The position numbers were made by a program, and so were the translations under genes. Source: an uncultured Candidatus Saccharibacteria bacterium (GTDB lineage: Bacteria > Patescibacteriota > Saccharimonadia > Saccharimonadales > JALRHH01). Taken from it: DNA of 34,794 nucleotides. The DNA lies in the NCBI GenBank assembly GCA_964638875.1, contig CAZXBL010000005.1, forward strand, positions 1 through 34,794, given 5' to 3'. The notes beneath the pieces were generated by a model that saw nothing but the letters and a program-made list of their open reading frames with translations, searched no databases and was not told the origin of the DNA. Shown in pieces: positions 1 to 34,794 of the stretch; the stretch's first letter is position 1, and the number at the start of each line of letters is the position of its first letter.

Positions 1-1155
1 GCCAGAGCCTACATGACTCTTATTAGCCAACGGGGTTGTCAAATGGCGTTCCCAGACGCAACTCTCTATAATGAGCAGAGCCAAGTCCCTGGAGTGACTG
101 ACAGCGCTGTGCAGTATGCTATCCCAATTTTTGTACCTAATAGTGCAGGTACGGGTTATGATCTTCGTTACATTAAAGGTGTCATCCCTGCGGGCTTCGA
201 TGAGGGCAGGTCTCTCGCATATGTGTCGGAAACGGGCAGAGTTGTCAGCGGCAATGCTCCTTATAAGACAAAGACCTGTGACAATGTTGTCGATATCCTC
301 CGGGAAGGTGGTAACCTAGACTCTTACTCCACTTGGCTTAGAGAAAATGCCGATGATGACCCAGACAGCGGGGCTAACGGCGGCGGCGTTAGTGAGCCTA
401 GCTGTGAGAGCGAGGCTGGTCCAGGCGCCTGGATTATGTGTTGGGTGATAGATGCAATAGACCGTTTTATCTCTATATTAGATCGGCAAATCCAAAGTCT
501 TCTATACATCGATAAAGACGTGTACGATAATCCCACTATCGATGAGGCGTGGGAGACCATGCGCAATCTTGCGCTTCTCATACTGGTGCCAATGATGATG
601 TTCATGGTTATAGGCACCGCCCTAAACTTTGGCCCGTTTGATCCGTACACGGTAAAAAAAGCTCTACCGAGAATGTTTGTAGCAGTTATGTTCATAGTAC
701 TGTCCCTTCCTATAACACAATTCGGCGTACAGCTCAGTAACGCAGTCGGACAGGGGTTAGGTAATATCATAATTGGCGCAGCACCTGATGATATAAGATA
801 TCTCAGTGATATCTTTGAAGAAGCCGGTGGGGCTTCGCAAGAAACTCTTGGATGGACCACCATCATTGCTGGCTTCGCAGGTTTTGCCGTTGGAGGAGCT
901 GGGGCGCTAATTAGCTTTGGGCTAGTGGCAATTGTGGGACTATTAATCGGTTTTTGCGTACTAGTACTCCGTCAGGTGTTACTAATCCTACTACTTGTAA
1001 TTGCGCCGCTGGCAATCTTGGCTTGGATCTTTCCTGGTAACGATAAATTGTGGGGCCTATGGAAGGGTACTCTTATAGCTATGTTGTTGATGTATCCGAT
1101 TATTTCTATGTTGTTGGCAAGTGGTAAATTTGTAGCAGGGATATTGGGTCAATAA
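1..1155 (+). CDS. VirB6/TrbL-like polytopic membrane protein of a T4SS-like apparatus (probably 5'-truncated by the window edge)
   Basis: The frame is open from nt 1, with no stop before ATG 13. About 190 aa of soluble N-terminal sequence lacks a signal peptide. It is followed by 5-6 hydrophobic helices (LALLILVPMMMFMVIGTAL, MFVAVMFIVLSLPITQFGV, GFAGFAVGGAGALISFGLVAIVGLLIGFCVLVL, LLLVIAPLAILAWIF, LIAMLLMYPIISMLLASG). It lies upstream of the PrgI-like and VirB4-like genes. The family call rests on topology and context only. Confidence 0.55.
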   Translation, partial: ARAYMTLISQRGCQMAFPDATLYNEQSQVPGVTDSAVQYAIPIFVPNSAGTGYDLRYIKGVIPAGFDEGRSLAYVSETGRVVSGNAPYKTKTCDNVVDILREGGNLDSYSTWLRENADDDPDSGANGGGVSEPSCESEAGPGAWIMCWVIDAIDRFISILDRQIQSLLYIDKDVYDNPTIDEAWETMRNLALLILVPMMMFMVIGTALNFGPFDPYTVKKALPRMFVAVMFIVLSLPITQFGVQLSNAVGQGLGNIIIGAAPDDIRYLSDIFEEAGGASQETLGWTTIIAGFAGFAVGGAGALISFGLVAIVGLLIGFCVLVLRQVLLILLLVIAPLAILAWIFPGNDKLWGLWKGTLIAMLLMYPIISMLLASGKFVAGILGQ

Positions 1156-2411
1156 TGGAAATAGTTATTACTTTTGCTGATATTACACAGAGTGATTTTG
1201 TACTCCTGCTTATTAAGCTCTCTGCATATATTATTCCTTTCTTCTTAATCCCCGCTGCGTTCAAAGCTGGCATGGGTGCCTTCGGCGCCATAACAGGTAT
1301 GATGACAGACCGCAGCCGTGGTTTCTTTGACAAACAACGCAAGAAACGCCAAGGTATGTACGACTATAACAAGGGGCGAATGAAATCTGGAGAACGCTTT
1401 AATAACCGTGGCCTAAACGCACTCACAAGTCGTGCGAGTACTAAGAATCTTGGGTTTGGTAGGAAAGGTGCCGCTGCCTACCAGCAAAAGGTTAACAATT
1501 CCGCGGCAGATTTTAGTAAATCAGCACTGGCGCAAGGCATACAACACAATGATGATGGTCTTGCTGCGCTGACTTACGGAAGTGCCGCAGAAGCACGCGC
1601 AAACCTGACAAGAAGTATCGCTGATGGTGGGTTTGGGTTTGATGAGGATAGGGCTAGGAATGCCGTTGCAGCAGCACAAGCCGCTGGTGGGTTCGGCAGG
1701 AACCGTCAGGTCTGGGCAGCTTCGCAACTATCAAGAACAGGAACTGGATATGAAAACATCGAACAAGTGACAAAAACCATTGCTCGAGTTTCACACGGTA
1801 ACTCTGGGCAGGCAGCGGCACTTGCAGGAGATATTAATGCCTCCACTAAACAAGTTGCGCGAAATGACTTAGCGCCAGGCTTTGGCACATTGAATACCTT
1901 AGCTCAGGCTGAAATGAATCGAAATACCCCGAACCCATCCCGAGACGACTACCACATTGCCACACGTGACGCATGGAATAGCGGCAGTATCGGAACAATG
2001 GTCAACAACAAAGGCAGCAGTATGGCAAACTTTACAACTGCGTTTGAAAGTGTTTTATCCAATCCTAACGCTACTCCTGTTGATAAACGGGATGCCGCTG
2101 TTGCGTTGGCAGAAATGCATGCCGCACTTCCGAGCGCGTCCGCTGCTAACCAGCAATATATTAACGATTCAATGCGGCAACTCGGCATAGACTACGAACG
2201 CACAACCCCTGAAACATTTACTGATGCTGCTGGTAACATCCAAACCAGGGACAGGTATGTAACAGTTGAGGAACAATTGTCGGAGATACTTGCAAACCAA
2301 GGTGTGGTTATGTCGGCCCAAGAGCTAAATCAATCTGCTCGAAAATATGGCTCTTCGGTACCGACTCCAGAGAGACAGGGTCAGCAAGAGCAGCCACCCC
2401 AAGAACAATAA
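1155..2411 (+). CDS. Membrane-anchored protein translationally coupled to the VirB6-like ORF (possible detached C-terminal part of it)
   Basis: The ATG overlaps the upstream TAA (TAATG at 1153-1157). The N-terminus has one or two hydrophobic helices (FVLLLIKLSAYIIPFFLIPAAFKAGMGAFGAITGMM). It continues with a basic stretch (RKKRQG) and about 350 aa of soluble Ala/Gly/Asn-rich sequence ending in a Q/P-rich tail. No catalytic motif was recognised. Confidence 0.6.
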   Translation: MEIVITFADITQSDFVLLLIKLSAYIIPFFLIPAAFKAGMGAFGAITGMMTDRSRGFFDKQRKKRQGMYDYNKGRMKSGERFNNRGLNALTSRASTKNLGFGRKGAAAYQQKVNNSAADFSKSALAQGIQHNDDGLAALTYGSAAEARANLTRSIADGGFGFDEDRARNAVAAAQAAGGFGRNRQVWAASQLSRTGTGYENIEQVTKTIARVSHGNSGQAAALAGDINASTKQVARNDLAPGFGTLNTLAQAEMNRNTPNPSRDDYHIATRDAWNSGSIGTMVNNKGSSMANFTTAFESVLSNPNATPVDKRDAAVALAEMHAALPSASAANQQYINDSMRQLGIDYERTTPETFTDAAGNIQTRDRYVTVEEQLSEILANQGVVMSAQELNQSARKYGSSVPTPERQGQQEQPPQEQ

Positions 2412-2430
2412 AGTATACAAACCAAGTATA

Positions 2431-2459
2431 TTGACATTCCTTCCATAAAATGCTAATGT
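2431..2459 (+). promoter_or_regulatory. Sigma70-type promoter (TTGACA-17-TAATGT with TGn extension) placed for a leaderless transcript of the 2466 ORF
   Basis: TTGACA lies at 2431-2436. A 17-nt spacer ending in TGC follows, then TAATGT at 2454-2459. The A of ATG 2466 is the 7th nt after the -10 hexamer. No usable Shine-Dalgarno spacing is present. Confidence 0.5.
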
Positions 2460-2465
2460 TAGGAC

Positions 2466-3515
2466 ATGGAAAGTTCTGACAGTAGCAGCCCAAATATAGG
2501 CCCACAGGTCGTTGAAGTTACGCAGGATCAGTACGCTGCAGCGCTTTCGATGGTAAGAGGCCTTGGACGGATTAACCCTGACTCATTCGCTGATGATCTT
2601 CGGTGGCAGATGGGTGAAAGAGATTCCCAAACGGGTGAAATTATTACTCCCTCGGACACAGTGACAAGCCCAGACCAAGCAGCGGCGATTATCGAAAACC
2701 TGCAAGGCAGGGGCATGCTCTCAGCAGAGACCGATGACGAGGGTCTACTTAGTTGGGCAGGCATGCCTCCTCGTGAAGAGGGCGAGTCAGGCGAGGCGGT
2801 AGAATCACCTGGACGGTTGAATCGATTAGCCAAAAAAGCAGGGAAAGTTATGCACCAGGCGGTCACACAAGCCGCTGAAGACATAGCAAAACAGTCTAGC
2901 GAATTTGCCGGCTACAACACAGTGAGTTCGGTGATAATGCGCGGACCTCGTGCTAAGGAAGCTTCGGCGAGTGCTGAGGCAGCTAAGAAAAACGAGAAAA
3001 GATTGAACCTTGAAGAGTTCGAGCAAGAACATAGCCGAAGAAGTAAGTTGCATATCACAGAGGTTGAGCACCCAGTCCAAGGAGCAAGGAGACGAGGTGA
3101 GCGTCGTCCTTCTATACAACCAGCTGCTCCTAATCCCGGTCGGCTCACAGATGCACGCACCAGTGCAAGCCCACCAGCAAGAACAGATACCCCAGGGCAT
3201 AGCCCACGAGATAAAGGCTTAAATGCCCCTTCAGAAAGAGCTCGTGAAGAAGCACGTCTTGTGCAACAGGCCCCCGAAACAGAACAAAAGCCTGACGGTG
3301 ATATACCGTCCATGGAGGAGATCCATTTTGAGATCAACCAACGAATTGGTAGAGCCAAACGGGAGGGCAGACCTGAGACATTTACAGAACTTGATAAAAG
3401 AATAAAGGTAGAGGTCTTTAATGAACTGGTTGAGAAACTTCCTAGTTCAAAGAGGGACAGCTTTAGAGCAGCTTTTCTTGCGGAGTTCTCAGATAATACA
3501 CCGCGTGCAACGTAG
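2466..3515 (+). CDS. Hypothetical highly charged, Pro/Glu/Arg-rich, probably disordered protein inside the T4SS-like gene block
   Basis: This is the longest ORF in the region and lies on the same strand as its neighbours. It has no TM segment or signal peptide and is compositionally biased (EEGESGEAVESPGR, RRGERRPSIQPAAPNPGR). Several shadow ORFs overlap it in other frames, as expected for biased composition. Confidence 0.55.
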   Translation: MESSDSSSPNIGPQVVEVTQDQYAAALSMVRGLGRINPDSFADDLRWQMGERDSQTGEIITPSDTVTSPDQAAAIIENLQGRGMLSAETDDEGLLSWAGMPPREEGESGEAVESPGRLNRLAKKAGKVMHQAVTQAAEDIAKQSSEFAGYNTVSSVIMRGPRAKEASASAEAAKKNEKRLNLEEFEQEHSRRSKLHITEVEHPVQGARRRGERRPSIQPAAPNPGRLTDARTSASPPARTDTPGHSPRDKGLNAPSERAREEARLVQQAPETEQKPDGDIPSMEEIHFEINQRIGRAKREGRPETFTELDKRIKVEVFNELVEKLPSSKRDSFRAAFLAEFSDNTPRAT

Positions 3516-3639
3516 GGTTCCTACATAGGTTCACTTTAGGGTATAGCCTGAGTTTTAAGGAAATTACATGCTGACCCAGAACGGTCCTGTTCCCTAGAGC
3601 AATAGAATTATGCTGCGAGAGGTTATATACTAAAGCGGT

Positions 3640-4602
3640 ATGGGCACATATAAGGTTATTCAGGATATTGAAGCAGAAGACACCATTATTGGGTGGATGA
3701 CCCCGAGACAGGCAGTTTATGCTGCTATCGTTATTGTTTCTGGGTTTATCTGGTTCATGCTTGCATCGAACGGGGCATGGTGGCTTGGTCTAGTCTTATT
3801 GCCACATATGATCCTCTTTTCCGTACTAGCAGGGCCTTTTGTGCACGATCAACCATCTGAGGTGTGGTTGCTTGCCAAAATTAAGTTTTTTCTGAAACCG
3901 CGTCGGCGTATATGGGATCAGTCCGGCATCAAAGAACTGGTAACTATCACTGTGCCAAAGCGAATTGAGAAGCACTTGACCGATGGGTTAACTCAGAATG
4001 AGGTCAAGAGTCGTTTGAGCGCGCTCGCCAACACAATCGACAGTCGCGGTTGGGCAGTCAAGAATGTGAACATGAACCTCTATGCACAGCCTGCATATGC
4101 AACCACCAGTTCTGATAGGCTTGTCGATCACAGCACCATGCCTCAACCAGTGCCAGATTACGATGTGTACGCTAGTGACGATATCCTTGACGCCACTAGC
4201 AATCCAGTGGCACAGCAGGTGCACCAGATGGTTACACAGTCTACGCAGGCGCACCGTCAGCAGGTAGTAGCACGAATGCAGCAACCATCTCAGGCTACTC
4301 CCCAACAACAATCCCCCCCATGGTTCGTAGACCCTGCAGCTCAGACGAATACAACAGTTAACGACCAAACTGATGTTCAACTAAACCAGCAGATCAAACA
4401 AAGCCGCCAGCAGGCAGCCCAGCAACACAGGCCTGGTGTATCACCTTCATCCGGGCAACTTCAGCATGCACGAGCACAGCAGCCCGTTGATCGTGCAGTG
4501 GTAAGCCAGCTAGCGCGAAACAATGACCTAAATGTTTCCACAATTGCCCGTCAAGCAAATAAATCCGACGATGATAATGAGGTAGTTGTCAGCCTACGAT
4601 AA
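3640..4602 (+). CDS. PrgI-family (VirB3-like) T4SS membrane protein with a long Q-rich C-terminal extension
   Basis: The N-terminus (YKVIQDIEAEDTIIGWMTPRQAVYAAIVIVSGFIWFML..WWLGLVLLPHMILFSVLAG..EVWLLAKIKFFLKPRRRIW) has the two-helix hairpin layout typical of PrgI-family proteins. Such proteins sit directly upstream of VirB4 genes in Gram-positive T4SS loci. About 180 aa of Gln-rich low complexity follows. Confidence 0.65.
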   Translation: MGTYKVIQDIEAEDTIIGWMTPRQAVYAAIVIVSGFIWFMLASNGAWWLGLVLLPHMILFSVLAGPFVHDQPSEVWLLAKIKFFLKPRRRIWDQSGIKELVTITVPKRIEKHLTDGLTQNEVKSRLSALANTIDSRGWAVKNVNMNLYAQPAYATTSSDRLVDHSTMPQPVPDYDVYASDDILDATSNPVAQQVHQMVTQSTQAHRQQVVARMQQPSQATPQQQSPPWFVDPAAQTNTTVNDQTDVQLNQQIKQSRQQAAQQHRPGVSPSSGQLQHARAQQPVDRAVVSQLARNNDLNVSTIARQANKSDDDNEVVVSLR

Positions 4603-4731
4603 GTGGTATACTTAAGCAGTATCAGCATGCTGGATATTCGTGCTATCCGAGCTAAAACTCGGCCTAGCCGACAAAACCGGCATGTGGCTACGGCCTTCGG
4701 TCATAGCGCGCTGCGCGAATAATAAAACCTC

Positions 4732-5703
4732 GTGAGACAGGTGGGACAGCAAACATCCATGGATCCAAACACACAAAATCCGCAGTACCAGCCGGCAGCT
4801 CCTGCTGTGCCTAACGCTGCACCGCAGTCTTACGCCCAAGGTAATGTGCAGCAAGCATACCAGCAAACCCCGCCGCCTCAGTACGCCCCACAACCAGGGT
4901 ATGGACAGGTGTCGGCCCCTGGTGTTGTAGTCGGTAGTGCACCCCAAACCCAACCGAACATGCCAGCACCCAAGAGCAACCCAAACAGCACACAAAATAC
5001 ATTGCAGATCGCAGAGATTAGGGACGGTATCGTTATTATGAACGACGGCTCTTTCCGCTGCGTAGTAATGGTTAAGTCAATCAATTTTGATTTAATGAGC
5101 CCTCAGGAGCGTGAGGCAGTTGAGTTCAGTTATCAGGGTTTTTTGAATTCTCTATATTTTGATATACAAATATTTTTGCGTTCGCAAAAAGTTGATATTG
5201 CCCCGTACATCAACCGTCTCGATAAAATTCGTTCCGAACACGACAACATGTTGTTAGCGTTATTGATGGAAGACTACATTGGCTACATCGCTGATATTGC
5301 ACAGCACACTAATATTATGGACAAAAAGTTTTACGTGGTAATTCCGTTTAACCCGGTACCAGACATTAAACAACTTGGCGCGCAGAGCAAGAATTTCTTT
5401 ACTGGACTTGCTGGAGTCTTTAAGCCTAAAGAGCAACATGTCACGATCAACGAGGCCGACCTAGAAAAAGCCAAGGATGAACTACGCAACCGGGTACAGG
5501 CTGTGCTCGGCGGTTTACAGCAGTGCGGCATACAAGGTCTTCCCCTCGATACACAAGAGTTGATAGAACTGTACTACGATACCTACAATCCGGACACTGC
5601 GACGCGTCAGCAGCTAAAGAACTTGGATGATTTAACCGCACCTGTCATTACCAAAGGTCAGGGCATGGCACCTCAGCCTAATCTTGATAGGGAGATCCAG
5701 TAA
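4732..5703 (+). CDS. N-terminal domain of a VirB4/PrgJ/ConE-type T4SS ATPase encoded as a separate ORF, preceded by a P/Q-rich region
   Basis: After about 90 aa of P/Q-rich sequence comes LQIAEIRDGIVIMNDGSFRCVVMVKSINFDLMSPQEREAVEFSYQGFLNSLYFDIQIFLRSQKVDIAPYINRL. This is the pattern seen at the N-terminus of Gram-positive VirB4 homologues. The stop overlaps the next ATG (TAATG at 5701-5705). The start is uncertain: GTG 4732 or ATG 4759. Confidence 0.65.
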   Translation: MRQVGQQTSMDPNTQNPQYQPAAPAVPNAAPQSYAQGNVQQAYQQTPPPQYAPQPGYGQVSAPGVVVGSAPQTQPNMPAPKSNPNSTQNTLQIAEIRDGIVIMNDGSFRCVVMVKSINFDLMSPQEREAVEFSYQGFLNSLYFDIQIFLRSQKVDIAPYINRLDKIRSEHDNMLLALLMEDYIGYIADIAQHTNIMDKKFYVVIPFNPVPDIKQLGAQSKNFFTGLAGVFKPKEQHVTINEADLEKAKDELRNRVQAVLGGLQQCGIQGLPLDTQELIELYYDTYNPDTATRQQLKNLDDLTAPVITKGQGMAPQPNLDREIQ

Positions 5704-7610
5704 TGGCACGCAAGAAACAGCAACTCGACCCAGTTGCCCTTGCTCAGGCACAACAGCTGCGTGAGCAGCAAGAAGTTCAGGCAGCGTTTCAAAAGGGTGT
5801 CACCGCGCTTCGTGATTTTATTGCACCTAGTTCATTAGAGTTTTTTGCCACCCATTTCCAACTAGGTACTCGATTTGCACGTACCTATTATGTGTACGGG
5901 TACCCTAGGCAGATCTACACTGGTTGGTTAAGCAACATGGTTAACCTCGATGAGGTTATGGACCTGTCAATGTTTATCTACCCTGTAGAAAGCCAGGTTG
6001 TCCTAGAAAACTTGCGCAAGAAAGTCACACAGCTGGAGGCTGGACTACAGATCGACTCAGAAAAAGGTCGTGTTCGTGACCCGGGCAAACAAGCGGCGAT
6101 TCTCGATGCGGAAGAGATGCGCGATAAGCTACAGGTTGGGGAGGAACGCTTTTTCCGCTTCGGCCTATATTTCACCATCTATGGTGGCACCATGGACGAG
6201 CTAGAATTTGTGGCCCATAAGGTTGAGTCAATGCTTGGGCAGCAACTGGTGTACAGTAAACCGGCTACTAGCCAACAAGAGCAAGCGCTGAACAGCACTA
6301 TCCCACAACTGACCGATCAACTACAAATACGACGAAACTTGAATACCGGGGCACTTAGTACGAGTTTCCCATTCACAAGCGCAGACCTGACCCAGGACGA
6401 CGGTATTTTATACGGTATTAACATGCATAACTCTGGTTTAGTTATCTTTGACCGGTTTAGCCTGGAGAATAGTAATTCAGTCGTCTTTGCAAAGTCTGGT
6501 GCCGGTAAGTCGTTTGCCGTAAAGCTGGAAGCGCTCCGATACATGATGATGGGTACCGAAATATTTATTGTCGACCCAGAGAACGAATATCAACGTATGT
6601 GTGAAGCAGTTGGCGGTGCCTATGTTCGGCTTAGTCTAACCTCGCCAACACGTATCAACCCGTTTGACCTACCCCAGGTTGTCGATACAGACGAAGCCGA
6701 TAACGCACTGACGAGCAACCTCCTAACTTTACACGGGCTACTACGCCTCATGATGGGCGGTGCCCAGGCGTCAATGGCAAACAGTGGGGGACCATCTTTG
6801 CCGGCGCTCGCGCCAAGTGAAGAGGCCGATCTTGATGCTGCTCTTATCGAGACGTACGCTAAGGCTGGCATCACCCAGGACCCCTTAACCCACGGGAGTA
6901 CACCACCGACCATCGGTGACCTGTACGACACCTTGTTACACATGGGGGGGACAGGTCCTCAACTAGCACAACGACTACGTAAATACACCACGGGCACATT
7001 CGCAGGTATTTTCAGCCAGCAGAGCAACATCGATATTAATAACCCTTTGGTCGTGTTTAACATTCGTGATCTGGAAGATGAGTTGCGCCCGGTGGCTATG
7101 TACATTGTTCTGAACTTTATCTGGAATAAGACTAAGAGCGATCAAAAGAAGCGTCTTCTTATTGTTGACGAGGCTTGGCAGTTGATGAAATACGAAGATT
7201 CCGCAAACTTCCTGTTTAGTCTTGCTAAGCGTGCCCGTAAATATAACCTTGGCATTACCACCATTACTCAAGACGTAGAAGACTTTATGGGCTCCCGAAT
7301 GGGTCGTGCGATTGTCAGCAATGCGTCCATGCAACTTCTGCTTAAACAATCACCAGCAGCAGTTGACGTTTTATCAGATGTTTTCAAGTTAACGAGCGAG
7401 GAGAAGAAACGCCTTAGTCAATTCCCCGTTGGGCAAGGGTTGTTCTTCGCTGGACAAAACCACGTTCATATTCAAATTGCAGCAAGCGCAACTGAGGCGA
7501 GTCTTATTACTACTAACCCAGACCAAGTCAAGGCTATCGAACAACAAGGGGAAATGTACAATACTGGTGGAACCATCGATCTGAATAACCGCCTACATCC
7601 GGGGGTGTAA
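5703..7610 (+). CDS. virB4: VirB4-like T4SS ATPase (central and C-terminal ATPase part)
   Basis: Walker A is VFAKSGAGKSFAVKLE (about nt 6490-6516). Walker B is RLLIVDEAWQLM (about nt 7155-7185). Additional matches include YYVYGYPRQIYTGWLSNMV, ITTITQDVEDF and QLLLKQS. The length and order fit the VirB4/TraC/TrbE family. Confidence 0.9.
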   Translation: MARKKQQLDPVALAQAQQLREQQEVQAAFQKGVTALRDFIAPSSLEFFATHFQLGTRFARTYYVYGYPRQIYTGWLSNMVNLDEVMDLSMFIYPVESQVVLENLRKKVTQLEAGLQIDSEKGRVRDPGKQAAILDAEEMRDKLQVGEERFFRFGLYFTIYGGTMDELEFVAHKVESMLGQQLVYSKPATSQQEQALNSTIPQLTDQLQIRRNLNTGALSTSFPFTSADLTQDDGILYGINMHNSGLVIFDRFSLENSNSVVFAKSGAGKSFAVKLEALRYMMMGTEIFIVDPENEYQRMCEAVGGAYVRLSLTSPTRINPFDLPQVVDTDEADNALTSNLLTLHGLLRLMMGGAQASMANSGGPSLPALAPSEEADLDAALIETYAKAGITQDPLTHGSTPPTIGDLYDTLLHMGGTGPQLAQRLRKYTTGTFAGIFSQQSNIDINNPLVVFNIRDLEDELRPVAMYIVLNFIWNKTKSDQKKRLLIVDEAWQLMKYEDSANFLFSLAKRARKYNLGITTITQDVEDFMGSRMGRAIVSNASMQLLLKQSPAAVDVLSDVFKLTSEEKKRLSQFPVGQGLFFAGQNHVHIQIAASATEASLITTNPDQVKAIEQQGEMYNTGGTIDLNNRLHPGV

Positions 7611-7695
7611 TGCACACCCTTTCTGCAATTAATAGCAGGCGTGCTGGATTCCACTTTCTAGTACATAACCGGTATAATGATCTTTAAGAGGATTT

Positions 7696-10600
7696 TTGGT
7701 GTCACCAGCAAAACGAAAAGACGAAACTGCACAGGAGTCCATTAAACCGGACTTTCTTGATGGCATCGACATTAGCCGCGAAGAAGCGGAGGAAATGGAG
7801 AACAATGCTTTCAATGGTGCTGCACGAGACATCGCTGACAAAGAAGCTCTTTCGAATACTGAGATAGCGAACGCCGAGACAGCTGGCGGACCAGGTGTTT
7901 CGACCGAAGGTGACAAGGCAGAGAGCGACAAAGTTGACGGCTTATATAACTCCAAAGATAAGGGAAAGAATCGCGGCCGCTTTAGTTCACTGTTAAGCAG
8001 TAGACGCAACAAGTTGATTGCTGGAGGAGTCGGTGGTGGAGGCGTAATCGGACTGGGCTTGCTTGGTTTGCTTTTCTTACCGCTTGGACCCAAGCACATG
8101 GTGACGAATCTCCAGCAGACATTTTTCGCCAACAGCGAAGAAGCTGCAGAGAAGGCAACAAATCGTTTATTATCTAGCTATATTATTTACAAAGTAATGC
8201 CTGGCCTTAGTGGCACCTGTCCGTCAACGAAAGCAAACAAAAGTTGTGCCAAGGTTAGCCAAGATGACAATATCGTTACACAATTGTATCGCTCTTGGAG
8301 GGATCAGAACCTAGAAGGCAAGATGTATGAAAAGCACGGAATTGAAATACGCCGTGAAGGTAATACCATGGTCATGCGCAGTGATCGGCTGCAAGAAGAT
8401 ATATTTAGAGGCGACTATAACGGCGGGAATGACGCAGAATTCGAACGCAAATTCTTCACAACGATGGACCGAAAAGAAGTTCGCAAGCAGATGCTTAACT
8501 CCATAGAGAACGAGACGTTTTACAAGCGTATGATGTACCGCTATAAATACGGCAGGTTAATGGAACGGAAATACGGAGTGGTCAGGTGCCTTATCGCCTG
8601 TGACTATCGCCAAGACAAGGCGGATCGTAAGGAACTCCGCAAAATGAAAATGAAAGCATGGGTTATACATCGAGTCGTTGGTCCGTTAAACGAAGGTTAC
8701 GGTATGGCGTTTGAGTGTGCTGTTGCTCAGTTCGATTGTGCTGCGGAGCATAACAATACTGTGGACGAGGACGGTACAAAGAAGACAAAGTTCGAAAACG
8801 ACCTAAGGGATAAGACAAAAGAGATTATTGGCGATGGGCGCATGACCCAAGAACGACTTGCGAAATTACAGACAGACGCCGGTGAAATCAGAGAGAACGG
8901 TATGGCAAACTTCCTACTGAAGAAGATCTTAGGTGAGGCGGGTGGTAAACTCGTTGGTAATGTAGTTCCTGGGCTTGGGTTAGCCGACGCTTTAGCCAAA
9001 CTGGTTGAAGGGGTAACTAAAGCAGGACCAGCAATAAAAACGATGCAGTACGCTATGGCAAGTGGGGCGGCAGTCAATGTCTGGACAATGTACCAGGCGA
9101 ATGCCAGTGAAGTAAATTCCGGAAATATTAATGTAGAAGAGCTGGGGTATGTTGCCGACTCTCTCGGTGATAACTTTGGTAAGGATCAAGGTGGCGGTGG
9201 GGCAGGATCAACTCCTTACTACCAAGACATCATGGGCAGCCAGGGTGTCTCCACGGCCTCCCTGTTCCCTAAGGCAGAGGCAGCTTCTCCCTTCAAGTGT
9301 GATGATGGGTCGTATATCACCACTGGTCTATGCCCGGAAATGAGCGTGTCTGCTGCCACCGGTGGTGCCGAAGCTGTGAAATCCTTCAGTGATTTTTTAA
9401 GGAAGTATCACCTCGATTCGATTGCTGCTATATGGAACTCTAGTATTGGAAAAATTTTCGATGCACTCAACAACCTTATTGGTATATTCACTGATCTTGC
9501 AGGTGATCTTGCAGGTGCACTAACACCTGATGCCATAAAAGATAAACTTGCAGATCTTGCCAAAGCAATAGGTGAATGGTTTACCGAGAAGCTCTTCGTT
9601 AGCTTCATAACAGACGATACCAGTGGTGGCAGGATGTTCGAGGCAGCCGCACTTGGTGCAAACATCGCTGGAAACGACTTTGCGCACTATGGGCTTGGGG
9701 CAGGCAAAATATCCGACCAGGCAGCAAACAGAGTTCGTTACGCCCGTGCCGTAGAGCAAAAGCAAGAGTTTATGGAGAAGTCGATGTTTGCGCGCATATT
9801 TGATACATCTAGCAGCTACTCTACCGCTTCTCAATTGGCTCTTGCTATGCCGTCAGGGGCAAGTTCAACAGCTCACTCTCTTTCATCAACACTTTTGAAT
9901 CCGGTAAGTATGATTTCATCAACACTGACTGGTTCTAGGAAGGTTAATGCCGCTCCTAAAGAAAACCTCGATTTGGCCGGAGTGACACAGTATGGATACG
10001 CAGAAAATGATCCAATCTTCAGTGTAACCGACTATGAAAAGTGGTGGACAGATAGCAATTGTGACGATGAGTCAGTGGTAACTGCTTGGGGTGAATCTGC
10101 AACGATGAGTAGTAAGAACGGCTCATTCGAGAATGACCAACCAAATCGCTGTAAGCTCATTGAAGCGATGTCTACTAGTAACTGTGGCTACACGAATGAC
10201 GAGTGTCTTACTCCAGAGGAGCTCGGTGATCAAGTAAATTCATATGGTGAAAACACTAATGGTGGTGTGGCACTACGTGCAGCATCATTTAACATTTTGC
10301 ACTCTCCTGATGGTAATGTAGAGGCTCGTTTGCGGAAATCTATCGACACGCTGCTTAACCCGCCCGGTGGTGGTGAACAGGTTGACGTTGTTGGGCTTCA
10401 GGAGGTCCGAAAGGACCAACTAGCTATGCTAAAGGCAAGTAACTTTGGCCAACAGTATAATATGTTCCCCAACACGCCAAACAACCGAGAGTATGAGCCG
10501 AACATAGTTGCTTGGCGAAAAGATAAATACACCGTCATAAAGGAAGCAACGATGAATGCTAGGTACTTCTTTGGAAATCCGGAGCAAATGCCAGTTGTAA

Positions 10601-11547
10601 AACTAAAAGAAAATTCAACAGATCGTGTACTCTATTTTGCCAGCATCCACAATCCCCGGTCTGGTGGAGATCCGTTTAGGGGTAATAATGAAGGTGTTCG
10701 TGACGATAACGCGCGTTTGTTCCAAGAATACTTTGCAAACCTTAAACAACAGGAGCCTGACACGCCGATGATCCTTGTAGGTGATTTTAACGCAGGCTAC
10801 CAGGCGGCCGATAAGCTTGAAGATGTGCCATATGGACGAAGATCATTTTGCATCCTAACTAATGGCATTTTCTGGGATGCGTGGCATGCATCGAAGAAAA
10901 TTGATGGCAAGTGTCCTAAACGAAGTACGGTTAATTTCATCGACCATATCTTTATTGATCGAGACACGCAGGTATCCAAGTTCTTTACTGCCCCACGGGG
11001 CATAGATAAAAATGGGTCAGACCACCCGACAATCTTTGCGGACCTAACTGGCCCTGATCTTACGGGAAGTGATGGTTGGTCATGGCCACTGAAATCAAGC
11101 GTCACCAGTGGCCCGTGCTATGGTGTGGAAGTTAAGGATCTCGGTAAGCATGCTGGCATGGATATGAATACATCGAAGGGTGACAACCCCGTGCTAGCAA
11201 TACACTCTGGTAAAGTCGTAAGGGTAGGCGCAGATCCGTACGCAGGAAACTACATCACAATTCTTGCTGACGCCCCGTTCAACAACAAACGTGTCTACTA
11301 TTCATACGAGCACCTAAAGTCAGGCACTATAAAATTCGCCGAAGGCGACCGTGTATTGGGCGGTGAGAAGGTGGCTATTGCGGGAACATCGGGCAGATTC
11401 TTTGGATCGTCATTAGGTCATTTGCATATCGTCACCGCTACAACAAATAGCCTGGGTGGGTATGGCAGCCTCGGAACTACATTTAACCCGATGGATGTAT
11501 TGAAAAACGCAGGGCCTGCTCCGGAAGGTTACAAGTGCACGCAGTAA
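7696..11547 (+). CDS. 1283-aa bitopic T4SS-associated multi-domain protein: cytoplasmic charged N-terminus, one TM, about 700-aa unknown ectodomain, EEP (endonuclease/exonuclease/phosphatase) domain, C-terminal M23 peptidase
   Basis: The TM segment is GGVGGGGVIGLGLLGLLFLPLG. EEP motifs are RAASFNILHS, VVGLQEV, ILVGDFNAGY and NGSDHPTIFADL (about nt 10270-11045). M23 motifs are HAGMDM (HxxxD) and GHLHIV (HxH) (about nt 11090-11470). TATAAT lies at 7673-7678 and AAGAGGA lies upstream of the TTG 7696 / GTG 7699 start. Confidence 0.85.
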   Translation: MVSPAKRKDETAQESIKPDFLDGIDISREEAEEMENNAFNGAARDIADKEALSNTEIANAETAGGPGVSTEGDKAESDKVDGLYNSKDKGKNRGRFSSLLSSRRNKLIAGGVGGGGVIGLGLLGLLFLPLGPKHMVTNLQQTFFANSEEAAEKATNRLLSSYIIYKVMPGLSGTCPSTKANKSCAKVSQDDNIVTQLYRSWRDQNLEGKMYEKHGIEIRREGNTMVMRSDRLQEDIFRGDYNGGNDAEFERKFFTTMDRKEVRKQMLNSIENETFYKRMMYRYKYGRLMERKYGVVRCLIACDYRQDKADRKELRKMKMKAWVIHRVVGPLNEGYGMAFECAVAQFDCAAEHNNTVDEDGTKKTKFENDLRDKTKEIIGDGRMTQERLAKLQTDAGEIRENGMANFLLKKILGEAGGKLVGNVVPGLGLADALAKLVEGVTKAGPAIKTMQYAMASGAAVNVWTMYQANASEVNSGNINVEELGYVADSLGDNFGKDQGGGGAGSTPYYQDIMGSQGVSTASLFPKAEAASPFKCDDGSYITTGLCPEMSVSAATGGAEAVKSFSDFLRKYHLDSIAAIWNSSIGKIFDALNNLIGIFTDLAGDLAGALTPDAIKDKLADLAKAIGEWFTEKLFVSFITDDTSGGRMFEAAALGANIAGNDFAHYGLGAGKISDQAANRVRYARAVEQKQEFMEKSMFARIFDTSSSYSTASQLALAMPSGASSTAHSLSSTLLNPVSMISSTLTGSRKVNAAPKENLDLAGVTQYGYAENDPIFSVTDYEKWWTDSNCDDESVVTAWGESATMSSKNGSFENDQPNRCKLIEAMSTSNCGYTNDECLTPEELGDQVNSYGENTNGGVALRAASFNILHSPDGNVEARLRKSIDTLLNPPGGGEQVDVVGLQEVRKDQLAMLKASNFGQQYNMFPNTPNNREYEPNIVAWRKDKYTVIKEATMNARYFFGNPEQMPVVKLKENSTDRVLYFASIHNPRSGGDPFRGNNEGVRDDNARLFQEYFANLKQQEPDTPMILVGDFNAGYQAADKLEDVPYGRRSFCILTNGIFWDAWHASKKIDGKCPKRSTVNFIDHIFIDRDTQVSKFFTAPRGIDKNGSDHPTIFADLTGPDLTGSDGWSWPLKSSVTSGPCYGVEVKDLGKHAGMDMNTSKGDNPVLAIHSGKVVRVGADPYAGNYITILADAPFNNKRVYYSYEHLKSGTIKFAEGDRVLGGEKVAIAGTSGRFFGSSLGHLHIVTATTNSLGGYGSLGTTFNPMDVLKNAGPAPEGYKCTQ

Positions 11548-13739
11548 TGAGTTTGTTACAAAATTATTATAAACGCTTTGTAAAAACCATGCGGCTGGCC
11601 CTGATAGGGGCCTTGGTTATCAGCGTCTCTATACCCCAAGCAGTATACGCATTACCGCAATCAGAAAAAGAACAAATCGATGAAAACTCTGTCGACTACG
11701 TTAAGGGAGGGGTATGTGCGCCCGCAGACTCGTCTGCCAGCGCTACCGGCGGAACAGTTGGCAGCTACACAAATCCCGTGTACGACGGAGTGGGTCAAGG
11801 CCCTACGGTCATATTGGGCGATGATGGCATATATCATGTCTATCTCACTAGCGATGACAAAAACCCCTTTAAGCATTTAAAGTCAAAGAACCTCGTGGAC
11901 TGGGACCTGGTGTCGCGGGACACAATATCAAACCTCAACGATATTCCAAAAGATCTACGCAATGTAATGTGGGCGCCCGATGTTGCCAAGACTGGCGATC
12001 ACTATACTATGGTGTTTACTGGCGGCTCTAAGGGGGGCAACGAAGGCGTGAGGTATATTGGCTACGCCACTAGCAATGATGCCGCCGGGCCTTTTAAGTA
12101 TCGTGGGCGTCTCACAGAACCTCAAGATCCAGGCGGCCGCGTACTGGACCCGCACTTATTTCTCGAAGGCGATAAAATATATGTAACGCATGGGTCATCT
12201 CCGATCGCGATATCAGAGATAAATATGCAGACAGACGGAAAGATGTCGATTGTCGGATCGAGTAAAGAGTTGGTGCTCCGTGGCACCTGGGCAGGACATC
12301 CATCAACCATCGAACAATCTTGGCTGCATAAGATTGGTGGGTGGTACTACATGTTTTATTCGGCTGGGCACTATAGGGATCGTGATGGCCACCAAGAATA
12401 TTCAGTTCGCGTTGCAAGATCTAAAAATCTAATGGGACCCTACAATCCCGAGGATCACTCAAGGATTGTGCTTCAAAGCAAAGATCCATTCGATGCTCCT
12501 GGGGCATCCACAATTATCCAAGACGGCTCTGGCACTTACTGGATGATATATAACGCCTTTAAGGGAGGTGAACGGCGGTTGATGCTAGATAAACTGAACT
12601 TTGAGAATGGTTGGCCAGTTGCAAATAATGGATATCCTTCGTCGACAAAACAAGACGGTGGTGGCGACTCGGGTGATGCCCCAGCCAGGGCAAGCATCGA
12701 CGCCTGCTGCGCCACCTCAGGTGCCGACATTTCGGATCCCACAGCAAACACCACAGGTGCTCAAGGATCAACTGCTAAAGAGGTTTTTGTATTTCTGATT
12801 GGCAAAGGTTTGACCGCGAAGCAAGCCGCTGGAATAGTAGGTAACCTTATGTCGGAGTCCGGGGTAGGGAAAACAAAGTTTGATCTTGACCCTAAGGTCA
12901 CAAACGGAATAGGTGCCTATGGTATCGCCCAGTGGTTATACGAGCGTAAGACGGCCTTACAGAAAAAAGCTAATTATGACACACTGCAAGTACAAATGGA
13001 CTTCATGTGGCACGAACTAACCACGGGTTATAAAGCCAGCACCTTAACACCGATTAAAGCCAGCACGGAATATATAGGTCCGAACGGTTCAGTACGTATA
13101 TTCCTTGAGAACTACGAGATTCCCTGTACAGCCGGATCCGACTGTGACAGCTTTTATAACACCAGAAAGGGCTATGCAGACCAAGCATACGCCGCTTTCA
13201 AAGATCTTGGACCAGATGATGTAGGTAGTACATTAGGTGGTGGTTGCAGTGGAAGTAGTGATGCGTATATTGACGCAAGTGGCTTCGCCTGGCCCCTCGT
13301 AATGCCAAAAAATAAAATATCAAATGGCTGTCCTTGGCCTACCCGTACTTCCCCCCCTTATTGTCACCACGATGGCACTCCCGCGTTTGACCTATTCGCA
13401 CCCGTTGGGACAAAAGCGGTTGCAATAACTGACGGTACTATCGACAGCATAAATCCTTATCGTAGCACCGGTTGTCAATCTATTCAGTTCAAGAGTAATG
13501 ACGGCTGGTACTACTGGTACGGACACACTAGAACGGATAGCGAGACTCCGGCTATTGGTGCTCCGTTAAAAGCTGGTGACTATATATCCAAGGTTGGAGA
13601 AAGTGTGTGTGCCTTAAATACTTCTCCCCACCTCCACATTGACAGAGGATTCCCTAAGGGGACGCGAGGAGGGGACGACCCTAGCCGTGATCCTGATTTC
13701 CTCAAGATTATGAACGAACTGTATAAGAACATGGAGTAG
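11547..13739 (+). CDS. Secreted triple hydrolase: GH43 beta-propeller + phage-tail-type lysozyme domain + M23-like metallopeptidase
   Basis: The signal peptide is MRLALIGALVISVSIPQAVYA. GH43 blocks are NPVYDG..GPTVILGDDGIYHVY, WAPDV, VLDPHLFLEGDKIYV, EQSWLHKIGGWYYMFYSAG and RRLMLDKLNFENGWPV. The lysozyme block is AAGIVGNLMSESG...YGIAQW. The M23-like block is PAFDLFAPVGTKAVAITDGTI...SPHLHID. The preferred start is ATG 11547, overlapping the upstream TAA. GTG 11535 and ATG 11589 are alternatives. Confidence 0.85.
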   Translation: MSLLQNYYKRFVKTMRLALIGALVISVSIPQAVYALPQSEKEQIDENSVDYVKGGVCAPADSSASATGGTVGSYTNPVYDGVGQGPTVILGDDGIYHVYLTSDDKNPFKHLKSKNLVDWDLVSRDTISNLNDIPKDLRNVMWAPDVAKTGDHYTMVFTGGSKGGNEGVRYIGYATSNDAAGPFKYRGRLTEPQDPGGRVLDPHLFLEGDKIYVTHGSSPIAISEINMQTDGKMSIVGSSKELVLRGTWAGHPSTIEQSWLHKIGGWYYMFYSAGHYRDRDGHQEYSVRVARSKNLMGPYNPEDHSRIVLQSKDPFDAPGASTIIQDGSGTYWMIYNAFKGGERRLMLDKLNFENGWPVANNGYPSSTKQDGGGDSGDAPARASIDACCATSGADISDPTANTTGAQGSTAKEVFVFLIGKGLTAKQAAGIVGNLMSESGVGKTKFDLDPKVTNGIGAYGIAQWLYERKTALQKKANYDTLQVQMDFMWHELTTGYKASTLTPIKASTEYIGPNGSVRIFLENYEIPCTAGSDCDSFYNTRKGYADQAYAAFKDLGPDDVGSTLGGGCSGSSDAYIDASGFAWPLVMPKNKISNGCPWPTRTSPPYCHHDGTPAFDLFAPVGTKAVAITDGTIDSINPYRSTGCQSIQFKSNDGWYYWYGHTRTDSETPAIGAPLKAGDYISKVGESVCALNTSPHLHIDRGFPKGTRGGDDPSRDPDFLKIMNELYKNME

Positions 13740-13744
13740 GGCCT

Positions 13745-14176
13745 GTGCAATTGAGTAGTAAAGAAAAATTAAGAATTATTTTGGCAGGGGCATTTATTTT
13801 AATTGCCTTGGTTTTTTTAGTATTACTAACCAGGTTCAATTCTGGAATTGGAGCCCCTGGGACAAAAGAAGATCATGGTCATGCACATACTTCAGAGGAA
13901 AAATCGCAGCTTGAGATTCGTGAAAAAGATAAGCTTGTTGAGTTCACCGGAAAGTCGATCGCTAATACGGTTGCCTCACAGTTATACGCTGAACATTACA
14001 AGAGGGGTGCGAAGCTAGAGCGGGAGGCGGGGCTTACAGAGTTCAAGCAATCCGGAGGTAAGTCAGCTGATATATCTGTTCGCTTTGAGCCATCCGGTGA
14101 TCTAATTTCTGCTAGGATAACTATCAACAACAAGGCTACAAATGATTTTGACCTGGATATCAAGGAGGCCAAGTAA
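13745..14176 (+). CDS. Small N-terminally anchored protein of unknown function at the end of the T4SS-like block
   Basis: It has a GTG start, one TM helix (LRIILAGAFILIALVFLVLL) and an ectodomain of about 100 aa. The stop overlaps the next ATG (TAATG at 14174-14178). Confidence 0.6.
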   Translation: MQLSSKEKLRIILAGAFILIALVFLVLLTRFNSGIGAPGTKEDHGHAHTSEEKSQLEIREKDKLVEFTGKSIANTVASQLYAEHYKRGAKLEREAGLTEFKQSGGKSADISVRFEPSGDLISARITINNKATNDFDLDIKEAK

Positions 14177-15525
14177 TGAACTCAGGGCCTTATACAAAAG
14201 TAATAAACTATTTCTTGCTGTTGGCTGCGTTTATAATGTGCATCTCGCTGGTAATGTACGGATATGCAGTCACTAAAACACCAAGACTAAACGTATCCAA
14301 CACACTTAGTAATAACATGTTTTTTATCGACAAGTTATCTGATGCCGAAATTCGGTACTATAACGGCAACACTTTTGTGGCCATGAATCCTACCACTAGA
14401 AAAACCGGGCTGTTATCGCAATACCGTATGCTCCCAGATGTAAATCAGGTTTTTTGGTTAACCAACGGGGTAGTGTTCGCTACGACCGAAGTAAGCACGT
14501 TTAGCGAACTTAATCCTATTCTTCAGAATGAGCTTGTTAATAACCCTGGTAGCCGAGCAGGTGACACCCCCACATATTGGTATCTTTCATTCCAGGATCA
14601 GCTCATTAGACCTATTAGCAACGATGTGGTTCAGCCAGCAAGCTTCGGTGTATTAGCAAGTGACGGATCATTCGTTTTTAAAGATGGCCCTGAAGGCTCA
14701 TACTCAATACTCAAAGAAAACGGTGAGGTGATCCTTGGTGCTGTTAACGTAGAGGGTGACTCAAAACCTCTCTTTGCTACCGACAAAAAGTTAATTTACA
14801 CATCTCAGGTAGAGGAGCGCTCAAGTAATCGAGAATCAGAAAGTGTGGTTTCGCTAAAGTCCGCGGAATTTTACAAAGAGGATAGTAAGACAATAGTTGA
14901 CGACTTGTTCGAAGACAAAACTAGCACGGTATTTGGGGAAATCACTTCCATAGACGAAACACGTTACCTAATCAACAGAGCTGTAAAAAGGGATAAACCG
15001 GGTGGTGGTGATTTGTACATTTACGATACAAAATCAAAGAAGAGTAATCGAATAATTAAGGACTTTGAAGGTGTTGTCAGTAAGAACTCTTCGGGTGTAG
15101 TCGCTGTAAAACAGGGTCGTAAATTTAATGTTGTGCACCGTGTCGAAAGCGACGGCGTAAAAGATCGTGCCCGGTTTGAGCGAGAAGAGCACCAGACGGT
15201 AGCAAGCACTACCCACTTTGATGGGGGTTATATTCTTTCAAGTGGGAATGGTAAATCTTTCTTTATACATAAAGATGGAGTTAAGACAGACTTGCTTGGA
15301 AAGGACGCTTACGGCGGAGCTTTGGAGAAAGAAATCCAGAGGCTACCTAATAACAACAGACTACTCCGAGACATTGAGTCACCTTATGACACCAGCTACA
15401 CCTTACAATTCAATGGTAAATCTAGAGATGCACTCGGCACATTGCAAGCAGCGATTAGTAGCAAGGGCTACGACCCCAATCAATTTATTATCACACTTAC
15501 CCCTGGGAGAAGTGTTGAGTACTAG
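14176..15525 (+). CDS. N-terminally anchored 449-aa extracytoplasmic protein of unknown function (beta-rich by composition)
   Basis: The TM helix is NYFLLLAAFIMCISLVMYGYAV. The ORF is long and uninterrupted and is translationally coupled to the upstream ORF. No motif was recognised. Confidence 0.65.
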   Translation: MNSGPYTKVINYFLLLAAFIMCISLVMYGYAVTKTPRLNVSNTLSNNMFFIDKLSDAEIRYYNGNTFVAMNPTTRKTGLLSQYRMLPDVNQVFWLTNGVVFATTEVSTFSELNPILQNELVNNPGSRAGDTPTYWYLSFQDQLIRPISNDVVQPASFGVLASDGSFVFKDGPEGSYSILKENGEVILGAVNVEGDSKPLFATDKKLIYTSQVEERSSNRESESVVSLKSAEFYKEDSKTIVDDLFEDKTSTVFGEITSIDETRYLINRAVKRDKPGGGDLYIYDTKSKKSNRIIKDFEGVVSKNSSGVVAVKQGRKFNVVHRVESDGVKDRARFEREEHQTVASTTHFDGGYILSSGNGKSFFIHKDGVKTDLLGKDAYGGALEKEIQRLPNNNRLLRDIESPYDTSYTLQFNGKSRDALGTLQAAISSKGYDPNQFIITLTPGRSVEY

Positions 15526-16580
15526 TTGGTAAGAATGACGTGGGTTTTGTCGAGGAAGTATTCTACGACTACGTCGGCATCTGTGGTGGTTATGAAGGTC
15601 TGGTAGTCTTGTAGAACTTCTGTGAGTGCCTTGCGGCGGGCACCATCAAGCTCGCTGAAGACGTCGTCTAGTAATAGTATGGGCTTCTTGCCGCGAGCTT
15701 CCTCAACAATGCGCATTTCGACCGTTTTGAGGGCTAGTAACATTGTCCTGGTTTCCCCGCGTGATGCTGCCTCGTGCAATAATTTACCTTTCAAAATAAT
15801 CCGCATGTCATCGCGGTGGGGGCCATAGGTTGTGAAACCACGCTCAAAATCCTGTTTGGTACTTTGTTCTAATTTATGCAGCATATCAGAACTGTATTGG
15901 TCTGTTTGGCATCCGCTAACGTAAGCCACGGTGACTTCCGCGTCTGCACGCGAGATATCCTGGTATAACTGCTGGACTTGCCCACTAATCTTTGCAACTA
16001 GCTTCATTCGGTGCTCAGCGATTTGACCACCCAGTTGGCTTAAGCGAATGTTCCATGCGAACAACTGTGAAGCACCAATTTCTGCGCCTAGTTTTAGTAG
16101 TCTGTTCCTTTGCGCCAGGGCACGGCGGTACTGAACTCGCAGTGTTGCGAAACCCGGTGTGAATTGCTCCAGAATCCCGTCCAGGTAATCACGACGGAGG
16201 TCAGGGGAACTAGCAAGTAGTTGCAGATGATTGGGCTCAAACAACACCACCGGTATTTGCTTCTGTAGGCTAAGGCGTTTCAGTGGCTGGTCACTAATAA
16301 CGTACTCTTTTTTTATGCTTCCGTTTGGTTCACTTATCAGTTTAACTGTGCGGGTGCCCTCTGGTGTACCGACATCAATTCGCGCCCATGGTTGCTCAAA
16401 CTGCACCAGCTCAGCGTCTTTAACCCTATATGAACTACCGAGGCAATTCACCAAAATGGATTCAAGCAAGTTCGTCTTACCACTGGCGTTAGGGCCAACG
16501 ATAATATTCACACCAGGATCTATCTCGAAGGAGCTGTCCTGGTACGAACGGAAATTTTGTAACCTAATATCAGTAATCAT
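15522..16580 (-). CDS. recF: DNA replication and repair protein RecF
   Basis: MITDIRLQNFRSY. Walker A is GPNASGKTNLLE. Walker B is ILLLDDVFSELD. It is located downstream of dnaN. Confidence 0.93.
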   Translation of the reverse strand: MITDIRLQNFRSYQDSSFEIDPGVNIIVGPNASGKTNLLESILVNCLGSSYRVKDAELVQFEQPWARIDVGTPEGTRTVKLISEPNGSIKKEYVISDQPLKRLSLQKQIPVVLFEPNHLQLLASSPDLRRDYLDGILEQFTPGFATLRVQYRRALAQRNRLLKLGAEIGASQLFAWNIRLSQLGGQIAEHRMKLVAKISGQVQQLYQDISRADAEVTVAYVSGCQTDQYSSDMLHKLEQSTKQDFERGFTTYGPHRDDMRIILKGKLLHEAASRGETRTMLLALKTVEMRIVEEARGKKPILLLDDVFSELDGARRKALTEVLQDYQTFITTTDADVVVEYFLDKTHVILTN

Positions 16581-16593
16581 TACCTATAGTGTA

Positions 16594-17685
16594 CTAGGAT
16601 TTCAGCGGCATAATAACGTGTAGATAGTCGTTACTGGCAGGGTCGGCCAAAACACACGGTTCCAGCTTGCCGTTAAAGGAAACTTGCACGTCTTCACCAC
16701 CAAGGGCATGTAACGCATCCAGAATATAACGTGAATTAAGCGTGATCACACCTTCGTTGGCGATCTGTGCTGCCGCACTAGCGGTGTTCTCACCAATTTG
16801 TGAGGCTATTGAACGAATACTAACCTGTTGTGCTTCGGCGTCGAGGTTCAGTGTCACACTGCCGGCACTTTCGCGGGCGAACAAACTCGATACCTTGGTA
16901 ATATTTGTGAGTTCAGACTTCTTGAGCGTCGCGTCGCTAGCAAAAGAGCGCGGGATGAGCTTACGGTAGTCTGGGTACTTACCTTCGATAAGTCGTGCCA
17001 CCAACTCTACGTCACCAACTGTAAACAGGACTTGTTGATCATCATGTGTCACAACGACGTCTTCTTCAAAGTCGCCAAGGATACGGAGCAAGTCAGCAAG
17101 CGCACTCGCTGGGATTAGCAGATCAACATCCTTATCAATACTAATGAGAGATTTTTCTGCTAGACGATAACTGTCAGTTGCGACGATATATAGTTTTCCT
17201 TCGTGTGTGTGCCAGTAGACACCGGTCAGAACCGGGCGGGCTTCGTCGCTTGATGCTGCAACTACTACTTGCTGGAGTGATTGTTTCAGTAGCTTTCCGG
17301 GGATCTTCCAGCTTGTGCCGTTTGTGATGGCAGGCATGACAGGGTAGTCTTCTGCGGAAATACCATTAATAGTTGAATTATATTTGTCGGCTTTAATGTG
17401 CAGCTTGTACTCGTCTAATTTCAATTCAATAACTCCACCCGGAAGACTACTCACAAAATCCTGCATAAGCCGCGCAGGGACGGTTATAGCGCCTTCTGCA
17501 CTTACTTTAGAACCAATGTAGTGGGTGATTGCAATATCAAGGTTGGTTGCTGCAATACTGAGCCTGCCATCTACTGTCTTTAAGAGCACGTTTGAAAGAA
17601 TTGGTAAGGTCCCTCTACTATTAGCAACACGTGCTACGCTGCTGAGTGCTTTGCTGAGATTTTCTTGTGTGACTTGGAGCTTCAT
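16594..17685 (-). CDS. dnaN: DNA polymerase III beta sliding clamp
   Basis: MKLQVTQENLSKALSSVARVANSRGTLPILSNVLLK is a typical clamp N-terminus. The length from ATG 17685 is 363 aa. The 74 codons upstream in the ORF track run through DnaA-box-containing intergenic DNA and are not clamp-like. Confidence 0.93.
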   Translation of the reverse strand: MKLQVTQENLSKALSSVARVANSRGTLPILSNVLLKTVDGRLSIAATNLDIAITHYIGSKVSAEGAITVPARLMQDFVSSLPGGVIELKLDEYKLHIKADKYNSTINGISAEDYPVMPAITNGTSWKIPGKLLKQSLQQVVVAASSDEARPVLTGVYWHTHEGKLYIVATDSYRLAEKSLISIDKDVDLLIPASALADLLRILGDFEEDVVVTHDDQQVLFTVGDVELVARLIEGKYPDYRKLIPRSFASDATLKKSELTNITKVSSLFARESAGSVTLNLDAEAQQVSIRSIASQIGENTASAAAQIANEGVITLNSRYILDALHALGGEDVQVSFNGKLEPCVLADPASNDYLHVIMPLKS

Positions 17686-17960
17686 TCTGTGTTCCTGTAT
17701 ACCTATATATTTAATTAGTAGTAGTGTTAGTAAGCACTGTGGATTGTGTGTACAAGCGGTTGATAACAGAGGTAAAATTACCCACAGGGGCTGTGTAGTT
17801 CCGCACACAAAATGTGTACAACCCACGTGAAAGTCGGGGAGTTTTCCATACGTATTTTGCAGATAAAACTTTGCTGTGCAGAACCCCGATACTTTGCCCA
17901 CAGGCATCAGTGGCTTTTCCTACGGCTTCTACACAGGTCTTCCACATGGTCACAAAATCA
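17686..17960. promoter_or_regulatory. dnaA-dnaN intergenic origin module: DnaA-box-like 9-mers plus an AT-rich stretch
   Basis: TTACCCACA lies at 17778-17786 and TTTTCCATA at 17842-17850. TTGCCCACA lies at 17894-17902 and TCTTCCACA at 17938-17946. TGTGGATTG (reverse CAATCCACA) lies at 17738-17746. An AT-rich run lies at 17701-17734 (acctatatatttaattagtagtagtgttagtaag). Confidence 0.55.
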
Positions 17961-19349
17961 CTAAGCATACAAACGCTCCTTAATTTCATTTACGGCTGCC
18001 TTAATATCGGCATCGTAACTGACTTCTTTTTCGATCTTCTCGACAGAATGTATCGCGGTGGTGTGGTCTTTACGCCCAAGCTCGCGGGCAATTTTAGGGA
18101 AGCTGAGGTGTAGCTCGCTGCGCAGCATGTACATTGCGACTTGACGGGGGACGACAATATCTTTGTCACGCTTTGGCCCCATGATCTCTTCCATAGGGAT
18201 TTGGAAATGTTTCGCACATCGTTCGATAATTTGTTTCGCACTAATATGTTTTGGCCGGGTCTTAGTAGCACCAAGTAGGGTGGTTGCTAGGTTGATGTCT
18301 GGGCTCAAGCCACGCATTTCACAAAATGCGAGCAGCTGGTTCAGCGCACCTTCAAGCTCACGAATGTTCGACTGCACCAAGTTAGCAAGGTATTCCACGA
18401 CCGGTGGGTCAAGACTGACGCCGTGTACTTGGGCCTTGGTTTGGATAATGACACAACGCGTTTCAAAATCAGGGATCTGCATATCAATACTCATGCCCCA
18501 AGTAAATCGACTGCGCAGACGTTCCTCTAGTGTCGGGATGTCCTTTGGTGGTTTGTCACTACTAATGATGATCTGCTTGTTTGCCTGGTGTAGTGCGTTA
18601 AATGTGTGGAAGAACTCCTCCTGCGTCTTTTCCTTGCCAGCGATGAACTGGATATCATCAATGATCAGCACATCGGCGTTGCGGTAATAACTAGCAAAGT
18701 CGGTGTTTTTCTTGAATTTAATTGCGTCCAAGAATTCCTGCACAAACTGTTCAATTGAAATATATACGATGTTTGCGTCAGGGTTGCCAGCAATAACAGC
18801 ATTGCCAACCGCCTGGATCAGGTGAGTTTTACCCAAACCAACACCACCGTACAGAAATAGCGGGTTATATTTAGTACCCGGGTTCGCTGCGATTGCCTGA
18901 CATGCTGCATAAGCCAACTCATTACCAGAACCGACAATAAAGTTATCGAATGTGTATTTCTCGTTCAGGCCCAATCTGTATGAGTGGGTGAGTGAGCTGG
19001 TCTGGCTACGGCTTTGCTGAGAGTTCGCTGCGTTGTTCGCGATCCGCTCAGTCGTTGCTGCATTAAGAATCAACGTTTCTTCATCAGCCTTTTTAGGGAT
19101 ATTAATAGAGGAGTAGATCTTATATTCAATGCGTTCTGGGATTACGCCGTTCTTGGTGATCAGATCAGTGATCATCTGATTGTATTTCTGTTCCAACTGC
19201 TGCTTTATAAAGACATTTGGTACACCGATTGTAATGACATTGTCCTTGTGGCGGAGCAGACGGGTGTTCTTGAACCAAGTCACATAGGAGCCGCGTGACA
19301 CTGTCAGTTCAATTTCGCCTAAGACCGTTTGCCACAGGTTATCCTGCAT
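17961..19349 (-). CDS. dnaA: Chromosomal replication initiator DnaA
   Basis: Walker A is LYGGVGLGKTHL. Walker B is VLIIDDIQF. The sensor region is SSDKPPKDI. The C-terminal DNA-binding signature is LGRKDHTTAIHS. Confidence 0.95.
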   Translation of the reverse strand: MQDNLWQTVLGEIELTVSRGSYVTWFKNTRLLRHKDNVITIGVPNVFIKQQLEQKYNQMITDLITKNGVIPERIEYKIYSSINIPKKADEETLILNAATTERIANNAANSQQSRSQTSSLTHSYRLGLNEKYTFDNFIVGSGNELAYAACQAIAANPGTKYNPLFLYGGVGLGKTHLIQAVGNAVIAGNPDANIVYISIEQFVQEFLDAIKFKKNTDFASYYRNADVLIIDDIQFIAGKEKTQEEFFHTFNALHQANKQIIISSDKPPKDIPTLEERLRSRFTWGMSIDMQIPDFETRCVIIQTKAQVHGVSLDPPVVEYLANLVQSNIRELEGALNQLLAFCEMRGLSPDINLATTLLGATKTRPKHISAKQIIERCAKHFQIPMEEIMGPKRDKDIVVPRQVAMYMLRSELHLSFPKIARELGRKDHTTAIHSVEKIEKEVSYDADIKAAVNEIKERLYA

Positions 19350-19681
19350 TACCCTCTCCCTTGGTGTAACGTTTTGTTCCTCTTAATATACAGAAAAGTA
19401 GTAGTTTTCCACAACCCTTTTGCCATCGTTTACTGATTTTATGCAAAATCATTGAAAAACTAGTTTTTTATACACAAAGGGAACGCTAATCTGTTAATCT
19501 GTGGAAAACACTTGAGCTACAGTGGAAAACTTGCTAGTATTAGTGGGTAAATATTGTTAATTTCACCATGAGTGTGAAAAGGCCGCTTGAACTTACGGAC
19601 AACATACAGTATCGTTGTCTGGTTTGGGTGAGTCACGCTGACTCGCCAGCCATAGCGTAAGCTGCTAAAATAAGGATTGAA
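19350..19681. promoter_or_regulatory. dnaA-rpmH intergenic origin module with a repeated TTTTCCACA-type DnaA box, plus the dnaA and rpmH promoters
   Basis: TTTTCCACA lies at 19405-19413. TTATACACA lies at 19468-19476. TGTGGAAAA lies at 19500-19508 (reverse TTTTCCACA). AGTGGAAAA lies at 19521-19529 (reverse TTTTCCACT). AT-rich tracts lie around 19441-19470. Confidence 0.6.
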
Positions 19682-19819
19682 ATGCCAAAGCGAACACACC
19701 AACCAAAGACTCGCCGCCGCGCCCGTGAGCACGGCTTTATGAAGCGTATGGCGACTAAAGCCGGACGTTCAGTATTGAACCGCCGCCGCAACAAAGGTCG
19801 CAAAGAGTTGTCTGCCTAA
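19682..19819 (+). CDS. rpmH: 50S ribosomal protein L34 (absent from the ORF track because it is under 60 aa)
   Basis: The translation is [45 protein letters not shown]. This is the canonical L34 sequence pattern, in the canonical position between dnaA and rnpA. Confidence 0.92.
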
Positions 19820-19837
19820 ATCAAGCAGGACAATAAA

Positions 19838-19868
19838 AGGAGCCTCAAGCAAGGGCTCTTTTTTAATT
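19838..19868 (+). terminator. Rho-independent terminator-like hairpin after rpmH
   Basis: AGGAGCC (19838-19844) pairs with GGCTCTT (19854-19860), including one G-U pair. The loop is 9 nt and the stem runs into a T6 tract (19859-19864). Confidence 0.45.
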
Positions 19869-19952
19869 CTCTGCGACCCCAGATGATACACTAGTTGTCA
19901 GTATGATTACTCCGAAATGTAACGATAAAATGCTGCCAGGAGGCGAAGCCGA

Positions 19953-20297
19953 GTGATTACTCGTAAAAACCGTTTTCATGGTTACAACAGTCTCCGCTAC
20001 GTCTACCAGCACGGCAATACGGTGCGCGGTCCGTTGACAGCGGTAAAGTTTATAAATAATGATCGTCGCAAGGATTATCGTCTGGCGATCGTAGTCAGCA
20101 AAAAAGTCAGCAAATCCGCCGTGGTCCGAAACCGTATCCGTCGCCGTCTATATGAGGCATTTCGATTGGAGTCCCCAAATATCAAGCAGCCATACGACAT
20201 TGTCGTCACGGTTTTTAACGAACAACTTGCCACTATTTCAGGTGAAGAAGTAAAAAAACTTGTCCATGCCCAGCTCCGGCAGGCAAAAATCATTTAG
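19953..20297 (+). CDS. rnpA: Ribonuclease P protein component
   Basis: It lies between rpmH and yidC and is basic and 114 aa long. It has the KNRF...R..R. and RNRIRRRL pattern. GTG 19953 is preceded by AGGAGG at 19939-19944. Confidence 0.85.
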   Translation: MITRKNRFHGYNSLRYVYQHGNTVRGPLTAVKFINNDRRKDYRLAIVVSKKVSKSAVVRNRIRRRLYEAFRLESPNIKQPYDIVVTVFNEQLATISGEEVKKLVHAQLRQAKII

Positions 20298-20344
20298 AAG
20301 CCGGTTTAAATCATCCACCACACCTGTTAGAATAGAGGATAACT

Positions 20345-21268
20345 ATGTTTGATAATCTCGTCGTACAACCGATCTTTAATCTGCTTGTCTTTATTACAGC
20401 CCTGATTCCGGGCCATAACTTTGGCATTGCCATCGTCGTCTTTACAATATTGATTCGCTTTGCGATGTGGCCACTCGTCAAAAAGCAATTGCACCACGCC
20501 AGCGCTATGCGCAAGATGCAGCCTCAGATAAAGCGCATCAAGAAAGAAGCCGCCGGTGACCGTAAGCAAGAATCGGCCATGCTCATGGAACTGTACAAGG
20601 AACGGAATATCAGCCCGTTTGGCTCACTTGGTACCATTATTATCCAGTTCATCGTATTACTTGGCCTGTATTTTGCGCTGCGCAAAATGGTGCACGACCC
20701 AGCCGCACTCGTGGACTTTGCATACGATCCTATTAGAGACCTGCCGTGGCTTCAGGATATCGCAGCCAAGACCGCCAGCTTTGACGAGTCGTTCATCGGT
20801 CTCATGGACCTAACCCGTGCCGCGATTAGTAGCCAAGGTTTCTACTGGCCAGCATTCCTACTAGTTCTTGGAAGTGCGTACGTACAGTTCAAACAGAGTT
20901 CACAGCTAATGCCAAAGCCCAAGGACGGGCGTGGCCTAAAGCAAATTCTTAAAGATGCTGCAGAGGGCAGAGAAGCTGATCAATCTGAGGTCAGCGCCGC
21001 GGTCATGCGTGGCACCCGCTTCCTGATTCCTGCCATGATCCTATTCTTTACCGTTGGACTTGCCGCCGCCTTGAGCCTCTACTGGTTTGTTAGCGGAATC
21101 GTCGCGATCATCCAACAGAGCCGTGTTCTGAAACAGGACGAAGAAGAAATGGAAGCAATCGCCGATGAGCCTGCCAGCAACAAGGTCATCGAAGGCGAAG
21201 TAGTTACGAGGGGCCAGGGTTCAAAAAACAAAAAGTCCAAATCATCTCAAAAAAAGAAGAGGAGATGA
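20345..21268 (+). CDS. yidC: Membrane protein insertase YidC/Oxa1 family (short Gram-positive-type form)
   Basis: It occupies the conserved position after rnpA. It has five hydrophobic segments, the W/P-K-Q region (FAMWPLVKKQLHHASAMRKMQPQIKRIKKE) and a basic C-terminal tail (KKSKSSQKKKRR). Confidence 0.88.
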   Translation: MFDNLVVQPIFNLLVFITALIPGHNFGIAIVVFTILIRFAMWPLVKKQLHHASAMRKMQPQIKRIKKEAAGDRKQESAMLMELYKERNISPFGSLGTIIIQFIVLLGLYFALRKMVHDPAALVDFAYDPIRDLPWLQDIAAKTASFDESFIGLMDLTRAAISSQGFYWPAFLLVLGSAYVQFKQSSQLMPKPKDGRGLKQILKDAAEGREADQSEVSAAVMRGTRFLIPAMILFFTVGLAAALSLYWFVSGIVAIIQQSRVLKQDEEEMEAIADEPASNKVIEGEVVTRGQGSKNKKSKSSQKKKRR

Positions 21269-21426
21269 CATGAGTGAGCTATTCCTTTCAGGCTCAGTAA
21301 TGAAAGCTAATTTGATAGAGCAAGAAGGCACGTTATGGTGCGGAGGCGTAACTGTGTTACGTCGACAAACCAAACGCGACTTATTGCCTGCCAAATTAGT
21401 TTGCAATTGGGACGGAAAGGAGTAGG

Positions 21427-21894
21427 TTGCTCAAAATGGAAGAATCACTACAATACGCCAAGAAATATCTTGAGGATCTTTTGTCCTTTTTCGGACTCAA
21501 CACCGATATCTACGCCACCAGCGAAGACAATGAGGTTATTGAACTACACGTGCCCTCAACCCACCTAAACGGCTTCCTGATTGGTCAGCACGGCGACACA
21601 ATGCGTTCGCTCCAGTATATGGTTAGTAATGCACTGAAAAACAACGGCTTTGAAGTCACCCGTGTGAATGTAGACGTTGCCGAATACAAGAAACAGCGCG
21701 CAGATCGCCTGGCAGAGAAAGCAGAGGAGTGGGTCAAAAAGGTCCAAGACACTAACGAACCAATGCACTTGCAGCCAATGAACGCTGCTGATCGCCGCAT
21801 CGCCCACAAAGTCGCCGCAGACGCTGGTCTGATTACAGAATCAGAAGGCGAAGGCCGCGACCGCCACGTCGTCTACAAACCCGCCGCAGAATAA
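21427..21894 (+). CDS. jag: Jag/KhpB-like RNA-binding protein (KH + R3H domains only, with no Jag_N domain)
   Basis: It occupies the conserved position after yidC. The KH-like block is FLIGQHGDTMRSLQYMV. The R3H block is MNAADRRIAHKVAADAGLITESEGEGRDRHVV. The start is TTG 21427 or ATG 21436. Confidence 0.8.
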   Translation: MLKMEESLQYAKKYLEDLLSFFGLNTDIYATSEDNEVIELHVPSTHLNGFLIGQHGDTMRSLQYMVSNALKNNGFEVTRVNVDVAEYKKQRADRLAEKAEEWVKKVQDTNEPMHLQPMNAADRRIAHKVAADAGLITESEGEGRDRHVVYKPAAE

Positions 21895-21929
21895 ATGCAC
21901 AGAATATAATTCTGGAACACTATACAAAG

Positions 21930-21956
21930 TTGACCGATCGGTCGTTTATGTATAAT
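21930..21956 (+). promoter_or_regulatory. Promoter-like element with an embedded perfect 12-bp palindrome GACCGATCGGTC (candidate operator)
   Basis: TTGACC lies at 21930-21935 and TATAAT at 21951-21956, with a 15-nt spacer. The palindrome lies at 21932-21943 and overlaps the -35 hexamer and spacer. ATG 21967 is only 10 nt past the -10 hexamer and has no SD. Confidence 0.45.
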
Positions 21957-21966
21957 ACTTAAGCAT

Positions 21967-22554
21967 ATGAAGGGTGGGACAGAAACCAGTGCTGTAATTG
22001 ACGGCATTATGAGATTTATTGTTGGTGGCGGAACGATCACCACAATTTTAGCGGCACCTGGTATGGCCGAGGTTCTCGATAAGCCAACACTAAATTACTT
22101 TAACAAGCTTGATAAACGTGCTCAGCGGCGAGAACTAAAGCGTCTTGTCTACTATATGAAGCAAAAAGGGTTAGTTTATCCTACGAGTGAAGAATACATG
22201 CATGGTATCGTCGTGACAAAGAAAGGTCTAGAACGGCTAAAGACAATAGACTTTGAAACATTGCAGATTCCTACACCAACAAAATGGGACAACAAATGGC
22301 GGCTCGTGCTGTTTGATATTCCAGAGCACCGTCGTGCTGGACGACGCGTACTAATATCAAAGTTAAAAGCAATCGGTTTCTTGCAACTTCAAAGAAGTGT
22401 GTGGGTACATCCTTTACCTTGCAGAGCAGAGATAGAGGTTATCACGCACCACTATAATATAGCGCGATACGTTTCCTATATCGACGCGACAGGTATCGAC
22501 AACCACGACGTACTAGTCAAAAAATTTAAGACTATTCTCACTCAGCCGAAGTAA
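21967..22554 (+). CDS. PaaX-like transcriptional regulator (winged helix + C-terminal Cas2/PaaX-type domain)
   Basis: The wHTH-like block is LKRLVYYMKQKGLVYPTSEEYMHGIVVTKKGLERL. The C-terminal block is KWDNKWRLVLFDIPEHRRAGRRVLISKLKAIGFLQLQRSVWVHP, characteristic of PaaX-like proteins. Confidence 0.55.
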   Translation: MKGGTETSAVIDGIMRFIVGGGTITTILAAPGMAEVLDKPTLNYFNKLDKRAQRRELKRLVYYMKQKGLVYPTSEEYMHGIVVTKKGLERLKTIDFETLQIPTPTKWDNKWRLVLFDIPEHRRAGRRVLISKLKAIGFLQLQRSVWVHPLPCRAEIEVITHHYNIARYVSYIDATGIDNHDVLVKKFKTILTQPK

Positions 22555-22575
22555 GTATCTGTATAATCCTAAAGT

Positions 22576-22611
22576 GTCTACTTAAATGTCCGATCGGTCA
22601 GTCCAGTAGAC
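22576..22611. promoter_or_regulatory. Second copy of the palindrome (GTCCGATCGGTC), nested inside a 7-bp inverted repeat
   Basis: GTCTACT (22576-22582) and AGTAGAC (22605-22611) flank GTCCGATCGGTC (22588-22599). That inner sequence matches the 21932-21943 palindrome at 11 of 12 positions. The element lies between the regulator stop and the next gene. Confidence 0.4.
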
Positions 22612-22697
22612 ATGTTTTGCACAGGATTTTTTCAGGTTCTGCTGTTCGACACGGGCTGAATTACTATATGATATAAATAATTATTTGGGGGTAGGTA

Positions 22698-23159
22698 ATG
22701 AGTACGCCGGTTAAATTTTTTGGAGTCATTCTTGGTGTGCCAGCGTTGATCATCGGGCTGTTACTTGTTAACGCATTCATATATCCTTTTAGCTCCAAGA
22801 ACCCTAATTTTTCCGACGTAGAGCAGGCATTCTCTAAACTCCAGTTTCCTTCAGACTGGCAAGAAATCAGCAGCAGCGAAAACCGAGGCATTGCCGGTCG
22901 CGGCTGCGACCCCTTCAACTCCTCCGGCTGCTTTAGTAAACGAAAAGTTTTTAGTGTTCCAATAAATGTGGGTTCGACACAGGTGTCGCAGGTTCTTAAG
23001 CAGTCTGGATGTGAGAGCATCTCCATCGAGGAGTATAAATATAATGACACAGACAAACCTTCTTATAACTTTAGGTGCACAATAGGTAGTAACGTTTTCT
23101 ATAGTGGTAACCTAAGTGGTACAGAGAATCGTGTCAGCATCAGCAGCAGCACCTACTAG
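22698..23159 (+). CDS. Small N-terminally anchored, Cys-containing extracytoplasmic protein of unknown function
   Basis: A GGGGGTAGG SD-like run lies upstream of the ATG. The TM helix is FFGVILGVPALIIGLLLVNAFIY. The ectodomain has four Cys residues. The 3' end overlaps the start of the cutinase-domain gene. Confidence 0.55.
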   Translation: MSTPVKFFGVILGVPALIIGLLLVNAFIYPFSSKNPNFSDVEQAFSKLQFPSDWQEISSSENRGIAGRGCDPFNSSGCFSKRKVFSVPINVGSTQVSQVLKQSGCESISIEEYKYNDTDKPSYNFRCTIGSNVFYSGNLSGTENRVSISSSTY

Positions 23160-25896
23160 GTTTGTAAGTCGCGCAGTCTTTTTTGTATTTGTATTTTCCC
23201 TCTTGGCACCAAGCAGAGCCCTGGCAGTCGAAAATGCTAATTGTAAAGATGTGGCAATAATCTTTGCAAGAGGCTCGGGGCAGAACCCGACAGGCGAGTT
23301 TATTAACGATCCTCTGGGTGATGATTTTAGGTTTGCTGAGAAAGAATCATACGCATTTTTCAAGAATCATACAGACCATCTCAGTAATGACTATCCGAAT
23401 ATTCCTTACAAGGCTGTTTCGATTCATGACTTTCCAGGCAAGTATGATCCGTTGGGTTACCAGGCAGTTGGGGTTGGGCTGGGAGAGATTGCAAATACAG
23501 CCAACGCGGATGCATCATGGGTGCCCGGTGATTATCAGGCCAGTGTGAAACACGGAGTCGCCGAAACGACAGGCTACCTAAGAGATCAGATCGCCACTTG
23601 TCCCAATCAGTACTTTATAGTGGGTGGTTACTCCCAAGGGGCACAGGTAATGGGCGAGAGCCTATTCCAATTAACCTCCGACGAAAGGTCAAAAATACTT
23701 GGGGTGGGCTTTTTTGGTGACCCAAAATATGTTGGCTCGACAGAAGGGGTGGGTGTAAAACCAGCCCTATCATTCCCGTGGCGTCGTGGAGAGGCAACTA
23801 ACAAAGATACAGGCATGCTCGAGCCACGCTTCCCGTATGTGCCAGTAGGGATAGAAATGCGTACGCTTAGCTGGTGCAACCGCCATGATATTGTTTGCGG
23901 AGGCTGGAGTGCATATAGAAAAAACAGCTCACACAGTGCTTATTCAGAAAGCTCGATCGGGTATGCCGTTAACGAACTGGTAACTATTGCAGCACCGCAA
24001 CTACTCGCGTTGGACAGAAAAACGGACGGCTCAGGCGTTCCACCAGTACAACTATCAAAAGCAGACAAGGATAGGGAACGCGACGTGATGTTTGTGATGA
24101 ACGATAATAGCAACAGCGATGTTCTAAATACTTTCAGGTATTCACTTGACCCCACGCTCGATCAATTCGTCAGGAATTTTACCGGGACTCGGTTTGCAGC
24201 GAAATCTTTTGGTGAGCATGACTATGGTTTTAGCGCCCCAAGGGTCGATAATATCCAATCATTCCTCCCTTATGCAGGTTTCAATCCTTCAAATCCTGTT
24301 TTTACTTCCAGTAATCTTACAAAATCTTTTGCAACAAAATACCCCTTTGGCCAGCCAATTATAGGGGGTGGAGATATAGAGGACCCCTACCAACTTGCCA
24401 TTGAACGCGCGGTTGTATCAACCGGCTGGCGCGATGACCTAAATGTTGAACGAAACATAGTTTTAATCACAGACAGACCACCAAAAGATCCGTATGAGTA
24501 CAACATCTGTAACGGTACTGTCAGGCAATGGATGCATTTTCCAGACACAAACGGGTATAAAAACTGCTACACCAATTACCACCGAGAAGTCTGGCAAAAA
24601 TCATTGTTACCAGAAACATGCGAAACAATCCTGAAAGTAATTATTGAAGACACGTGTACGAACCCGCTCATGTCGCCGCATTATGTGCAAATGAACAAGC
24701 GAACTCTAGAAGACGAAATCAAACTCGCTCAGGCATACCGCACCAAAATATCGATCGTCATCCCATATAAATTCGCCCAGGCGACACAGCTTGGAAACAA
24801 ACTTTCTGATGTTAGAGTTCGCGACAAACTACGCGGCATTGCAGAAGCCACTGGTGGCACGTTCGTCTATTACGACACCAAGACACAGTTCAATAGCACC
24901 TCGCTGTACGACACTTTGTGGCGTGTGTTCACCAAGCAGCCCCGTTCGCTGAGCACTGTGGCGGAAGGCGCCGTTGCACCGAAGGTTCTGGCGGTGCAGA
25001 CAAATACGCCAACGATATTTGACGTAAGTCGTTCCGGGGTTGTGGCATCGAACTATAAATGGGATTTTGACGATAACGGCACCTGGGATGAGGTAACCCA
25101 GGGACCAGTTACTCAGCACGAGTTCACATCACCGAACAAAGGCATACTTAGAGTGCAAGCAACTAGCGCCGGAGATGCTGTGCTGGGAGAAACAAGACAA
25201 ATATATACAGTGTCAGAGGGGGAGATGCCAACTATAGAAAAACCAAATTTGCCAGAAGGGATTACTGCGGCACAACAAGCGAACGGCACGGTTTTGCTCA
25301 AGTGGATACCCGAAGATACCAACCAAATCATCGTATTTGATTCCACAACGAACTTACCGGTCGGCTCAACGCCCCTAAAAAGTGGTTCGCTCACGCTCCC
25401 TTCGAGCTATGACAGTTTAGCCATCCGGGCGGTTAGTGACGCAGCAGCTAGTGACCCTGTCACGATTTCCGTTGTAACCTACACGGCTCCAATAGTAGAG
25501 GAAGAGCCATGCTGCGAACTACAAGAACCAAGCCCGGTACCAGAGGAACAACCTATTCTCCAAGGACTCGACGTGATCCCACCACAGGTTATTGAAGTAT
25601 CTGAAGAACCTCAGGCTGCACTTGTGGGGGTGAGTCCAGTTTTCCAACCTGCAACTATAACTACCACTAATTTCACGCAAAGAGCCTTTGCCGGAACTAT
25701 CCCAATTGCCGAAATCCCACAAGTGGCTGGTCTATCTGCTGACAAGCTACCGGCACAAACTTTCCAAACAGCGGGGCTTCCGCCCCAAAAGCCAACACCC
25801 AAATTAATTAATTGGTGGGTTCTCTGGGGAGTAGCAACCACAATCATATTCTTCATAGCTTACAGGGCGGCAAAGCGTAAGCAATTGCAGCAGTAA
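23116..25896 (+). CDS. Surface-anchored multi-domain protein: signal peptide, cutinase-type serine esterase, vWA domain, PKD domain, FN3-like domain, P/Q-rich stalk, C-terminal TM anchor
   Basis: Cutinase blocks are CKDVAIIFARGSGQNPTGE, the GGYSQGAQV nucleophile elbow, WCNRHDIVCGG and SHSAY. vWA blocks are VMNDNSNS (DxSxS), IVLITDRPP and IAEATGGTFVYY. The PKD block is YKWDFDDNGTWDE. The C-terminal anchor is WWVLWGVATTIIFFIAYRAAKRKQ. The start is GTG 23116 or GTG 23131. Confidence 0.8.
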   Translation: MVQRIVSASAAAPTRFVSRAVFFVFVFSLLAPSRALAVENANCKDVAIIFARGSGQNPTGEFINDPLGDDFRFAEKESYAFFKNHTDHLSNDYPNIPYKAVSIHDFPGKYDPLGYQAVGVGLGEIANTANADASWVPGDYQASVKHGVAETTGYLRDQIATCPNQYFIVGGYSQGAQVMGESLFQLTSDERSKILGVGFFGDPKYVGSTEGVGVKPALSFPWRRGEATNKDTGMLEPRFPYVPVGIEMRTLSWCNRHDIVCGGWSAYRKNSSHSAYSESSIGYAVNELVTIAAPQLLALDRKTDGSGVPPVQLSKADKDRERDVMFVMNDNSNSDVLNTFRYSLDPTLDQFVRNFTGTRFAAKSFGEHDYGFSAPRVDNIQSFLPYAGFNPSNPVFTSSNLTKSFATKYPFGQPIIGGGDIEDPYQLAIERAVVSTGWRDDLNVERNIVLITDRPPKDPYEYNICNGTVRQWMHFPDTNGYKNCYTNYHREVWQKSLLPETCETILKVIIEDTCTNPLMSPHYVQMNKRTLEDEIKLAQAYRTKISIVIPYKFAQATQLGNKLSDVRVRDKLRGIAEATGGTFVYYDTKTQFNSTSLYDTLWRVFTKQPRSLSTVAEGAVAPKVLAVQTNTPTIFDVSRSGVVASNYKWDFDDNGTWDEVTQGPVTQHEFTSPNKGILRVQATSAGDAVLGETRQIYTVSEGEMPTIEKPNLPEGITAAQQANGTVLLKWIPEDTNQIIVFDSTTNLPVGSTPLKSGSLTLPSSYDSLAIRAVSDAAASDPVTISVVTYTAPIVEEEPCCELQEPSPVPEEQPILQGLDVIPPQVIEVSEEPQAALVGVSPVFQPATITTTNFTQRAFAGTIPIAEIPQVAGLSADKLPAQTFQTAGLPPQKPTPKLINWWVLWGVATTIIFFIAYRAAKRKQLQQ

Positions 25897-25937
25897 CAAG
25901 AGTGATATATCCTTAGGTTACCTAATGAGGGCGTCAA

Positions 25938-26579
25938 ATGAAGAAGATTAACCAGGGTGGTTTCTTATCTTTTTTTGAAATAATGGTAATCCTTGTCGTT
26001 GCCACGTTGTGTTATGCGGGTTTCAAAGTGTACCAAAATGACAAGGCAGAGAAAGCTACATCAAGCAGCGAAACAACTAACTACGAAGGACAAACAAAAA
26101 CCTATACCGACACCGCCAAAAAGTTTACCTTTGAATACCCAATCACCTGGGAGGCATCCAATCCTGAACCAGGCGGGAGTGACTCTCTTGGTGACAAGCC
26201 AATAGCTATCACCGACTGGTCGGTCGTATCCCGAGACGTGCGCATAAAACCCTTGGAAGGCCAAAAGGACAACTACATCCGGATTACGCCGAATATAACA
26301 AAAGACTATGTAGCCGAGCAAAGAGCCCGCAAGGACCGGTTCCATACCCTCCTAGACGGCAAGATCAACAATTATGACACGCTTTACGACAAACTAGAGT
26401 TTAAGGGAGATGCCGAAAGTTACGTCGACCACACATACTACGTTCTACACGGTGAAACATACGTGATGTTCACATTCCGGGAAAACCACCACCATGACAT
26501 GAGCGGCACAAACTACGACGACAAACAAAACCTCCCAGGTTTCCAAGCCATAGTTAACTCAATAAAATTCACCAACTAA
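25938..26579 (+). CDS. Type IV pilin-like protein, paralogue 1 (atypical spacing of the conserved Glu)
   Basis: The sequence is MKKINQGG/FLSFFEIMVILVVATLCYAGFKVYQ. It has a short basic leader, Gly-Phe, Glu at +6 and a hydrophobic helix. The C-terminal globular part carries the FTFEYPITW motif. Confidence 0.65.
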   Translation: MKKINQGGFLSFFEIMVILVVATLCYAGFKVYQNDKAEKATSSSETTNYEGQTKTYTDTAKKFTFEYPITWEASNPEPGGSDSLGDKPIAITDWSVVSRDVRIKPLEGQKDNYIRITPNITKDYVAEQRARKDRFHTLLDGKINNYDTLYDKLEFKGDAESYVDHTYYVLHGETYVMFTFRENHHHDMSGTNYDDKQNLPGFQAIVNSIKFTN

Positions 26580-26654
26580 TACAGTCACCCAACAGCTGTA
26601 TTGTGTAGACCCTTTCGCTGGTATATGCTTAAGCTAACTAATAAAGGACACCAC

Positions 26655-27329
26655 ATGAAAAAGTTAAATCAAAAAGGTTTCACTGGGTTTGAAATAGCAC
26701 TATTAGTACTCGTCCTGGCGGCAATCGGATTCGCTGGCTATACGGTATATCAGAATCAAAAATCCAACGAAGCCCAAACTAGCACCGACAAAATTGCAGG
26801 TGTAGAGAAAAAAGATACCGAGGAAAAAGAGTCACCAAGGTGTGACGAGGGACTTAAAGAATTTAGTGATGAAAAAGTCGGAGTTAGATTCTGCTACCCA
26901 GAAAAATGGGGGCTAGAAATTGGACCTAATGTTGATTTCCTGACGAATAGGGTCTCGTTGACCAGCCCAGATTACCACGAAGACCCTGAAGCAAGTTTTG
27001 GGGGCAGTAAAACTGGGAGTGTGGTCTCTGTAATTATTTCTGACACTACCAATCCTGCGCATGATCGAGTAACGGTACAGAGTATTTTAGACGGTACCGA
27101 AAAAGGGAAGTTATATTACTCTGATGTTAGCCACGCTAAGGTAGCTGGTTATGACGGCGCCAAGTATATTGCAGGCTATGAGGGCCCACGGAGTTCGACA
27201 TATGCATTCGAGCATAACAAGAAAAAATACTCCCTAGGTATTAGTGAAGACATAGATGGACCTAATTTTAACGATAACCAAGCCGACTTCGAGAAGATAG
27301 TAAAGTCATTCCAACTGCTAAGCAACTAA
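26655..27329 (+). CDS. Type IV pilin-like protein, paralogue 2
   Basis: The sequence is MKKLNQKG/FTGFEIALLVLVLAAIGFAGYTVYQ, a class III signal with Glu at +5. AAAGGA lies upstream of ATG 26655. The upstream extension to 26601 in the ORF track is not pilin-like. The shared motif is RFCYPEKW. Confidence 0.7.
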   Translation: MKKLNQKGFTGFEIALLVLVLAAIGFAGYTVYQNQKSNEAQTSTDKIAGVEKKDTEEKESPRCDEGLKEFSDEKVGVRFCYPEKWGLEIGPNVDFLTNRVSLTSPDYHEDPEASFGGSKTGSVVSVIISDTTNPAHDRVTVQSILDGTEKGKLYYSDVSHAKVAGYDGAKYIAGYEGPRSSTYAFEHNKKKYSLGISEDIDGPNFNDNQADFEKIVKSFQLLSN

Positions 27330-27338
27330 GGAGCTCAC

Positions 27339-28022
27339 ATGAAAAAACTTAATCAAAAAGGTTTCTCGCCATTTGAAGTAGCACTTCTCATCCTAGTTCT
27401 AGCAGCACTAGGCTTTGCAGGTTTTACGGTGTACCAAAAGAACAGGCCGGAAGATCAGTCGCAAACTTCTATTGAAAAGCAATCAACCAGAACGCCTATA
27501 GAAAAACAGTCAGCAGAACAACAAATCGATGAGTACGCTGGCTGGAAGGAAGAGATAAATAACAAGTACAAGTTTAGCTACAAGTACCCTGCGAGCTCCG
27601 GTAAACTCACCTGGACAACCTTCGTGAGCGAGAACCCAGAAAGCAGCCAGGGTTATAAACTAGGTGATTATGTTAATGCCGCAGGGGTTGGGTTGGCTAT
27701 TTCTGATGTAAGGGGCACAGGTTTTCAACCTTTTACCTTTAGCATCGACAAAGTAGGTACTGTAGAGGACTTGGGTGGTTCCTGGGAGCAGAAAGTAGAT
27801 CCTAATTACTACACCCAAAAGTCGAAGACGACTGTGACAAAAAACAATATAAGCGGAACCCGGTGGGAATATAAATCGCTCAAAGAAGGGAACTCAGACT
27901 TTATACGCTACCGCTACATCAAAGGCGACCTTAGCTACTTTATGCTTATTGAGGGAGTGGCGGACGGAATTAACTTACTTGAACACGGGGAAAAGATCCA
28001 TAAATCCTTCACCTTTTTATAA
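27339..28022 (+). CDS. Type IV pilin-like protein, paralogue 3
   Basis: The sequence is MKKLNQKG/FSPFEVALLILVLAALGFAGFTVYQ. AAGGAG lies at 27328-27333. The shared motif is YKFSYKYP. Confidence 0.7.
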   Translation: MKKLNQKGFSPFEVALLILVLAALGFAGFTVYQKNRPEDQSQTSIEKQSTRTPIEKQSAEQQIDEYAGWKEEINNKYKFSYKYPASSGKLTWTTFVSENPESSQGYKLGDYVNAAGVGLAISDVRGTGFQPFTFSIDKVGTVEDLGGSWEQKVDPNYYTQKSKTTVTKNNISGTRWEYKSLKEGNSDFIRYRYIKGDLSYFMLIEGVADGINLLEHGEKIHKSFTFL

Positions 28023-28052
28023 CCTAACAACGCCCATATCATAGGAATTCAT

Positions 28053-28754
28053 ATGAAAAAACTCAACCAAAACGGCTTCTCGCCATTCGAAACTATATTA
28101 TTGGTTCTTGTTATAGTAGCTTTAGGATTCGCTGGTTATGTAGTTTATCAAAGAAGTAAAGACAGCCAGAACAACCAGCAAACTACAGTAGTGAAGAAAG
28201 AAACACCTACTGAAGAAAGTAAAGTGGAAGTCGACGAAGAAGCTCAAAAGTGGGAGTTAGTAACAAGCAGACAGAACGCCTTTAGCATTCGCATTCCTGA
28301 TGGGTGGAAAGTTGTGAATTATGGTCAATCTGACAATCTTCGTGCCAGTAGTGTGTCTTACAAAGCGGGCACTAAGGCACAGGTGGAAAACATAGAGTAT
28401 GCTTACGCCGGAGACAGTCCAGTAAGGTTCTCGGTGACACAGCTTAAAGATAACGAAAGATATTCGTCGGACGGCGCGTCCGGGACGCCCTTTAAACTTG
28501 GAGATATAACTGGAACCAAGTATTACAAGAAATACCCTGTTGAACCAGTAGAAGGGATTGGTCCACTGCCAGGCGAAGAAGCCTATACTTATGAGTTCAA
28601 GACATCCGGAAAGATTACCTTGGTCTCGTATGCCGTATACCATAAAAACCAATATTCAGAAGATTTCTTAAAAACAAACTACAACCAAGCAACCAGCGAT
28701 ATCAATCAGATTGAATTAGTTGAACGAGTAGTTAAAACATTGCAGATCAAATAA
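28053..28754 (+). CDS. Type IV pilin-like protein, paralogue 4
   Basis: The sequence is MKKLNQNG/FSPFETILLVLVIVALGFAGYVVYQ. The shared motif is FSIRIPDGW. Confidence 0.7.
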   Translation: MKKLNQNGFSPFETILLVLVIVALGFAGYVVYQRSKDSQNNQQTTVVKKETPTEESKVEVDEEAQKWELVTSRQNAFSIRIPDGWKVVNYGQSDNLRASSVSYKAGTKAQVENIEYAYAGDSPVRFSVTQLKDNERYSSDGASGTPFKLGDITGTKYYKKYPVEPVEGIGPLPGEEAYTYEFKTSGKITLVSYAVYHKNQYSEDFLKTNYNQATSDINQIELVERVVKTLQIK

Positions 28755-28760
28755 GAATTT

Positions 28761-29111
28761 CTAACTAACTGCCAGACGGTTCTGGAGGGCGGTTTGGTAA
28801 GCGGGGCTTGGTTCTACTAGGGCGTTATCAAGACGTGTAACAGCGATGCGGTCGACTAATTTGCCTCGGATGTTGAGTTTGTACGCGTCAACCTTAACGT
28901 CGTAGTCCTCAAGCTTTTGATTGAGGCGAGCGACAGTTTCTTTATGCAAAGACATAGTGAAAGGGGAAGCAAGGCCACGAGCTGGCATATCTGTAACGCC
29001 GTGTTCGACGTTGTGTAGGACTGCGCGCTTGATAGCACGTACCTGACGGGCGATTTTAAGCGCTGCAAGAGGGGAAGCGCTGTCTGAATTTTGTTCTGTT
29101 TGTTTTTGCAT
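28761..29111 (-). CDS. Hypothetical small protein (possible ribbon-helix-helix-like segment FTMSLHKETVARLNQKLEDY)
   Basis: The ORF has a strong promoter immediately upstream. ATG 29111 is preferred over TTG 29117 because TTG lies only 3 nt from the -10 hexamer. The functional call is weak. Confidence 0.5.
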   Translation of the reverse strand: MQKQTEQNSDSASPLAALKIARQVRAIKRAVLHNVEHGVTDMPARGLASPFTMSLHKETVARLNQKLEDYDVKVDAYKLNIRGKLVDRIAVTRLDNALVEPSPAYQTALQNRLAVS

Positions 29112-29120
29112 GACCAATAC

Positions 29121-29149
29121 ATATTAGCATAAGCTTTGTATTTTGTCAA
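29121..29149 (-). promoter_or_regulatory. Near-consensus sigma70 promoter (TTGACA-17-TAATAT) giving a leaderless or very short-leader mRNA
   Basis: Read on the minus strand, TTGACA corresponds to plus-strand 29144-29149. A 17-nt spacer follows, then TAATAT at plus-strand 29121-29126. ATG 29111 starts 10 nt after the -10 hexamer. Confidence 0.5.
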
Positions 29150-29174
29150 TAAGCTGTCACAAAGTATTGTTTTT

Positions 29175-30272
29175 CTACTGTATTGTGCTGTTATAAACCT
29201 GTAGGGTTTCTTCTGCCATCTTACGCCAAGAATATTGTTTTAGAACGTCCTGGCCTCTCTCAACGAGAGTGTCGGCGAGTTTCTTGTCCTCTATGACTGA
29301 CGTAGTCTTTTCTGCTATATCTTCAATAATAGTAGGGTCAAAGTACGCCGCCGCATCCTTGTATACCTCTGGTAAACAGGTCGCGCTGCTGCTGACTAGG
29401 GGGCAGTTGTACACCATTGCCTCAAGGCCGGGTAAACCAAAGCCTTCTGACAGGGAGGGAAGTACGTAGCATTCGGCGTTCTGATACAGCCACTTTAGCT
29501 GTGCGTCACTGATAAACCCCGGTACAATAATTGAATCTTTGGCGGGGCTGGCTGCGATCCAGCGATTGAGATCTTCCCGGAATATGCCACTGATCTTCCC
29601 TGGCAACACTAACTGTAGTTCATGTTGTGAAGTTTTGAGTATTTCAAAAGCTTTGATTAGCCGTTCGATATTTTTATGCGGCAATGGCTGGCCGACATGG
29701 AATATGAATGGTTTGCTAACACCGCTTAACGGCTCAGCTGGTCCGTCAGCCGCTGGTTCGGCCGATTCGTATGTTCTGACGATTTTGTCTTTAGTAAATG
29801 GCTGGTATTTGGCTAGGTCTGCGGCAACATAATCTGTCGGTACAATAATTTTCTTAGATTTACGATGTGACCACCACAGTAAGAACCGGTATAAACTCAT
29901 GCCAATTATGTGAAGCCAAGGTGGAAAACGGCTTGGGCGGGTGTGGTGCAGCATGGTGAGATCATGCGTAGTCGTGACGATGTTGCCAAAATACAGCACT
30001 GGCTGCTGGGTCATAGTGAAGTGGACGAGGTTCGGCTTTAGTCGATACAGCCGCCATGCAAATGAGATCTGCTCGAGTGGGTTAAATGAAAACTGCTTAA
30101 ATCTACAACTCTGGGTAGAGAAATTTTGGTTGGTTGGCTGCCAGTTATCATCGGGTTTTACTAGGATGGTGTAAGTGTTATCTGTGTCTATTGTCTGGAG
30201 GTGTTCTATCAATCTGTCGGTATAACGACCTGTACTTGCCCGTCTGTTTCTGGCATCAATGACAATATGCAT
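29175..30272 (-). CDS. Glycosyltransferase, GT-B fold, family 4 (GT1-type)
   Basis: The EX7E region is LPSLSEGFGLPGLEAMVYNCPLVSS. The length of 365 aa is typical of the family. Confidence 0.85.
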   Translation of the reverse strand: MHIVIDARNRRASTGRYTDRLIEHLQTIDTDNTYTILVKPDDNWQPTNQNFSTQSCRFKQFSFNPLEQISFAWRLYRLKPNLVHFTMTQQPVLYFGNIVTTTHDLTMLHHTRPSRFPPWLHIIGMSLYRFLLWWSHRKSKKIIVPTDYVAADLAKYQPFTKDKIVRTYESAEPAADGPAEPLSGVSKPFIFHVGQPLPHKNIERLIKAFEILKTSQHELQLVLPGKISGIFREDLNRWIAASPAKDSIIVPGFISDAQLKWLYQNAECYVLPSLSEGFGLPGLEAMVYNCPLVSSSATCLPEVYKDAAAYFDPTIIEDIAEKTTSVIEDKKLADTLVERGQDVLKQYSWRKMAEETLQVYNSTIQ

Positions 30273-30336
30273 AGATATAGTTTACAGCAGCAGCAATCTT
30301 AATAAGAGGATACAATTAAATGAGTTTTTGACTGAA

Positions 30337-31209
30337 CTATTTCTGAACAACCATATCTACGAACGGATAACCAAGGTTGTTTGTAACCAACTGATAGTTC
30401 CCAGACTTATCGTAAGCTTTAGCAAACCAGCGGTAAGTTCCTGCTGGGTAGCTTGCTAGTAGCCAGTCATATTGGTATAACGTACCAGCATAAGCCTTGG
30501 TCTGGGTAAATTTTAGACTAGTTGCTGAGGTGTTATTTAAGTACCACTCTACCTTTGATGCGGCGTCTATCTGGCTTATGTTTAATCCTACATAGGCTGT
30601 ACCTTGAGTTGGCACCCAAGTAGTCATGTGGTTTTGGGTAAATCGACCAGACACTTTCCCTTGGACATTATTGTTAACAATCATATCGACATAAGGGACG
30701 CGCGGTGCACTTTGGGCTAAACGGTAGTTCCCCTTTGTGTCGTATACTTTTACAATCCATCTGTAGGGTCCTGAGACAAGCGATTTTATAGGCCAATCAT
30801 ACTGATATAAATTTCCTACTCGTGGGGAGGTTTGAGTATGTGCAAGTGATCCCGTCTTTGTGTTATTTAAGTACCACTCTACTTTTTTAACGCTCTTCAC
30901 TTTAGTAGGATCAACGTTGATACCTACATAGGCTACGGTCTGGCCATTTGGCCAACTAGCAGGATTAGACTGGGAGAATGTTGCAGTGACAGTCCCAGGA
31001 GTTCTTTGCGTCTCAGCTTCCAGGAGCATGTTTACGTCGGAATCGACTGCCTTAGGGGCTTGGACACTGCTATTCTCCACCTGGACTTGATTTTGTGGTG
31101 TAGCAGCAAAAACTCGAAAGGCGGTGTATCCTATCGCTGCTGTCACGAGAGAAAAAATTAGTAATGAGCCTAGGTGCATTATGCCATGTTCGTTTGTAAT
31201 ACTTTTCAT
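30337..31209 (-). CDS. Secreted or anchored protein with two tandem Ig-like (Big_7-type) repeats
   Basis: The N-terminal hydrophobic segment is LGSLLIFSLVTAAIGYTAF. Two units of about 110 aa each contain VEWYLNNT..., LYQYDW, G(P/T)YRW, K(V/A)YD.(K/S)GNY and VDM(I/V)V. Confidence 0.7.
   Translation of the reverse strand: MKSITNEHGIMHLGSLLIFSLVTAAIGYTAFRVFAATPQNQVQVENSSVQAPKAVDSDVNMLLEAETQRTPGTVTATFSQSNPASWPNGQTVAYVGINVDPTKVKSVKKVEWYLNNTKTGSLAHTQTSPRVGNLYQYDWPIKSLVSGPYRWIVKVYDTKGNYRLAQSAPRVPYVDMIVNNNVQGKVSGRFTQNHMTTWVPTQGTAYVGLNISQIDAASKVEWYLNNTSATSLKFTQTKAYAGTLYQYDWLLASYPAGTYRWFAKAYDKSGNYQLVTNNLGYPFVDMVVQK
30530..30882. repeat. Intragenic direct duplication (exact 23-nt core GTGTTATTTAAGTACCACTCTAC at 30530-30552 and 30860-30882, 330 nt apart)
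   Basis: The exact 23-mer is seen twice, offset by 110 codons. It corresponds to the VEWYLNNT motif of the two Ig-like repeats. Confidence 0.9.
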
Positions 31210-31307
31210 TATGTTTATCCTTTTAAATATATAGTCTTATATTAATCCAAACTTGATAAATATACACCATTGGATATCTTCATAACACAAGAGACTTCCA
31301 GGTGGAA

Positions 31308-31335
31308 ATGACAAAGCATGGCGTTTCAGTATAAA
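31308..31335 (+). promoter_or_regulatory. Sigma70-like promoter (ATGACA-16-TATAAA) upstream of the O-antigen-ligase-like gene
   Basis: ATGACA lies at 31308-31313 and TATAAA at 31330-31335. TTG 31340 would lie at or before the expected transcription start, which favours ATG 31349 on a short SD-less leader. Confidence 0.4.
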
Positions 31336-31348
31336 ATACTTGCAAACA

Positions 31349-32701
31349 ATGGCAGAAAGAATAAATTACTACCTGAAGCAAACGAGTCTATGGATTTTCT
31401 TTGGCTTGTTAGCATACATGCCATTTCATATCTTTTTGTCTACCTGGGTTGGCAGCTCGTTCGGTATTTTGGAGGAAGCCAAGGTCGCTAAGGACGTTCT
31501 TTTGGCGGCCGGTTTCTTGATAACACTGGGGCTGAGTGTTAGGCAAAAATGGTTCAGGGAACTCTTACGAAGCAAATTGGTATGGTTGATCATTGCCTAC
31601 GCTGCTCTGCATGTATATCTTGCGCTGATAAAACCAACGGATCAGGACGCAGAGATATTGGGGCTGGTCTATAACACTCGTTTTCTCCTCTACTTCTTGT
31701 ATGGCTTGCTGTTGACCCGGCTTTTTCCGAAGGTGAAGCTTCAGCGGAGGGCTGTACATATAGTGGTTGCCACGACCTTCTTAGTAACGCTGTTCGGTGT
31801 AGTTCAGTACACATTGCTGCCAGATAGCGCTATGGAACATGTTGGTTACTCAAAAGCTAACGGTGTCTTGCCCGCTTTCTTTATTGACCAGAAGCCCGAC
31901 CTTGAGCGGGTCATGTCGACAGTGCGGGATCCGAATTCACTTGGGTCATACCTTATTATTACCGTGAATGTGTTGCTGGCCGTGCTATTTGCGACCAAAC
32001 GGCTATCAACAAAGAAGGCTTTGATTGGGGCAGTGGCACTGACGGGTTTATGCCTTAGTCTGACCTTTTCACGAAGCGCTCTACTTGGCTTTGTGGTAGC
32101 AGTAGGCCTCTTCTTACTCATGAGCAATAATCCGGTTAAACGATGGCTTAAGCAGCATGTACGACTAGCTGCAGTGGGAGTGCTGCTACTACTGATTGTA
32201 ACCGCCGGAGTTTTCTACTCGGTCCGAAACACCTACTATGTCCAGAATGTCGTGTTCCACGCGGACCAAAGCACAGTTTTAGAGGACCCTAATCAACTGC
32301 GTATTCGCTTCTGGCAAGAGTCTGTGTGGGCGATTGTGTTAGAGCCTGCAGGTACTGGACCAGGGACGGCAGGGCTGGCATCAATCAAAAATGATAAACA
32401 GGGTACAGTTCTAAACGAAAACTACTACCTACAGGTTGCCAATGAGGTTGGAATTATTGGGCTGATGTTGTTCTTGCTCATTTTGATCGTTGTGGCGTAT
32501 GGTTTGTATCGGCGCAGGGCGTATTTAATGCCAGTAGCCTTACTCGCCAGCTTTGCTGGGCTAGCGGTGACTAATATGCTAGTTCACATCTGGTCAAACG
32601 AAGCTGTCGCTTACACCTGGTGGGGCTTGGCTGCTCTTATGTTCATTCGTAAGCCAAGTAAGTCCAATTTTAGGCTAAAGAAGCTAGCTAAATCATTGTA
32701 A
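31349..32701 (+). CDS. O-antigen ligase/polymerase-like (Wzy_C family) polytopic membrane protein
   Basis: It has more than 10 hydrophobic helices and the central block LTFSRSALLGFVVAVGLFLL typical of the family. It is adjacent to the GT4 gene and gmd. The alternative start is TTG 31340. Confidence 0.75.
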   Translation: MAERINYYLKQTSLWIFFGLLAYMPFHIFLSTWVGSSFGILEEAKVAKDVLLAAGFLITLGLSVRQKWFRELLRSKLVWLIIAYAALHVYLALIKPTDQDAEILGLVYNTRFLLYFLYGLLLTRLFPKVKLQRRAVHIVVATTFLVTLFGVVQYTLLPDSAMEHVGYSKANGVLPAFFIDQKPDLERVMSTVRDPNSLGSYLIITVNVLLAVLFATKRLSTKKALIGAVALTGLCLSLTFSRSALLGFVVAVGLFLLMSNNPVKRWLKQHVRLAAVGVLLLLIVTAGVFYSVRNTYYVQNVVFHADQSTVLEDPNQLRIRFWQESVWAIVLEPAGTGPGTAGLASIKNDKQGTVLNENYYLQVANEVGIIGLMLFLLILIVVAYGLYRRRAYLMPVALLASFAGLAVTNMLVHIWSNEAVAYTWWGLAALMFIRKPSKSNFRLKKLAKSL

Positions 32702-32780
32702 TTTAGTAGCTAGCAGTACAGGCTGCTAACAGATCTGGTATAGTAGAGAGACAAGAATTTAAAGGGGAATGTATTCAATA

Positions 32781-33827
32781 ATGGCAAAGACTGCATTTAT
32801 TACTGGTGTCGCTGGCCAAGACGGCGGGCACCTTGCAAAATTACTACATGAAAAGGGCTATAAAGTTTACGGAATGCTCCGTGGACAGTTAGAGGCAAGC
32901 CACCCACGATACTCTCAGATCAAGCAAGAAATGCCATATGTAAATATTGTCATGGCTGACCTGTTAGATCTCTCGGCACTTACCCGTGCTATGCAAGATA
33001 TTAAGCCTGATGAGGTCTATAACCTTGCTGCAGTCAGCCACGTTGGTTATTCGTTCCGTGACCCTGTTCTAACTGCTGATGTTACCGGCAAGGGTGTGCT
33101 TAACATGCTCGAGGCAATCCGGTTAGCAGGCCTAGAGAAGACTACCCGTTTCTACCAAGCGTCTACATCTGAAATGTTCGGTGGCCTGGACTACAATCGT
33201 CCAGATGAAGGTTATACAGAGGAGGCACGGTTCCATCCCCGCAGCCCTTACGGCGTTGCGAAGTTGTACGGTCACTGGATTACCAAGAACTACCGTGAAA
33301 GTTACGGTATGTATGCCACCAGCGGGATACTGTTTAACCACGAAGGCGAACGCCGCGGTCCAGAGTTCGTGACACGAAAGATTAGTAAAGCAGTTGCACG
33401 TATTAAACTTGGCAGGCAAGAACATATAGAGCTTGGTAACCTAGATTCAAAGCGTGACTGGGGCTATGCAGGAGATTACGTAGAGGGTATGTGGCGCATG
33501 CTTCAGCAAGACGAACCTAGCGACTTTGTGCTAGCAACGGGTGAGACCCACACAATTCGGGAATTCGTTGAATTATCATTCAAAGAAACCGGCGTTGAAA
33601 TTGAATGGCAAGGCAGCGACGTTGACGAAGTTGGCGTAGACAAAGCAAGCGGCAAGACCTTAGTTAAGATCAACCCTGAATTTTTCCGCCCCGCTGAGGT
33701 TGATATCCTGTTGGGCGACCCGACGAAAGCAGAGACAGTTCTCGGTTGGAAGCGCCAAGTTGATTTCCCGGGGCTTGTTAAGCTCATGGTCGAACATGAT
33801 CTTACATCCGAAGCCACCAGTAATTAG
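32781..33827 (+). CDS. gmd: GDP-mannose 4,6-dehydratase
   Basis: Matching blocks are AFITGVAGQDGGHLAKLL (GxxGxxG), QASTSEMFG, SPYGVAKLY (YxxxK), ILFNHEGERRGPEFVTRKI and NLDSKRDWGYAGDYVEGMW. The ATG at 32781 (MAKTAF) is preferred over 32769. Confidence 0.92.
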   Translation: MAKTAFITGVAGQDGGHLAKLLHEKGYKVYGMLRGQLEASHPRYSQIKQEMPYVNIVMADLLDLSALTRAMQDIKPDEVYNLAAVSHVGYSFRDPVLTADVTGKGVLNMLEAIRLAGLEKTTRFYQASTSEMFGGLDYNRPDEGYTEEARFHPRSPYGVAKLYGHWITKNYRESYGMYATSGILFNHEGERRGPEFVTRKISKAVARIKLGRQEHIELGNLDSKRDWGYAGDYVEGMWRMLQQDEPSDFVLATGETHTIREFVELSFKETGVEIEWQGSDVDEVGVDKASGKTLVKINPEFFRPAEVDILLGDPTKAETVLGWKRQVDFPGLVKLMVEHDLTSEATSN

Positions 33828-33862
33828 TTTCTTATACCACTGGCTCTACCACCGGTAGATGG

Positions 33863-34794
33863 CTATCTCACCTCAATAGGGATATACAAGCCTAGGTCAT
33901 TGAGCCATGTTATACCCTCAGCGACAGGTAGAAGATATTCAGAATAAACGCCTTTTTGACTAGGTGCGGTGTAGTAATTCCCGAAATGAGCGGTACCGTT
34001 AGGTGCGACGCTACTTTCTAACAGTTTTGCAGGACGATTTGGTGACCACCAAGCTGGATCCTGGAAGCTACTTAGCCGGTCGTGGGGTCGTGTTGTTCCG
34101 AGTATTACTGGGTTAGCTCCATCACGTTGCCATGTAGACGCACCATTATTTACGGCAGTAACTATAAAGTAGAAGCGCTGCCCCGGTAATAGATTATTCG
34201 TATTAACGGGCGTGGTCATGGATGCATCGGTATATGTTTGCTGGTTCACGAAACCCCAGTTAAAGTTTTTGCGTACGTTTGCGGAAATATGAAAACCAAG
34301 ATCATTAAGCCAGGTAAAGTTTTCTGCTACTGGCTGGAAGTATTCTTTGTGTGTGCCACTGAATGCTGGGGCGGTGAAAGTCCCTTCAAATTCCGCTACT
34401 TGACCTGGTGAAACCGAGGCCTGCTTTAATGACCCAGATCTGCTTAGGGCAGGCCAACTATTATGATAAAAACTGCTCGGCCGATCTCTTGGCCCTGTGG
34501 TGCCAAGCTTAAGAGGATACAGACTATTGTTATACCAAGTTGTGTTACCACCATTCTTGGCAGTTAAAACAACATAAAATGTCTGGTTGGGTAGAAGATT
34601 TTGGATGTCTAAGGATGTATTTCGCGTGCTGTCTGTATAGTAGTCCTGTTTTATGTATTCCCAAGCATAGTGTGTATTTGCAGAGAACTGGAAATAGACA
34701 CCGATTGAGGGCATCCATGTCAGCCCTTCAATAACAGGCGTAAAGTATTCTTTTAAATGTCCGTTTGCTGGTATAACGACAGGAAATTCAAATC
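33863..34794 (-). CDS. Protein made of tandem ~140-aa Ig-like repeats (NBR1-type Ig-like domain suspected), 5'-truncated by the window edge
   Basis: There are two full repeats. They share NLLPGQ/NQ.FY.V.TA.N.G..TW, LGTT.P.DR.SSF, V.P...A.F...(F/Y)TAP, EY..PVAE..TWLNDLG and the V(R) unit end. The frame stays open past M at 34714 to nt 34794 (...HLKEYFTPVIEGLTWMPSIG) and begins a third repeat. Confidence 0.7.
   Translation of the reverse strand, partial: FEFPVVIPANGHLKEYFTPVIEGLTWMPSIGVYFQFSANTHYAWEYIKQDYYTDSTRNTSLDIQNLLPNQTFYVVLTAKNGGNTTWYNNSLYPLKLGTTGPRDRPSSFYHNSWPALSRSGSLKQASVSPGQVAEFEGTFTAPAFSGTHKEYFQPVAENFTWLNDLGFHISANVRKNFNWGFVNQQTYTDASMTTPVNTNNLLPGQRFYFIVTAVNNGASTWQRDGANPVILGTTRPHDRLSSFQDPAWWSPNRPAKLLESSVAPNGTAHFGNYYTAPSQKGVYSEYLLPVAEGITWLNDLGLYIPIEVR

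Follow-up and report, generated by a model that had tools for sequence, protein, structure and literature searches.

Closest Described Systems

[quoted passage not shown] 2023, Cell, PMC10633639), a bacterium of the same phylum in which the cluster occupies the same site beside recF-dnaN-dnaA. Its genes stand in the same order as those here: exported small proteins, a lysozyme-type hydrolase, a protein of about 1100–1300 amino acids (aa) with a C-terminal peptidase, VirB4, a TrsD-like protein, PrgI, a variable region, an extended VirB6, six pilins and Hsp20. It likewise has no recognisable coupling protein or relaxase, was scored as essential by Tn-seq, and is needed for growth on the actinobacterial host (PMC10633639). 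A review describes it as the first T4SS to be essential for the survival of its own carrier bacterium (PMC12857230). The system belongs to a wider group, the T4SS clade of Patescibacteria (Quiñonero-Coronel et al. 2025, Microb Genom, PMC12102498). Members have a VirB4 related to that of monoderm MPF-FATA systems, with TrsD, PrgI/VirB3, VirB6 and arrays of VirB2-like pilins near virB4; they have no relaxase, a coupling protein seldom lies alongside, and many are located close to dnaA/dnaN. Nothing essential in that description differs from the locus presented here.

The conjugative MPF-FATA T4SSs of Gram-positive bacteria (pCF10 Prg/Pcf, pIP501 Tra, pGO1 Trs, CTn2 CD1110, ICEBs1) share with it a CD1110-type VirB4 (above cutoff), PrgI, TrsD homologues and a polytopic VirB6-like protein, and their multi-domain wall hydrolases (PrgK, TraG, CwlT) adjoin VirB4, as hydrolases do here (PMC12102498). 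By contrast, the present locus has no relaxase, coupling protein or integrase, sits at a fixed chromosomal site and is vertically inherited; no VirB8-like (NTF2) component was identified within the window, and VirB2-like pilins, which belong to the Saccharibacteria system, are lacking in the Gram-positive systems.

Beyond these relatives, the X-T4SS of Xanthomonas and Stenotrophomonas delivers wall- and lipid-degrading effectors into other bacteria. Together with Bordetella Ptl and Brucella VirB, it is a diderm MPF-T system with an outer-membrane core complex, unlike the block here, in which no effector–immunity pairs or effector signal domains were identified. These three have roles other than conjugation, and some such systems work without a coupling protein (PMC12102498). 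Their resemblance to the present block is one of functional analogy only.

Layout of the Locus

The window (the whole stretch of DNA that was analysed, 34,794 nt or 34.8 kb) is an entire contig of a Saccharibacteria bacterium. Its left end falls inside the VirB6 gene; the contig does not reach the left end of the system, to which the pilin array belongs. The G+C content is even over the window, with no compositional break. The VirB4 is 82–94% identical to those of more than 500 GTDB species representatives, which places the DNA in Saccharibacteria, in agreement with the small-genome epibiont lineage that had been proposed for it. For comparison, 80 related loci were kept, labelled Saccharibacteria, Saccharimonadales/-ia, Patescibacteria or unassigned "bacterium".

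Positions 1–15525 are filled by ten plus-strand open reading frames (ORFs) of at least 140 aa. The original prediction had counted eleven; the intergenic gaps of the block (55–130 nt) are too small for another. Four TAATG stop/start overlaps are present as predicted, at 1153–1157, 5701–5705, 11545–11549 and 14174–14178. The block abuts recF-dnaN-dnaA, these neighbours being confirmed by Pfam matches; the two sets of genes meet stop-to-stop, with the stop codons of o10 and recF overlapping in CTAG (15522–15525). The features are as follows.

<1–1155, plus strand: o1, VirB6-like polytopic membrane protein, tentatively assigned; 5'-truncated by the contig end, with about 180 N-terminal residues missing
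1155–2411, plus strand: o2, C-terminal half of an "extended VirB6", a transmembrane (TM) helix followed by a hydrophilic domain; separate ORF via TAATG
2466–3515, plus strand: o3, charged, fast-evolving, non-membrane protein in the variable position that separates VirB6 from PrgI
3640–4602, plus strand: o4, PrgI/VirB3-like membrane protein whose C-terminal tail is long and Q-rich (Pfam PrgI)
4732–5703, plus strand: o5, TrsD-like protein, similar to the N-terminal part of VirB4 (NCBIfam TrsD)
5703–7610, plus strand: o6, VirB4 ATPase of Gram-positive (MPF-FATA-derived) type (NCBIfam CD1110, Pfam, PDB)
7696–11547, plus strand: o7, 1283-aa membrane-anchored protein; N-terminal 860 aa, then EEP phosphoesterase domain and M23 peptidase
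11547–13739, plus strand: o8, exported fusion hydrolase of 730 aa with GH43, phage-tail lysozyme and M23 peptidase domains (Pfam)
13745–14176, plus strand: o9, small single-pass membrane protein, lineage-specific; TM helix at 11–29
14176–15525, plus strand: o10, 449-aa single-pass or exported protein, lineage-specific; TM helix at 9–27
15522–16580, minus strand: recF (Pfam)
16594 to about 17688, minus strand: dnaN (Pfam)
17961–19349, minus strand: dnaA (Pfam)
19350–21894, plus strand: origin-type gene set, comprising the dnaA-rpmH intergenic region, rpmH (19682–19819), rnpA, yidC and jag/khpB

The Secretion Core

Profile searches with the products, as had been suggested, confirmed the predicted PrgI/VirB3 and VirB4, and showed o5 to be TrsD-like. 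The VirB4 (o6) matches the NCBIfam CD1110 family (5.6e-105, 352 bits against a cutoff of 325, model positions 178–733) and P-loop_TraG (2.7e-30), and its best PDB match is the Gram-positive VirB4 4AG5 (9.4e-48). Its Walker A motif, AKSGAGKS at residue 263, makes it the sole P-loop protein among the ten ORFs; a second Walker ATPase is absent, as predicted. The PrgI protein (o4; Pfam PrgI 1.6e-7, 32.2 bits against a cutoff of 27) has two TM helices and is conserved in 70 loci. Between the two genes, o5 scores below cutoff against NCBIfam TrsD (2.3e-6) and against two VirB4 models, which it matches in their N-terminal parts, and its counterpart in locus L082 carries PF26593 (TraC-like); it is always a separate gene, being fused to VirB4 in none of 79 loci.

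For the third predicted core component, VirB6/TrbL, the sequence evidence is weak. The frame of o1 runs open to nt 1, and the protein is predicted to have four or five hydrophobic segments and is 50% identical to the C-terminal part of a 568-aa ORF (L003:3405–5111). A Pfam search with o1 gave no match, and among 36 o1 homologues TrbL was matched in two (best 8.5e-4). SEML1_0013, the positional counterpart in S. epibionticum, has a structure-based VirB6-like annotation (PMC10633639); this annotation, the position and the polytopic topology lend some support to a VirB6-like o1. The following ORF, o2, has a TM helix at residues 15–33. In 34 of 38 relatives the VirB6 part and o2 are fused in frame as ORFs of 800–1300 aa; the split recurs in an identical short contig (L001). 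In S. epibionticum, VirB6 is one protein of 1088 aa rather than two ORFs.

The next slot is variable. For o3, family searches (Pfam, NCBIfam) and tblastn of the 80 loci gave no match, and o3 and its positional counterpart in L003 have a 63-aa motif alone in common (40% identity). The VirB6–PrgI interval holds a 998-aa protein and an NTF2-like protein in S. epibionticum, but a single 349-aa protein here. The core proteins are similar in size in S. epibionticum and here (VirB4 612 and 635 aa, TrsD-like protein 293 and 323 aa, PrgI 300 and 320 aa); the correspondence between the two loci rests on order, sizes and domains, as the sequences were not directly compared.

Hydrolases and Small Exported Proteins

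Downstream of VirB4 lie two large hydrolases. The first, o7, has a TM helix at 112–130 and a conserved, mostly helical N-terminal region of 860 aa, which directly follows VirB4 in at least 17 loci and for which structure prediction gave no usable model (pLDDT 41). EEP (1.5e-13) and M23 (1.9e-11) domains follow; in relatives the C-terminal domain is instead VanY, M14, alginate lyase or phosphatase. EEP structures match the model of EEP plus M23 (pLDDT 76) at E 3e-14, and the EEP part has seven invariant Asn/Glu/His/Asp columns, read as the catalytic set. The second, o8, has a hydrophobic segment at the N-terminus, followed by GH43 (7e-41; 3.6e-14 against PDB 4QQS), Phage_lysozyme2 (3.4e-23) and M23 (5e-9). 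None of the 80 loci has the GH43 domain, and 28 loci have the lysozyme domain; the three-domain architecture is very rare (4 proteins among 5.8 billion). The enzyme domains of S. epibionticum are different: an M15-like peptidase on the one hand and two lysozymes plus a cysteine peptidase on the other, against EEP plus M23 and GH43 plus lysozyme plus M23 here.

For o9, family and phage-family searches gave no match, and none of the 80 loci has a homologue. A weak beta-sandwich match (EMC7, 7.9e-4, below cutoff) is all that was obtained for o10, which may correspond to the exported beta-sandwich proteins SEML1_0004/0005, annotated as prealbumin-like/PEGA (PMC10633639). The components without a recognisable family, predicted to number at least five, come down to three ORFs (o3, o9, o10) and the 860-aa N-terminal part of o7.

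One reading of the block is a DNA-uptake machine, as are the T4SS-derived importers ComB of Helicobacter and Ced of Sulfolobales, through which host DNA would feed a nucleotide-auxotrophic cell. Saccharibacteria are unable to make nucleotides and are naturally competent, the VirB4 weakly and generically matches CedB and CedD, and the structural neighbours of the o7 EEP domain include nucleic-acid phosphodiesterases. However, those neighbours include sugar phosphatases too, and the CedB match is far below cutoff (52 against 700 bits). Furthermore, competence of S. epibionticum depends on type IV pili and ComEC, and deletion of comEC abolishes transformation with viability kept, whereas the T4SS is essential (PMC12857230). 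DNA uptake is an unlikely role for the block.

Chromosomal Position and Absence of Conjugation Genes

The 81 related loci share one fixed gene order, which begins with Hsp20 and about six divergent pilin genes of VirB2-like type, continues with extended VirB6, a variable gene, PrgI, the TrsD-like gene and VirB4, and ends with variable hydrolases and recF-dnaN-dnaA. Pilin arrays lie upstream in 50 loci, with Hsp20 beyond them in 32. Three DnaA-box-like sites occur in the dnaA-rpmH intergenic region (19405–19508), but over the whole window DnaA boxes are no more numerous than chance would give; oriC itself is inferred from the gene order.

The original prediction had noted neither relaxase, integrase, replication nor partition gene in the block, and searches for relaxase, integrase, Rep and Par gave no Pfam or NCBIfam match there. 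Neither the window nor the flanks of relatives yielded a coupling ATPase, a relaxase or an integrase, and the ORFs with a Walker A motif in the 81 loci include no coupling protein. As the window spans 34.8 kb of the genome, a VirD4-like protein or a relaxase may be encoded elsewhere; many Patescibacteria are reported to have distant, non-essential homologues of the coupling protein (T4CP; PMC12102498).

These data bear on the possibility that the block belongs to an integrated conjugative element, intact or decayed, whose genes for relaxase, coupling protein and integrase would lie just beyond the contig end on the upstream side. The components of the block are of the Gram-positive conjugation type, and because the contig ends inside VirB6, it does not show what lies upstream in this genome. 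In relatives, however, that side holds the pilin array and then Hsp20, with no mobility genes, which bears out the proposal that this is not a conjugation module. The site is fixed, as had also been proposed: recF/dnaN lie 5–9 kb downstream of VirB4 in 61 of the 62 loci long enough to show the region. Mean conservation of VirB4 (85%) exceeds that of DnaA (73%), with DnaN at 69% and RecF at 56% in the same loci; the base composition shows no break, and the search for direct repeats gave short chance matches only. In published surveys, no more than about 100 Patescibacteria genomes have relaxases, and these seldom lie close to virB4 (PMC12102498). A conjugative element is thus extremely improbable.

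Proposed Function

The block is very probably this genome's copy of a vertically inherited chromosomal T4SS of Saccharibacteria, within the Patescibacteria T4SS clade derived from monoderm MPF-FATA conjugation machinery. PrgI, the TrsD-like protein and VirB4 would form a membrane-associated motor and the extended VirB6 a channel, which together would assemble a VirB2-type pilus or conduit, with the membrane-anchored hydrolases opening the peptidoglycan locally. The hydrolases probably also act on the envelope of the host, because their enzymatic domains swap from one species to another and some of them have activities not directed at peptidoglycan (GH43, EEP phosphoesterase, alginate lyase, GDSL lipase).

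Alternatively, the machine may only assemble pili and adhere: VirB2-type pili would attach, the hydrolases would remodel the cell's own wall (the role of VirB1), and nothing would be translocated into the host. An array of six pilin genes is conserved in the locus, there is no coupling protein to recruit substrates, and Gram-positive T4SSs normally include two-domain wall hydrolases (PMC12102498). Yet self-wall remodelling alone hardly explains the rapidly swapped non-peptidoglycan domains, M14 among them, and some T4SSs without a coupling protein (Bordetella Ptl, Brucella VirB) still secrete proteins (PMC12102498). Adhesion alone keeps some plausibility but is not the probable explanation.

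The interpretation first offered is supported but already published, because the layout matches that of the S. epibionticum locus and the dnaA-proximal, relaxase-less clade has been described; contact dependence, and a role in breaching the host envelope or exchanging macromolecules, are its putative parts. The locus type is real but not new; the available part of PMC12102498 holds no statement on the fixed Hsp20...recF boundaries, the VirB6 fission or the domain-swapping scaffold protein after VirB4. The block is thus a known relaxase-less T4SS cluster carried beside dnaA by Saccharibacteria (TM7), epibionts of other bacteria, in which the machine would serve interaction with the host, by protein delivery or exchange of material, rather than conjugation.

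Gene layout of the block and its boundary with the origin-region genes

[quoted passage not shown] The block had been described as abutting recF-dnaN-dnaA and does so stop to stop: o10 and recF are convergent and their stop codons overlap inside the palindrome CTAG (15522–15525), thereby leaving zero intergenic room in which a terminator could separate the T4SS operon from recF. The minus strand after the block carries recF, then dnaN and dnaA, and the plus strand past dnaA carries rpmH, rnpA, yidC and jag, i.e., the classical origin-region gene set. A gene for a PaaX-like regulator (21967–22554), the middle domain of which is Cas2-like (4.2e-22), lies just past jag/khpB.

The start of dnaN needs correction:

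16594–17907, minus strand: dnaN, listed ORF of 437 aa, with a spurious 73-residue N-terminal extension (Pfam match from residue 75)

With dnaN starting near 17688, a spacer of about 270 nt (17689–17960) separates it from dnaA and holds one DnaA-box-like site (17778–17786). Three further DnaA-box-like sites, each with one mismatch, are clustered upstream of dnaA (19405–19508), and DnaA boxes show no window-wide enrichment. A scan for promoters and terminators gave counts near shuffle expectation. The G+C content is even throughout the window, which has no tRNA genes.

Profile searches of the ten ORFs with the curated cutoffs of Pfam and NCBIfam, together with the architecture of the two hydrolases, gave the following:

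3640–4602, plus strand: o4, PrgI (1.6e-7, exceeding the Pfam cutoff)
4732–5703, plus strand: o5, TrsD-like (2.3e-6, below cutoff), weakly matching the N-terminal parts of two VirB4 models
5703–7610, plus strand: o6, VirB4 (NCBIfam CD1110 family, 5.6e-105, model positions 178–733; P-loop_TraG, 2.7e-30)
7696–11547, plus strand: o7, 1283 aa, with Exo_endo_phos and Peptidase_M23 at the C-terminal end
11547–13739, plus strand: o8, GH43, Phage_lysozyme2 and M23

The VirB4 assignment, with a score of 352 bits against a CD1110 family cutoff of 325, is accompanied by a Gram-positive VirB4 (4AG5) as the closest solved structure. For o1, o2, o3, o9 and o10 there were zero matches above any curated cutoff, and a search of o5 against the PDB gave no usable match. 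The core of the original prediction thus stands for PrgI and VirB4, whose profile matches are above cutoff, and is weak by sequence for VirB6, for which the TrbL Pfam family matches only two of 36 homologues (best 8.5e-4). The o3 protein is fast-evolving, a 63-aa motif being its sole similarity to its positional counterpart in L003, the related T4SS locus nearest to the window.

The putative extended VirB6 gene and the start of the contig

The frame of o1 is open to nucleotide 1 and the 34,794 bases are the longest found for the proteins they encode; the window is therefore the entire contig, which starts inside the putative VirB6 gene. An exact-protein look-up with o1, made in order to extend the contig, gave no match because the ORF is truncated, and the sole match with o2 was an identical 2.7-kb contig that has the same o1/o2 split. 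In 34 of 38 relatives, o1 and o2 form a single ORF of 800–1300 aa, the two being halves of one gene, the putative extended VirB6. The split at TAATG 1153–1157 is common to the window and four related loci (L003, L005, L018 and L081), a pattern that suggests a genuine fission of the gene in this lineage.

Both the polytopic topology of o1 and its gene position agree with a VirB6-like protein, and this identity has been published, on the basis of structure, for the corresponding protein of Southlakia epibionticum (PMC10633639). A profile built from the 36 extended-VirB6 homologues matched only influenza haemagglutinin HA2 in the PDB (E 0.004–0.1), over the last transmembrane helix and the next helical stretch; these matches were judged to be compositional.

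Missing mobility genes and fixed position in relatives

The region upstream of nucleotide 1 was approached through relatives. In L003, in which VirB4 is 94% identical and the VirB6-like gene encodes 568 aa, six VirB2-like pilin genes followed by Hsp20 lie 5′ of the VirB6-like gene on the opposite strand, and one of these pilins matches T4SS_pilin (PF18895) at 1.1e-15. With a profile of the six pilins, arrays, mostly of six genes, were found upstream of VirB6 in 50 loci, and Hsp20 lies beyond the array in 32 loci. Thus, upstream of the block, relatives have genes for a pilin array and a chaperone rather than for VirD4, relaxase or integrase.

The same absences hold within the window, as had been noted for the block. 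Of the ten proteins, only VirB4 has a Walker A motif; no coupling ATPase of the VirD4/TcpA type was found, and the ORFs with Walker A elsewhere in 81 loci are scaffold or hydrolase proteins encoded after VirB4. Relaxase families gave zero matches in the ten ORFs or in the rest of the window, profile searches of the window revealed no integrase, and the only direct repeats are imperfect chance matches of 16–24 nt. Profile searches of the ten ORFs likewise gave no sequence match to a VirB8-like (NTF2-fold) component. The topology of o9, a transmembrane helix and a small domain, is compatible with a VirB8-like protein.

Comparison of the window proteins with the related loci by tblastn revealed a fixed order of VirB6, o2, a variable gene, PrgI, the TrsD-like protein and VirB4, followed by 5–9 kb of variable genes and then, in the opposite orientation, by recF, dnaN and dnaA. 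Immediately upstream of virB4, the PrgI/VirB3-like and TrsD-like genes keep their order in 70–79 loci, and the TrsD-like gene is separate from VirB4 in all 79 loci, a fusion never being seen. The titles of the 80 loci kept are nearly all Saccharibacteria, Saccharimonadales/-ia or Patescibacteria, and homologues with 82–94% identity to the window VirB4 occur in more than 500 GTDB species representatives. This adjacency persists across relatives: of 62 loci reaching at least 9.5 kb past VirB4, 61 have recF or dnaN. The sole exception (L063) has pilin genes, and neither recF nor dnaN, within 10 kb downstream of VirB4. A second departure from the conserved layout is seen on a short contig (L076), in which recF follows VirB4 by only 58 nt and the hydrolase region is lacking.

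The neighbours of the block are thus fixed across species and do not mark a variable insertion site. Compared with the proteins of the window, mean identity across these loci is 85% for VirB4, 73% for DnaA, 69% for DnaN and 56% for RecF; an identity above those of the three origin proteins indicates that VirB4 is a core gene under strong constraint and not the cargo of a mobile element. An integrated conjugative element of the MPF-FATA type, which would carry a relaxase, a coupling ATPase and an integrase, is practically excluded by the synteny.

Comparison with known type IV secretion systems

The layout reconstructed from the window and its relatives is that of S. epibionticum (Wang 2023). 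That species has an "apparent T4SS (SEML1_0006-0019)", found to be essential by Tn-seq, and it is the only one in which essentiality for epibiotic growth is known; the system most resembles Gram-positive conjugative systems, includes an essential series of pilins and is without recognisable coupling or relaxase proteins (PMC10633639). Its genes begin with dnaA, dnaN and recF; next come two proteins that are exported, a hydrolase of the lysozyme type and a protein of 1113 aa with a peptidase at its C-terminal end. VirB4, a protein of 293 aa and PrgI follow, and then a protein of 998 aa, one that is NTF2-like, a VirB6-like protein of 1088 aa, six pilins and Hsp20 (PMC10633639). In a 2025 review, this is the first T4SS that is essential for the survival of its own carrier bacterium (PMC12857230).

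According to a further study (Quiñonero-Coronel 2025), Patescibacteria VirB4 proteins form a clade related to MPF-FATA and are accompanied by TrsD, PrgI, VirB6 and VirB2-like pilins; relaxases are described there as nearly absent, homologues of coupling proteins as seldom adjacent, and the clusters as often near dnaA/dnaN (PMC12102498). The window shares with this clade a monoderm FATA-related VirB4, TrsD-like and PrgI genes upstream of virB4, and a cluster near dnaA without relaxase or coupling protein.

The original prediction of a fixed, repurposed T4SS that does not serve conjugation is therefore supported by the fixed position, the absence of mobility genes and the essentiality in a relative. 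It is correct, but re-derives published knowledge. Repurposing for DNA import is improbable: deletion of comEC abolishes competence and leaves viability unaffected (PMC12857230), which disfavours such a role.

The hydrolases encoded after VirB4

In at least 17 loci, the N-terminal 860 aa of o7 are found again immediately behind VirB4, and o7 is a conserved scaffold with a swappable C-terminal enzyme, which is M23 in the window and VanY, M14 carboxypeptidase, alginate lyase or phosphatase in other loci. An AlphaFold2 model of the scaffold itself, from a 10-sequence alignment, had a pLDDT of 41 and was unusable. The EEP and M23 part was modelled with a pLDDT of 76 and matched EEP structures at E 3e-14, the EEP domain having no match in the PDB by sequence. 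The EEP fold is thereby confirmed, and seven invariant Asn/Glu/His/Asp columns inside the EEP part are taken to be the catalytic residues. Its neighbours by structure include enzymes as different as a mannosyl-6-phosphatase and DNA phosphodiesterases, too broad a range for a substrate to be assigned.

The second hydrolase, o8, is built on a lysozyme core. This core occurs in 28 loci, where its partner domains differ, for example GDSL lipase with SLT and M23, or glucosaminidase with amidase. The GH43 domain occurs in none of the 80 nearest species-representative loci, and the architecture of GH43, phage-tail lysozyme and M23/CHAP in only four proteins among 5.8 billion. One of these four (L082; 9605–11791) occupies the same T4SS slot by dnaN/dnaA, beside an EEP and M23 protein.

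One further protein is encoded 8 kb from the block:

23116–25896: cutinase-domain protein, 926 aa (Pfam 2.4e-21; PHROG "endolysin" 4.7e-10)

The PHROG match is the sole basis for a putative LysB-like role, and the cutinase domain had no match in phage genomes by tblastn. The next four ORFs (25938–28754), each of about 210–240 aa, include two with weak PsbP-like matches and two with none, and may all encode exported paralogues.

The two proteins encoded after VirB4 could serve as a polymorphic toolkit adapted to the envelope of the host, i.e., a scaffold with a swappable enzyme and a lysozyme core with accessory domains; this reading is tentative, and rather doubtful. Speculatively, the GH43 (arabinanase-like) fusion, the EEP/M23 fusion and the cutinase would together suggest that the host has a wall of the arabinogalactan/mycolate type (Corynebacteriales).

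Proposed mechanism and biological significance

In the proposed mechanism, PrgI, the TrsD-like protein and VirB4 would form the motor at the membrane, the extended VirB6 would be the channel, and the pilins would build a pilus or conduit. The anchored hydrolases would open the wall and may also act on the host envelope, as is suggested by their rapid domain exchange and non-peptidoglycan specificities. A system that serves purely as a pilus or for adhesion is a less likely alternative.

Since the lack of a relaxase, the descent from Gram-positive systems, the array of pilins, the proximity to dnaA and the essentiality have all been published, no new principle follows from the window. Its comparative additions are the fixed boundaries from Hsp20 to recF, the conservation of VirB4 above that of DnaA, the fission of the extended VirB6, and a hydrolase slot in which domains are swapped and which here holds a rare GH43 fusion; this slot might help to predict hosts. 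Beyond what is published, the one lead is that the variable slot may mirror host envelope chemistry. The T4SS is probably central to the exploitation of hosts by ultra-small epibiotic bacteria and, if the toolkit reading were true, the hosts of uncultivated Saccharibacteria could be predicted from the domains present in the slot.

What the first reader, a model, noticed from the sequence alone, without database searches (positions are those of the whole stretch)
7696..11547. T4SS 'hydrolase-slot' protein fusing an EEP nuclease/phosphatase domain to an M23 peptidase behind a 700-aa unknown ectodomain
Seen in sequence: one 1283-aa ORF carries a charged cytoplasmic N-terminus and a single Gly-rich TM. 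About 700 aa with no motif I can recognise follow. Next comes a complete EEP motif set (SFNILHS, GLQEV, GDFNAGY, GSDHPTIFADL), then an M23 domain (HAGMD, GHLHI).

Established: PrgK/TcpG-type T4SS hydrolases combine peptidoglycan-cleaving modules, including LytM/M23. The EEP fold covers DNase I-like and CdtB nucleases, sphingomyelinases/phospholipases C and phosphoinositide phosphatases.

Inference: an EEP module tethered to a peptidoglycan cutter in a secretion apparatus suggests a second activity after wall penetration. That activity could be host DNA degradation for nucleotide scavenging, or attack on host membrane phospholipid. I know of no described T4SS hydrolase with this combination, but I cannot search for one here.
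Basis: partly seen in the sequence, partly recalled or inferred. Interest (0 to 1): 0.72.

Follow-up and report, generated by a model that had tools for sequence, protein, structure and literature searches.

The report
Saccharibacteria T4SS protein with swappable enzyme heads
This is a real, conserved membrane-anchored protein of the secretion machine that tiny parasitic Saccharibacteria need to live on their hosts; its tip carries a phosphate-ester-cutting enzyme plus a cell-wall-cutting enzyme, and related bacteria swap in other enzymes, which suggests a tool kit matched to the host's envelope rather than a DNA-degrading device.

Summary
ORF 7696-11547 (+) encodes a 1283-aa type-II membrane protein: charged cytoplasmic tail, one TM, a ~720-aa Cys-rich helical ectodomain, a complete EEP domain and a complete M23 domain. 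It directly follows virB4 in an oriC-proximal chromosomal T4SS of a Saccharimonadia genome.

The fusion is not an artefact. It recurs in relatives down to 32% identity, always in the same slot.

The main reframing is that the "unknown 700 aa" is the conserved core. It defines a family of at least 1196 clusters (50% identity). All 14 genome loci found are Saccharibacteria, and the gene always follows virB4. By position and architecture it corresponds to SEML1_0007, which is essential for epibiotic growth in Southlakia.

The C-terminal heads are polymorphic: VanY, LAS-like, M23, CHAP, alginate lyase, beta-helix. Four unrelated phosphoesterase folds also occur: EEP, GDPD, PF04185 (PLC/acid phosphatase) and Y_phosphatase3.

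EEP catalytic residues are invariant in 31 modules. The EEP groups with the Bacteroides mannosyl-6-phosphatase BT3783 and with actinobacterial secreted EEPs, not with DNase I, CdtB or sphingomyelinase.

Best reading: a T4SS-anchored envelope-breaching enzyme whose EEP cuts envelope phosphoesters. A nuclease role is disfavoured but not excluded. It is a new variant of a known kind.

The parts
7696..11547 (+). Whole ORF (1283 codons from TTG 7696; likely true start GTG 7699, giving 1282 aa): T4SS-associated single-pass membrane protein with EEP + M23 heads.
   Evidence: (P0001 1282 aa, 100% identity)
7686..7692 (+). Shine-Dalgarno-like AAGAGGA, 6 nt upstream of GTG 7699. A TATAAT hexamer lies at 7673-7678 in the 85-nt virB4-ORF spacer.
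   Evidence: read directly from the sequence
7696..8010 (+). Cytoplasmic N-terminal tail, residues 1-105: acidic (pI 4.7), low complexity, poorly conserved, ending in a basic cluster (+6 net, residues 90-106).
8014..8088 (+). Single Gly-rich transmembrane helix, residues ~107-131. It is the only Kyte-Doolittle window above 1.6.
8089..10245 (+). Conserved core ectodomain, residues ~132-850: mostly alpha-helical, 12 Cys (10 invariant among close relatives), no known fold or family. This region defines the family.
   Evidence: 1196 hits; pLDDT 54.5
10282..11049 (+). EEP (Exo_endo_phos) phosphoesterase module, residues 863-1118. Catalytic set: N866, E903, H985, D1030, N1032, D1083, D1109, H1110. 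Conserved Cys pair 1052/1073.
11068..11544 (+). M23 (LytM/lysostaphin-type) metallopeptidase module, residues ~1125-1283. Zn/catalytic residues: H1152, D1156, H1206, H1242, H1244. Cys 1141/1281.
3640..4602 (+). PrgI/VirB3-like T4SS gene (context).
4732..5703 (+). TraC-like gene resembling the N-terminal region of VirB4 (context).
5703..7610 (+). VirB4-like ATPase (TraG P-loop / AAA_10), immediately upstream in every related locus.
11535..13739 (+). Second multi-domain hydrolase (GH43 + Phage_lysozyme2 + M23). It overlaps the ORF end by 13 nt and is the positional counterpart of SEML1_0006.

Best explanation
This is the Saccharimonadia T4SS component that always follows virB4, the positional equivalent of the essential SEML1_0007 of Southlakia epibionticum.

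**Proposed mechanism**
- A short cytoplasmic tail and one TM helix anchor the protein in the epibiont membrane beside the VirB4/VirB6 machinery.
- A ~720-aa disulfide-rich helical ectodomain, the conserved core, projects outward.
- At its tip it presents two active enzymes: a Mg2+-dependent EEP phosphoesterase and an M23 peptidoglycan endopeptidase.
- Together with the next gene (GH43 + lysozyme + M23), these heads locally dismantle cell envelope at the T4SS site, most likely the host's envelope at the attachment interface. This lets the pilus or channel pass and gives access to host material.
- The M23 head cuts peptide cross-links.
- The EEP head most likely hydrolyses a phosphoester of an envelope polymer or lipid rather than nucleic acid. 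Candidates are sugar-phosphate or glycerol-phosphate units of teichoic-acid-like polymers, the phosphodiester that links wall polysaccharide to peptidoglycan, or a phospholipid/lipoglycan head group.
- The heads are modular and are swapped between lineages, presumably tracking host envelope chemistry.

**What is shown**: the architecture, topology signals, synteny, conservation, catalytic-residue invariance, subfamily placement and head polymorphism.

**What is inferred**: enzymatic activity, the substrate class, host rather than self as the target, and the equivalence to SEML1_0007.
For: **Architecture and topology**.

**The fusion is conserved**
- It recurs in 9 full-length relatives at 32-66% identity.
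- It is present in a public NCBI Saccharibacteria MAG as a contig-end fragment.

**Same slot after virB4, beside recF-dnaN-dnaA**
- Contigs.
- 12 of 12 genome loci that have upstream DNA.
- All 14 genome loci are Saccharibacteria/Saccharimonadales MAGs.

**The core family is large**: 1196 representatives at E <= 1e-3 and 495 at E <= 1e-30, nearly all matching full length.

**The core evolves fast**: the N-domain is 28-35% identical where VirB4 is 80-92% and DnaA 78-83% identical in the same loci. This fits a surface or host-facing component.

**Orthologous slot in Southlakia**: SEML1_0007 (1113 aa, C-terminal DD-peptidase fold) and SEML1_0006 (lysozyme x2 + Cys protease) are essential in Tn-seq (PMC10633639; also noted in PMC12102498).

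**Catalytic residues**
- EEP: N, E, H, D, N and H are 31/31; D1083 is 30/31; D1109 is 28/31, across modules from representatives at most 50% identical.
- M23: Zn/catalytic residues are present here and in 20-26 of 27 modules.

**EEP subfamily**
- Profile against PDB: 3g6s 1.6e-28, BT3783 (4c1r/3mpr) 1e-26, next Nocturnin 9e-15. No DNase I, CdtB or SMase at E <= 1e-3.
- BT3783 is a Mg-dependent phosphatase acting on phosphorylated mannan or N-glycan (PMC4978465).
- The AF2 model (pLDDT 81.7) hits the same group first.

**Other phosphoesterase folds in the same slot**
- GDPD (P0015/P0159), PF04185 PLC/acid phosphatase (P0064) and Y_phosphatase3 (P0004), with the T4SS context confirmed.
- The GDPD member nests inside the main EEP clade of the N-domain tree. 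None of these folds is a nuclease fold.

**Glycan-active partners**: alginate lyase and beta-helix heads in relatives and GH43 in the next gene.

**Nearest stand-alone EEPs**
- They are actinobacterial (Nocardioides), and some are fused to ricin-B lectins.
- One lies ~1.4 kb from an LCP + GT2 + Glf + GlfT2 / Glyphos_transf wall-polymer cluster.
- Another lies beside GH43, LicD and PLD-like genes.

**EEP domain charge** is neutral (pI 7.1).
Against: - No activity was measured.
- Subfamily placement does not fix the substrate. EEP enzymes switch substrates easily, and the same profile also hits TDP2, CCR4 and ExoIII, which act on nucleic acids.
- Foldseek E-values are compressed (1e-14 to 1e-11, with sphingomyelinase at rank 49), so fold alone does not discriminate.
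- No solved structure of a MnuA/Xds/SpnA-type bacterial surface nuclease was seen among the hits, so PDB-based exclusion of nucleases is incomplete.
- The genomic associations of stand-alone EEPs with wall-polymer genes are anecdotal (3 loci) and concern proteins only ~27-33% identical.
- The window GH43 and the Nocardioides GH43 are not specifically related.
- Host versus self as the target is untested. Classical VirB1/PrgK hydrolases act on the producer's own wall.
- The N-domain model is poor (pLDDT 54.5), so its structural role is a guess.
- The equivalence to SEML1_0007 rests on position and architecture, not on a direct sequence comparison (one search found no accession link).
- The N-domain tree is a simple NJ tree without support values.
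Confidence: 0.5

Rival explanations
1. Nuclease for nucleotide scavenging. The EEP head is a surface-tethered DNase or RNase, like the Mycoplasma MnuA or Xds/ExeM/SpnA type. It degrades host or environmental nucleic acid once the wall is opened, feeding an organism that cannot make nucleotides.
For: - Saccharibacteria lack de novo nucleotide synthesis (PMC10633639).
- A 2026 preprint reports a patescibacterial parasite feeding on host RNA and sees T4SS-like tubes at the interface.
- The EEP fold includes many nucleases. The profile also matches TDP2, CCR4/CNOT6L, PDE12 and ExoIII at E 1e-11 to 1e-4.
- The catalytic set, with His at the DNase I H134-equivalent position, is compatible with nucleases.
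Against: - There is a 12-order-of-magnitude gap in favour of the BT3783/BVU_0621 phosphatase subgroup.
- DNase I and CdtB are absent at E <= 1e-3 and from the Foldseek top 50.
- ExeM/NucH scores 13.8 bits against a cutoff of 300.
- The domain is charge-neutral.
- The heads that replace or accompany it in the same slot (GDPD, PLC-type, PTP-like, lyases, peptidases) are envelope-directed, and none is a nuclease.
- The enzyme is tethered to the epibiont membrane, outside the host cytoplasm.
- In Southlakia a comEC deletion did not affect viability, so DNA uptake is not the essential nucleotide route.
Confidence: 0.17
2. Housekeeping VirB1/PrgK-like role on the producer's own wall. The heads only open the epibiont's own peptidoglycan and teichoic-acid layer so that the T4SS and pilus can assemble. 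Head polymorphism then reflects differences among Saccharibacteria walls, not among hosts.
For: - The gene is in the canonical hydrolase position of MPF_FATA-type T4SSs, and the protein is membrane-anchored like PrgK.
- Peptidoglycan-directed heads (VanY, LAS-like, M23, CHAP) dominate the family.
- About 25 of 156 members have no head at all, so the core can function without an enzyme.
Against: - Heads such as alginate lyase, beta-helix, PLC-type, GDPD and GH43 (next gene) have no obvious substrate in a minimal Saccharibacteria wall.
- The core diverges very fast relative to VirB4 and DnaA, which fits host interaction better than housekeeping.
- Some tail-less members may be truncated gene models.
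Confidence: 0.22
3. Membrane attack. The EEP head is a sphingomyelinase/phospholipase-C-like enzyme that hydrolyses host membrane phospholipid or lipoglycan head groups after the wall is breached.
For: - PF04185 PLC/acid-phosphatase, GDPD and Y_phosphatase3 heads occupy the same slot.
- B. cereus sphingomyelinase appears in the Foldseek list at 1.6e-11.
- From general knowledge, actinobacterial hosts carry phosphatidylinositol-based lipoglycans.
Against: - Sphingomyelinase/PLC-type EEPs are absent from the profile hits at E <= 1e-3.
- No hydrophobic membrane-insertion hairpin was identified.
- The nearest characterised relative acts on a soluble or polymeric glycan phosphate.
Confidence: 0.1
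4. Assembly or frameshift artefact: the EEP and M23 parts are separate genes that were wrongly joined.
For: None found.
Against: - The same continuous ORF architecture occurs in independent assemblies from JGI, Logan, ENA and NCBI, at 32-66% identity.
- 15 EEP+M23 cluster representatives were found.
Confidence: 0.01

Closest known systems
SEML1_0007 of Ca. Southlakia epibionticum ML1 (Wang et al. 2023, Cell; PMC10633639)
   Same: - It is the gene immediately downstream of virB4 in the oriC-proximal Saccharibacteria T4SS cluster.
- It is >1000 aa, with a long unannotated N-terminal region and a C-terminal peptidoglycan peptidase fold.
- It is followed by a multi-domain lysozyme gene.
- It is essential for epibiotic growth in Tn-seq.
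   Different: - SEML1_0007 carries a single Hedgehog/DD-peptidase (LAS/VanY-like) head and no EEP.
- The window protein carries EEP + M23.
- Equivalence is inferred from position and architecture. The two sequences were not compared directly.
PrgK (pCF10), TraG (pIP501), TcpG (pCW3), CwlT (ICEBs1): VirB1-like hydrolases of Gram-positive conjugative T4SSs
   Same: - They are encoded within an MPF_FATA-type T4SS cluster next to virB4.
- They are multi-domain peptidoglycan hydrolases. PrgK has an N-terminal TM anchor and a LytM/M23-like domain.
   Different: - Those proteins combine SLT/lysozyme and CHAP/NlpC modules.
- They have no ~720-aa conserved helical ectodomain and no phosphoesterase module.
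- They serve conjugation and act on the donor's own wall.
- In this system the lysozyme module is in the separate next gene, and no relaxase or coupling protein is known (PMC10633639, PMC12102498).
BT3783 (PDB 4C1R/3MPR) mannosyl-6-phosphatase and BVU_0621 (3G6S), Bacteroides EEP subgroup
   Same: - These are the best sequence-profile matches (E 1e-26 to 1e-28) and the top Foldseek matches.
- The alignment is collinear through all catalytic motifs.
- They are extracytoplasmic enzymes and share the Mg2+-binding residues.
   Different: - Identity is only ~17-21%.
- BT3783 is a free periplasmic enzyme of a mannan-utilisation locus.
- The module here has its own Cys pair and is fused to a T4SS protein.
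- Substrate identity cannot be transferred.
Polymorphic toxin / effector systems with modular C-terminal domains (Rhs, CDI CdiA, T6SS/T7SS effectors)
   Same: A conserved N-terminal delivery or scaffold region carries highly variable, swappable C-terminal enzymatic domains at a fixed locus. The heads include peptidoglycan hydrolases, phospholipase-type modules and phosphatases.
   Different: - No immunity gene was identified next to the heads.
- The scaffold is a membrane-anchored T4SS-cluster protein rather than a secreted toxin.
- The likely purpose is envelope breaching for parasitism, not killing of competitors. This last point is an inference.

Membership tests
EEP superfamily (Pfam PF03372 Exo_endo_phos) | Significant full-length match to the family model. 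| tested here: met
   E 1.5e-13, 51.4 bits against a cutoff of 24.5, model positions 1-225 of 225.
EEP superfamily (Pfam PF03372 Exo_endo_phos) | Catalytic and metal-binding residue set: N, E, H, D-x-N, D, D-H. | tested here: met
   N866, E903, H985, D1030, N1032, D1083, D1109, H1110. These are 28-31 of 31 conserved across family modules.
EEP superfamily (Pfam PF03372 Exo_endo_phos) | Four-layer alpha/beta sandwich fold. | tested here: met
   AF2 model pLDDT 81.7. Foldseek probability 1.00 to many EEP structures, TM (target-normalised) 0.6-0.77.
DNase I / CdtB-type nucleases | Specific sequence or profile similarity to DNase I/CdtB above other EEP subfamilies. | tested here: not met
   Absent from PDB profile hits at E <= 1e-3 and from the 60 best hits listed at E <= 1. 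Not in the Foldseek top 50.
DNase I / CdtB-type nucleases | DNA-contacting residues and nuclease activity. | not testable with these tools
   Needs superposition on DNA complexes and enzyme assays. The only related observation is a neutral net charge.
ExeM/NucH extracellular endonucleases (NCBIfam NF033681) | Score above the curated cutoff. | tested here: not met
   13.8 bits against a cutoff of 300; only a 44-residue stretch matched.
Neutral sphingomyelinase / PLC-type EEP | Specific similarity and a hydrophobic membrane-binding hairpin. | tested here: inconclusive
   Foldseek rank 49 (2uyr, 1.6e-11), but there is no profile hit at E <= 1e-3. The hairpin was not examined structurally.
BT3783/BVU_0621-like EEP subgroup (glycan phosphatase) | Closest sequence-profile relationship, collinear over all motifs. 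| tested here: met
   E 1.6e-28 (3g6s) and 1e-26 (4c1r/3mpr), against 9e-15 for the next family.
BT3783/BVU_0621-like EEP subgroup (glycan phosphatase) | Mg2+-dependent sugar-phosphate phosphatase activity. | not testable with these tools
   Activity is known only for BT3783 (PMC4978465).
Peptidase M23 (LytM/lysostaphin) | Family model match plus HxxxD, the catalytic His of the xYxH motif, and HxH. | tested here: met
   Pfam E 1.9e-11, 44.5 bits against a cutoff of 28.7. H1152/D1156, H1206 and H1242/H1244 are present. PDB profile hit to LytM at 2.8e-14.
VirB1/PrgK/TcpG-type T4SS cell-wall hydrolase | Encoded inside a T4SS cluster adjacent to virB4. | tested here: met
   12 of 12 loci.
VirB1/PrgK/TcpG-type T4SS cell-wall hydrolase | Carries a glycan-strand-cleaving module (SLT, lysozyme or glucosaminidase), with or without CHAP/NlpC. 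| tested here: not met
   There is no such module in this ORF. It is in the next gene, 11535-13739 (Phage_lysozyme2).
VirB1/PrgK/TcpG-type T4SS cell-wall hydrolase | Required for T4SS function. | not testable with these tools
   The only relevant data are the Tn-seq essentiality of the positional counterpart SEML1_0007.
Saccharimonadia post-virB4 core family (SEML1_0007-like) | Homologous ~720-aa ectodomain after a single N-terminal TM. | tested here: met
   Profile search: 1196 hits, nearly all full length. All genome loci are Saccharibacteria.
Saccharimonadia post-virB4 core family (SEML1_0007-like) | Direct sequence homology to SEML1_0007 itself. | not tested
P0087 (1113 aa, LAS-like head) has the same length and architecture, but no accession link was found.

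The most novel reading that the evidence does not exclude
The post-virB4 protein is the business end of the Saccharibacteria T4SS. It would be a conserved scaffold carrying interchangeable 'drill-bit' enzymes matched to the host envelope: peptidoglycan peptidases, polysaccharide lyases and four convergently recruited phosphoesterase folds. In that case the head repertoire would be a primary determinant of host range. The EEP, GDPD and PLC heads would sever phosphodiester-linked wall polymers or lipoglycan anchors to open a conduit for nutrient piracy. This would be a contact-dependent envelope-breaching function not described for any T4SS.
Probability: 0.3. Interest if true: 0.85.

Novelty: new variant of a known kind. 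Interest (0 to 1): 0.62.

Why it matters
The T4SS is essential for the epibiotic life of Saccharibacteria, yet its function is unknown. It has no relaxase and no coupling protein, and no effectors have been identified (PMC10633639, PMC12102498, PMC12857230).

This analysis shows that the large gene after virB4, annotated as 'hypothetical', is a family-wide core component. Its tip carries modular, rapidly exchanged enzymes, and phosphoesterases of four unrelated folds occur among them.

That turns a vague question (what does this T4SS do?) into concrete tests:
- Which envelope bonds do the heads cut?
- Do they act on host or self?
- Does swapping heads change host range?

It also flags a phosphoesterase activity that no T4SS wall hydrolase is known to have. 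And it gives a sequence handle, the core-domain profile, for cataloguing host-interaction repertoires in uncultured Saccharimonadia.

Tried and rejected
1. **N-domain identity.** Nothing was found in Pfam, NCBIfam, a PDB sequence-profile search (zero hits at E <= 10) or Foldseek on the AF2 model (best E 1.8). The model was poor (pLDDT 54.5, only 10 sequences).
2. **Single-sequence EEP searches.** These were nearly blind: PDB best E 0.88 and only 2 database hits. Profiles were needed.
3. **Linking the family to SEML1_0007 by accession.** Cluster metadata carried no names, and a paper search for the locus tag found nothing.
4. **EEP and GH43 co-inherited from Actinobacteria.** Rejected. The window GH43 and the Nocardioides GH43 next to an EEP are not specifically related (E ~0.03).
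5. **Artefact or frameshift.** Rejected on conservation.
6. **Mobile element or plasmid T4SS.** Rejected. The cluster is chromosomal, beside recF-dnaN-dnaA and rnpA-yidC-jag, in the window and in all long related contigs.
7. **The 2026 'feeds on host RNA' preprint.** It names no nuclease or EEP.
8. **The Mycosynbacter/Gordonia paper.** It gives host-envelope context only.
9. **One paper search** failed on syntax.

Full report
**1.

The + strand is open from 7696 to the stop at 11545-11547, 1283 codons. A Shine-Dalgarno-like AAGAGGA (7686-7692) lies 6 nt before GTG 7699. The database copy of the protein is 1282 aa, so GTG 7699 is the probable start.

The hydropathy profile has a single TM-grade segment, residues ~107-131. 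It is preceded by a +6 basic cluster and an acidic tail of ~105 aa. All 16 cysteines follow the TM, which points to an N-in/C-out type-II membrane protein with a disulfide-bonded ectodomain.

Pfam places a complete Exo_endo_phos domain at 863-1110 (E 1.5e-13, model 1-225 of 225) and Peptidase_M23 at 1151-1245 (E 1.9e-11). Both are well above the gathering scores. Residues ~132-850 match nothing in Pfam, NCBIfam or the PDB.

**2. Context**

Upstream lie a PrgI/VirB3-like gene (3640-4602), a TraC-like gene (4732-5703) and a VirB4-like ATPase (5703-7610). Downstream, overlapping by 13 nt, is a 734-aa protein with GH43, Phage_lysozyme2 and M23 domains (11535-13739). Then come two small unknown ORFs, recF-dnaN-dnaA on the minus strand, and rnpA-yidC-jag on the plus strand.

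The T4SS is therefore chromosomal and next to the replication origin. This is the arrangement described for Patescibacteria by Quinonero-Coronel et al. 2025 (PMC12102498).

A scan of species-representative genomes with the core-domain alignment returned 14 loci. All are Candidatus Saccharibacteria/Saccharimonadales MAGs, at ~30% identity. The window is thus from a Saccharimonadia genome whose close relatives are not among the representatives.

**3. The fusion is real**

A search of 5.8 billion proteins found nine full-length relatives at 32-66% identity. Eight carry an EEP detected by Pfam and seven carry M23. A family-specific HMM also finds a degenerate EEP in P0007, the member Pfam misses.

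The relatives whose contigs were retrieved (P0004, P0005, P0008, P0014) show the same gene order: TrbL_3/VirB6, unknown(s), PrgI, TraC-like, VirB4, this gene, a second hydrolase, recF-dnaN-dnaA. A public NCBI Saccharibacteria MAG (GCA_003537595.1) holds a contig-end fragment of such a protein, annotated 'hypothetical protein'. An assembly or frameshift artefact is excluded.

**4. The '700 aa of nothing' is the conserved core**

A profile of residues 125-850 was searched exhaustively against 1.84 billion cluster representatives. It hit 1196 proteins at E <= 1e-3 and 495 at E <= 1e-30. Nearly all match the whole profile from about residue 100-190 onward.

Protein lengths cluster near 850, 1050 and 1300 aa, consistent with a core plus zero, one or two C-terminal modules.

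In all 12 genome loci with upstream DNA, the core-domain gene directly follows virB4. In those same loci VirB4 is 80-92% and DnaA 78-83% identical to the window proteins. The core domain is only 28-35% identical. That rate contrast fits an exposed, host-facing component.

The AF2 model of the core is mostly helical but unreliable (pLDDT 54.5 from 10 sequences). It gives no fold match.

**5. Relation to the literature**

In Southlakia epibionticum ML1 the gene after virB4 (SEML1_0008) is SEML1_0007. It is 1113 aa, annotated 'hypothetical', and its only recognised part is a Hedgehog/DD-peptidase fold at 951-1105. The next gene, SEML1_0006, has two lysozyme-like domains and a cysteine protease. 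Both are essential in Tn-seq (Wang et al. 2023, PMC10633639, Tables S1/S2).

The window ORF and its neighbour are the positional and architectural counterparts. I could not compare sequences directly, so this equivalence is inferred. None of the papers I read mentions an EEP or any phosphoesterase in this slot.

**6. The heads are polymorphic**

I classified the tails of 156 family members with local HMMs, clustering and Pfam. The counts were:

| Head type | Members |
|---|---|
| VanY-type | 36 |
| LAS-like 'H..D..HxH' cluster with no Pfam hit | 34 |
| EEP-bearing | 27 |
| No tail | ~25 |
| Weak M23-like | ~12 |
| Clear M23 only | 10 |
| Beta-lactamase2 | 2 |
| GDPD (P0015) | 1 |
| PF04185 phosphoesterase, the PLC/acid-phosphatase family (P0064, E 8e-65) | 1 |
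| Beta-helix | 1 |

The 27 EEP-bearing members break down as:

| EEP architecture | Members |
|---|---|
| EEP + M23 | 15 |
| EEP x2 + M23 | 2 |
| EEP + CHAP | 6 |
| EEP x2 + CHAP | 2 |
| EEP + Y_phosphatase3 (P0004) | 1 |
| EEP + alginate lyase (P0010) | 1 |

The PLC-type, GDPD-type and EEP+CHAP variants were each confirmed to lie directly after virB4 in the same oriC-proximal cluster. None of the 12 species-representative loci has an EEP, so the EEP variants are a minority clade.

In an NJ tree of 153 core domains, 20 of 26 EEP-bearing proteins form one contiguous group that includes the window protein. Within that group the terminal module alternates between M23, CHAP, lyase and PTP-like. 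The GDPD protein nests inside it. A second small EEP+M23 group and one outlier suggest further shuffling. The tree has no support values.

**7. What kind of EEP?**

The catalytic residues are essentially invariant across 31 EEP modules from representatives at most 50% identical. N866, E903, H985, D1030, N1032 and H1110 are 31/31; D1083 is 30/31; D1109 is 28/31. The module is therefore almost certainly an active enzyme.

A family profile searched against all PDB sequences gives BVU_0621 (3g6s) at 1.6e-28 and BT3783 (4c1r and its apo form 3mpr) at 1e-26. After a 12-order-of-magnitude gap come Nocturnin (9e-15), TDP2 (1e-11), CCR4-type deadenylases and ExoIII (1e-6 to 1e-4). DNase I, CdtB and sphingomyelinase are absent at E <= 1e-3.

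BT3783 is a Mg2+-dependent phosphatase that removes phosphate from phosphorylated yeast mannan or N-glycan (Cuskin et al. 2015, PMC4978465).

The AF2 model of the C-terminal 433 residues is usable (pLDDT 81.7), and Foldseek ranks the same group first. The E-value spread is narrow (1e-14 to 1e-11, sphingomyelinase at rank 49), so the fold alone does not discriminate.

NCBIfam's ExeM/NucH extracellular nuclease model scores 13.8 bits against a cutoff of 300.

The nearest EEPs outside the family (E ~1e-50, 30-35% identity) are stand-alone proteins of 340-400 aa. All the named ones are from Nocardioides (Actinobacteria). Two are fused to ricin-B lectin domains.

Three genomic contexts were examined:
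- One EEP pair lies ~1.4 kb from an LCP ligase + GT2 + Glf + GlfT2 cluster, or from a Glyphos_transf cluster in a second contig.
- One lies beside a second EEP, a GH43, a LicD-family protein and a PLD-like protein.
- One is uninformative.

These are hints, not proof. The two GH43s are not specifically related.

**8. The M23 head**

H1152 and D1156 (HxxxD), H1206 (SYEHL) and H1242/H1244 (HLH) are all present. They are conserved in 20-26 of 27 family M23 modules. The best solved relatives are LytM, ShyA, lysostaphin and other M23 endopeptidases. This head is predicted to be an active peptidoglycan endopeptidase.

**9. Synthesis**

Shown:
- A Saccharimonadia-wide T4SS protein with a conserved core, carrying modular extracytoplasmic enzymes.
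- In this genome the heads are an active-looking EEP of the BT3783-like subgroup and an active-looking M23.

Inferred:
- The protein is anchored at the T4SS and presents its heads at the contact zone.
- The heads, together with the GH43-lysozyme-M23 neighbour, open the cell envelope.
- The EEP cuts an envelope phosphoester rather than nucleic acid.

The strongest argument for the last point is convergence. Four unrelated phosphoesterase folds (EEP, GDPD, PF04185, PTP-like) occupy the same slot. Apart from EEP none is a nuclease fold, and all have known envelope or lipid substrates: glycerophosphodiesters and teichoic acid, phospholipid head groups, phosphoinositides.

Whether the target is the host's envelope or the epibiont's own remains open. 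I favour the host because of two things: the non-peptidoglycan heads (alginate lyase, beta-helix, PLC-type, and GH43 next door), and the fast evolution of the core.

**10. Verdict**

Its interpretation is partly supported.
- The T4SS hydrolase-slot fusion and its apparent novelty stand.
- The DNase I/CdtB-style nuclease idea is disfavoured.
- The phospholipid idea survives only as one member of a broader 'envelope phosphoester' hypothesis.

This is a new variant of a known kind: T4SS-associated wall hydrolases, and the essential but uncharacterised SEML1_0007 family. It offers a testable handle on what the essential Saccharibacteria T4SS does.

Noticed in passing
window 11535-13739 (+): The next gene encodes a 734-aa protein combining GH43 (best PDB match 4qqs at 1.7e-14; arabinanase-like at ~1e-8), Phage_lysozyme2 and M23. 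It overlaps the ORF end by 13 nt. Relatives have other combinations in this second slot: lysozyme2+CHAP, Transglycosylase, lysozyme2+M23, lysozyme2+VldE, Beta-lactamase2. So the second slot is polymorphic too. A GH43 in a T4SS hydrolase is unusual.
   Followed up: partly
window 4732-5703 and 5703-7610 (+): VirB4 appears to be split. The 323-aa 'TraC-like' protein matches N-terminal regions of VirB4-family models (TrsD/TraD; VirB4_plasma positions 98-243). The abutting 635-aa gene carries the P-loop ATPase. The split is conserved in all related loci.
   Followed up: partly
window loci vs L001-L016: There is a strong rate heterogeneity within one gene cluster. VirB4 is 80-92%, TraC-like 65-81% and DnaA 78-83% identical across Saccharimonadia loci. 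The core domain of the post-virB4 protein is 28-35%, and PrgI is 34-56%.
   Followed up: partly
window 23116-25896 (+): A 926-aa protein has a Cutinase domain (residues 139-284, E 2.4e-21) and ~640 aa of unknown sequence. It is conserved at the same position in L001. Together with the arabinanase-like GH43, it may hint at a mycolic-acid-containing (Corynebacteriales) host, as for Ca. Mycosynbacter amalyticus. This is speculative.
   Followed up: no
window 13-1155 (+): The first listed ORF corresponds to the C-terminal part of the TrbL_3/VirB6-like gene of relatives (69% identity to L001 3078-3950). The VirB6-like gene therefore runs off the 5' end of the window. ORFs 1155-2411 and 2466-3515 have no family match but are syntenic T4SS-cluster genes.
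   Followed up: partly
window 16594-17907 (-): The dnaN ORF is listed as 437 aa, but DnaN domains start at residue 75 and relatives have 363-364 aa. In relatives a separate 81-95-aa ORF sits between dnaN and dnaA. The extension may be a start-codon listing effect or a fused small gene.
   Followed up: no
window 7673-7678 (+): A perfect TATAAT hexamer lies in the 85-nt spacer between virB4 and the ORF. It could be an internal promoter for the hydrolase genes.
   Followed up: no
window 25938-27329 (+): Two tandem PsbP-like (PsbP_2) proteins, 213 and 242 aa, are followed by two further small unknown proteins. They are probably secreted or lipoproteins of unknown role.
   Followed up: no
window 21967-22554 (+): A 195-aa protein with a PaaX central Cas2-like domain (E 4e-22) lies just after the rnpA-yidC-jag genes.
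   Followed up: no
window 29175-34714: A surface-polysaccharide gene cluster: a GT4 glycosyltransferase, a Big_7 Ig-domain protein, a Wzy_C/O-antigen-ligase-like membrane protein, GDP-mannose 4,6-dehydratase and an Ig/fn3-like protein.
   Followed up: no
L017/L018 (7078-7959), L022 (8001-9215), L023 (8001-9479): The closest stand-alone relatives of the EEP module are secreted actinobacterial (Nocardioides-type) proteins. They often occur in pairs, and some are fused to SpaA-like Ig or ricin-B lectin domains. One pair lies near LCP/Glf/GlfT2 or Glyphos_transf wall-polymer genes. Another lies beside GH43, LicD and PLD-like genes. Their function appears to be uncharacterised.
   Followed up: partly
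P0006, P0007 (relatives): Some family members have degenerate heads. P0007 has SPH instead of SDH in the last EEP motif, and Pfam misses its EEP. P0006 has YIASD instead of HxxxD in its M23. Not every head is necessarily catalytic.
   Followed up: no

Follow-up and report, generated by a model that had tools for sequence, protein, structure and literature searches.

A predicted secreted wall hydrolase in a type IV secretion locus of Candidatus Saccharibacteria carries a GH43 propeller with glycine at the general-base position

Type IV secretion system (T4SS) operons of monoderm bacteria encode wall hydrolases that pair a glycosidase with a peptidase, such as PrgK (pCF10), TcpG (pCW3), CwlT (ICEBs1) and TraG (pIP501), and the channel depends on such hydrolases, assembled from SLT, muramidase, CHAP or NlpC/P60 modules, to get through the wall. 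We know of no GH43 propeller in any of these four proteins. Epibiotic growth of Saccharibacteria requires their T4SS (PMC10633639), and peptidase and lysozyme homologues encoded directly downstream of virB4 are essential in Southlakia epibionticum (PMC12102498, where PrgK is also cited). GH43 is not mentioned in these two papers on the Saccharibacterial T4SS, and a full-text literature search for Saccharibacteria and GH43 returned microbiome surveys only. In phi29 gp13 (PDB 3CSQ), a virion tail-knob protein, a lysozyme-like domain at the N-terminus precedes an M23 (LytM-type) endopeptidase at the C-terminus. GH43 members are inverting glycosidases whose substrates carry arabinofuranosyl, xylosyl or galactosyl units. 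The GH43_24 exo-beta-1,3-galactanases (Pc1,3Gal43A, BT3683, Ct1,3Gal43A) naturally lack the general-base Asp of GH43 and are nevertheless active, and a tautomerised Gln has been proposed as their base (PMC7939473).

We analysed a window of 34,794 nt (contig CAZXBL010000005.1) from a Candidatus Saccharibacteria (Patescibacteria/CPR) genome, whose nearest genomes are Ca. Saccharibacteria MAGs. Shortly downstream of virB4, in an origin-proximal T4SS locus of the Gram-positive type, it encodes a protein of 730 aa that joins GH43, lysozyme-like and M23 domains. The features discussed below are:

3640–7610, + strand: T4SS core with PrgI-like (3640–4602), TraC/TrsD-like (4732–5703) and VirB4 ATPase (5703–7610) genes (Pfam, NCBIfam)
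7696–11547, + strand: upstream partner, encoding a membrane protein of 1283 aa that combines EEP (nuclease/phosphatase) and M23 domains (Pfam)
11547–13739, + strand: whole gene, signal peptide, GH43, lysozyme-like and M23 domains, 730 aa (ORF list, Pfam)
11547–11651, + strand: predicted Sec signal peptide, aa 1–35, cleavage after VYA (hydropathy and charge pattern)
11766–12617, + strand: GH43 five-bladed beta-propeller, aa 74–357 (Pfam PF04616, AF2 model, Foldseek)
11799–11801, + strand: Gly85 (GGC), where GH43 enzymes have the general-base Asp (162 of the 170 relatives aligned here have Asp in this column)
12147–12149, + strand: Asp201, the pKa-modulating Asp of GH43 (VLDPHLF), kept (D in 178 of 180 aligned domains)
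12312–12314, + strand: Glu256, the general acid of GH43 (IEQSW), kept (E in 176 of 179 aligned domains)
12642–12770, + strand: linker rich in Gly, Asp and Ser that carries a conserved Cys-Cys motif (DACCAT, aa 385–390; alignment A1)
12771–13199, + strand: lysozyme-like domain (Phage_lysozyme2, aa 409–551) with invariant Glu437 in NLMSES (Pfam, alignment A3)
13362–13646, + strand: M23/LAS metallopeptidase domain, aa 606–700, with CHHDGTPAFD, WYGH and HLH (Pfam, phmmer, Foldseek)
15522–19349, − strand: recF, dnaN and dnaA, marking the chromosomal origin beside the T4SS locus (Pfam)

The gene lies within a T4SS operon of conserved synteny, the order PrgI, TraC-like, VirB4, EEP+M23, GH43 gene, dnaN and dnaA being kept in three further loci (L001, L084 and L085). 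Its ATG start at 11547 shares the sequence TAATG with the stop codon of the upstream gene, an overlap that is also kept in L001; a GTG at 11535 is a possible alternative start. The T4SS cluster of S. epibionticum ML1 (SEML1_0006-0019) is likewise Gram-positive-like and located beside dnaA, and its peptidase and lysozyme homologues resemble the window protein, as judged by locus and description, in the post-virB4 slot and in lysozyme and peptidase content. In contrast, full-length homology of the window protein to PrgK, TcpG, CwlT or TraG was not detectable. The sequence-only reading of this DNA had overlooked both the T4SS locus and the adjacent origin.

The predicted signal peptide has a basic n-region (K9, R10, K13, R16) and a hydrophobic core (L17–I29) and ends in VYA (residue 35) before LP; analogous N-termini are present in P0003, P0004 and the ORFs of L008 and L010, and the 730-aa protein would be exported by the Sec pathway. 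Phage_lysozyme2 (PF18013) was matched with 82.8 bits (cut-off 28.2; E = 3.4e-23), and the corresponding model is all-helical, as in lysozyme-like folds, with pLDDT of 83–96 across the domain and low pLDDT in the linker region where the C-terminal model begins. Glu437 (E43 of alignment A3), in the xxES motif, is invariant in 16 aligned homologues and is presumably the catalytic residue, as in the family. Peptidase_M23 was matched at aa 613–698 with 36.7 bits (cut-off 28.7; E = 4.9e-9), and Foldseek retrieved lysostaphin and LytM with target TM-scores of 0.62–0.66, in agreement with a LytM fold. In phmmer matches to PDB 9gy1 and 5kqb, the catalytic His H660 (WYGH) and the second motif, H695-L-H697, are canonical and lie opposite the YGH and HLH of both structures. 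The first motif, C606-H-H-D-G-T-P-A-F-D615, departs from HxxxD and gives Hx7D when counted from H607 or Hx6D from H608; Asp615 nevertheless lies opposite the Asp that ligates Zn in 9gy1 and 5kqb, and the variant CHHDGTxAxD is kept across P0001–P0007. The wider LAS range is H-x(3-6)-D, and the Hx6-7D spacing is near it. Both the triple architecture with a secretion signal and the atypical first M23 motif had been proposed from sequence alone and are borne out by the above-cut-off Pfam matches, the predicted signal peptide and the conservation of the motif.

The lysozyme family is named for phage tail proteins, to which tblastn also gave matches, and the top Foldseek match was phi29 gp13 (3csq), which shares PF18013 and the domain order and spans both C-terminal domains (339 aligned columns, E = 9e-9). 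Identity to gp13 is 18–19%, and global TM reaches only about 0.3, since the two domains are oriented differently to each other or their arrangement is poorly predicted; gp13 further differs in having no GH43 domain, and the Hx6-7D first M23 motif also sets the window protein apart. Against a phage origin, no phage genes were found near the gene, the neighbours being T4SS and chromosomal origin genes, no phage match in tblastn covered at least 80% of the C-terminal part, and conjugative plasmids of Gram-positive bacteria (Lactobacillales) carry annotated members of this lysozyme family. We therefore regard it as extremely improbable that the gene encodes a phage or prophage tail lysin or, on evidence given below, that its GH43 part is a decaying pseudo-domain or reflects a sequencing error. 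The earlier label "phage tail" is correct as the name of the domain family, but not as a description of context.

The GH43 domain covers the entire PF04616 profile (positions 1–288 of 288; 140.9 bits, cut-off 32.2; E = 6.9e-41) and was modelled by AF2 with a pTM of 0.88 and a pLDDT of 86 as a five-bladed propeller (Foldseek TM 0.75–0.79 to 4kcb and 4qqs). Canonical GH43 enzymes (HoAraf43, 4QQS; exo-1,5-alpha-L-arabinanase, 4KCB; XynB3, 2EXH; TM 0.73–0.79) have this fold, the WAP Trp, the pKa-modulating Asp, the acid Glu and the blade-V Arg in common with the window domain, in which W142, D201, E256 and R343 are all kept; the window domain differs in its Gly at the base position, its identity of 20–25% and its fusion to peptidoglycan hydrolases. 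Two further conserved His are altered (PGH to PGA, YH to YN). Gly85 in place of the blade I base Asp (NPxxxxxxDP motif), which the sequence-only reading had proposed along with retention of the mid-domain Asp and the acid Glu, was recovered in three independent alignments. Pairwise phmmer alignments to PDB 21ap and 6ms3 place G85 opposite the Asp of 'DP', and in MAFFT alignments A1 and A2 the Asp conserved in at least 90% of sequences coincides with residue 85. Across the 189 GH43 domain rows of an alignment anchored by phmmer, the base column holds D in 162, A in five, G in two and P in one, three of the A/P rows being one-residue register slips in which 'ADP' is kept; among these 170 aligned relatives, Gly is confined to the window and P0004. 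An ungapped pairwise alignment to 4qqs alone is off by one residue at this position. The D of VYDGVG, which the sequence-only reading had named as the residue that might occupy the base position instead, does not align there; this residue, D80, is Ser in P0004, hence not a conserved substitute, and was rejected as a stand-in base.

A single transition separates GGC from the Asp codon GAC, as a sequencing error might produce, but Gly is also present in the independent assembly of P0004, where its codon is GGA and synonymous changes lie on all sides: the peptide GVGQGPTV is the same in both, and seven of its eight codons differ. The two GH43 domains are 52–56% identical and free of frameshifts. 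Similarity to 16 outgroup domains is 40.0% for the window and 39.2% for the Asp-keeping sister P0050, indicating no relaxation or faster divergence, and this absence of rate acceleration speaks against a decaying pseudo-domain. The neighbour-joining topology (P0050,(window,P0004)), with bootstrap values of 100 and 71, points to one single loss of the Asp; only two full-length sequences have Gly at the base position, P0002 being truncated at the N-terminus. Judged by these comparisons, the Asp-to-Gly change is real and under purifying selection. In P0089, which has the order lysozyme2-GH43-M23 and is encoded in a like origin-proximal locus, the Asp was separately lost to Ala.

The propeller could still be a working glycosidase with a non-canonical base (a tautomerised Gln or Asn, a water chain as in the Grotthuss mechanism, or an exogenous anion), in which case all three domains would be hydrolytic and the protein would attack both peptidoglycan and a wall glycopolymer. 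GH43_24 enzymes without the base Asp use Gln263 or an equivalent (PMC7939473), so loss of the Asp alone is no proof of inactivity, and the strong purifying selection on the motif around Gly85, the retained D201 and E256, and the unusual Gln residues beside the base position (Q84) and the acid (Q257) in this clade would all fit such an enzyme. However, Q84 and Q257 are also found in Asp-bearing P0050 and hence do not compensate for loss of the Asp. No new polar or acidic residue specific to the clade came with the change, and no acidic residue gained specifically in the Gly clade (window and P0004) was found. The domain is also not GH43_24-like, its nearest structures being of arabinanase and arabinofuranosidase types with the canonical triad: the whole of GH43_24 lacks the Asp and relies on a conserved Gln as base, whereas here the loss is recent, within an Asp-containing clade, and no residue was recruited. 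Finally, P0089, where Ala replaced the Asp independently, suggests that GH43 catalysis can be dispensed with in the T4SS wall-hydrolase setting. We consider continued catalysis possible but doubtful. Of the two hypotheses put forward in the sequence-only reading, a lectin or a mechanistic variant, which were the right pair, the evidence leans to a binding or attenuated domain because of the purifying selection on the Gly motif, the missing compensating acid and the Asp-to-Ala change in a sister lineage. Q84, Q257 and Q310 are the Gln residues whose placement in the pocket would matter here, and retention of D201 and E256 is as compatible with continued catalysis as with binding.

Homologues in Saccharibacteria MAGs share 42–45% identity across aa 408–727, and most were found without the N-terminal propeller. 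Among the 41 nearest GH43 cluster representatives, Phage_lysozyme2 is present in 11, EEP in eight, M23 in seven and CHAP in four. P0050, a homologue of the upstream partner, has a GH43 domain of this clade situated between its EEP and M23 domains, so the module moves between the two adjoining T4SS-linked genes. On these domain arrangements, the clade of the window recurs as a module of Saccharibacterial T4SS wall-hydrolase and nuclease proteins. It is very unlikely that the protein is a nutritional degrader of plant polysaccharides (arabinan/xylan) or a general secreted bacteriolysin whose proximity to the T4SS is coincidental. Arabinan and xylan are characteristic GH43 substrates, the relatives outside CPR are GH43 proteins of a single domain from Bacteroidota and Paenibacillus, and the domain has weak NCBIfam matches to arabinanases; yet these scores are far below the cut-offs, and the arabinose-containing ligand suggested earlier is not supported. 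The module shifts just described, the presence of fused peptidoglycan hydrolase or nuclease modules in roughly half of the closest GH43 relatives, and the TAATG-coupled slot right after the VirB4 and EEP/M23 genes, conserved in at least four divergent genomes, likewise argue against a nutritional role.

We consider it probable, with moderate confidence, that the protein is an enzyme with which the T4SS breaches a wall, and that its GH43 module binds glycan or is strongly attenuated. The gene product would be a secreted multi-domain wall hydrolase of the Gram-positive-type T4SS of a Saccharibacterial epibiont, its translation coupled to that of the preceding gene, itself downstream of virB4, and its export mediated by the Sec signal peptide. 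The C-terminal pair, a lysozyme-like cleaver of glycan strands and an M23 endopeptidase acting on cross-links, would open peptidoglycan locally and let the T4SS span a wall, which may be that of the epibiont, that of an actinobacterial host, or both; action on a cell wall, most plausibly that of the host, had been suggested earlier and is supported as a general idea. Most members of the GH43 clade, with an intact Asp/Asp/Glu triad, presumably cut a wall-associated glycopolymer other than peptidoglycan. In the lineage of the window and P0004, the base Asp would have changed to Gly once and then been kept by purifying selection, most likely leaving a propeller that still binds its glycan but has little or no hydrolytic activity on it. 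Engineered base mutants of GH43 stay folded (PDB titles 2exi, 3d60 and 6a8h, among them a D27A mutant crystallised with arabinotriose), and the natural Gly of the window corresponds to the one engineered into XynB3 as D15G (2EXI). The earlier interpretation is partly supported overall. The catalytic residue is lost and the domain is still conserved, so the module probably grips rather than cuts a sugar polymer of the wall, and it would direct the two peptidoglycan hydrolases to the wall or hold them there. The main key to the function of this GH43-lysozyme-M23 protein is its T4SS and origin context.

We identified three Pfam domains, all above the curated thresholds, in the protein encoded by the studied gene, which bears out the three-domain architecture (GH43, phage tail lysozyme and M23) proposed in the sequence-only reading. 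The gene, its domains and the genes upstream of it are as follows.

Features of the studied gene, its protein and the upstream genes
3640-4602, upstream of the studied gene: PrgI-like gene
4732-5703, upstream of the studied gene: TraC/TrsD-like gene
5703-7610, upstream of the studied gene: VirB4 ATPase
7696-11547, + strand, directly upstream: 1283-aa protein; N-terminal membrane region, endonuclease/exonuclease/phosphatase (EEP) domain at aa 863-1110, M23 domain at aa 1151-1245
11547-13739, + strand: studied ORF, 730 aa (ORF listing)
aa 74-357 of the studied protein: Glyco_hydro_43 (Pfam E=6.9e-41, full profile length)
aa 409-551 of the studied protein: Phage_lysozyme2 (Pfam E=3.4e-23)
aa 613-698 of the studied protein: Peptidase_M23 (Pfam E=4.9e-9)

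The start codon of the studied gene (ATG) shares TAATG with the stop of the 1283-aa ORF before it, an overlap suggestive of translational coupling; an alternative GTG start lies at 11535. At the N-terminus of the protein, a basic n-region precedes a hydrophobic core of 13 residues and a VYA/LP site, with equivalent N-termini in the homologues, and from this pattern a Sec signal peptide is predicted. For the GH43 part, AlphaFold2 gave a confident model (pLDDT 86, pTM 0.88) that superposes on the solved GH43 propellers 4kcb and 4qqs with TM of 0.75-0.79. The model of the C-terminal part (pLDDT 78) has its best structural match in the phage phi29 tail protein gp13 (3csq), to which both domains align, followed by lysostaphin and LytM for the M23 part. 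Glu437 is invariant in the alignment of the gp13-like lysozyme domain. H695-L-H697 and H660 of the M23 domain align with solved M23 enzymes, as does D615 with the Zn-ligand Asp. The first M23 His is displaced (C606-H-H-D-G-T-P-A-F-D615, 13362-13391), so that the first motif, already noted as atypical, reads Hx6-7D instead of HxxxD. The variant C-H-H-D-G-T-x-A-x-D is kept in seven Saccharibacterial homologues together with additional conserved Cys residues (GCQS, VC); homologue P0008 has the canonical HxxxD. The variant-motif proteins may form a distinct M23/LAS subfamily. Two further motifs were observed outside the domains, namely a Cys-Cys in the linker before the lysozyme domain (12699-12716, aa 385-390; ACC, TCC or GCC in homologues) and, directly after the signal peptide of most homologues, (F/Y)xxNDILFYxxxxxC, which is degenerate in the window protein (ENSVDYVKGGVC, aa 36-58). 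They may form a disulfide or serve as signals for secretion or processing.

In pairwise phmmer alignments to PDB entries 21ap and 6ms3, Gly85 (in GQGP; codon GGC, 11799-11801) pairs with the Asp of the DP motif, that is, with the GH43 general base; an ungapped alignment to 4qqs was the sole one offset, by one residue. At the base column, a phmmer-anchored alignment with 189 rows of GH43 domains has D in 162, A in 5, G in 2 and P in 1; its rows are the best matches from 1.84 billion cluster representatives, searched exhaustively, plus word-index matches. Register slips, with ADP still present, account for three of the A/P rows, and the two Gly rows are the window protein and homologue P0004 (together, the Gly clade). 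Two MAFFT alignments (A1, A2) concur on the placement of Gly85. Read across these alignments, the Asp-to-Gly substitution is real, as the sequence-only reading had it, and the other two catalytic residues are retained as it had stated: Asp201 (VLDPHLF) lies in a column with D in 178 of 180 rows and Glu256 (IEQSW) in one with E in 176 of 179. The Asp of VYDGVG, earlier named as a possible base, is Ser in P0004 and hence not a conserved substitute.

The GH43 domain of P0004, which derives from a different metagenome, is 52-56% identical to that of the window. Synonymous sites are saturated at this amino acid identity, and we therefore compared the codons of the motif and the relative rates in place of dN/dS. 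The peptide GVGQGPTV is identical in both proteins but encoded with synonymous differences in seven of eight codons; the base-position Gly is GGA in P0004 versus GGC in the window. Similarity to 16 outgroup domains is 40.0% for the window GH43 and 39.2% for that of the Asp-keeping sister P0050, which gives no sign of relaxed constraint. Judged from codons and rates, loss of the base Asp is attributable to selection rather than to decay or error. Neighbour-joining placed the three as (P0050,(window,P0004)), with bootstrap support of 100 at the node of the trio and 71 at that of the Gly pair, which implies one Asp-to-Gly event. All three have lost two otherwise conserved His (PGH to PGA/S/T, YH to YN) and have in common the unusual Gln residues Q84 and Q257; these changes are older than the loss of Asp, as P0050 has them too. 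The surroundings of the active site in this subclade had thus been remodelled ahead of the loss of the base. In the window, the replaced His fall within 12495-12560 (aa 317-338) as A320 (His in 144/183) and N336 (His in 173/182), and the same replacements occur in P0004, P0002 and P0050. P0002 (67-76% identical) is a candidate third member of the Gly clade; its contig ends inside the gene, with the base position outside the recovered part. Among the 50%-cluster representatives covered by the exhaustive search, P0004 alone shares the Gly with the window, and further members may sit within these clusters. When metagenome contigs were scanned with a GH43 alignment built from the window and P0004, one distant relative and no new member came up, and word-index protein searches, whose index is non-exhaustive (it missed P0001, P0003 and P0004), gave no additional Gly-clade sequences. 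Homologue P0089 (L085 4175-6472), with another domain order (lysozyme2-GH43-M23), has Ala in place of Asp; it is encoded in a second Saccharibacteria-type origin/T4SS locus and sits on a different branch of the tree, and its loss is independent of that in the window.

The studied gene is followed downstream by recF, dnaN, dnaA, rnpA and yidC; together with the upstream genes, these mark a Saccharibacteria type IV secretion system (T4SS) locus at the replication origin. The same gene order surrounds P0004 (locus L001), P0050 (L084) and P0089 (L085), with L084 located on a 937-kb contig that also carries T4SS pilins and TrbL. When one genome of each GTDB species was scanned, the closest loci came from Candidatus Saccharibacteria and Patescibacteria MAGs. 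Most of these match aa 408-727 only, i.e. lysozyme and M23 (42-45% identity), and two (L008, L010) combine GH43 and lysozyme with a CHAP-like domain and keep the canonical DP motif. Saccharibacteria, like other Patescibacteria, live on host bacteria to which they attach. Southlakia epibionticum requires this Gram-positive-like T4SS (SEML1_0006-0019) to grow epibiotically on Actinomyces (PMC10633639), and the peptidase and lysozyme homologues encoded directly after virB4 are likewise essential in this organism (PMC12102498). GH43 goes unmentioned in the latter T4SS study (PMC12102498), and a full-text literature search for Saccharibacteria and GH43 returned unrelated microbiome surveys only. 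The T4SS-associated multi-domain wall hydrolase is known; the undescribed GH43 module and the selected loss of its base are new.

The 323-aa ORF at 4732-5703 has weak matches to TrsD/TraD and to N-terminal regions of VirB4 (TraC-like in relatives) and abuts the 635-aa P-loop ATPase ORF at 5703-7610, an arrangement shared with L001 and L084; VirB4 function appears to be split over the two ORFs. A secreted or surface nuclease, the EEP protein, within an essential T4SS locus is intriguing in itself.

In the exhaustive search, the best matches were large proteins (1383-1571 aa) that carry GH43 close to their C-terminus. P0050 is laid out as membrane region, EEP, GH43 (Asp kept) and M23 (L084 8001-12677) and is homologous to the gene upstream of the studied one (EEP part 57% identical); in its genome, the place of the studied gene is taken by an Amidase_3 protein. 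All 41 nearest cluster representatives contain GH43, partnered by Phage_lysozyme2 (n = 11), EEP (n = 8), M23 (n = 7), CHAP (n = 4), C39-like (n = 3), SLT (n = 1) and GDSL (n = 1) domains. By these domain combinations, the GH43 clade behaves as a mobile module of Saccharibacteria T4SS proteins. It recurs in wall-hydrolase and nuclease proteins, shifts between two adjacent genes, is exchanged with modules of the CHAP, amidase, SGNH and C39 types and lost its catalytic base on two occasions, which points to a non-peptidoglycan wall glycopolymer as a recognised target. Nutritional, phage and artefact readings of the gene are unlikely given the synteny, the fusion pattern and the codon evidence. 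Outside Patescibacteria, the nearest GH43 domains derive from Thermoleophilia and Gaiellales (Actinomycetota) MAGs (L011-L013, 31-34% identity), slightly closer, by a small margin, than those of Paenibacillus and Bacteroidota; this likeness may hint at the origin of the module.

In the most likely reading, the studied protein would leave the epibiont by Sec, its gp13-like lysozyme and M23 endopeptidase would locally open peptidoglycan for the T4SS, the GH43 propeller of most relatives would be a bona fide glycosidase for a wall-associated glycopolymer, and that of the window would have turned into a binding or strongly attenuated module. The D15G variant of XynB3 reportedly loses roughly 1000-fold in kcat. 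The binding or attenuated state is suggested by the Asp base that GH43 enzymes need as inverting hydrolases (PMC6887791), by engineered base mutants that stay folded according to their PDB titles (2exi D15G, 3d60 D27A and 6a8h D27A, the last crystallised with arabinotriose), and by the sugar-contacting W142, D201, E256 and R343, all kept in the window. The chief rival, a GH43 that still catalyses with a non-canonical base, has a natural precedent in GH43_24, whose members have no base Asp and rely on a Gln (PMC7939473), and would represent a second, independently evolved base-less mechanism in GH43; we consider it the less likely of the two. No acidic residue gained specifically in the Gly clade was found in the alignment. 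Starting from a binding propeller, we tentatively propose, as a possibility rather than an expectation, that the T4SS carries interchangeable modules for wall recognition and degradation, with GH43 as determinant of host-glycan specificity and its Asp-to-Gly form as a lectin-like 'substrate trap' that docks the T4SS and the peptidoglycan hydrolases on a particular actinobacterial wall polysaccharide. If true, host range would be set by a natural switch from enzyme to adhesin. The earlier interpretation of a wall-targeting propeller was supported in part and sharpened considerably by the T4SS and Saccharibacteria context; its arabinose-containing wall glycan as target was unsupported, as substrate assignment by NCBIfam gave only arabinanase similarities far below threshold.

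The epibiont's own surface glycan is an alternative candidate ligand. Surface-polysaccharide genes at 29175-33827 encode a GT4 glycosyltransferase, a Wzy/O-antigen-ligase-like membrane protein and a GDP-mannose 4,6-dehydratase and are flanked by Ig/fn3-domain proteins (30337-31209, 33863-34714). The gene at 23116-25896 (+) encodes 926 aa, with a cutinase-type serine esterase domain at aa 139-284 (PF01083, E=2.4e-21) and a long unannotated C-terminal region; such an enzyme is unusual in an epibiont genome this reduced and may have lipids or esters of the host envelope as substrates. A mycolic-acid-containing host, suggested by the cutinase gene together with GH43 and pointing to arabinogalactan, was considered and dropped, as D-arabinan cleavage is not known for GH43. 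Also near the origin region are two adjacent PsbP-like proteins (25938-27329, +; weak PF18933) and one PaaX-central/Cas2-like domain protein (21967-22554, +).

For carbohydrate enzymology, the Gly clade offers either a clean, selected enzyme-to-lectin conversion or a second base-less GH43 mechanism, and the Asp-to-Gly propeller, predicted to bind its substrate and probably not to cleave it, would be a ready-made probe for pulling down or labelling its glycan. The Saccharibacteria T4SS is one of few systems genetically shown to be essential for an attached lifestyle, and its GH43 modules are testable candidates for determinants of host range; the finding would gain interest if the propeller proves to determine host-glycan specificity.

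Follow-up and report, generated by a model that had tools for sequence, protein, structure and literature searches.

Organization of the locus

The window, that is, the whole stretch of 34,794 nt that was analyzed, encodes two overlapping genes on the forward strand, a small membrane-anchored protein and a large surface protein. The sequence-only reading had placed them at 22698-23159 (153 aa) and 23116-25896 (926 aa), and both open reading frames were recovered at these coordinates. It had put the overlap at about 30-45 nt; because the larger gene has a second in-frame GTG at 23131, the overlap is either 44 or 29 nt, and among the orthologues of this gene it ranges from 4 to 32 nt. The features of the locus are as follows:

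21967..22554, + strand: PaaX_M-like gene (winged-helix and Cas2-like), directly upstream of the module
22575..22612, no strand assigned: palindrome of 19+19 nt within the 143 nt that separate the PaaX_M-like gene from the partner gene
22698..23159, + strand: partner gene, 153 aa (open reading frame list)
22704-22781, + strand: N-terminal TM anchor of the partner, aa 3-28 (hydropathy)
partner aa 29-153, + strand: extracytoplasmic alpha+beta domain with four conserved Cys (C70, C78, C105, C127)
23116..25896, + strand: gene of the 926-aa surface protein, GTG start at 23116 or alternative GTG at 23131 (open reading frame list)
23116..23226, + strand: signal peptide, aa 1-37, hydrophobic core about aa 18-32, ALA-VE cleavage-type site
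23233..24015, + strand: cutinase/CE5-type alpha/beta-hydrolase domain, aa 40-300 (Pfam PF01083)
24067..24951, + strand: divergent vWA domain of the integrin-beta I-like type, aa 318-612
24487..24705, + strand: insertion of about 70 aa inside the vWA domain, aa 458-530, with four Cys (465, 484, 502, 514)
24973..25221, + strand: PKD-type beta-sandwich, aa 620-702, containing WDFDDNGTWD
25243..25485, + strand: second beta-sandwich, aa 710-790
25486..25809, + strand: disordered P/Q/E-rich stalk, aa 791-898 (pLDDT <50 for aa 793-899)
25810..25896, + strand: C-terminal TM helix, about aa 899-918, and basic tail RAAKRKQLQQ, followed by the stop codon

A motif check found all previously quoted motifs in the 926-aa sequence, namely ARGSGQ (aa 51-56), GYSQG (171-175), HDIVC (257-261), SHSAY (272-276), DNSNS (330-334), LITD (450-453), ATGG (578-581) and WDFDDNGTWD (649-658). 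The whole architecture is common to about 35 full-length orthologues, with identities of 30-60%; given this conservation and the Pfam Cutinase match (E 2.4e-21), it lies far beyond chance. Residue conservation is reported below for alignment columns over 34 orthologues.

The PaaX_M-like gene (Pfam PaaX_M, E 4e-22) adjoins the module again at loci L001, L004, L014, L016 and L064 and may be its regulator, a link suggested by this position. The palindrome may serve as an operator or as a terminator. Elsewhere in the window, a GH43 domain is encoded within a wall-hydrolase fusion that also contains lysozyme and M23 domains.

A cutinase/CE5-type esterase domain

The match to Pfam Cutinase scored 76.9 bits against a cut-off of 25.9. 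The triad Ser173/Asp258/His273, the oxyanion residues Ser54/Gln174 and both cutinase disulfides (Cys pairs 43/162 and 254/261) are invariant in 34/34 orthologues, so that the full cutinase signature claimed in the sequence-only reading is borne out. All these residues align to solved cutinase chains in the PDB, and the catalytic residues are also conserved in Actinobacteria. In Foldseek comparisons, the domain reached a target-normalised TM-score of 0.75 to both the acetylxylan esterase 1bs9 and 2czq. Judging by the Pfam match, the invariant residues and the fold similarity to CE5 enzymes, the domain looks catalytically competent. A subfamily-specific insertion, PWRRG...G.L..R.PY.P (aa 221-243), is kept in both Saccharibacteria and Actinobacteria.

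The previously assumed kinship with LysB and Culp proteins is weak. Sequence matches to fungal cutinases and CE5 esterases had E values of about 1e-15, as opposed to 2.6e-4 (3aja) and 1.7e-3 (5w95) for Rv3802c-type proteins and 0.035 for D29 LysB (3hc7). A Gordonia phage LysB in BFVD was matched by Foldseek with E 2.5e-5, but with a target-normalised TM-score of only 0.45. Thus, LysB and Culp are more distant from the esterase than the fungal cutinases and CE5 enzymes are.

The integrin-like vWA domain and the path to the membrane

Pfam gave no vWA match for the 926-aa protein even at E 0.1. However, the vWA region is continuous in BLASTP with the Pfam VWA region of protein P0037, and hhalign recognized a vWA domain (97%, E 7e-11). 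The profile of the region matched integrin beta-6, -8, -3 and -1 at about E 1e-7, and its best Foldseek matches were integrin beta headpieces (E 3e-10, about 428 aligned columns). The profile and structure searches proposed as a check on the architecture thus recovered the vWA domain, and both showed that it resembles the integrin-beta I domain.

A vWA domain with an intact MIDAS motif had been proposed. The vWA fold and the LITD and ATGG blocks are indeed present, but the first MIDAS loop (NDNSNS, aa 329-334) is degenerate: D330, S332 and S334 are conserved in only 20/34, 17/34 and 4/34 orthologues, and in alignments DNSNS lies one residue out of register with the DxTGS of canonical relatives. 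This poor conservation leaves an intact MIDAS unproven and weakens the model of a classic metal-dependent adhesin. D420 (in GGGD), D423 and D453 (in LITD) are conserved among the orthologues. The four Cys of the vWA insertion are invariant (34/34), and the insertion is modelled at pLDDT >90; it is missing from the aligned canonical cutinase-vWA relatives.

The claim of PKD and FN3 domains held in part. The PKD-type sandwich has strands in the AF2 model, and W649 and D650 of WDFDDNGTWD are invariant. The PKD_4 match of the protein itself (E 0.029) stays below the Pfam cut-off, but the region aligns with the part of P0037 that holds a PKD_4 match (aa 525-607), and Pfam PKD and PKD_4 matches were obtained for 11 and 7 of the 34 orthologues. 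Pfam fn3 matched neither the protein nor any orthologue. The second sandwich, with AF2 strands at aa 717-787 (pLDDT 85-92), an invariant W730 and BFVD matches to phage tail proteins with tandem FN3/Ig domains, is FN3- or Ig-like by predicted fold only.

The surface topology and the domain order stand as read earlier. The signal peptide is supported by hydropathy, by a low-pLDDT N-terminal helix (aa 15-29) and by similar N-termini in the orthologues; the ALA-VE cleavage site is a putative one, read from the sequence. At the other end, hydropathy and an AF2 helix (aa 900-925) support the TM helix, and all 34 orthologues end in the same way. The two segments imply Sec export and membrane anchoring. 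The stalk carries CCELQ (aa 799-803) and a conserved PQVxG (aa 868-872), with V870 kept in 32/34 orthologues. Because about 100 aa of stalk, two beta-sandwiches and the vWA domain separate the anchor from the cutinase, the esterase should be membrane-distal. As had been noted, a sortase motif is missing: L[PA]xT[GASN] was not found near the C-terminus of the protein, nor LPXTG near that of any of the 34 orthologues. Some actinobacterial homologues have LAxTG or LPxTG sortase signals (including P0044, by its source name).

The upstream partner and the distribution of the module

The small upstream gene proposed as a partner is real and conserved. It lies directly upstream on the same strand at 48/58 Saccharibacteria/CPR loci and 11/27 actinobacterial loci, 59 in total, and was not detected at the remaining 10 and 16, respectively. 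The partners of different clades are connected by hhalign probabilities of 95.6-99.2%. A vWA match was found at 54 of the 59 partner-positive loci, and none of 12 cutinase genes that lack both a vWA match and an upstream partner contradicts this pattern. The partner thus accompanies specifically those esterases that bear a vWA domain, and the two overlapping genes are a conserved module.

Neither Pfam nor NCBIfam matched the partner, no member of a 24-protein partner family had a Pfam match, and a structural search with the AF2 model (pLDDT 82) gave no significant match and no foldase among its matches. The family to which the partner belongs is conserved but has no annotation; its marks are a TM segment at the N-terminus and four Cys that probably form two disulfides. 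In the partner encoded here, the ectodomain lies on the same side of the membrane as the esterase.

Across 80 loci, the module is essentially restricted to Saccharibacteria/CPR and Actinomycetota. Both genes also occur in free-living Actinobacteria (Arthrobacter, Cellulomonas, Microbacterium); further actinobacterial carriers include Bifidobacteriaceae, Actinomycetaceae and Cryptosporangium. None of these is known to have mycolic acids, and no mycolate-producing genus was seen among the 80 loci. The cutinase family is also found in gut- and mouth-associated lineages. A host adhesion or host-lipid harvesting function, as proposed earlier, cannot be ancestral because the module is present in free-living, non-mycolate Actinobacteria.

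In a rough NJ tree, sequences from Saccharibacteria/CPR and Actinobacteria are interleaved, which, together with the distribution, suggests horizontal transfer. Of the distinct loci of the window's clade with upstream sequence, 14/15 adjoin rnpA-yidC-jag and dnaA; none of dnaA, rnpA, yidC and jag was found in the 4-kb flanks of the scanned actinobacterial loci. "Cutinase" and "PF01083" did not occur in the searched supplementary tables of a Southlakia Tn-seq study (PMC10633639), and, insofar as these tables are complete, one or more cultured epibionts may lack the module.

Possible functions of the module

The protein pair is an uncharacterized variant assembled from known domains, and we found no literature on it. 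Saccharibacteria grow on Actinobacteria. With due reserve, we favor a reading in which the two proteins would form a surface complex, with the partner as the subunit responsible for docking, positioning or gating the esterase. The substrate might be some component of a monoderm envelope of the actinobacterial type, from which the esterase would strip an acyl or acetyl group held by an ester bond; conservation of the PWRRG insertion across both phyla points to a shared specificity. In Saccharibacteria it would most likely act in trans, its target being the surface of the host where the epibiont attaches, with the vWA-PKD part supplying binding, and horizontal transfer would have exchanged the module between Saccharibacteria and Actinobacteria. 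According to PMC8080830 (citing Probst 2020), CPR bacteria recycle the lipids of other bacteria. Several observations weigh against this reading: as free-living Actinobacteria also have the module, acting on another cell is no intrinsic property of it; a fixed core location near the origin is more common for housekeeping genes than for host-specific adhesins; the MIDAS loop is poorly conserved; no partner was detected at 10 Saccharibacteria/CPR and 16 actinobacterial loci; and the Southlakia tables contain no trace of the cutinase.

A less likely alternative is a housekeeping envelope enzyme that acts in cis, trimming acyl or acetyl esters on the cell's own wall or membrane polymers during growth. 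Such an enzyme would serve both phyla in the same way and would not take part directly in contact with a host. Free-living carriers of both genes, the conserved location beside yidC-jag/khpB and dnaA in the window's clade, the strict conservation of the catalytic core and the subfamily insertion, and the degenerate MIDAS loop all fit this alternative. An analogy is provided by Rv3802c, a cutinase-fold enzyme whose envelope function is essential to mycobacteria, although it matches the present sequence only weakly. However, a membrane-distal esterase on a long stalk with three binding-type domains suits outward reach better than action on membrane-proximal layers, the orthologues diverge fast, as exposed proteins often do, and the gene is missing or unrecognized in some Saccharibacteria.

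It is rather improbable that the protein is an anchored CE5-type acetyl(xylan) esterase or cutinase that acquires nutrients from environmental or dietary polymers, with the PKD, FN3-like and vWA domains as substrate binders. In sequence and fold, the domain indeed matches fungal cutinases and acetylxylan esterases of CE5 best. Many secreted enzymes that degrade polymers have PKD domains, the orthologue at locus L002 has a GH10 gene nearby, and the window encodes the GH43-domain protein. Yet the module lacks conserved flanking genes. The GH10 gene runs in the opposite direction and is missing at other loci, and the GH43 domain belongs to the wall-hydrolase fusion. For such polymer degraders, it would be unusual to have their own membrane partner and a core location near the origin, and the family also has gut- and mouth-associated members.

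A LysB/Culp-type esterase, with mycolyl-arabinogalactan or trehalose mycolates to cleave or host lipids to harvest, is very unlikely. The common fold family, the weak matches to 3aja, 5w95, 3hc7 and the Gordonia phage LysB, and the lipid scavenging by CPR bacteria described in PMC8080830 are outweighed by the much closer similarity to cutinase/CE5 enzymes and by actinobacterial carriers that are not known to have mycolic acids. A catalytically dead adhesin with the cutinase fold as a mere binding scaffold would follow from the several adhesion-type domains but has nothing specific in its favor, and it is hardly credible given a nucleophile elbow, Asp, His, oxyanion residues and disulfides that are invariant and kept in Actinobacteria.

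Comparison with known systems

Fungal cutinases and CE5 esterases (Fusarium solani 1CEX, Trichoderma reesei 4PSC, Penicillium AXE II 1BS9, Cryptococcus CLE 2CZQ) share PF01083, the GYSQG elbow, the Ser-Asp-His triad, the RGS oxyanion Ser and both disulfides with the esterase domain described here. This domain comprises about 260 aa compared with about 200 aa in those enzymes and carries conserved insertions at aa 58-100 and 205-250 (the latter including the PWRRG motif), and the protein is bacterial, membrane-anchored, fused to the vWA, PKD and further beta-sandwich domains, and accompanied by a partner gene. Direct homologues are uncharacterized actinobacterial "cutinase family proteins" with VWA and PKD domains (P0042 from Solirubrobacterales, P0044, L036, L046, L052). 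They agree with the present protein in domain order and in the esterase insertion, and 11/27 loci also have the upstream partner, but their vWA domain is canonical (DxTGSM, recognized by Pfam) and lacks the four-Cys insertion, and some are sortase-anchored. Mycobacterial Culp/Rv3802c and mycobacteriophage LysB, in which a cutinase-like fold acts on lipid esters of the actinobacterial envelope, are a conceptual precedent, although sequence matches are marginal and fold matches weaker.

The integrin beta I-like domain with its hybrid domain shares the D..PE/DP, WR and (T/S)D motifs with the protein, and in both the latter half of the domain is interrupted by an insertion; the integrin-like proteins Dictyostelium Sib (Pfam vWA_SIBA-E) and Myxococcus CglD (bioRxiv 10.1101/2023.10.19.562135) belong to the same group of nearest systems. 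Unlike in integrins, a beta-propeller partner corresponding to the alpha subunit is missing, the window's clade has a degenerate first MIDAS loop, and the domain is fused to an enzyme with a single C-terminal TM helix and no cytoplasmic signalling tail. Pilus tip adhesins of Gram-positive bacteria such as Enterococcus EbpA (PMC3419518) also display a vWA domain on a monoderm surface, usually for adhesion, but they require an intact MIDAS and are sortase-polymerized, whereas the present protein is an enzyme-bearing non-pilin without a conserved MIDAS loop. In the LipA-Lif operons of Pseudomonas and Burkholderia, which pair a lipase with a membrane-anchored foldase, a secreted esterase is likewise encoded together with a small, N-terminally anchored partner; here, however, the partner gene lies upstream rather than downstream, and its product is an alpha+beta protein of about 150 aa with two probable disulfides.

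The gene pair and the topology of its products

Features of the gene pair (residue numbers refer to the 926-aa protein)
22698–23159, plus strand: partner ORF, 153 aa, from the ORF listing
23116–25896, plus strand: surface esterase ORF, 926 aa, from the ORF listing, GTG start at 23116
23776–23844 (aa 221–243): subfamily insertion PWRRG..G.L..R.PY.P, located after strand 5 and before the catalytic Asp
25510–25524 (aa 799–803): CCELQ, a Cys pair in the stalk, represented by C-x-K-L-Q-Q-C in many orthologues
25717–25731 (aa 868–872): PQVxG in the stalk, with V in 32 of 34 orthologues, about 28 aa N-terminal of the TM helix

The 926-aa ORF has a second in-frame GTG at 23131, so that the overlap with the partner gene, which a sequence-only reading had put at about 30–45 nt, was measured as 44 or 29 nt, depending on the start codon. 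The N-terminus of the 926-aa protein has a hydrophobic core that ends with ALA, followed by VE. At the C-terminus, a hydrophobic helix (about aa 899–918) precedes the sequence RAAKRKQLQQ. All of the motifs quoted for this protein in the sequence-only reading were found, and a motif scan of the C-terminus also upheld its statement that LPXTG is missing: neither LPXTG nor LAXTG is present in the last 60 aa of the protein or of any of its 34 orthologues (the aligned full-length relatives). LAxTG or LPxTG sortase signals were found at the C-termini of some actinobacterial homologues (loci L046, L061, and L066), but in no case among those of Saccharibacteria. The 926-aa protein is exported and anchored C-terminally, and it carries its conserved active site at the distal end.

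The esterase domain is a cutinase with an apparently active site

In searches of Pfam and NCBIfam, Cutinase (PF01083) was the sole match on the 926-aa protein, with 76.9 bits versus a cut-off of 25.9 (E 2.4e-21), and it was also matched in all 34 orthologues; NCBIfam remained blank for both proteins of the pair. A search of PDB sequences with the family profile gave E values of about 1e-15 for fungal cutinases as well as CE5 esterases, and in the HMM alignments to 8jct and 4psc the GYSQG, DLVC, and H of the esterase domain fall on the cutinase triad. Ser173, Asp258, and His273 are kept in 34/34 orthologues, as are Ser54, Gln174, Cys162, Cys254, and Cys261, while Cys43 is found in 33/34 and R52 and G53 in 33–34/34. 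From homology, we infer the pairing of two conserved disulfides in this domain. The AF2 model of the whole protein has a mean pLDDT of 80, with 85–96 in the folded parts, and in Foldseek this model reached a target-normalised TM-score of 0.75 to the acetylxylan esterase 1bs9 and the cutinase-like 2czq. Thus, the Pfam score, the triad alignment, the invariant residues, and the fold match indicate a true member of the cutinase family with an active site that is intact by sequence and apparently active. The cutinase signature recognized earlier therefore holds for the Pfam family as well as for the Ser-Asp-His triad, which aligns to solved cutinases. A pseudoenzyme was rejected on the strength of the invariant catalytic residues in the 34 orthologues.

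A closer kinship with the LysB and Culp enzymes, which the sequence-only reading had cited, was not borne out. The profile matches to PDB sequences of this kind were weak (Rv3802c-type 3aja, E 2.6e-4; 5w95, E 1.7e-3; D29 LysB 3hc7, E 0.035) in comparison to about 1e-15 for the fungal cutinases, and in BFVD a Gordonia phage LysB had a target-normalised TM-score to the model of 0.45, versus the 0.75 mentioned above. Because the sequence matches are marginal and the fold match is the poorer one, the domain is not specifically LysB/Culp-like.

The esterase domain is longer than classical cutinases. Every homologue examined from Saccharibacteria or Actinobacteria keeps the insertion PWRRG..G.L..R.PY.P, the cutinase-only loci L055 and L069 among them, and the insertion marks a distinct cutinase subfamily. 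Its retention in Saccharibacteria as well as in Actinobacteria suggests that the subfamily has a common substrate.

A vWA domain of the integrin-beta I-like kind

The 926-aa protein has no match to the VWA families of Pfam with E up to 0.1, and among the 34 orthologues VWA and Integrin_beta were each matched only once (E 0.0089 and E 0.0072, respectively). The domain proposed in the sequence-only reading is nevertheless recovered by profile and fold comparisons. In BLASTP, aa 18–459 form an unbroken alignment with P0037, a homologue in which aa 313–440 are a Pfam VWA region. In hhalign, the family region matched the canonical cutinase-vWA relatives, which have a DxTGS-type MIDAS and a vWA domain recognized by Pfam, with 97% probability (E 7e-11) over the first half of the domain, and the combined region profile matched integrin beta-6, -8, -3, and -1 at about 1e-7. 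The AF2 model has a pLDDT of about 85–95 over the vWA region (aa 320–610), and when the whole model was compared to the PDB with Foldseek, the top 38 matches were integrin beta headpieces (E to 2.7e-10, probability 1.0, about 428 columns). Taken together, the BLASTP, hhalign, integrin beta profile, and Foldseek matches indicate that the vWA domain is, as judged from profiles and predicted fold, of the integrin-beta I-like kind. Two features set the vWA domain of the window's clade apart from the canonical relatives: an additional hairpin and an insertion of 70 aa in which four Cys are invariant.

The DNSNS string, formerly taken as an intact MIDAS-type motif, is present at aa 330–334. However, it is poorly kept among the orthologues (D330 in 20/34, S332 in 17/34, S334 in 4/34) and is shifted by one position relative to the DxTGS of the canonical relatives, so that an intact MIDAS remains unproven. 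Asp residues of the vWA domain are kept among the orthologues at positions 420 (34/34), 423 (29/34), and 453 (27/34).

Beta-sandwiches and stalk

The proposed PKD domain scored below threshold in the protein itself (PKD_4, E 0.029, 14.9 bits versus a cut-off of 27), but its motif WDFDDNGTWD was found, with W649 and D650 invariant, and orthologues and relatives gave better matches: with E up to 0.01, PKD was matched in 11 and PKD_4 in 7 of the 34 orthologues, and P0037 has a significant PKD_4 match in the stretch that aligns with this region. In the AF2 model it forms a beta-sandwich. The model also predicts with confidence a second one at aa 710–790 (strands within aa 717–787), and the BFVD matches to the model include FN3-labelled proteins. 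The fn3 HMM matched none of the 34 orthologues; thus, the segment described as FN3-like is a predicted beta-sandwich that lacks an fn3 HMM match. It is followed by a region that is disordered in the AF2 model (aa 793–899). The conserved PQVxG motif in the stalk may serve for processing or docking; it was rejected as a sortase-like signal because about 28 aa from the TM helix is too distant. Altogether, the 926-aa protein combines the integrin-beta-like domain with two beta-sandwiches and a long stalk.

A conserved partner protein that accompanies the esterase

The small upstream partner noticed earlier is real and conserved. A TM helix at its N-terminus is followed by an ectodomain in which four Cys are conserved. 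Its family, as far as it could be detected, comprises 24 proteins, and all of these lack Pfam domains and informative names. Pfam gave nothing credible for the partner and four distant partners. The AF2 model of the partner has a pLDDT of 82, and Foldseek against the PDB found no significant neighbour (best E 0.024, TM-score 0.34 or lower). Resemblances to hot-dog, DUF4853, and PsbP proteins were weak Foldseek matches and were not trusted. Similarity to lipase-specific foldases (Lif) was not found either: neither Pfam nor NCBIfam matched the partner, and foldases are absent from its Foldseek matches.

On seven homologue-bearing contigs, the partner gene immediately precedes the esterase gene, and the two usually overlap by 4–32 nt. 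In distant Saccharibacteria and in Actinobacteria the upstream ORFs are similar, with about 145–180 aa, an N-terminal TM helix, and the pattern ADxFxPxxxW...C..CP. In hhalign, these ORFs matched the window's partner family with 95.6–97.6% probability, and the partner sets of distant Saccharibacteria and of Actinobacteria matched each other with 99.2%. An iterated HMM search of 88 loci found the partner on the same strand and directly upstream in 48 of 58 Saccharibacteria/CPR loci and in 11 of 27 actinobacterial loci. Partner and vWA match occur together in 54 of the 88 loci and are both missing in 12; 17 loci have a vWA match and no detected partner, and 5 have a partner without vWA, at least some of these on short or incomplete contigs. 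The partner thus tracks the vWA-bearing esterase architecture, and it is a conserved, translationally overlapping, membrane-anchored companion of the esterase.

Distribution, exchange, and possible function of the module

In the window's clade, the pair adjoins rnpA-yidC-jag and dnaA in 14 of the 15 distinct loci with upstream sequence; a PaaX_M-like gene is sometimes located between the pair and the rnpA-yidC-jag block, and the genes downstream vary. A search of 185,579 species genomes, of which the best 80 loci were considered, yielded Saccharibacteria/CPR and Actinomycetota, the latter represented by Cryptosporangium, Solirubrobacterales, Microbacterium, Cellulomonas, Arthrobacter, Actinomycetaceae, Bifidobacteriaceae, and Rothia. 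The actinobacterial genera among these 80 loci lack mycolic acids, and thus the distribution speaks against the link to mycolyl esters that had been suggested. In a rough neighbour-joining tree of the esterase domain, which lacks support values and is no more than suggestive, Actinomycetota (loci L022–L085) and Saccharibacteria (loci L026–L053) are interleaved. The MAG SRP286056_co1_207 has two copies of the module, each with a partner (loci L019 and L020). The interleaved tree and the two-copy MAG suggest repeated exchange between the epibionts and the phylum of their hosts; the interleaving fits horizontal exchange, short of proof.

Cultivated Saccharibacteria grow attached to Actinobacteria, and few of the molecules at this interface have been identified, apart from type IV pili and a T4SS-like system. 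Four features make the module a concrete candidate for a role at this interface or in the envelope: it is surface-exposed, its esterase is catalytically intact as far as its sequence tells, it is widely conserved in Saccharibacteria, and it is otherwise found almost only in the host phylum. Tentatively, we favour a reading in which the 926-aa protein and its partner would form a surface complex, the enzyme would take an ester-linked acyl or acetyl group off an actinobacterial-type envelope component, and the target in Saccharibacteria would probably be the host surface. The main rival is a housekeeping role in cis, which appears somewhat unlikely; in its favour are the presence of the module in free-living Actinobacteria and its core, origin-proximal gene position. 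If the function were such ordinary envelope upkeep, the module would still add a conserved, uncharacterised envelope module of monoderms. A nutritional, polymer-degrading role is less likely than housekeeping in cis and seems distinctly improbable. Lipid harvest by the module is conceivable, since PMC8080830 reports that CPR bacteria recycle lipids from other bacteria. A specific LysB/Culp-like role also ranks below housekeeping and is very improbable, and an adhesin with a dead enzyme is nearly excluded by the invariant catalytic residues.

A more specific version of the envelope-ester reading, in its entirety rather unlikely, would have the module act as an integrin-like two-subunit docking-and-cutting device that Actinobacteria exchange with the Saccharibacteria living on them. 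A specific actinobacterial surface polymer would be recognized by the integrin-beta-like head together with the small partner, and the distal esterase would then strip acyl or acetyl groups from this polymer, opening or conditioning the host envelope at the site of attachment. In that case, the module would be a general and conserved factor that determines how epibionts attach or feed, and susceptibility could be affected by the copy that the host itself carries. The candidate can be approached with simple enzymology and with the Saccharibacteria genetics now at hand.

All of the domains are from known families, and database relatives are named 'cutinase family protein'. Literature searches on cutinase/vWA in Saccharibacteria and on cutinase, vWA, and LPXTG found no paper on the architecture or the partner, and the Southlakia Tn-seq paper, searched together with its supplements, yielded nothing on the 926-aa protein. 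New are the integrin-beta-like nature of a vWA domain hidden from Pfam, the partner family, which is conserved in two phyla and lacks a database annotation, the subfamily-specific esterase insertion, the fusion of this cutinase subfamily to an integrin-beta-like domain, and the fixed origin-proximal position of the module in one Saccharibacteria clade.

Genomic surroundings of the gene pair

Genes and sites around the pair
3640–13739: T4SS-like gene set and hydrolases (PrgI-family protein, 3640–4602; VirB4/TraG-type ATPase, 5703–7610)
7696–11547: wall-hydrolase fusion 1, endonuclease/exonuclease/phosphatase domain and peptidase M23
11535–13739: wall-hydrolase fusion 2, GH43, phage-tail lysozyme domain, and M23
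15522–21894: gene block of replication-origin type (minus-strand recF, dnaN, and dnaA; then rpmH, 19682–19819; rnpA, yidC, jag/khpB)
21967–22554: PaaX_M-like gene (winged helix and Cas2-like domain), directly upstream of the pair
22575–22612: palindrome of 19+19 nt, no spacer, 79% complementary, located between the PaaX_M-like and partner genes
25938–28754: four consecutive pilin-like genes, N-termini MKKLNQKGF[TS]xFE and a hydrophobic helix, like type IV pilins
29175–33827: downstream polysaccharide genes (GT4 glycosyltransferase, 290-aa Big_7-like, Wzy_C ligase-like, GDP-mannose-dehydratase-type epimerase)

The window is a Saccharibacteria-type chromosome segment, and the closest homologues are labelled Candidatus Saccharibacteria or Saccharimonadia. 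The T4SS-like genes and very large wall hydrolases are followed by recF, dnaN, and dnaA, by rpmH, rnpA, yidC, and jag/khpB, by the PaaX_M-like gene and the pair, and then by the pilin-like genes and the glycosyltransferase and Wzy genes. The T4SS-like set resembles the T4SS of Patescibacteria (bioRxiv 10.1101/2025.01.22.634366). Since the Pfam match of the dnaN ORF (437 aa) sets in at aa 75, the start of this gene is probably further downstream. A cluster of three DnaA-box-like sites, each with one mismatch, is located at 19405–19508 in the gap between dnaA and rpmH; the count of DnaA boxes over the whole window is not significant. The window has no tRNA genes.

The PaaX_M-like gene adjoins the module also in loci L001, L004 (on the opposite strand), L014, L016, and L064, and it could be a dedicated regulator of the pair. 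The palindrome could be an operator or a terminator. A promoter and terminator scan of positions 21800–26700 found no more sites than in shuffled sequence and is thus uninformative on the operon.

Two of the four pilin-like genes encode weak PsbP_2-like domains. The orthologous loci L001, L002, L004, and L008 lack all four, so that the pilin-like genes look inserted between the esterase and glycosyltransferase genes, and a pilin link of the pair was rejected for the same reason. The gene order at 29175–33827 is the same as in locus L002 (11469–16325), which indicates a conserved surface-polysaccharide cluster near the module.
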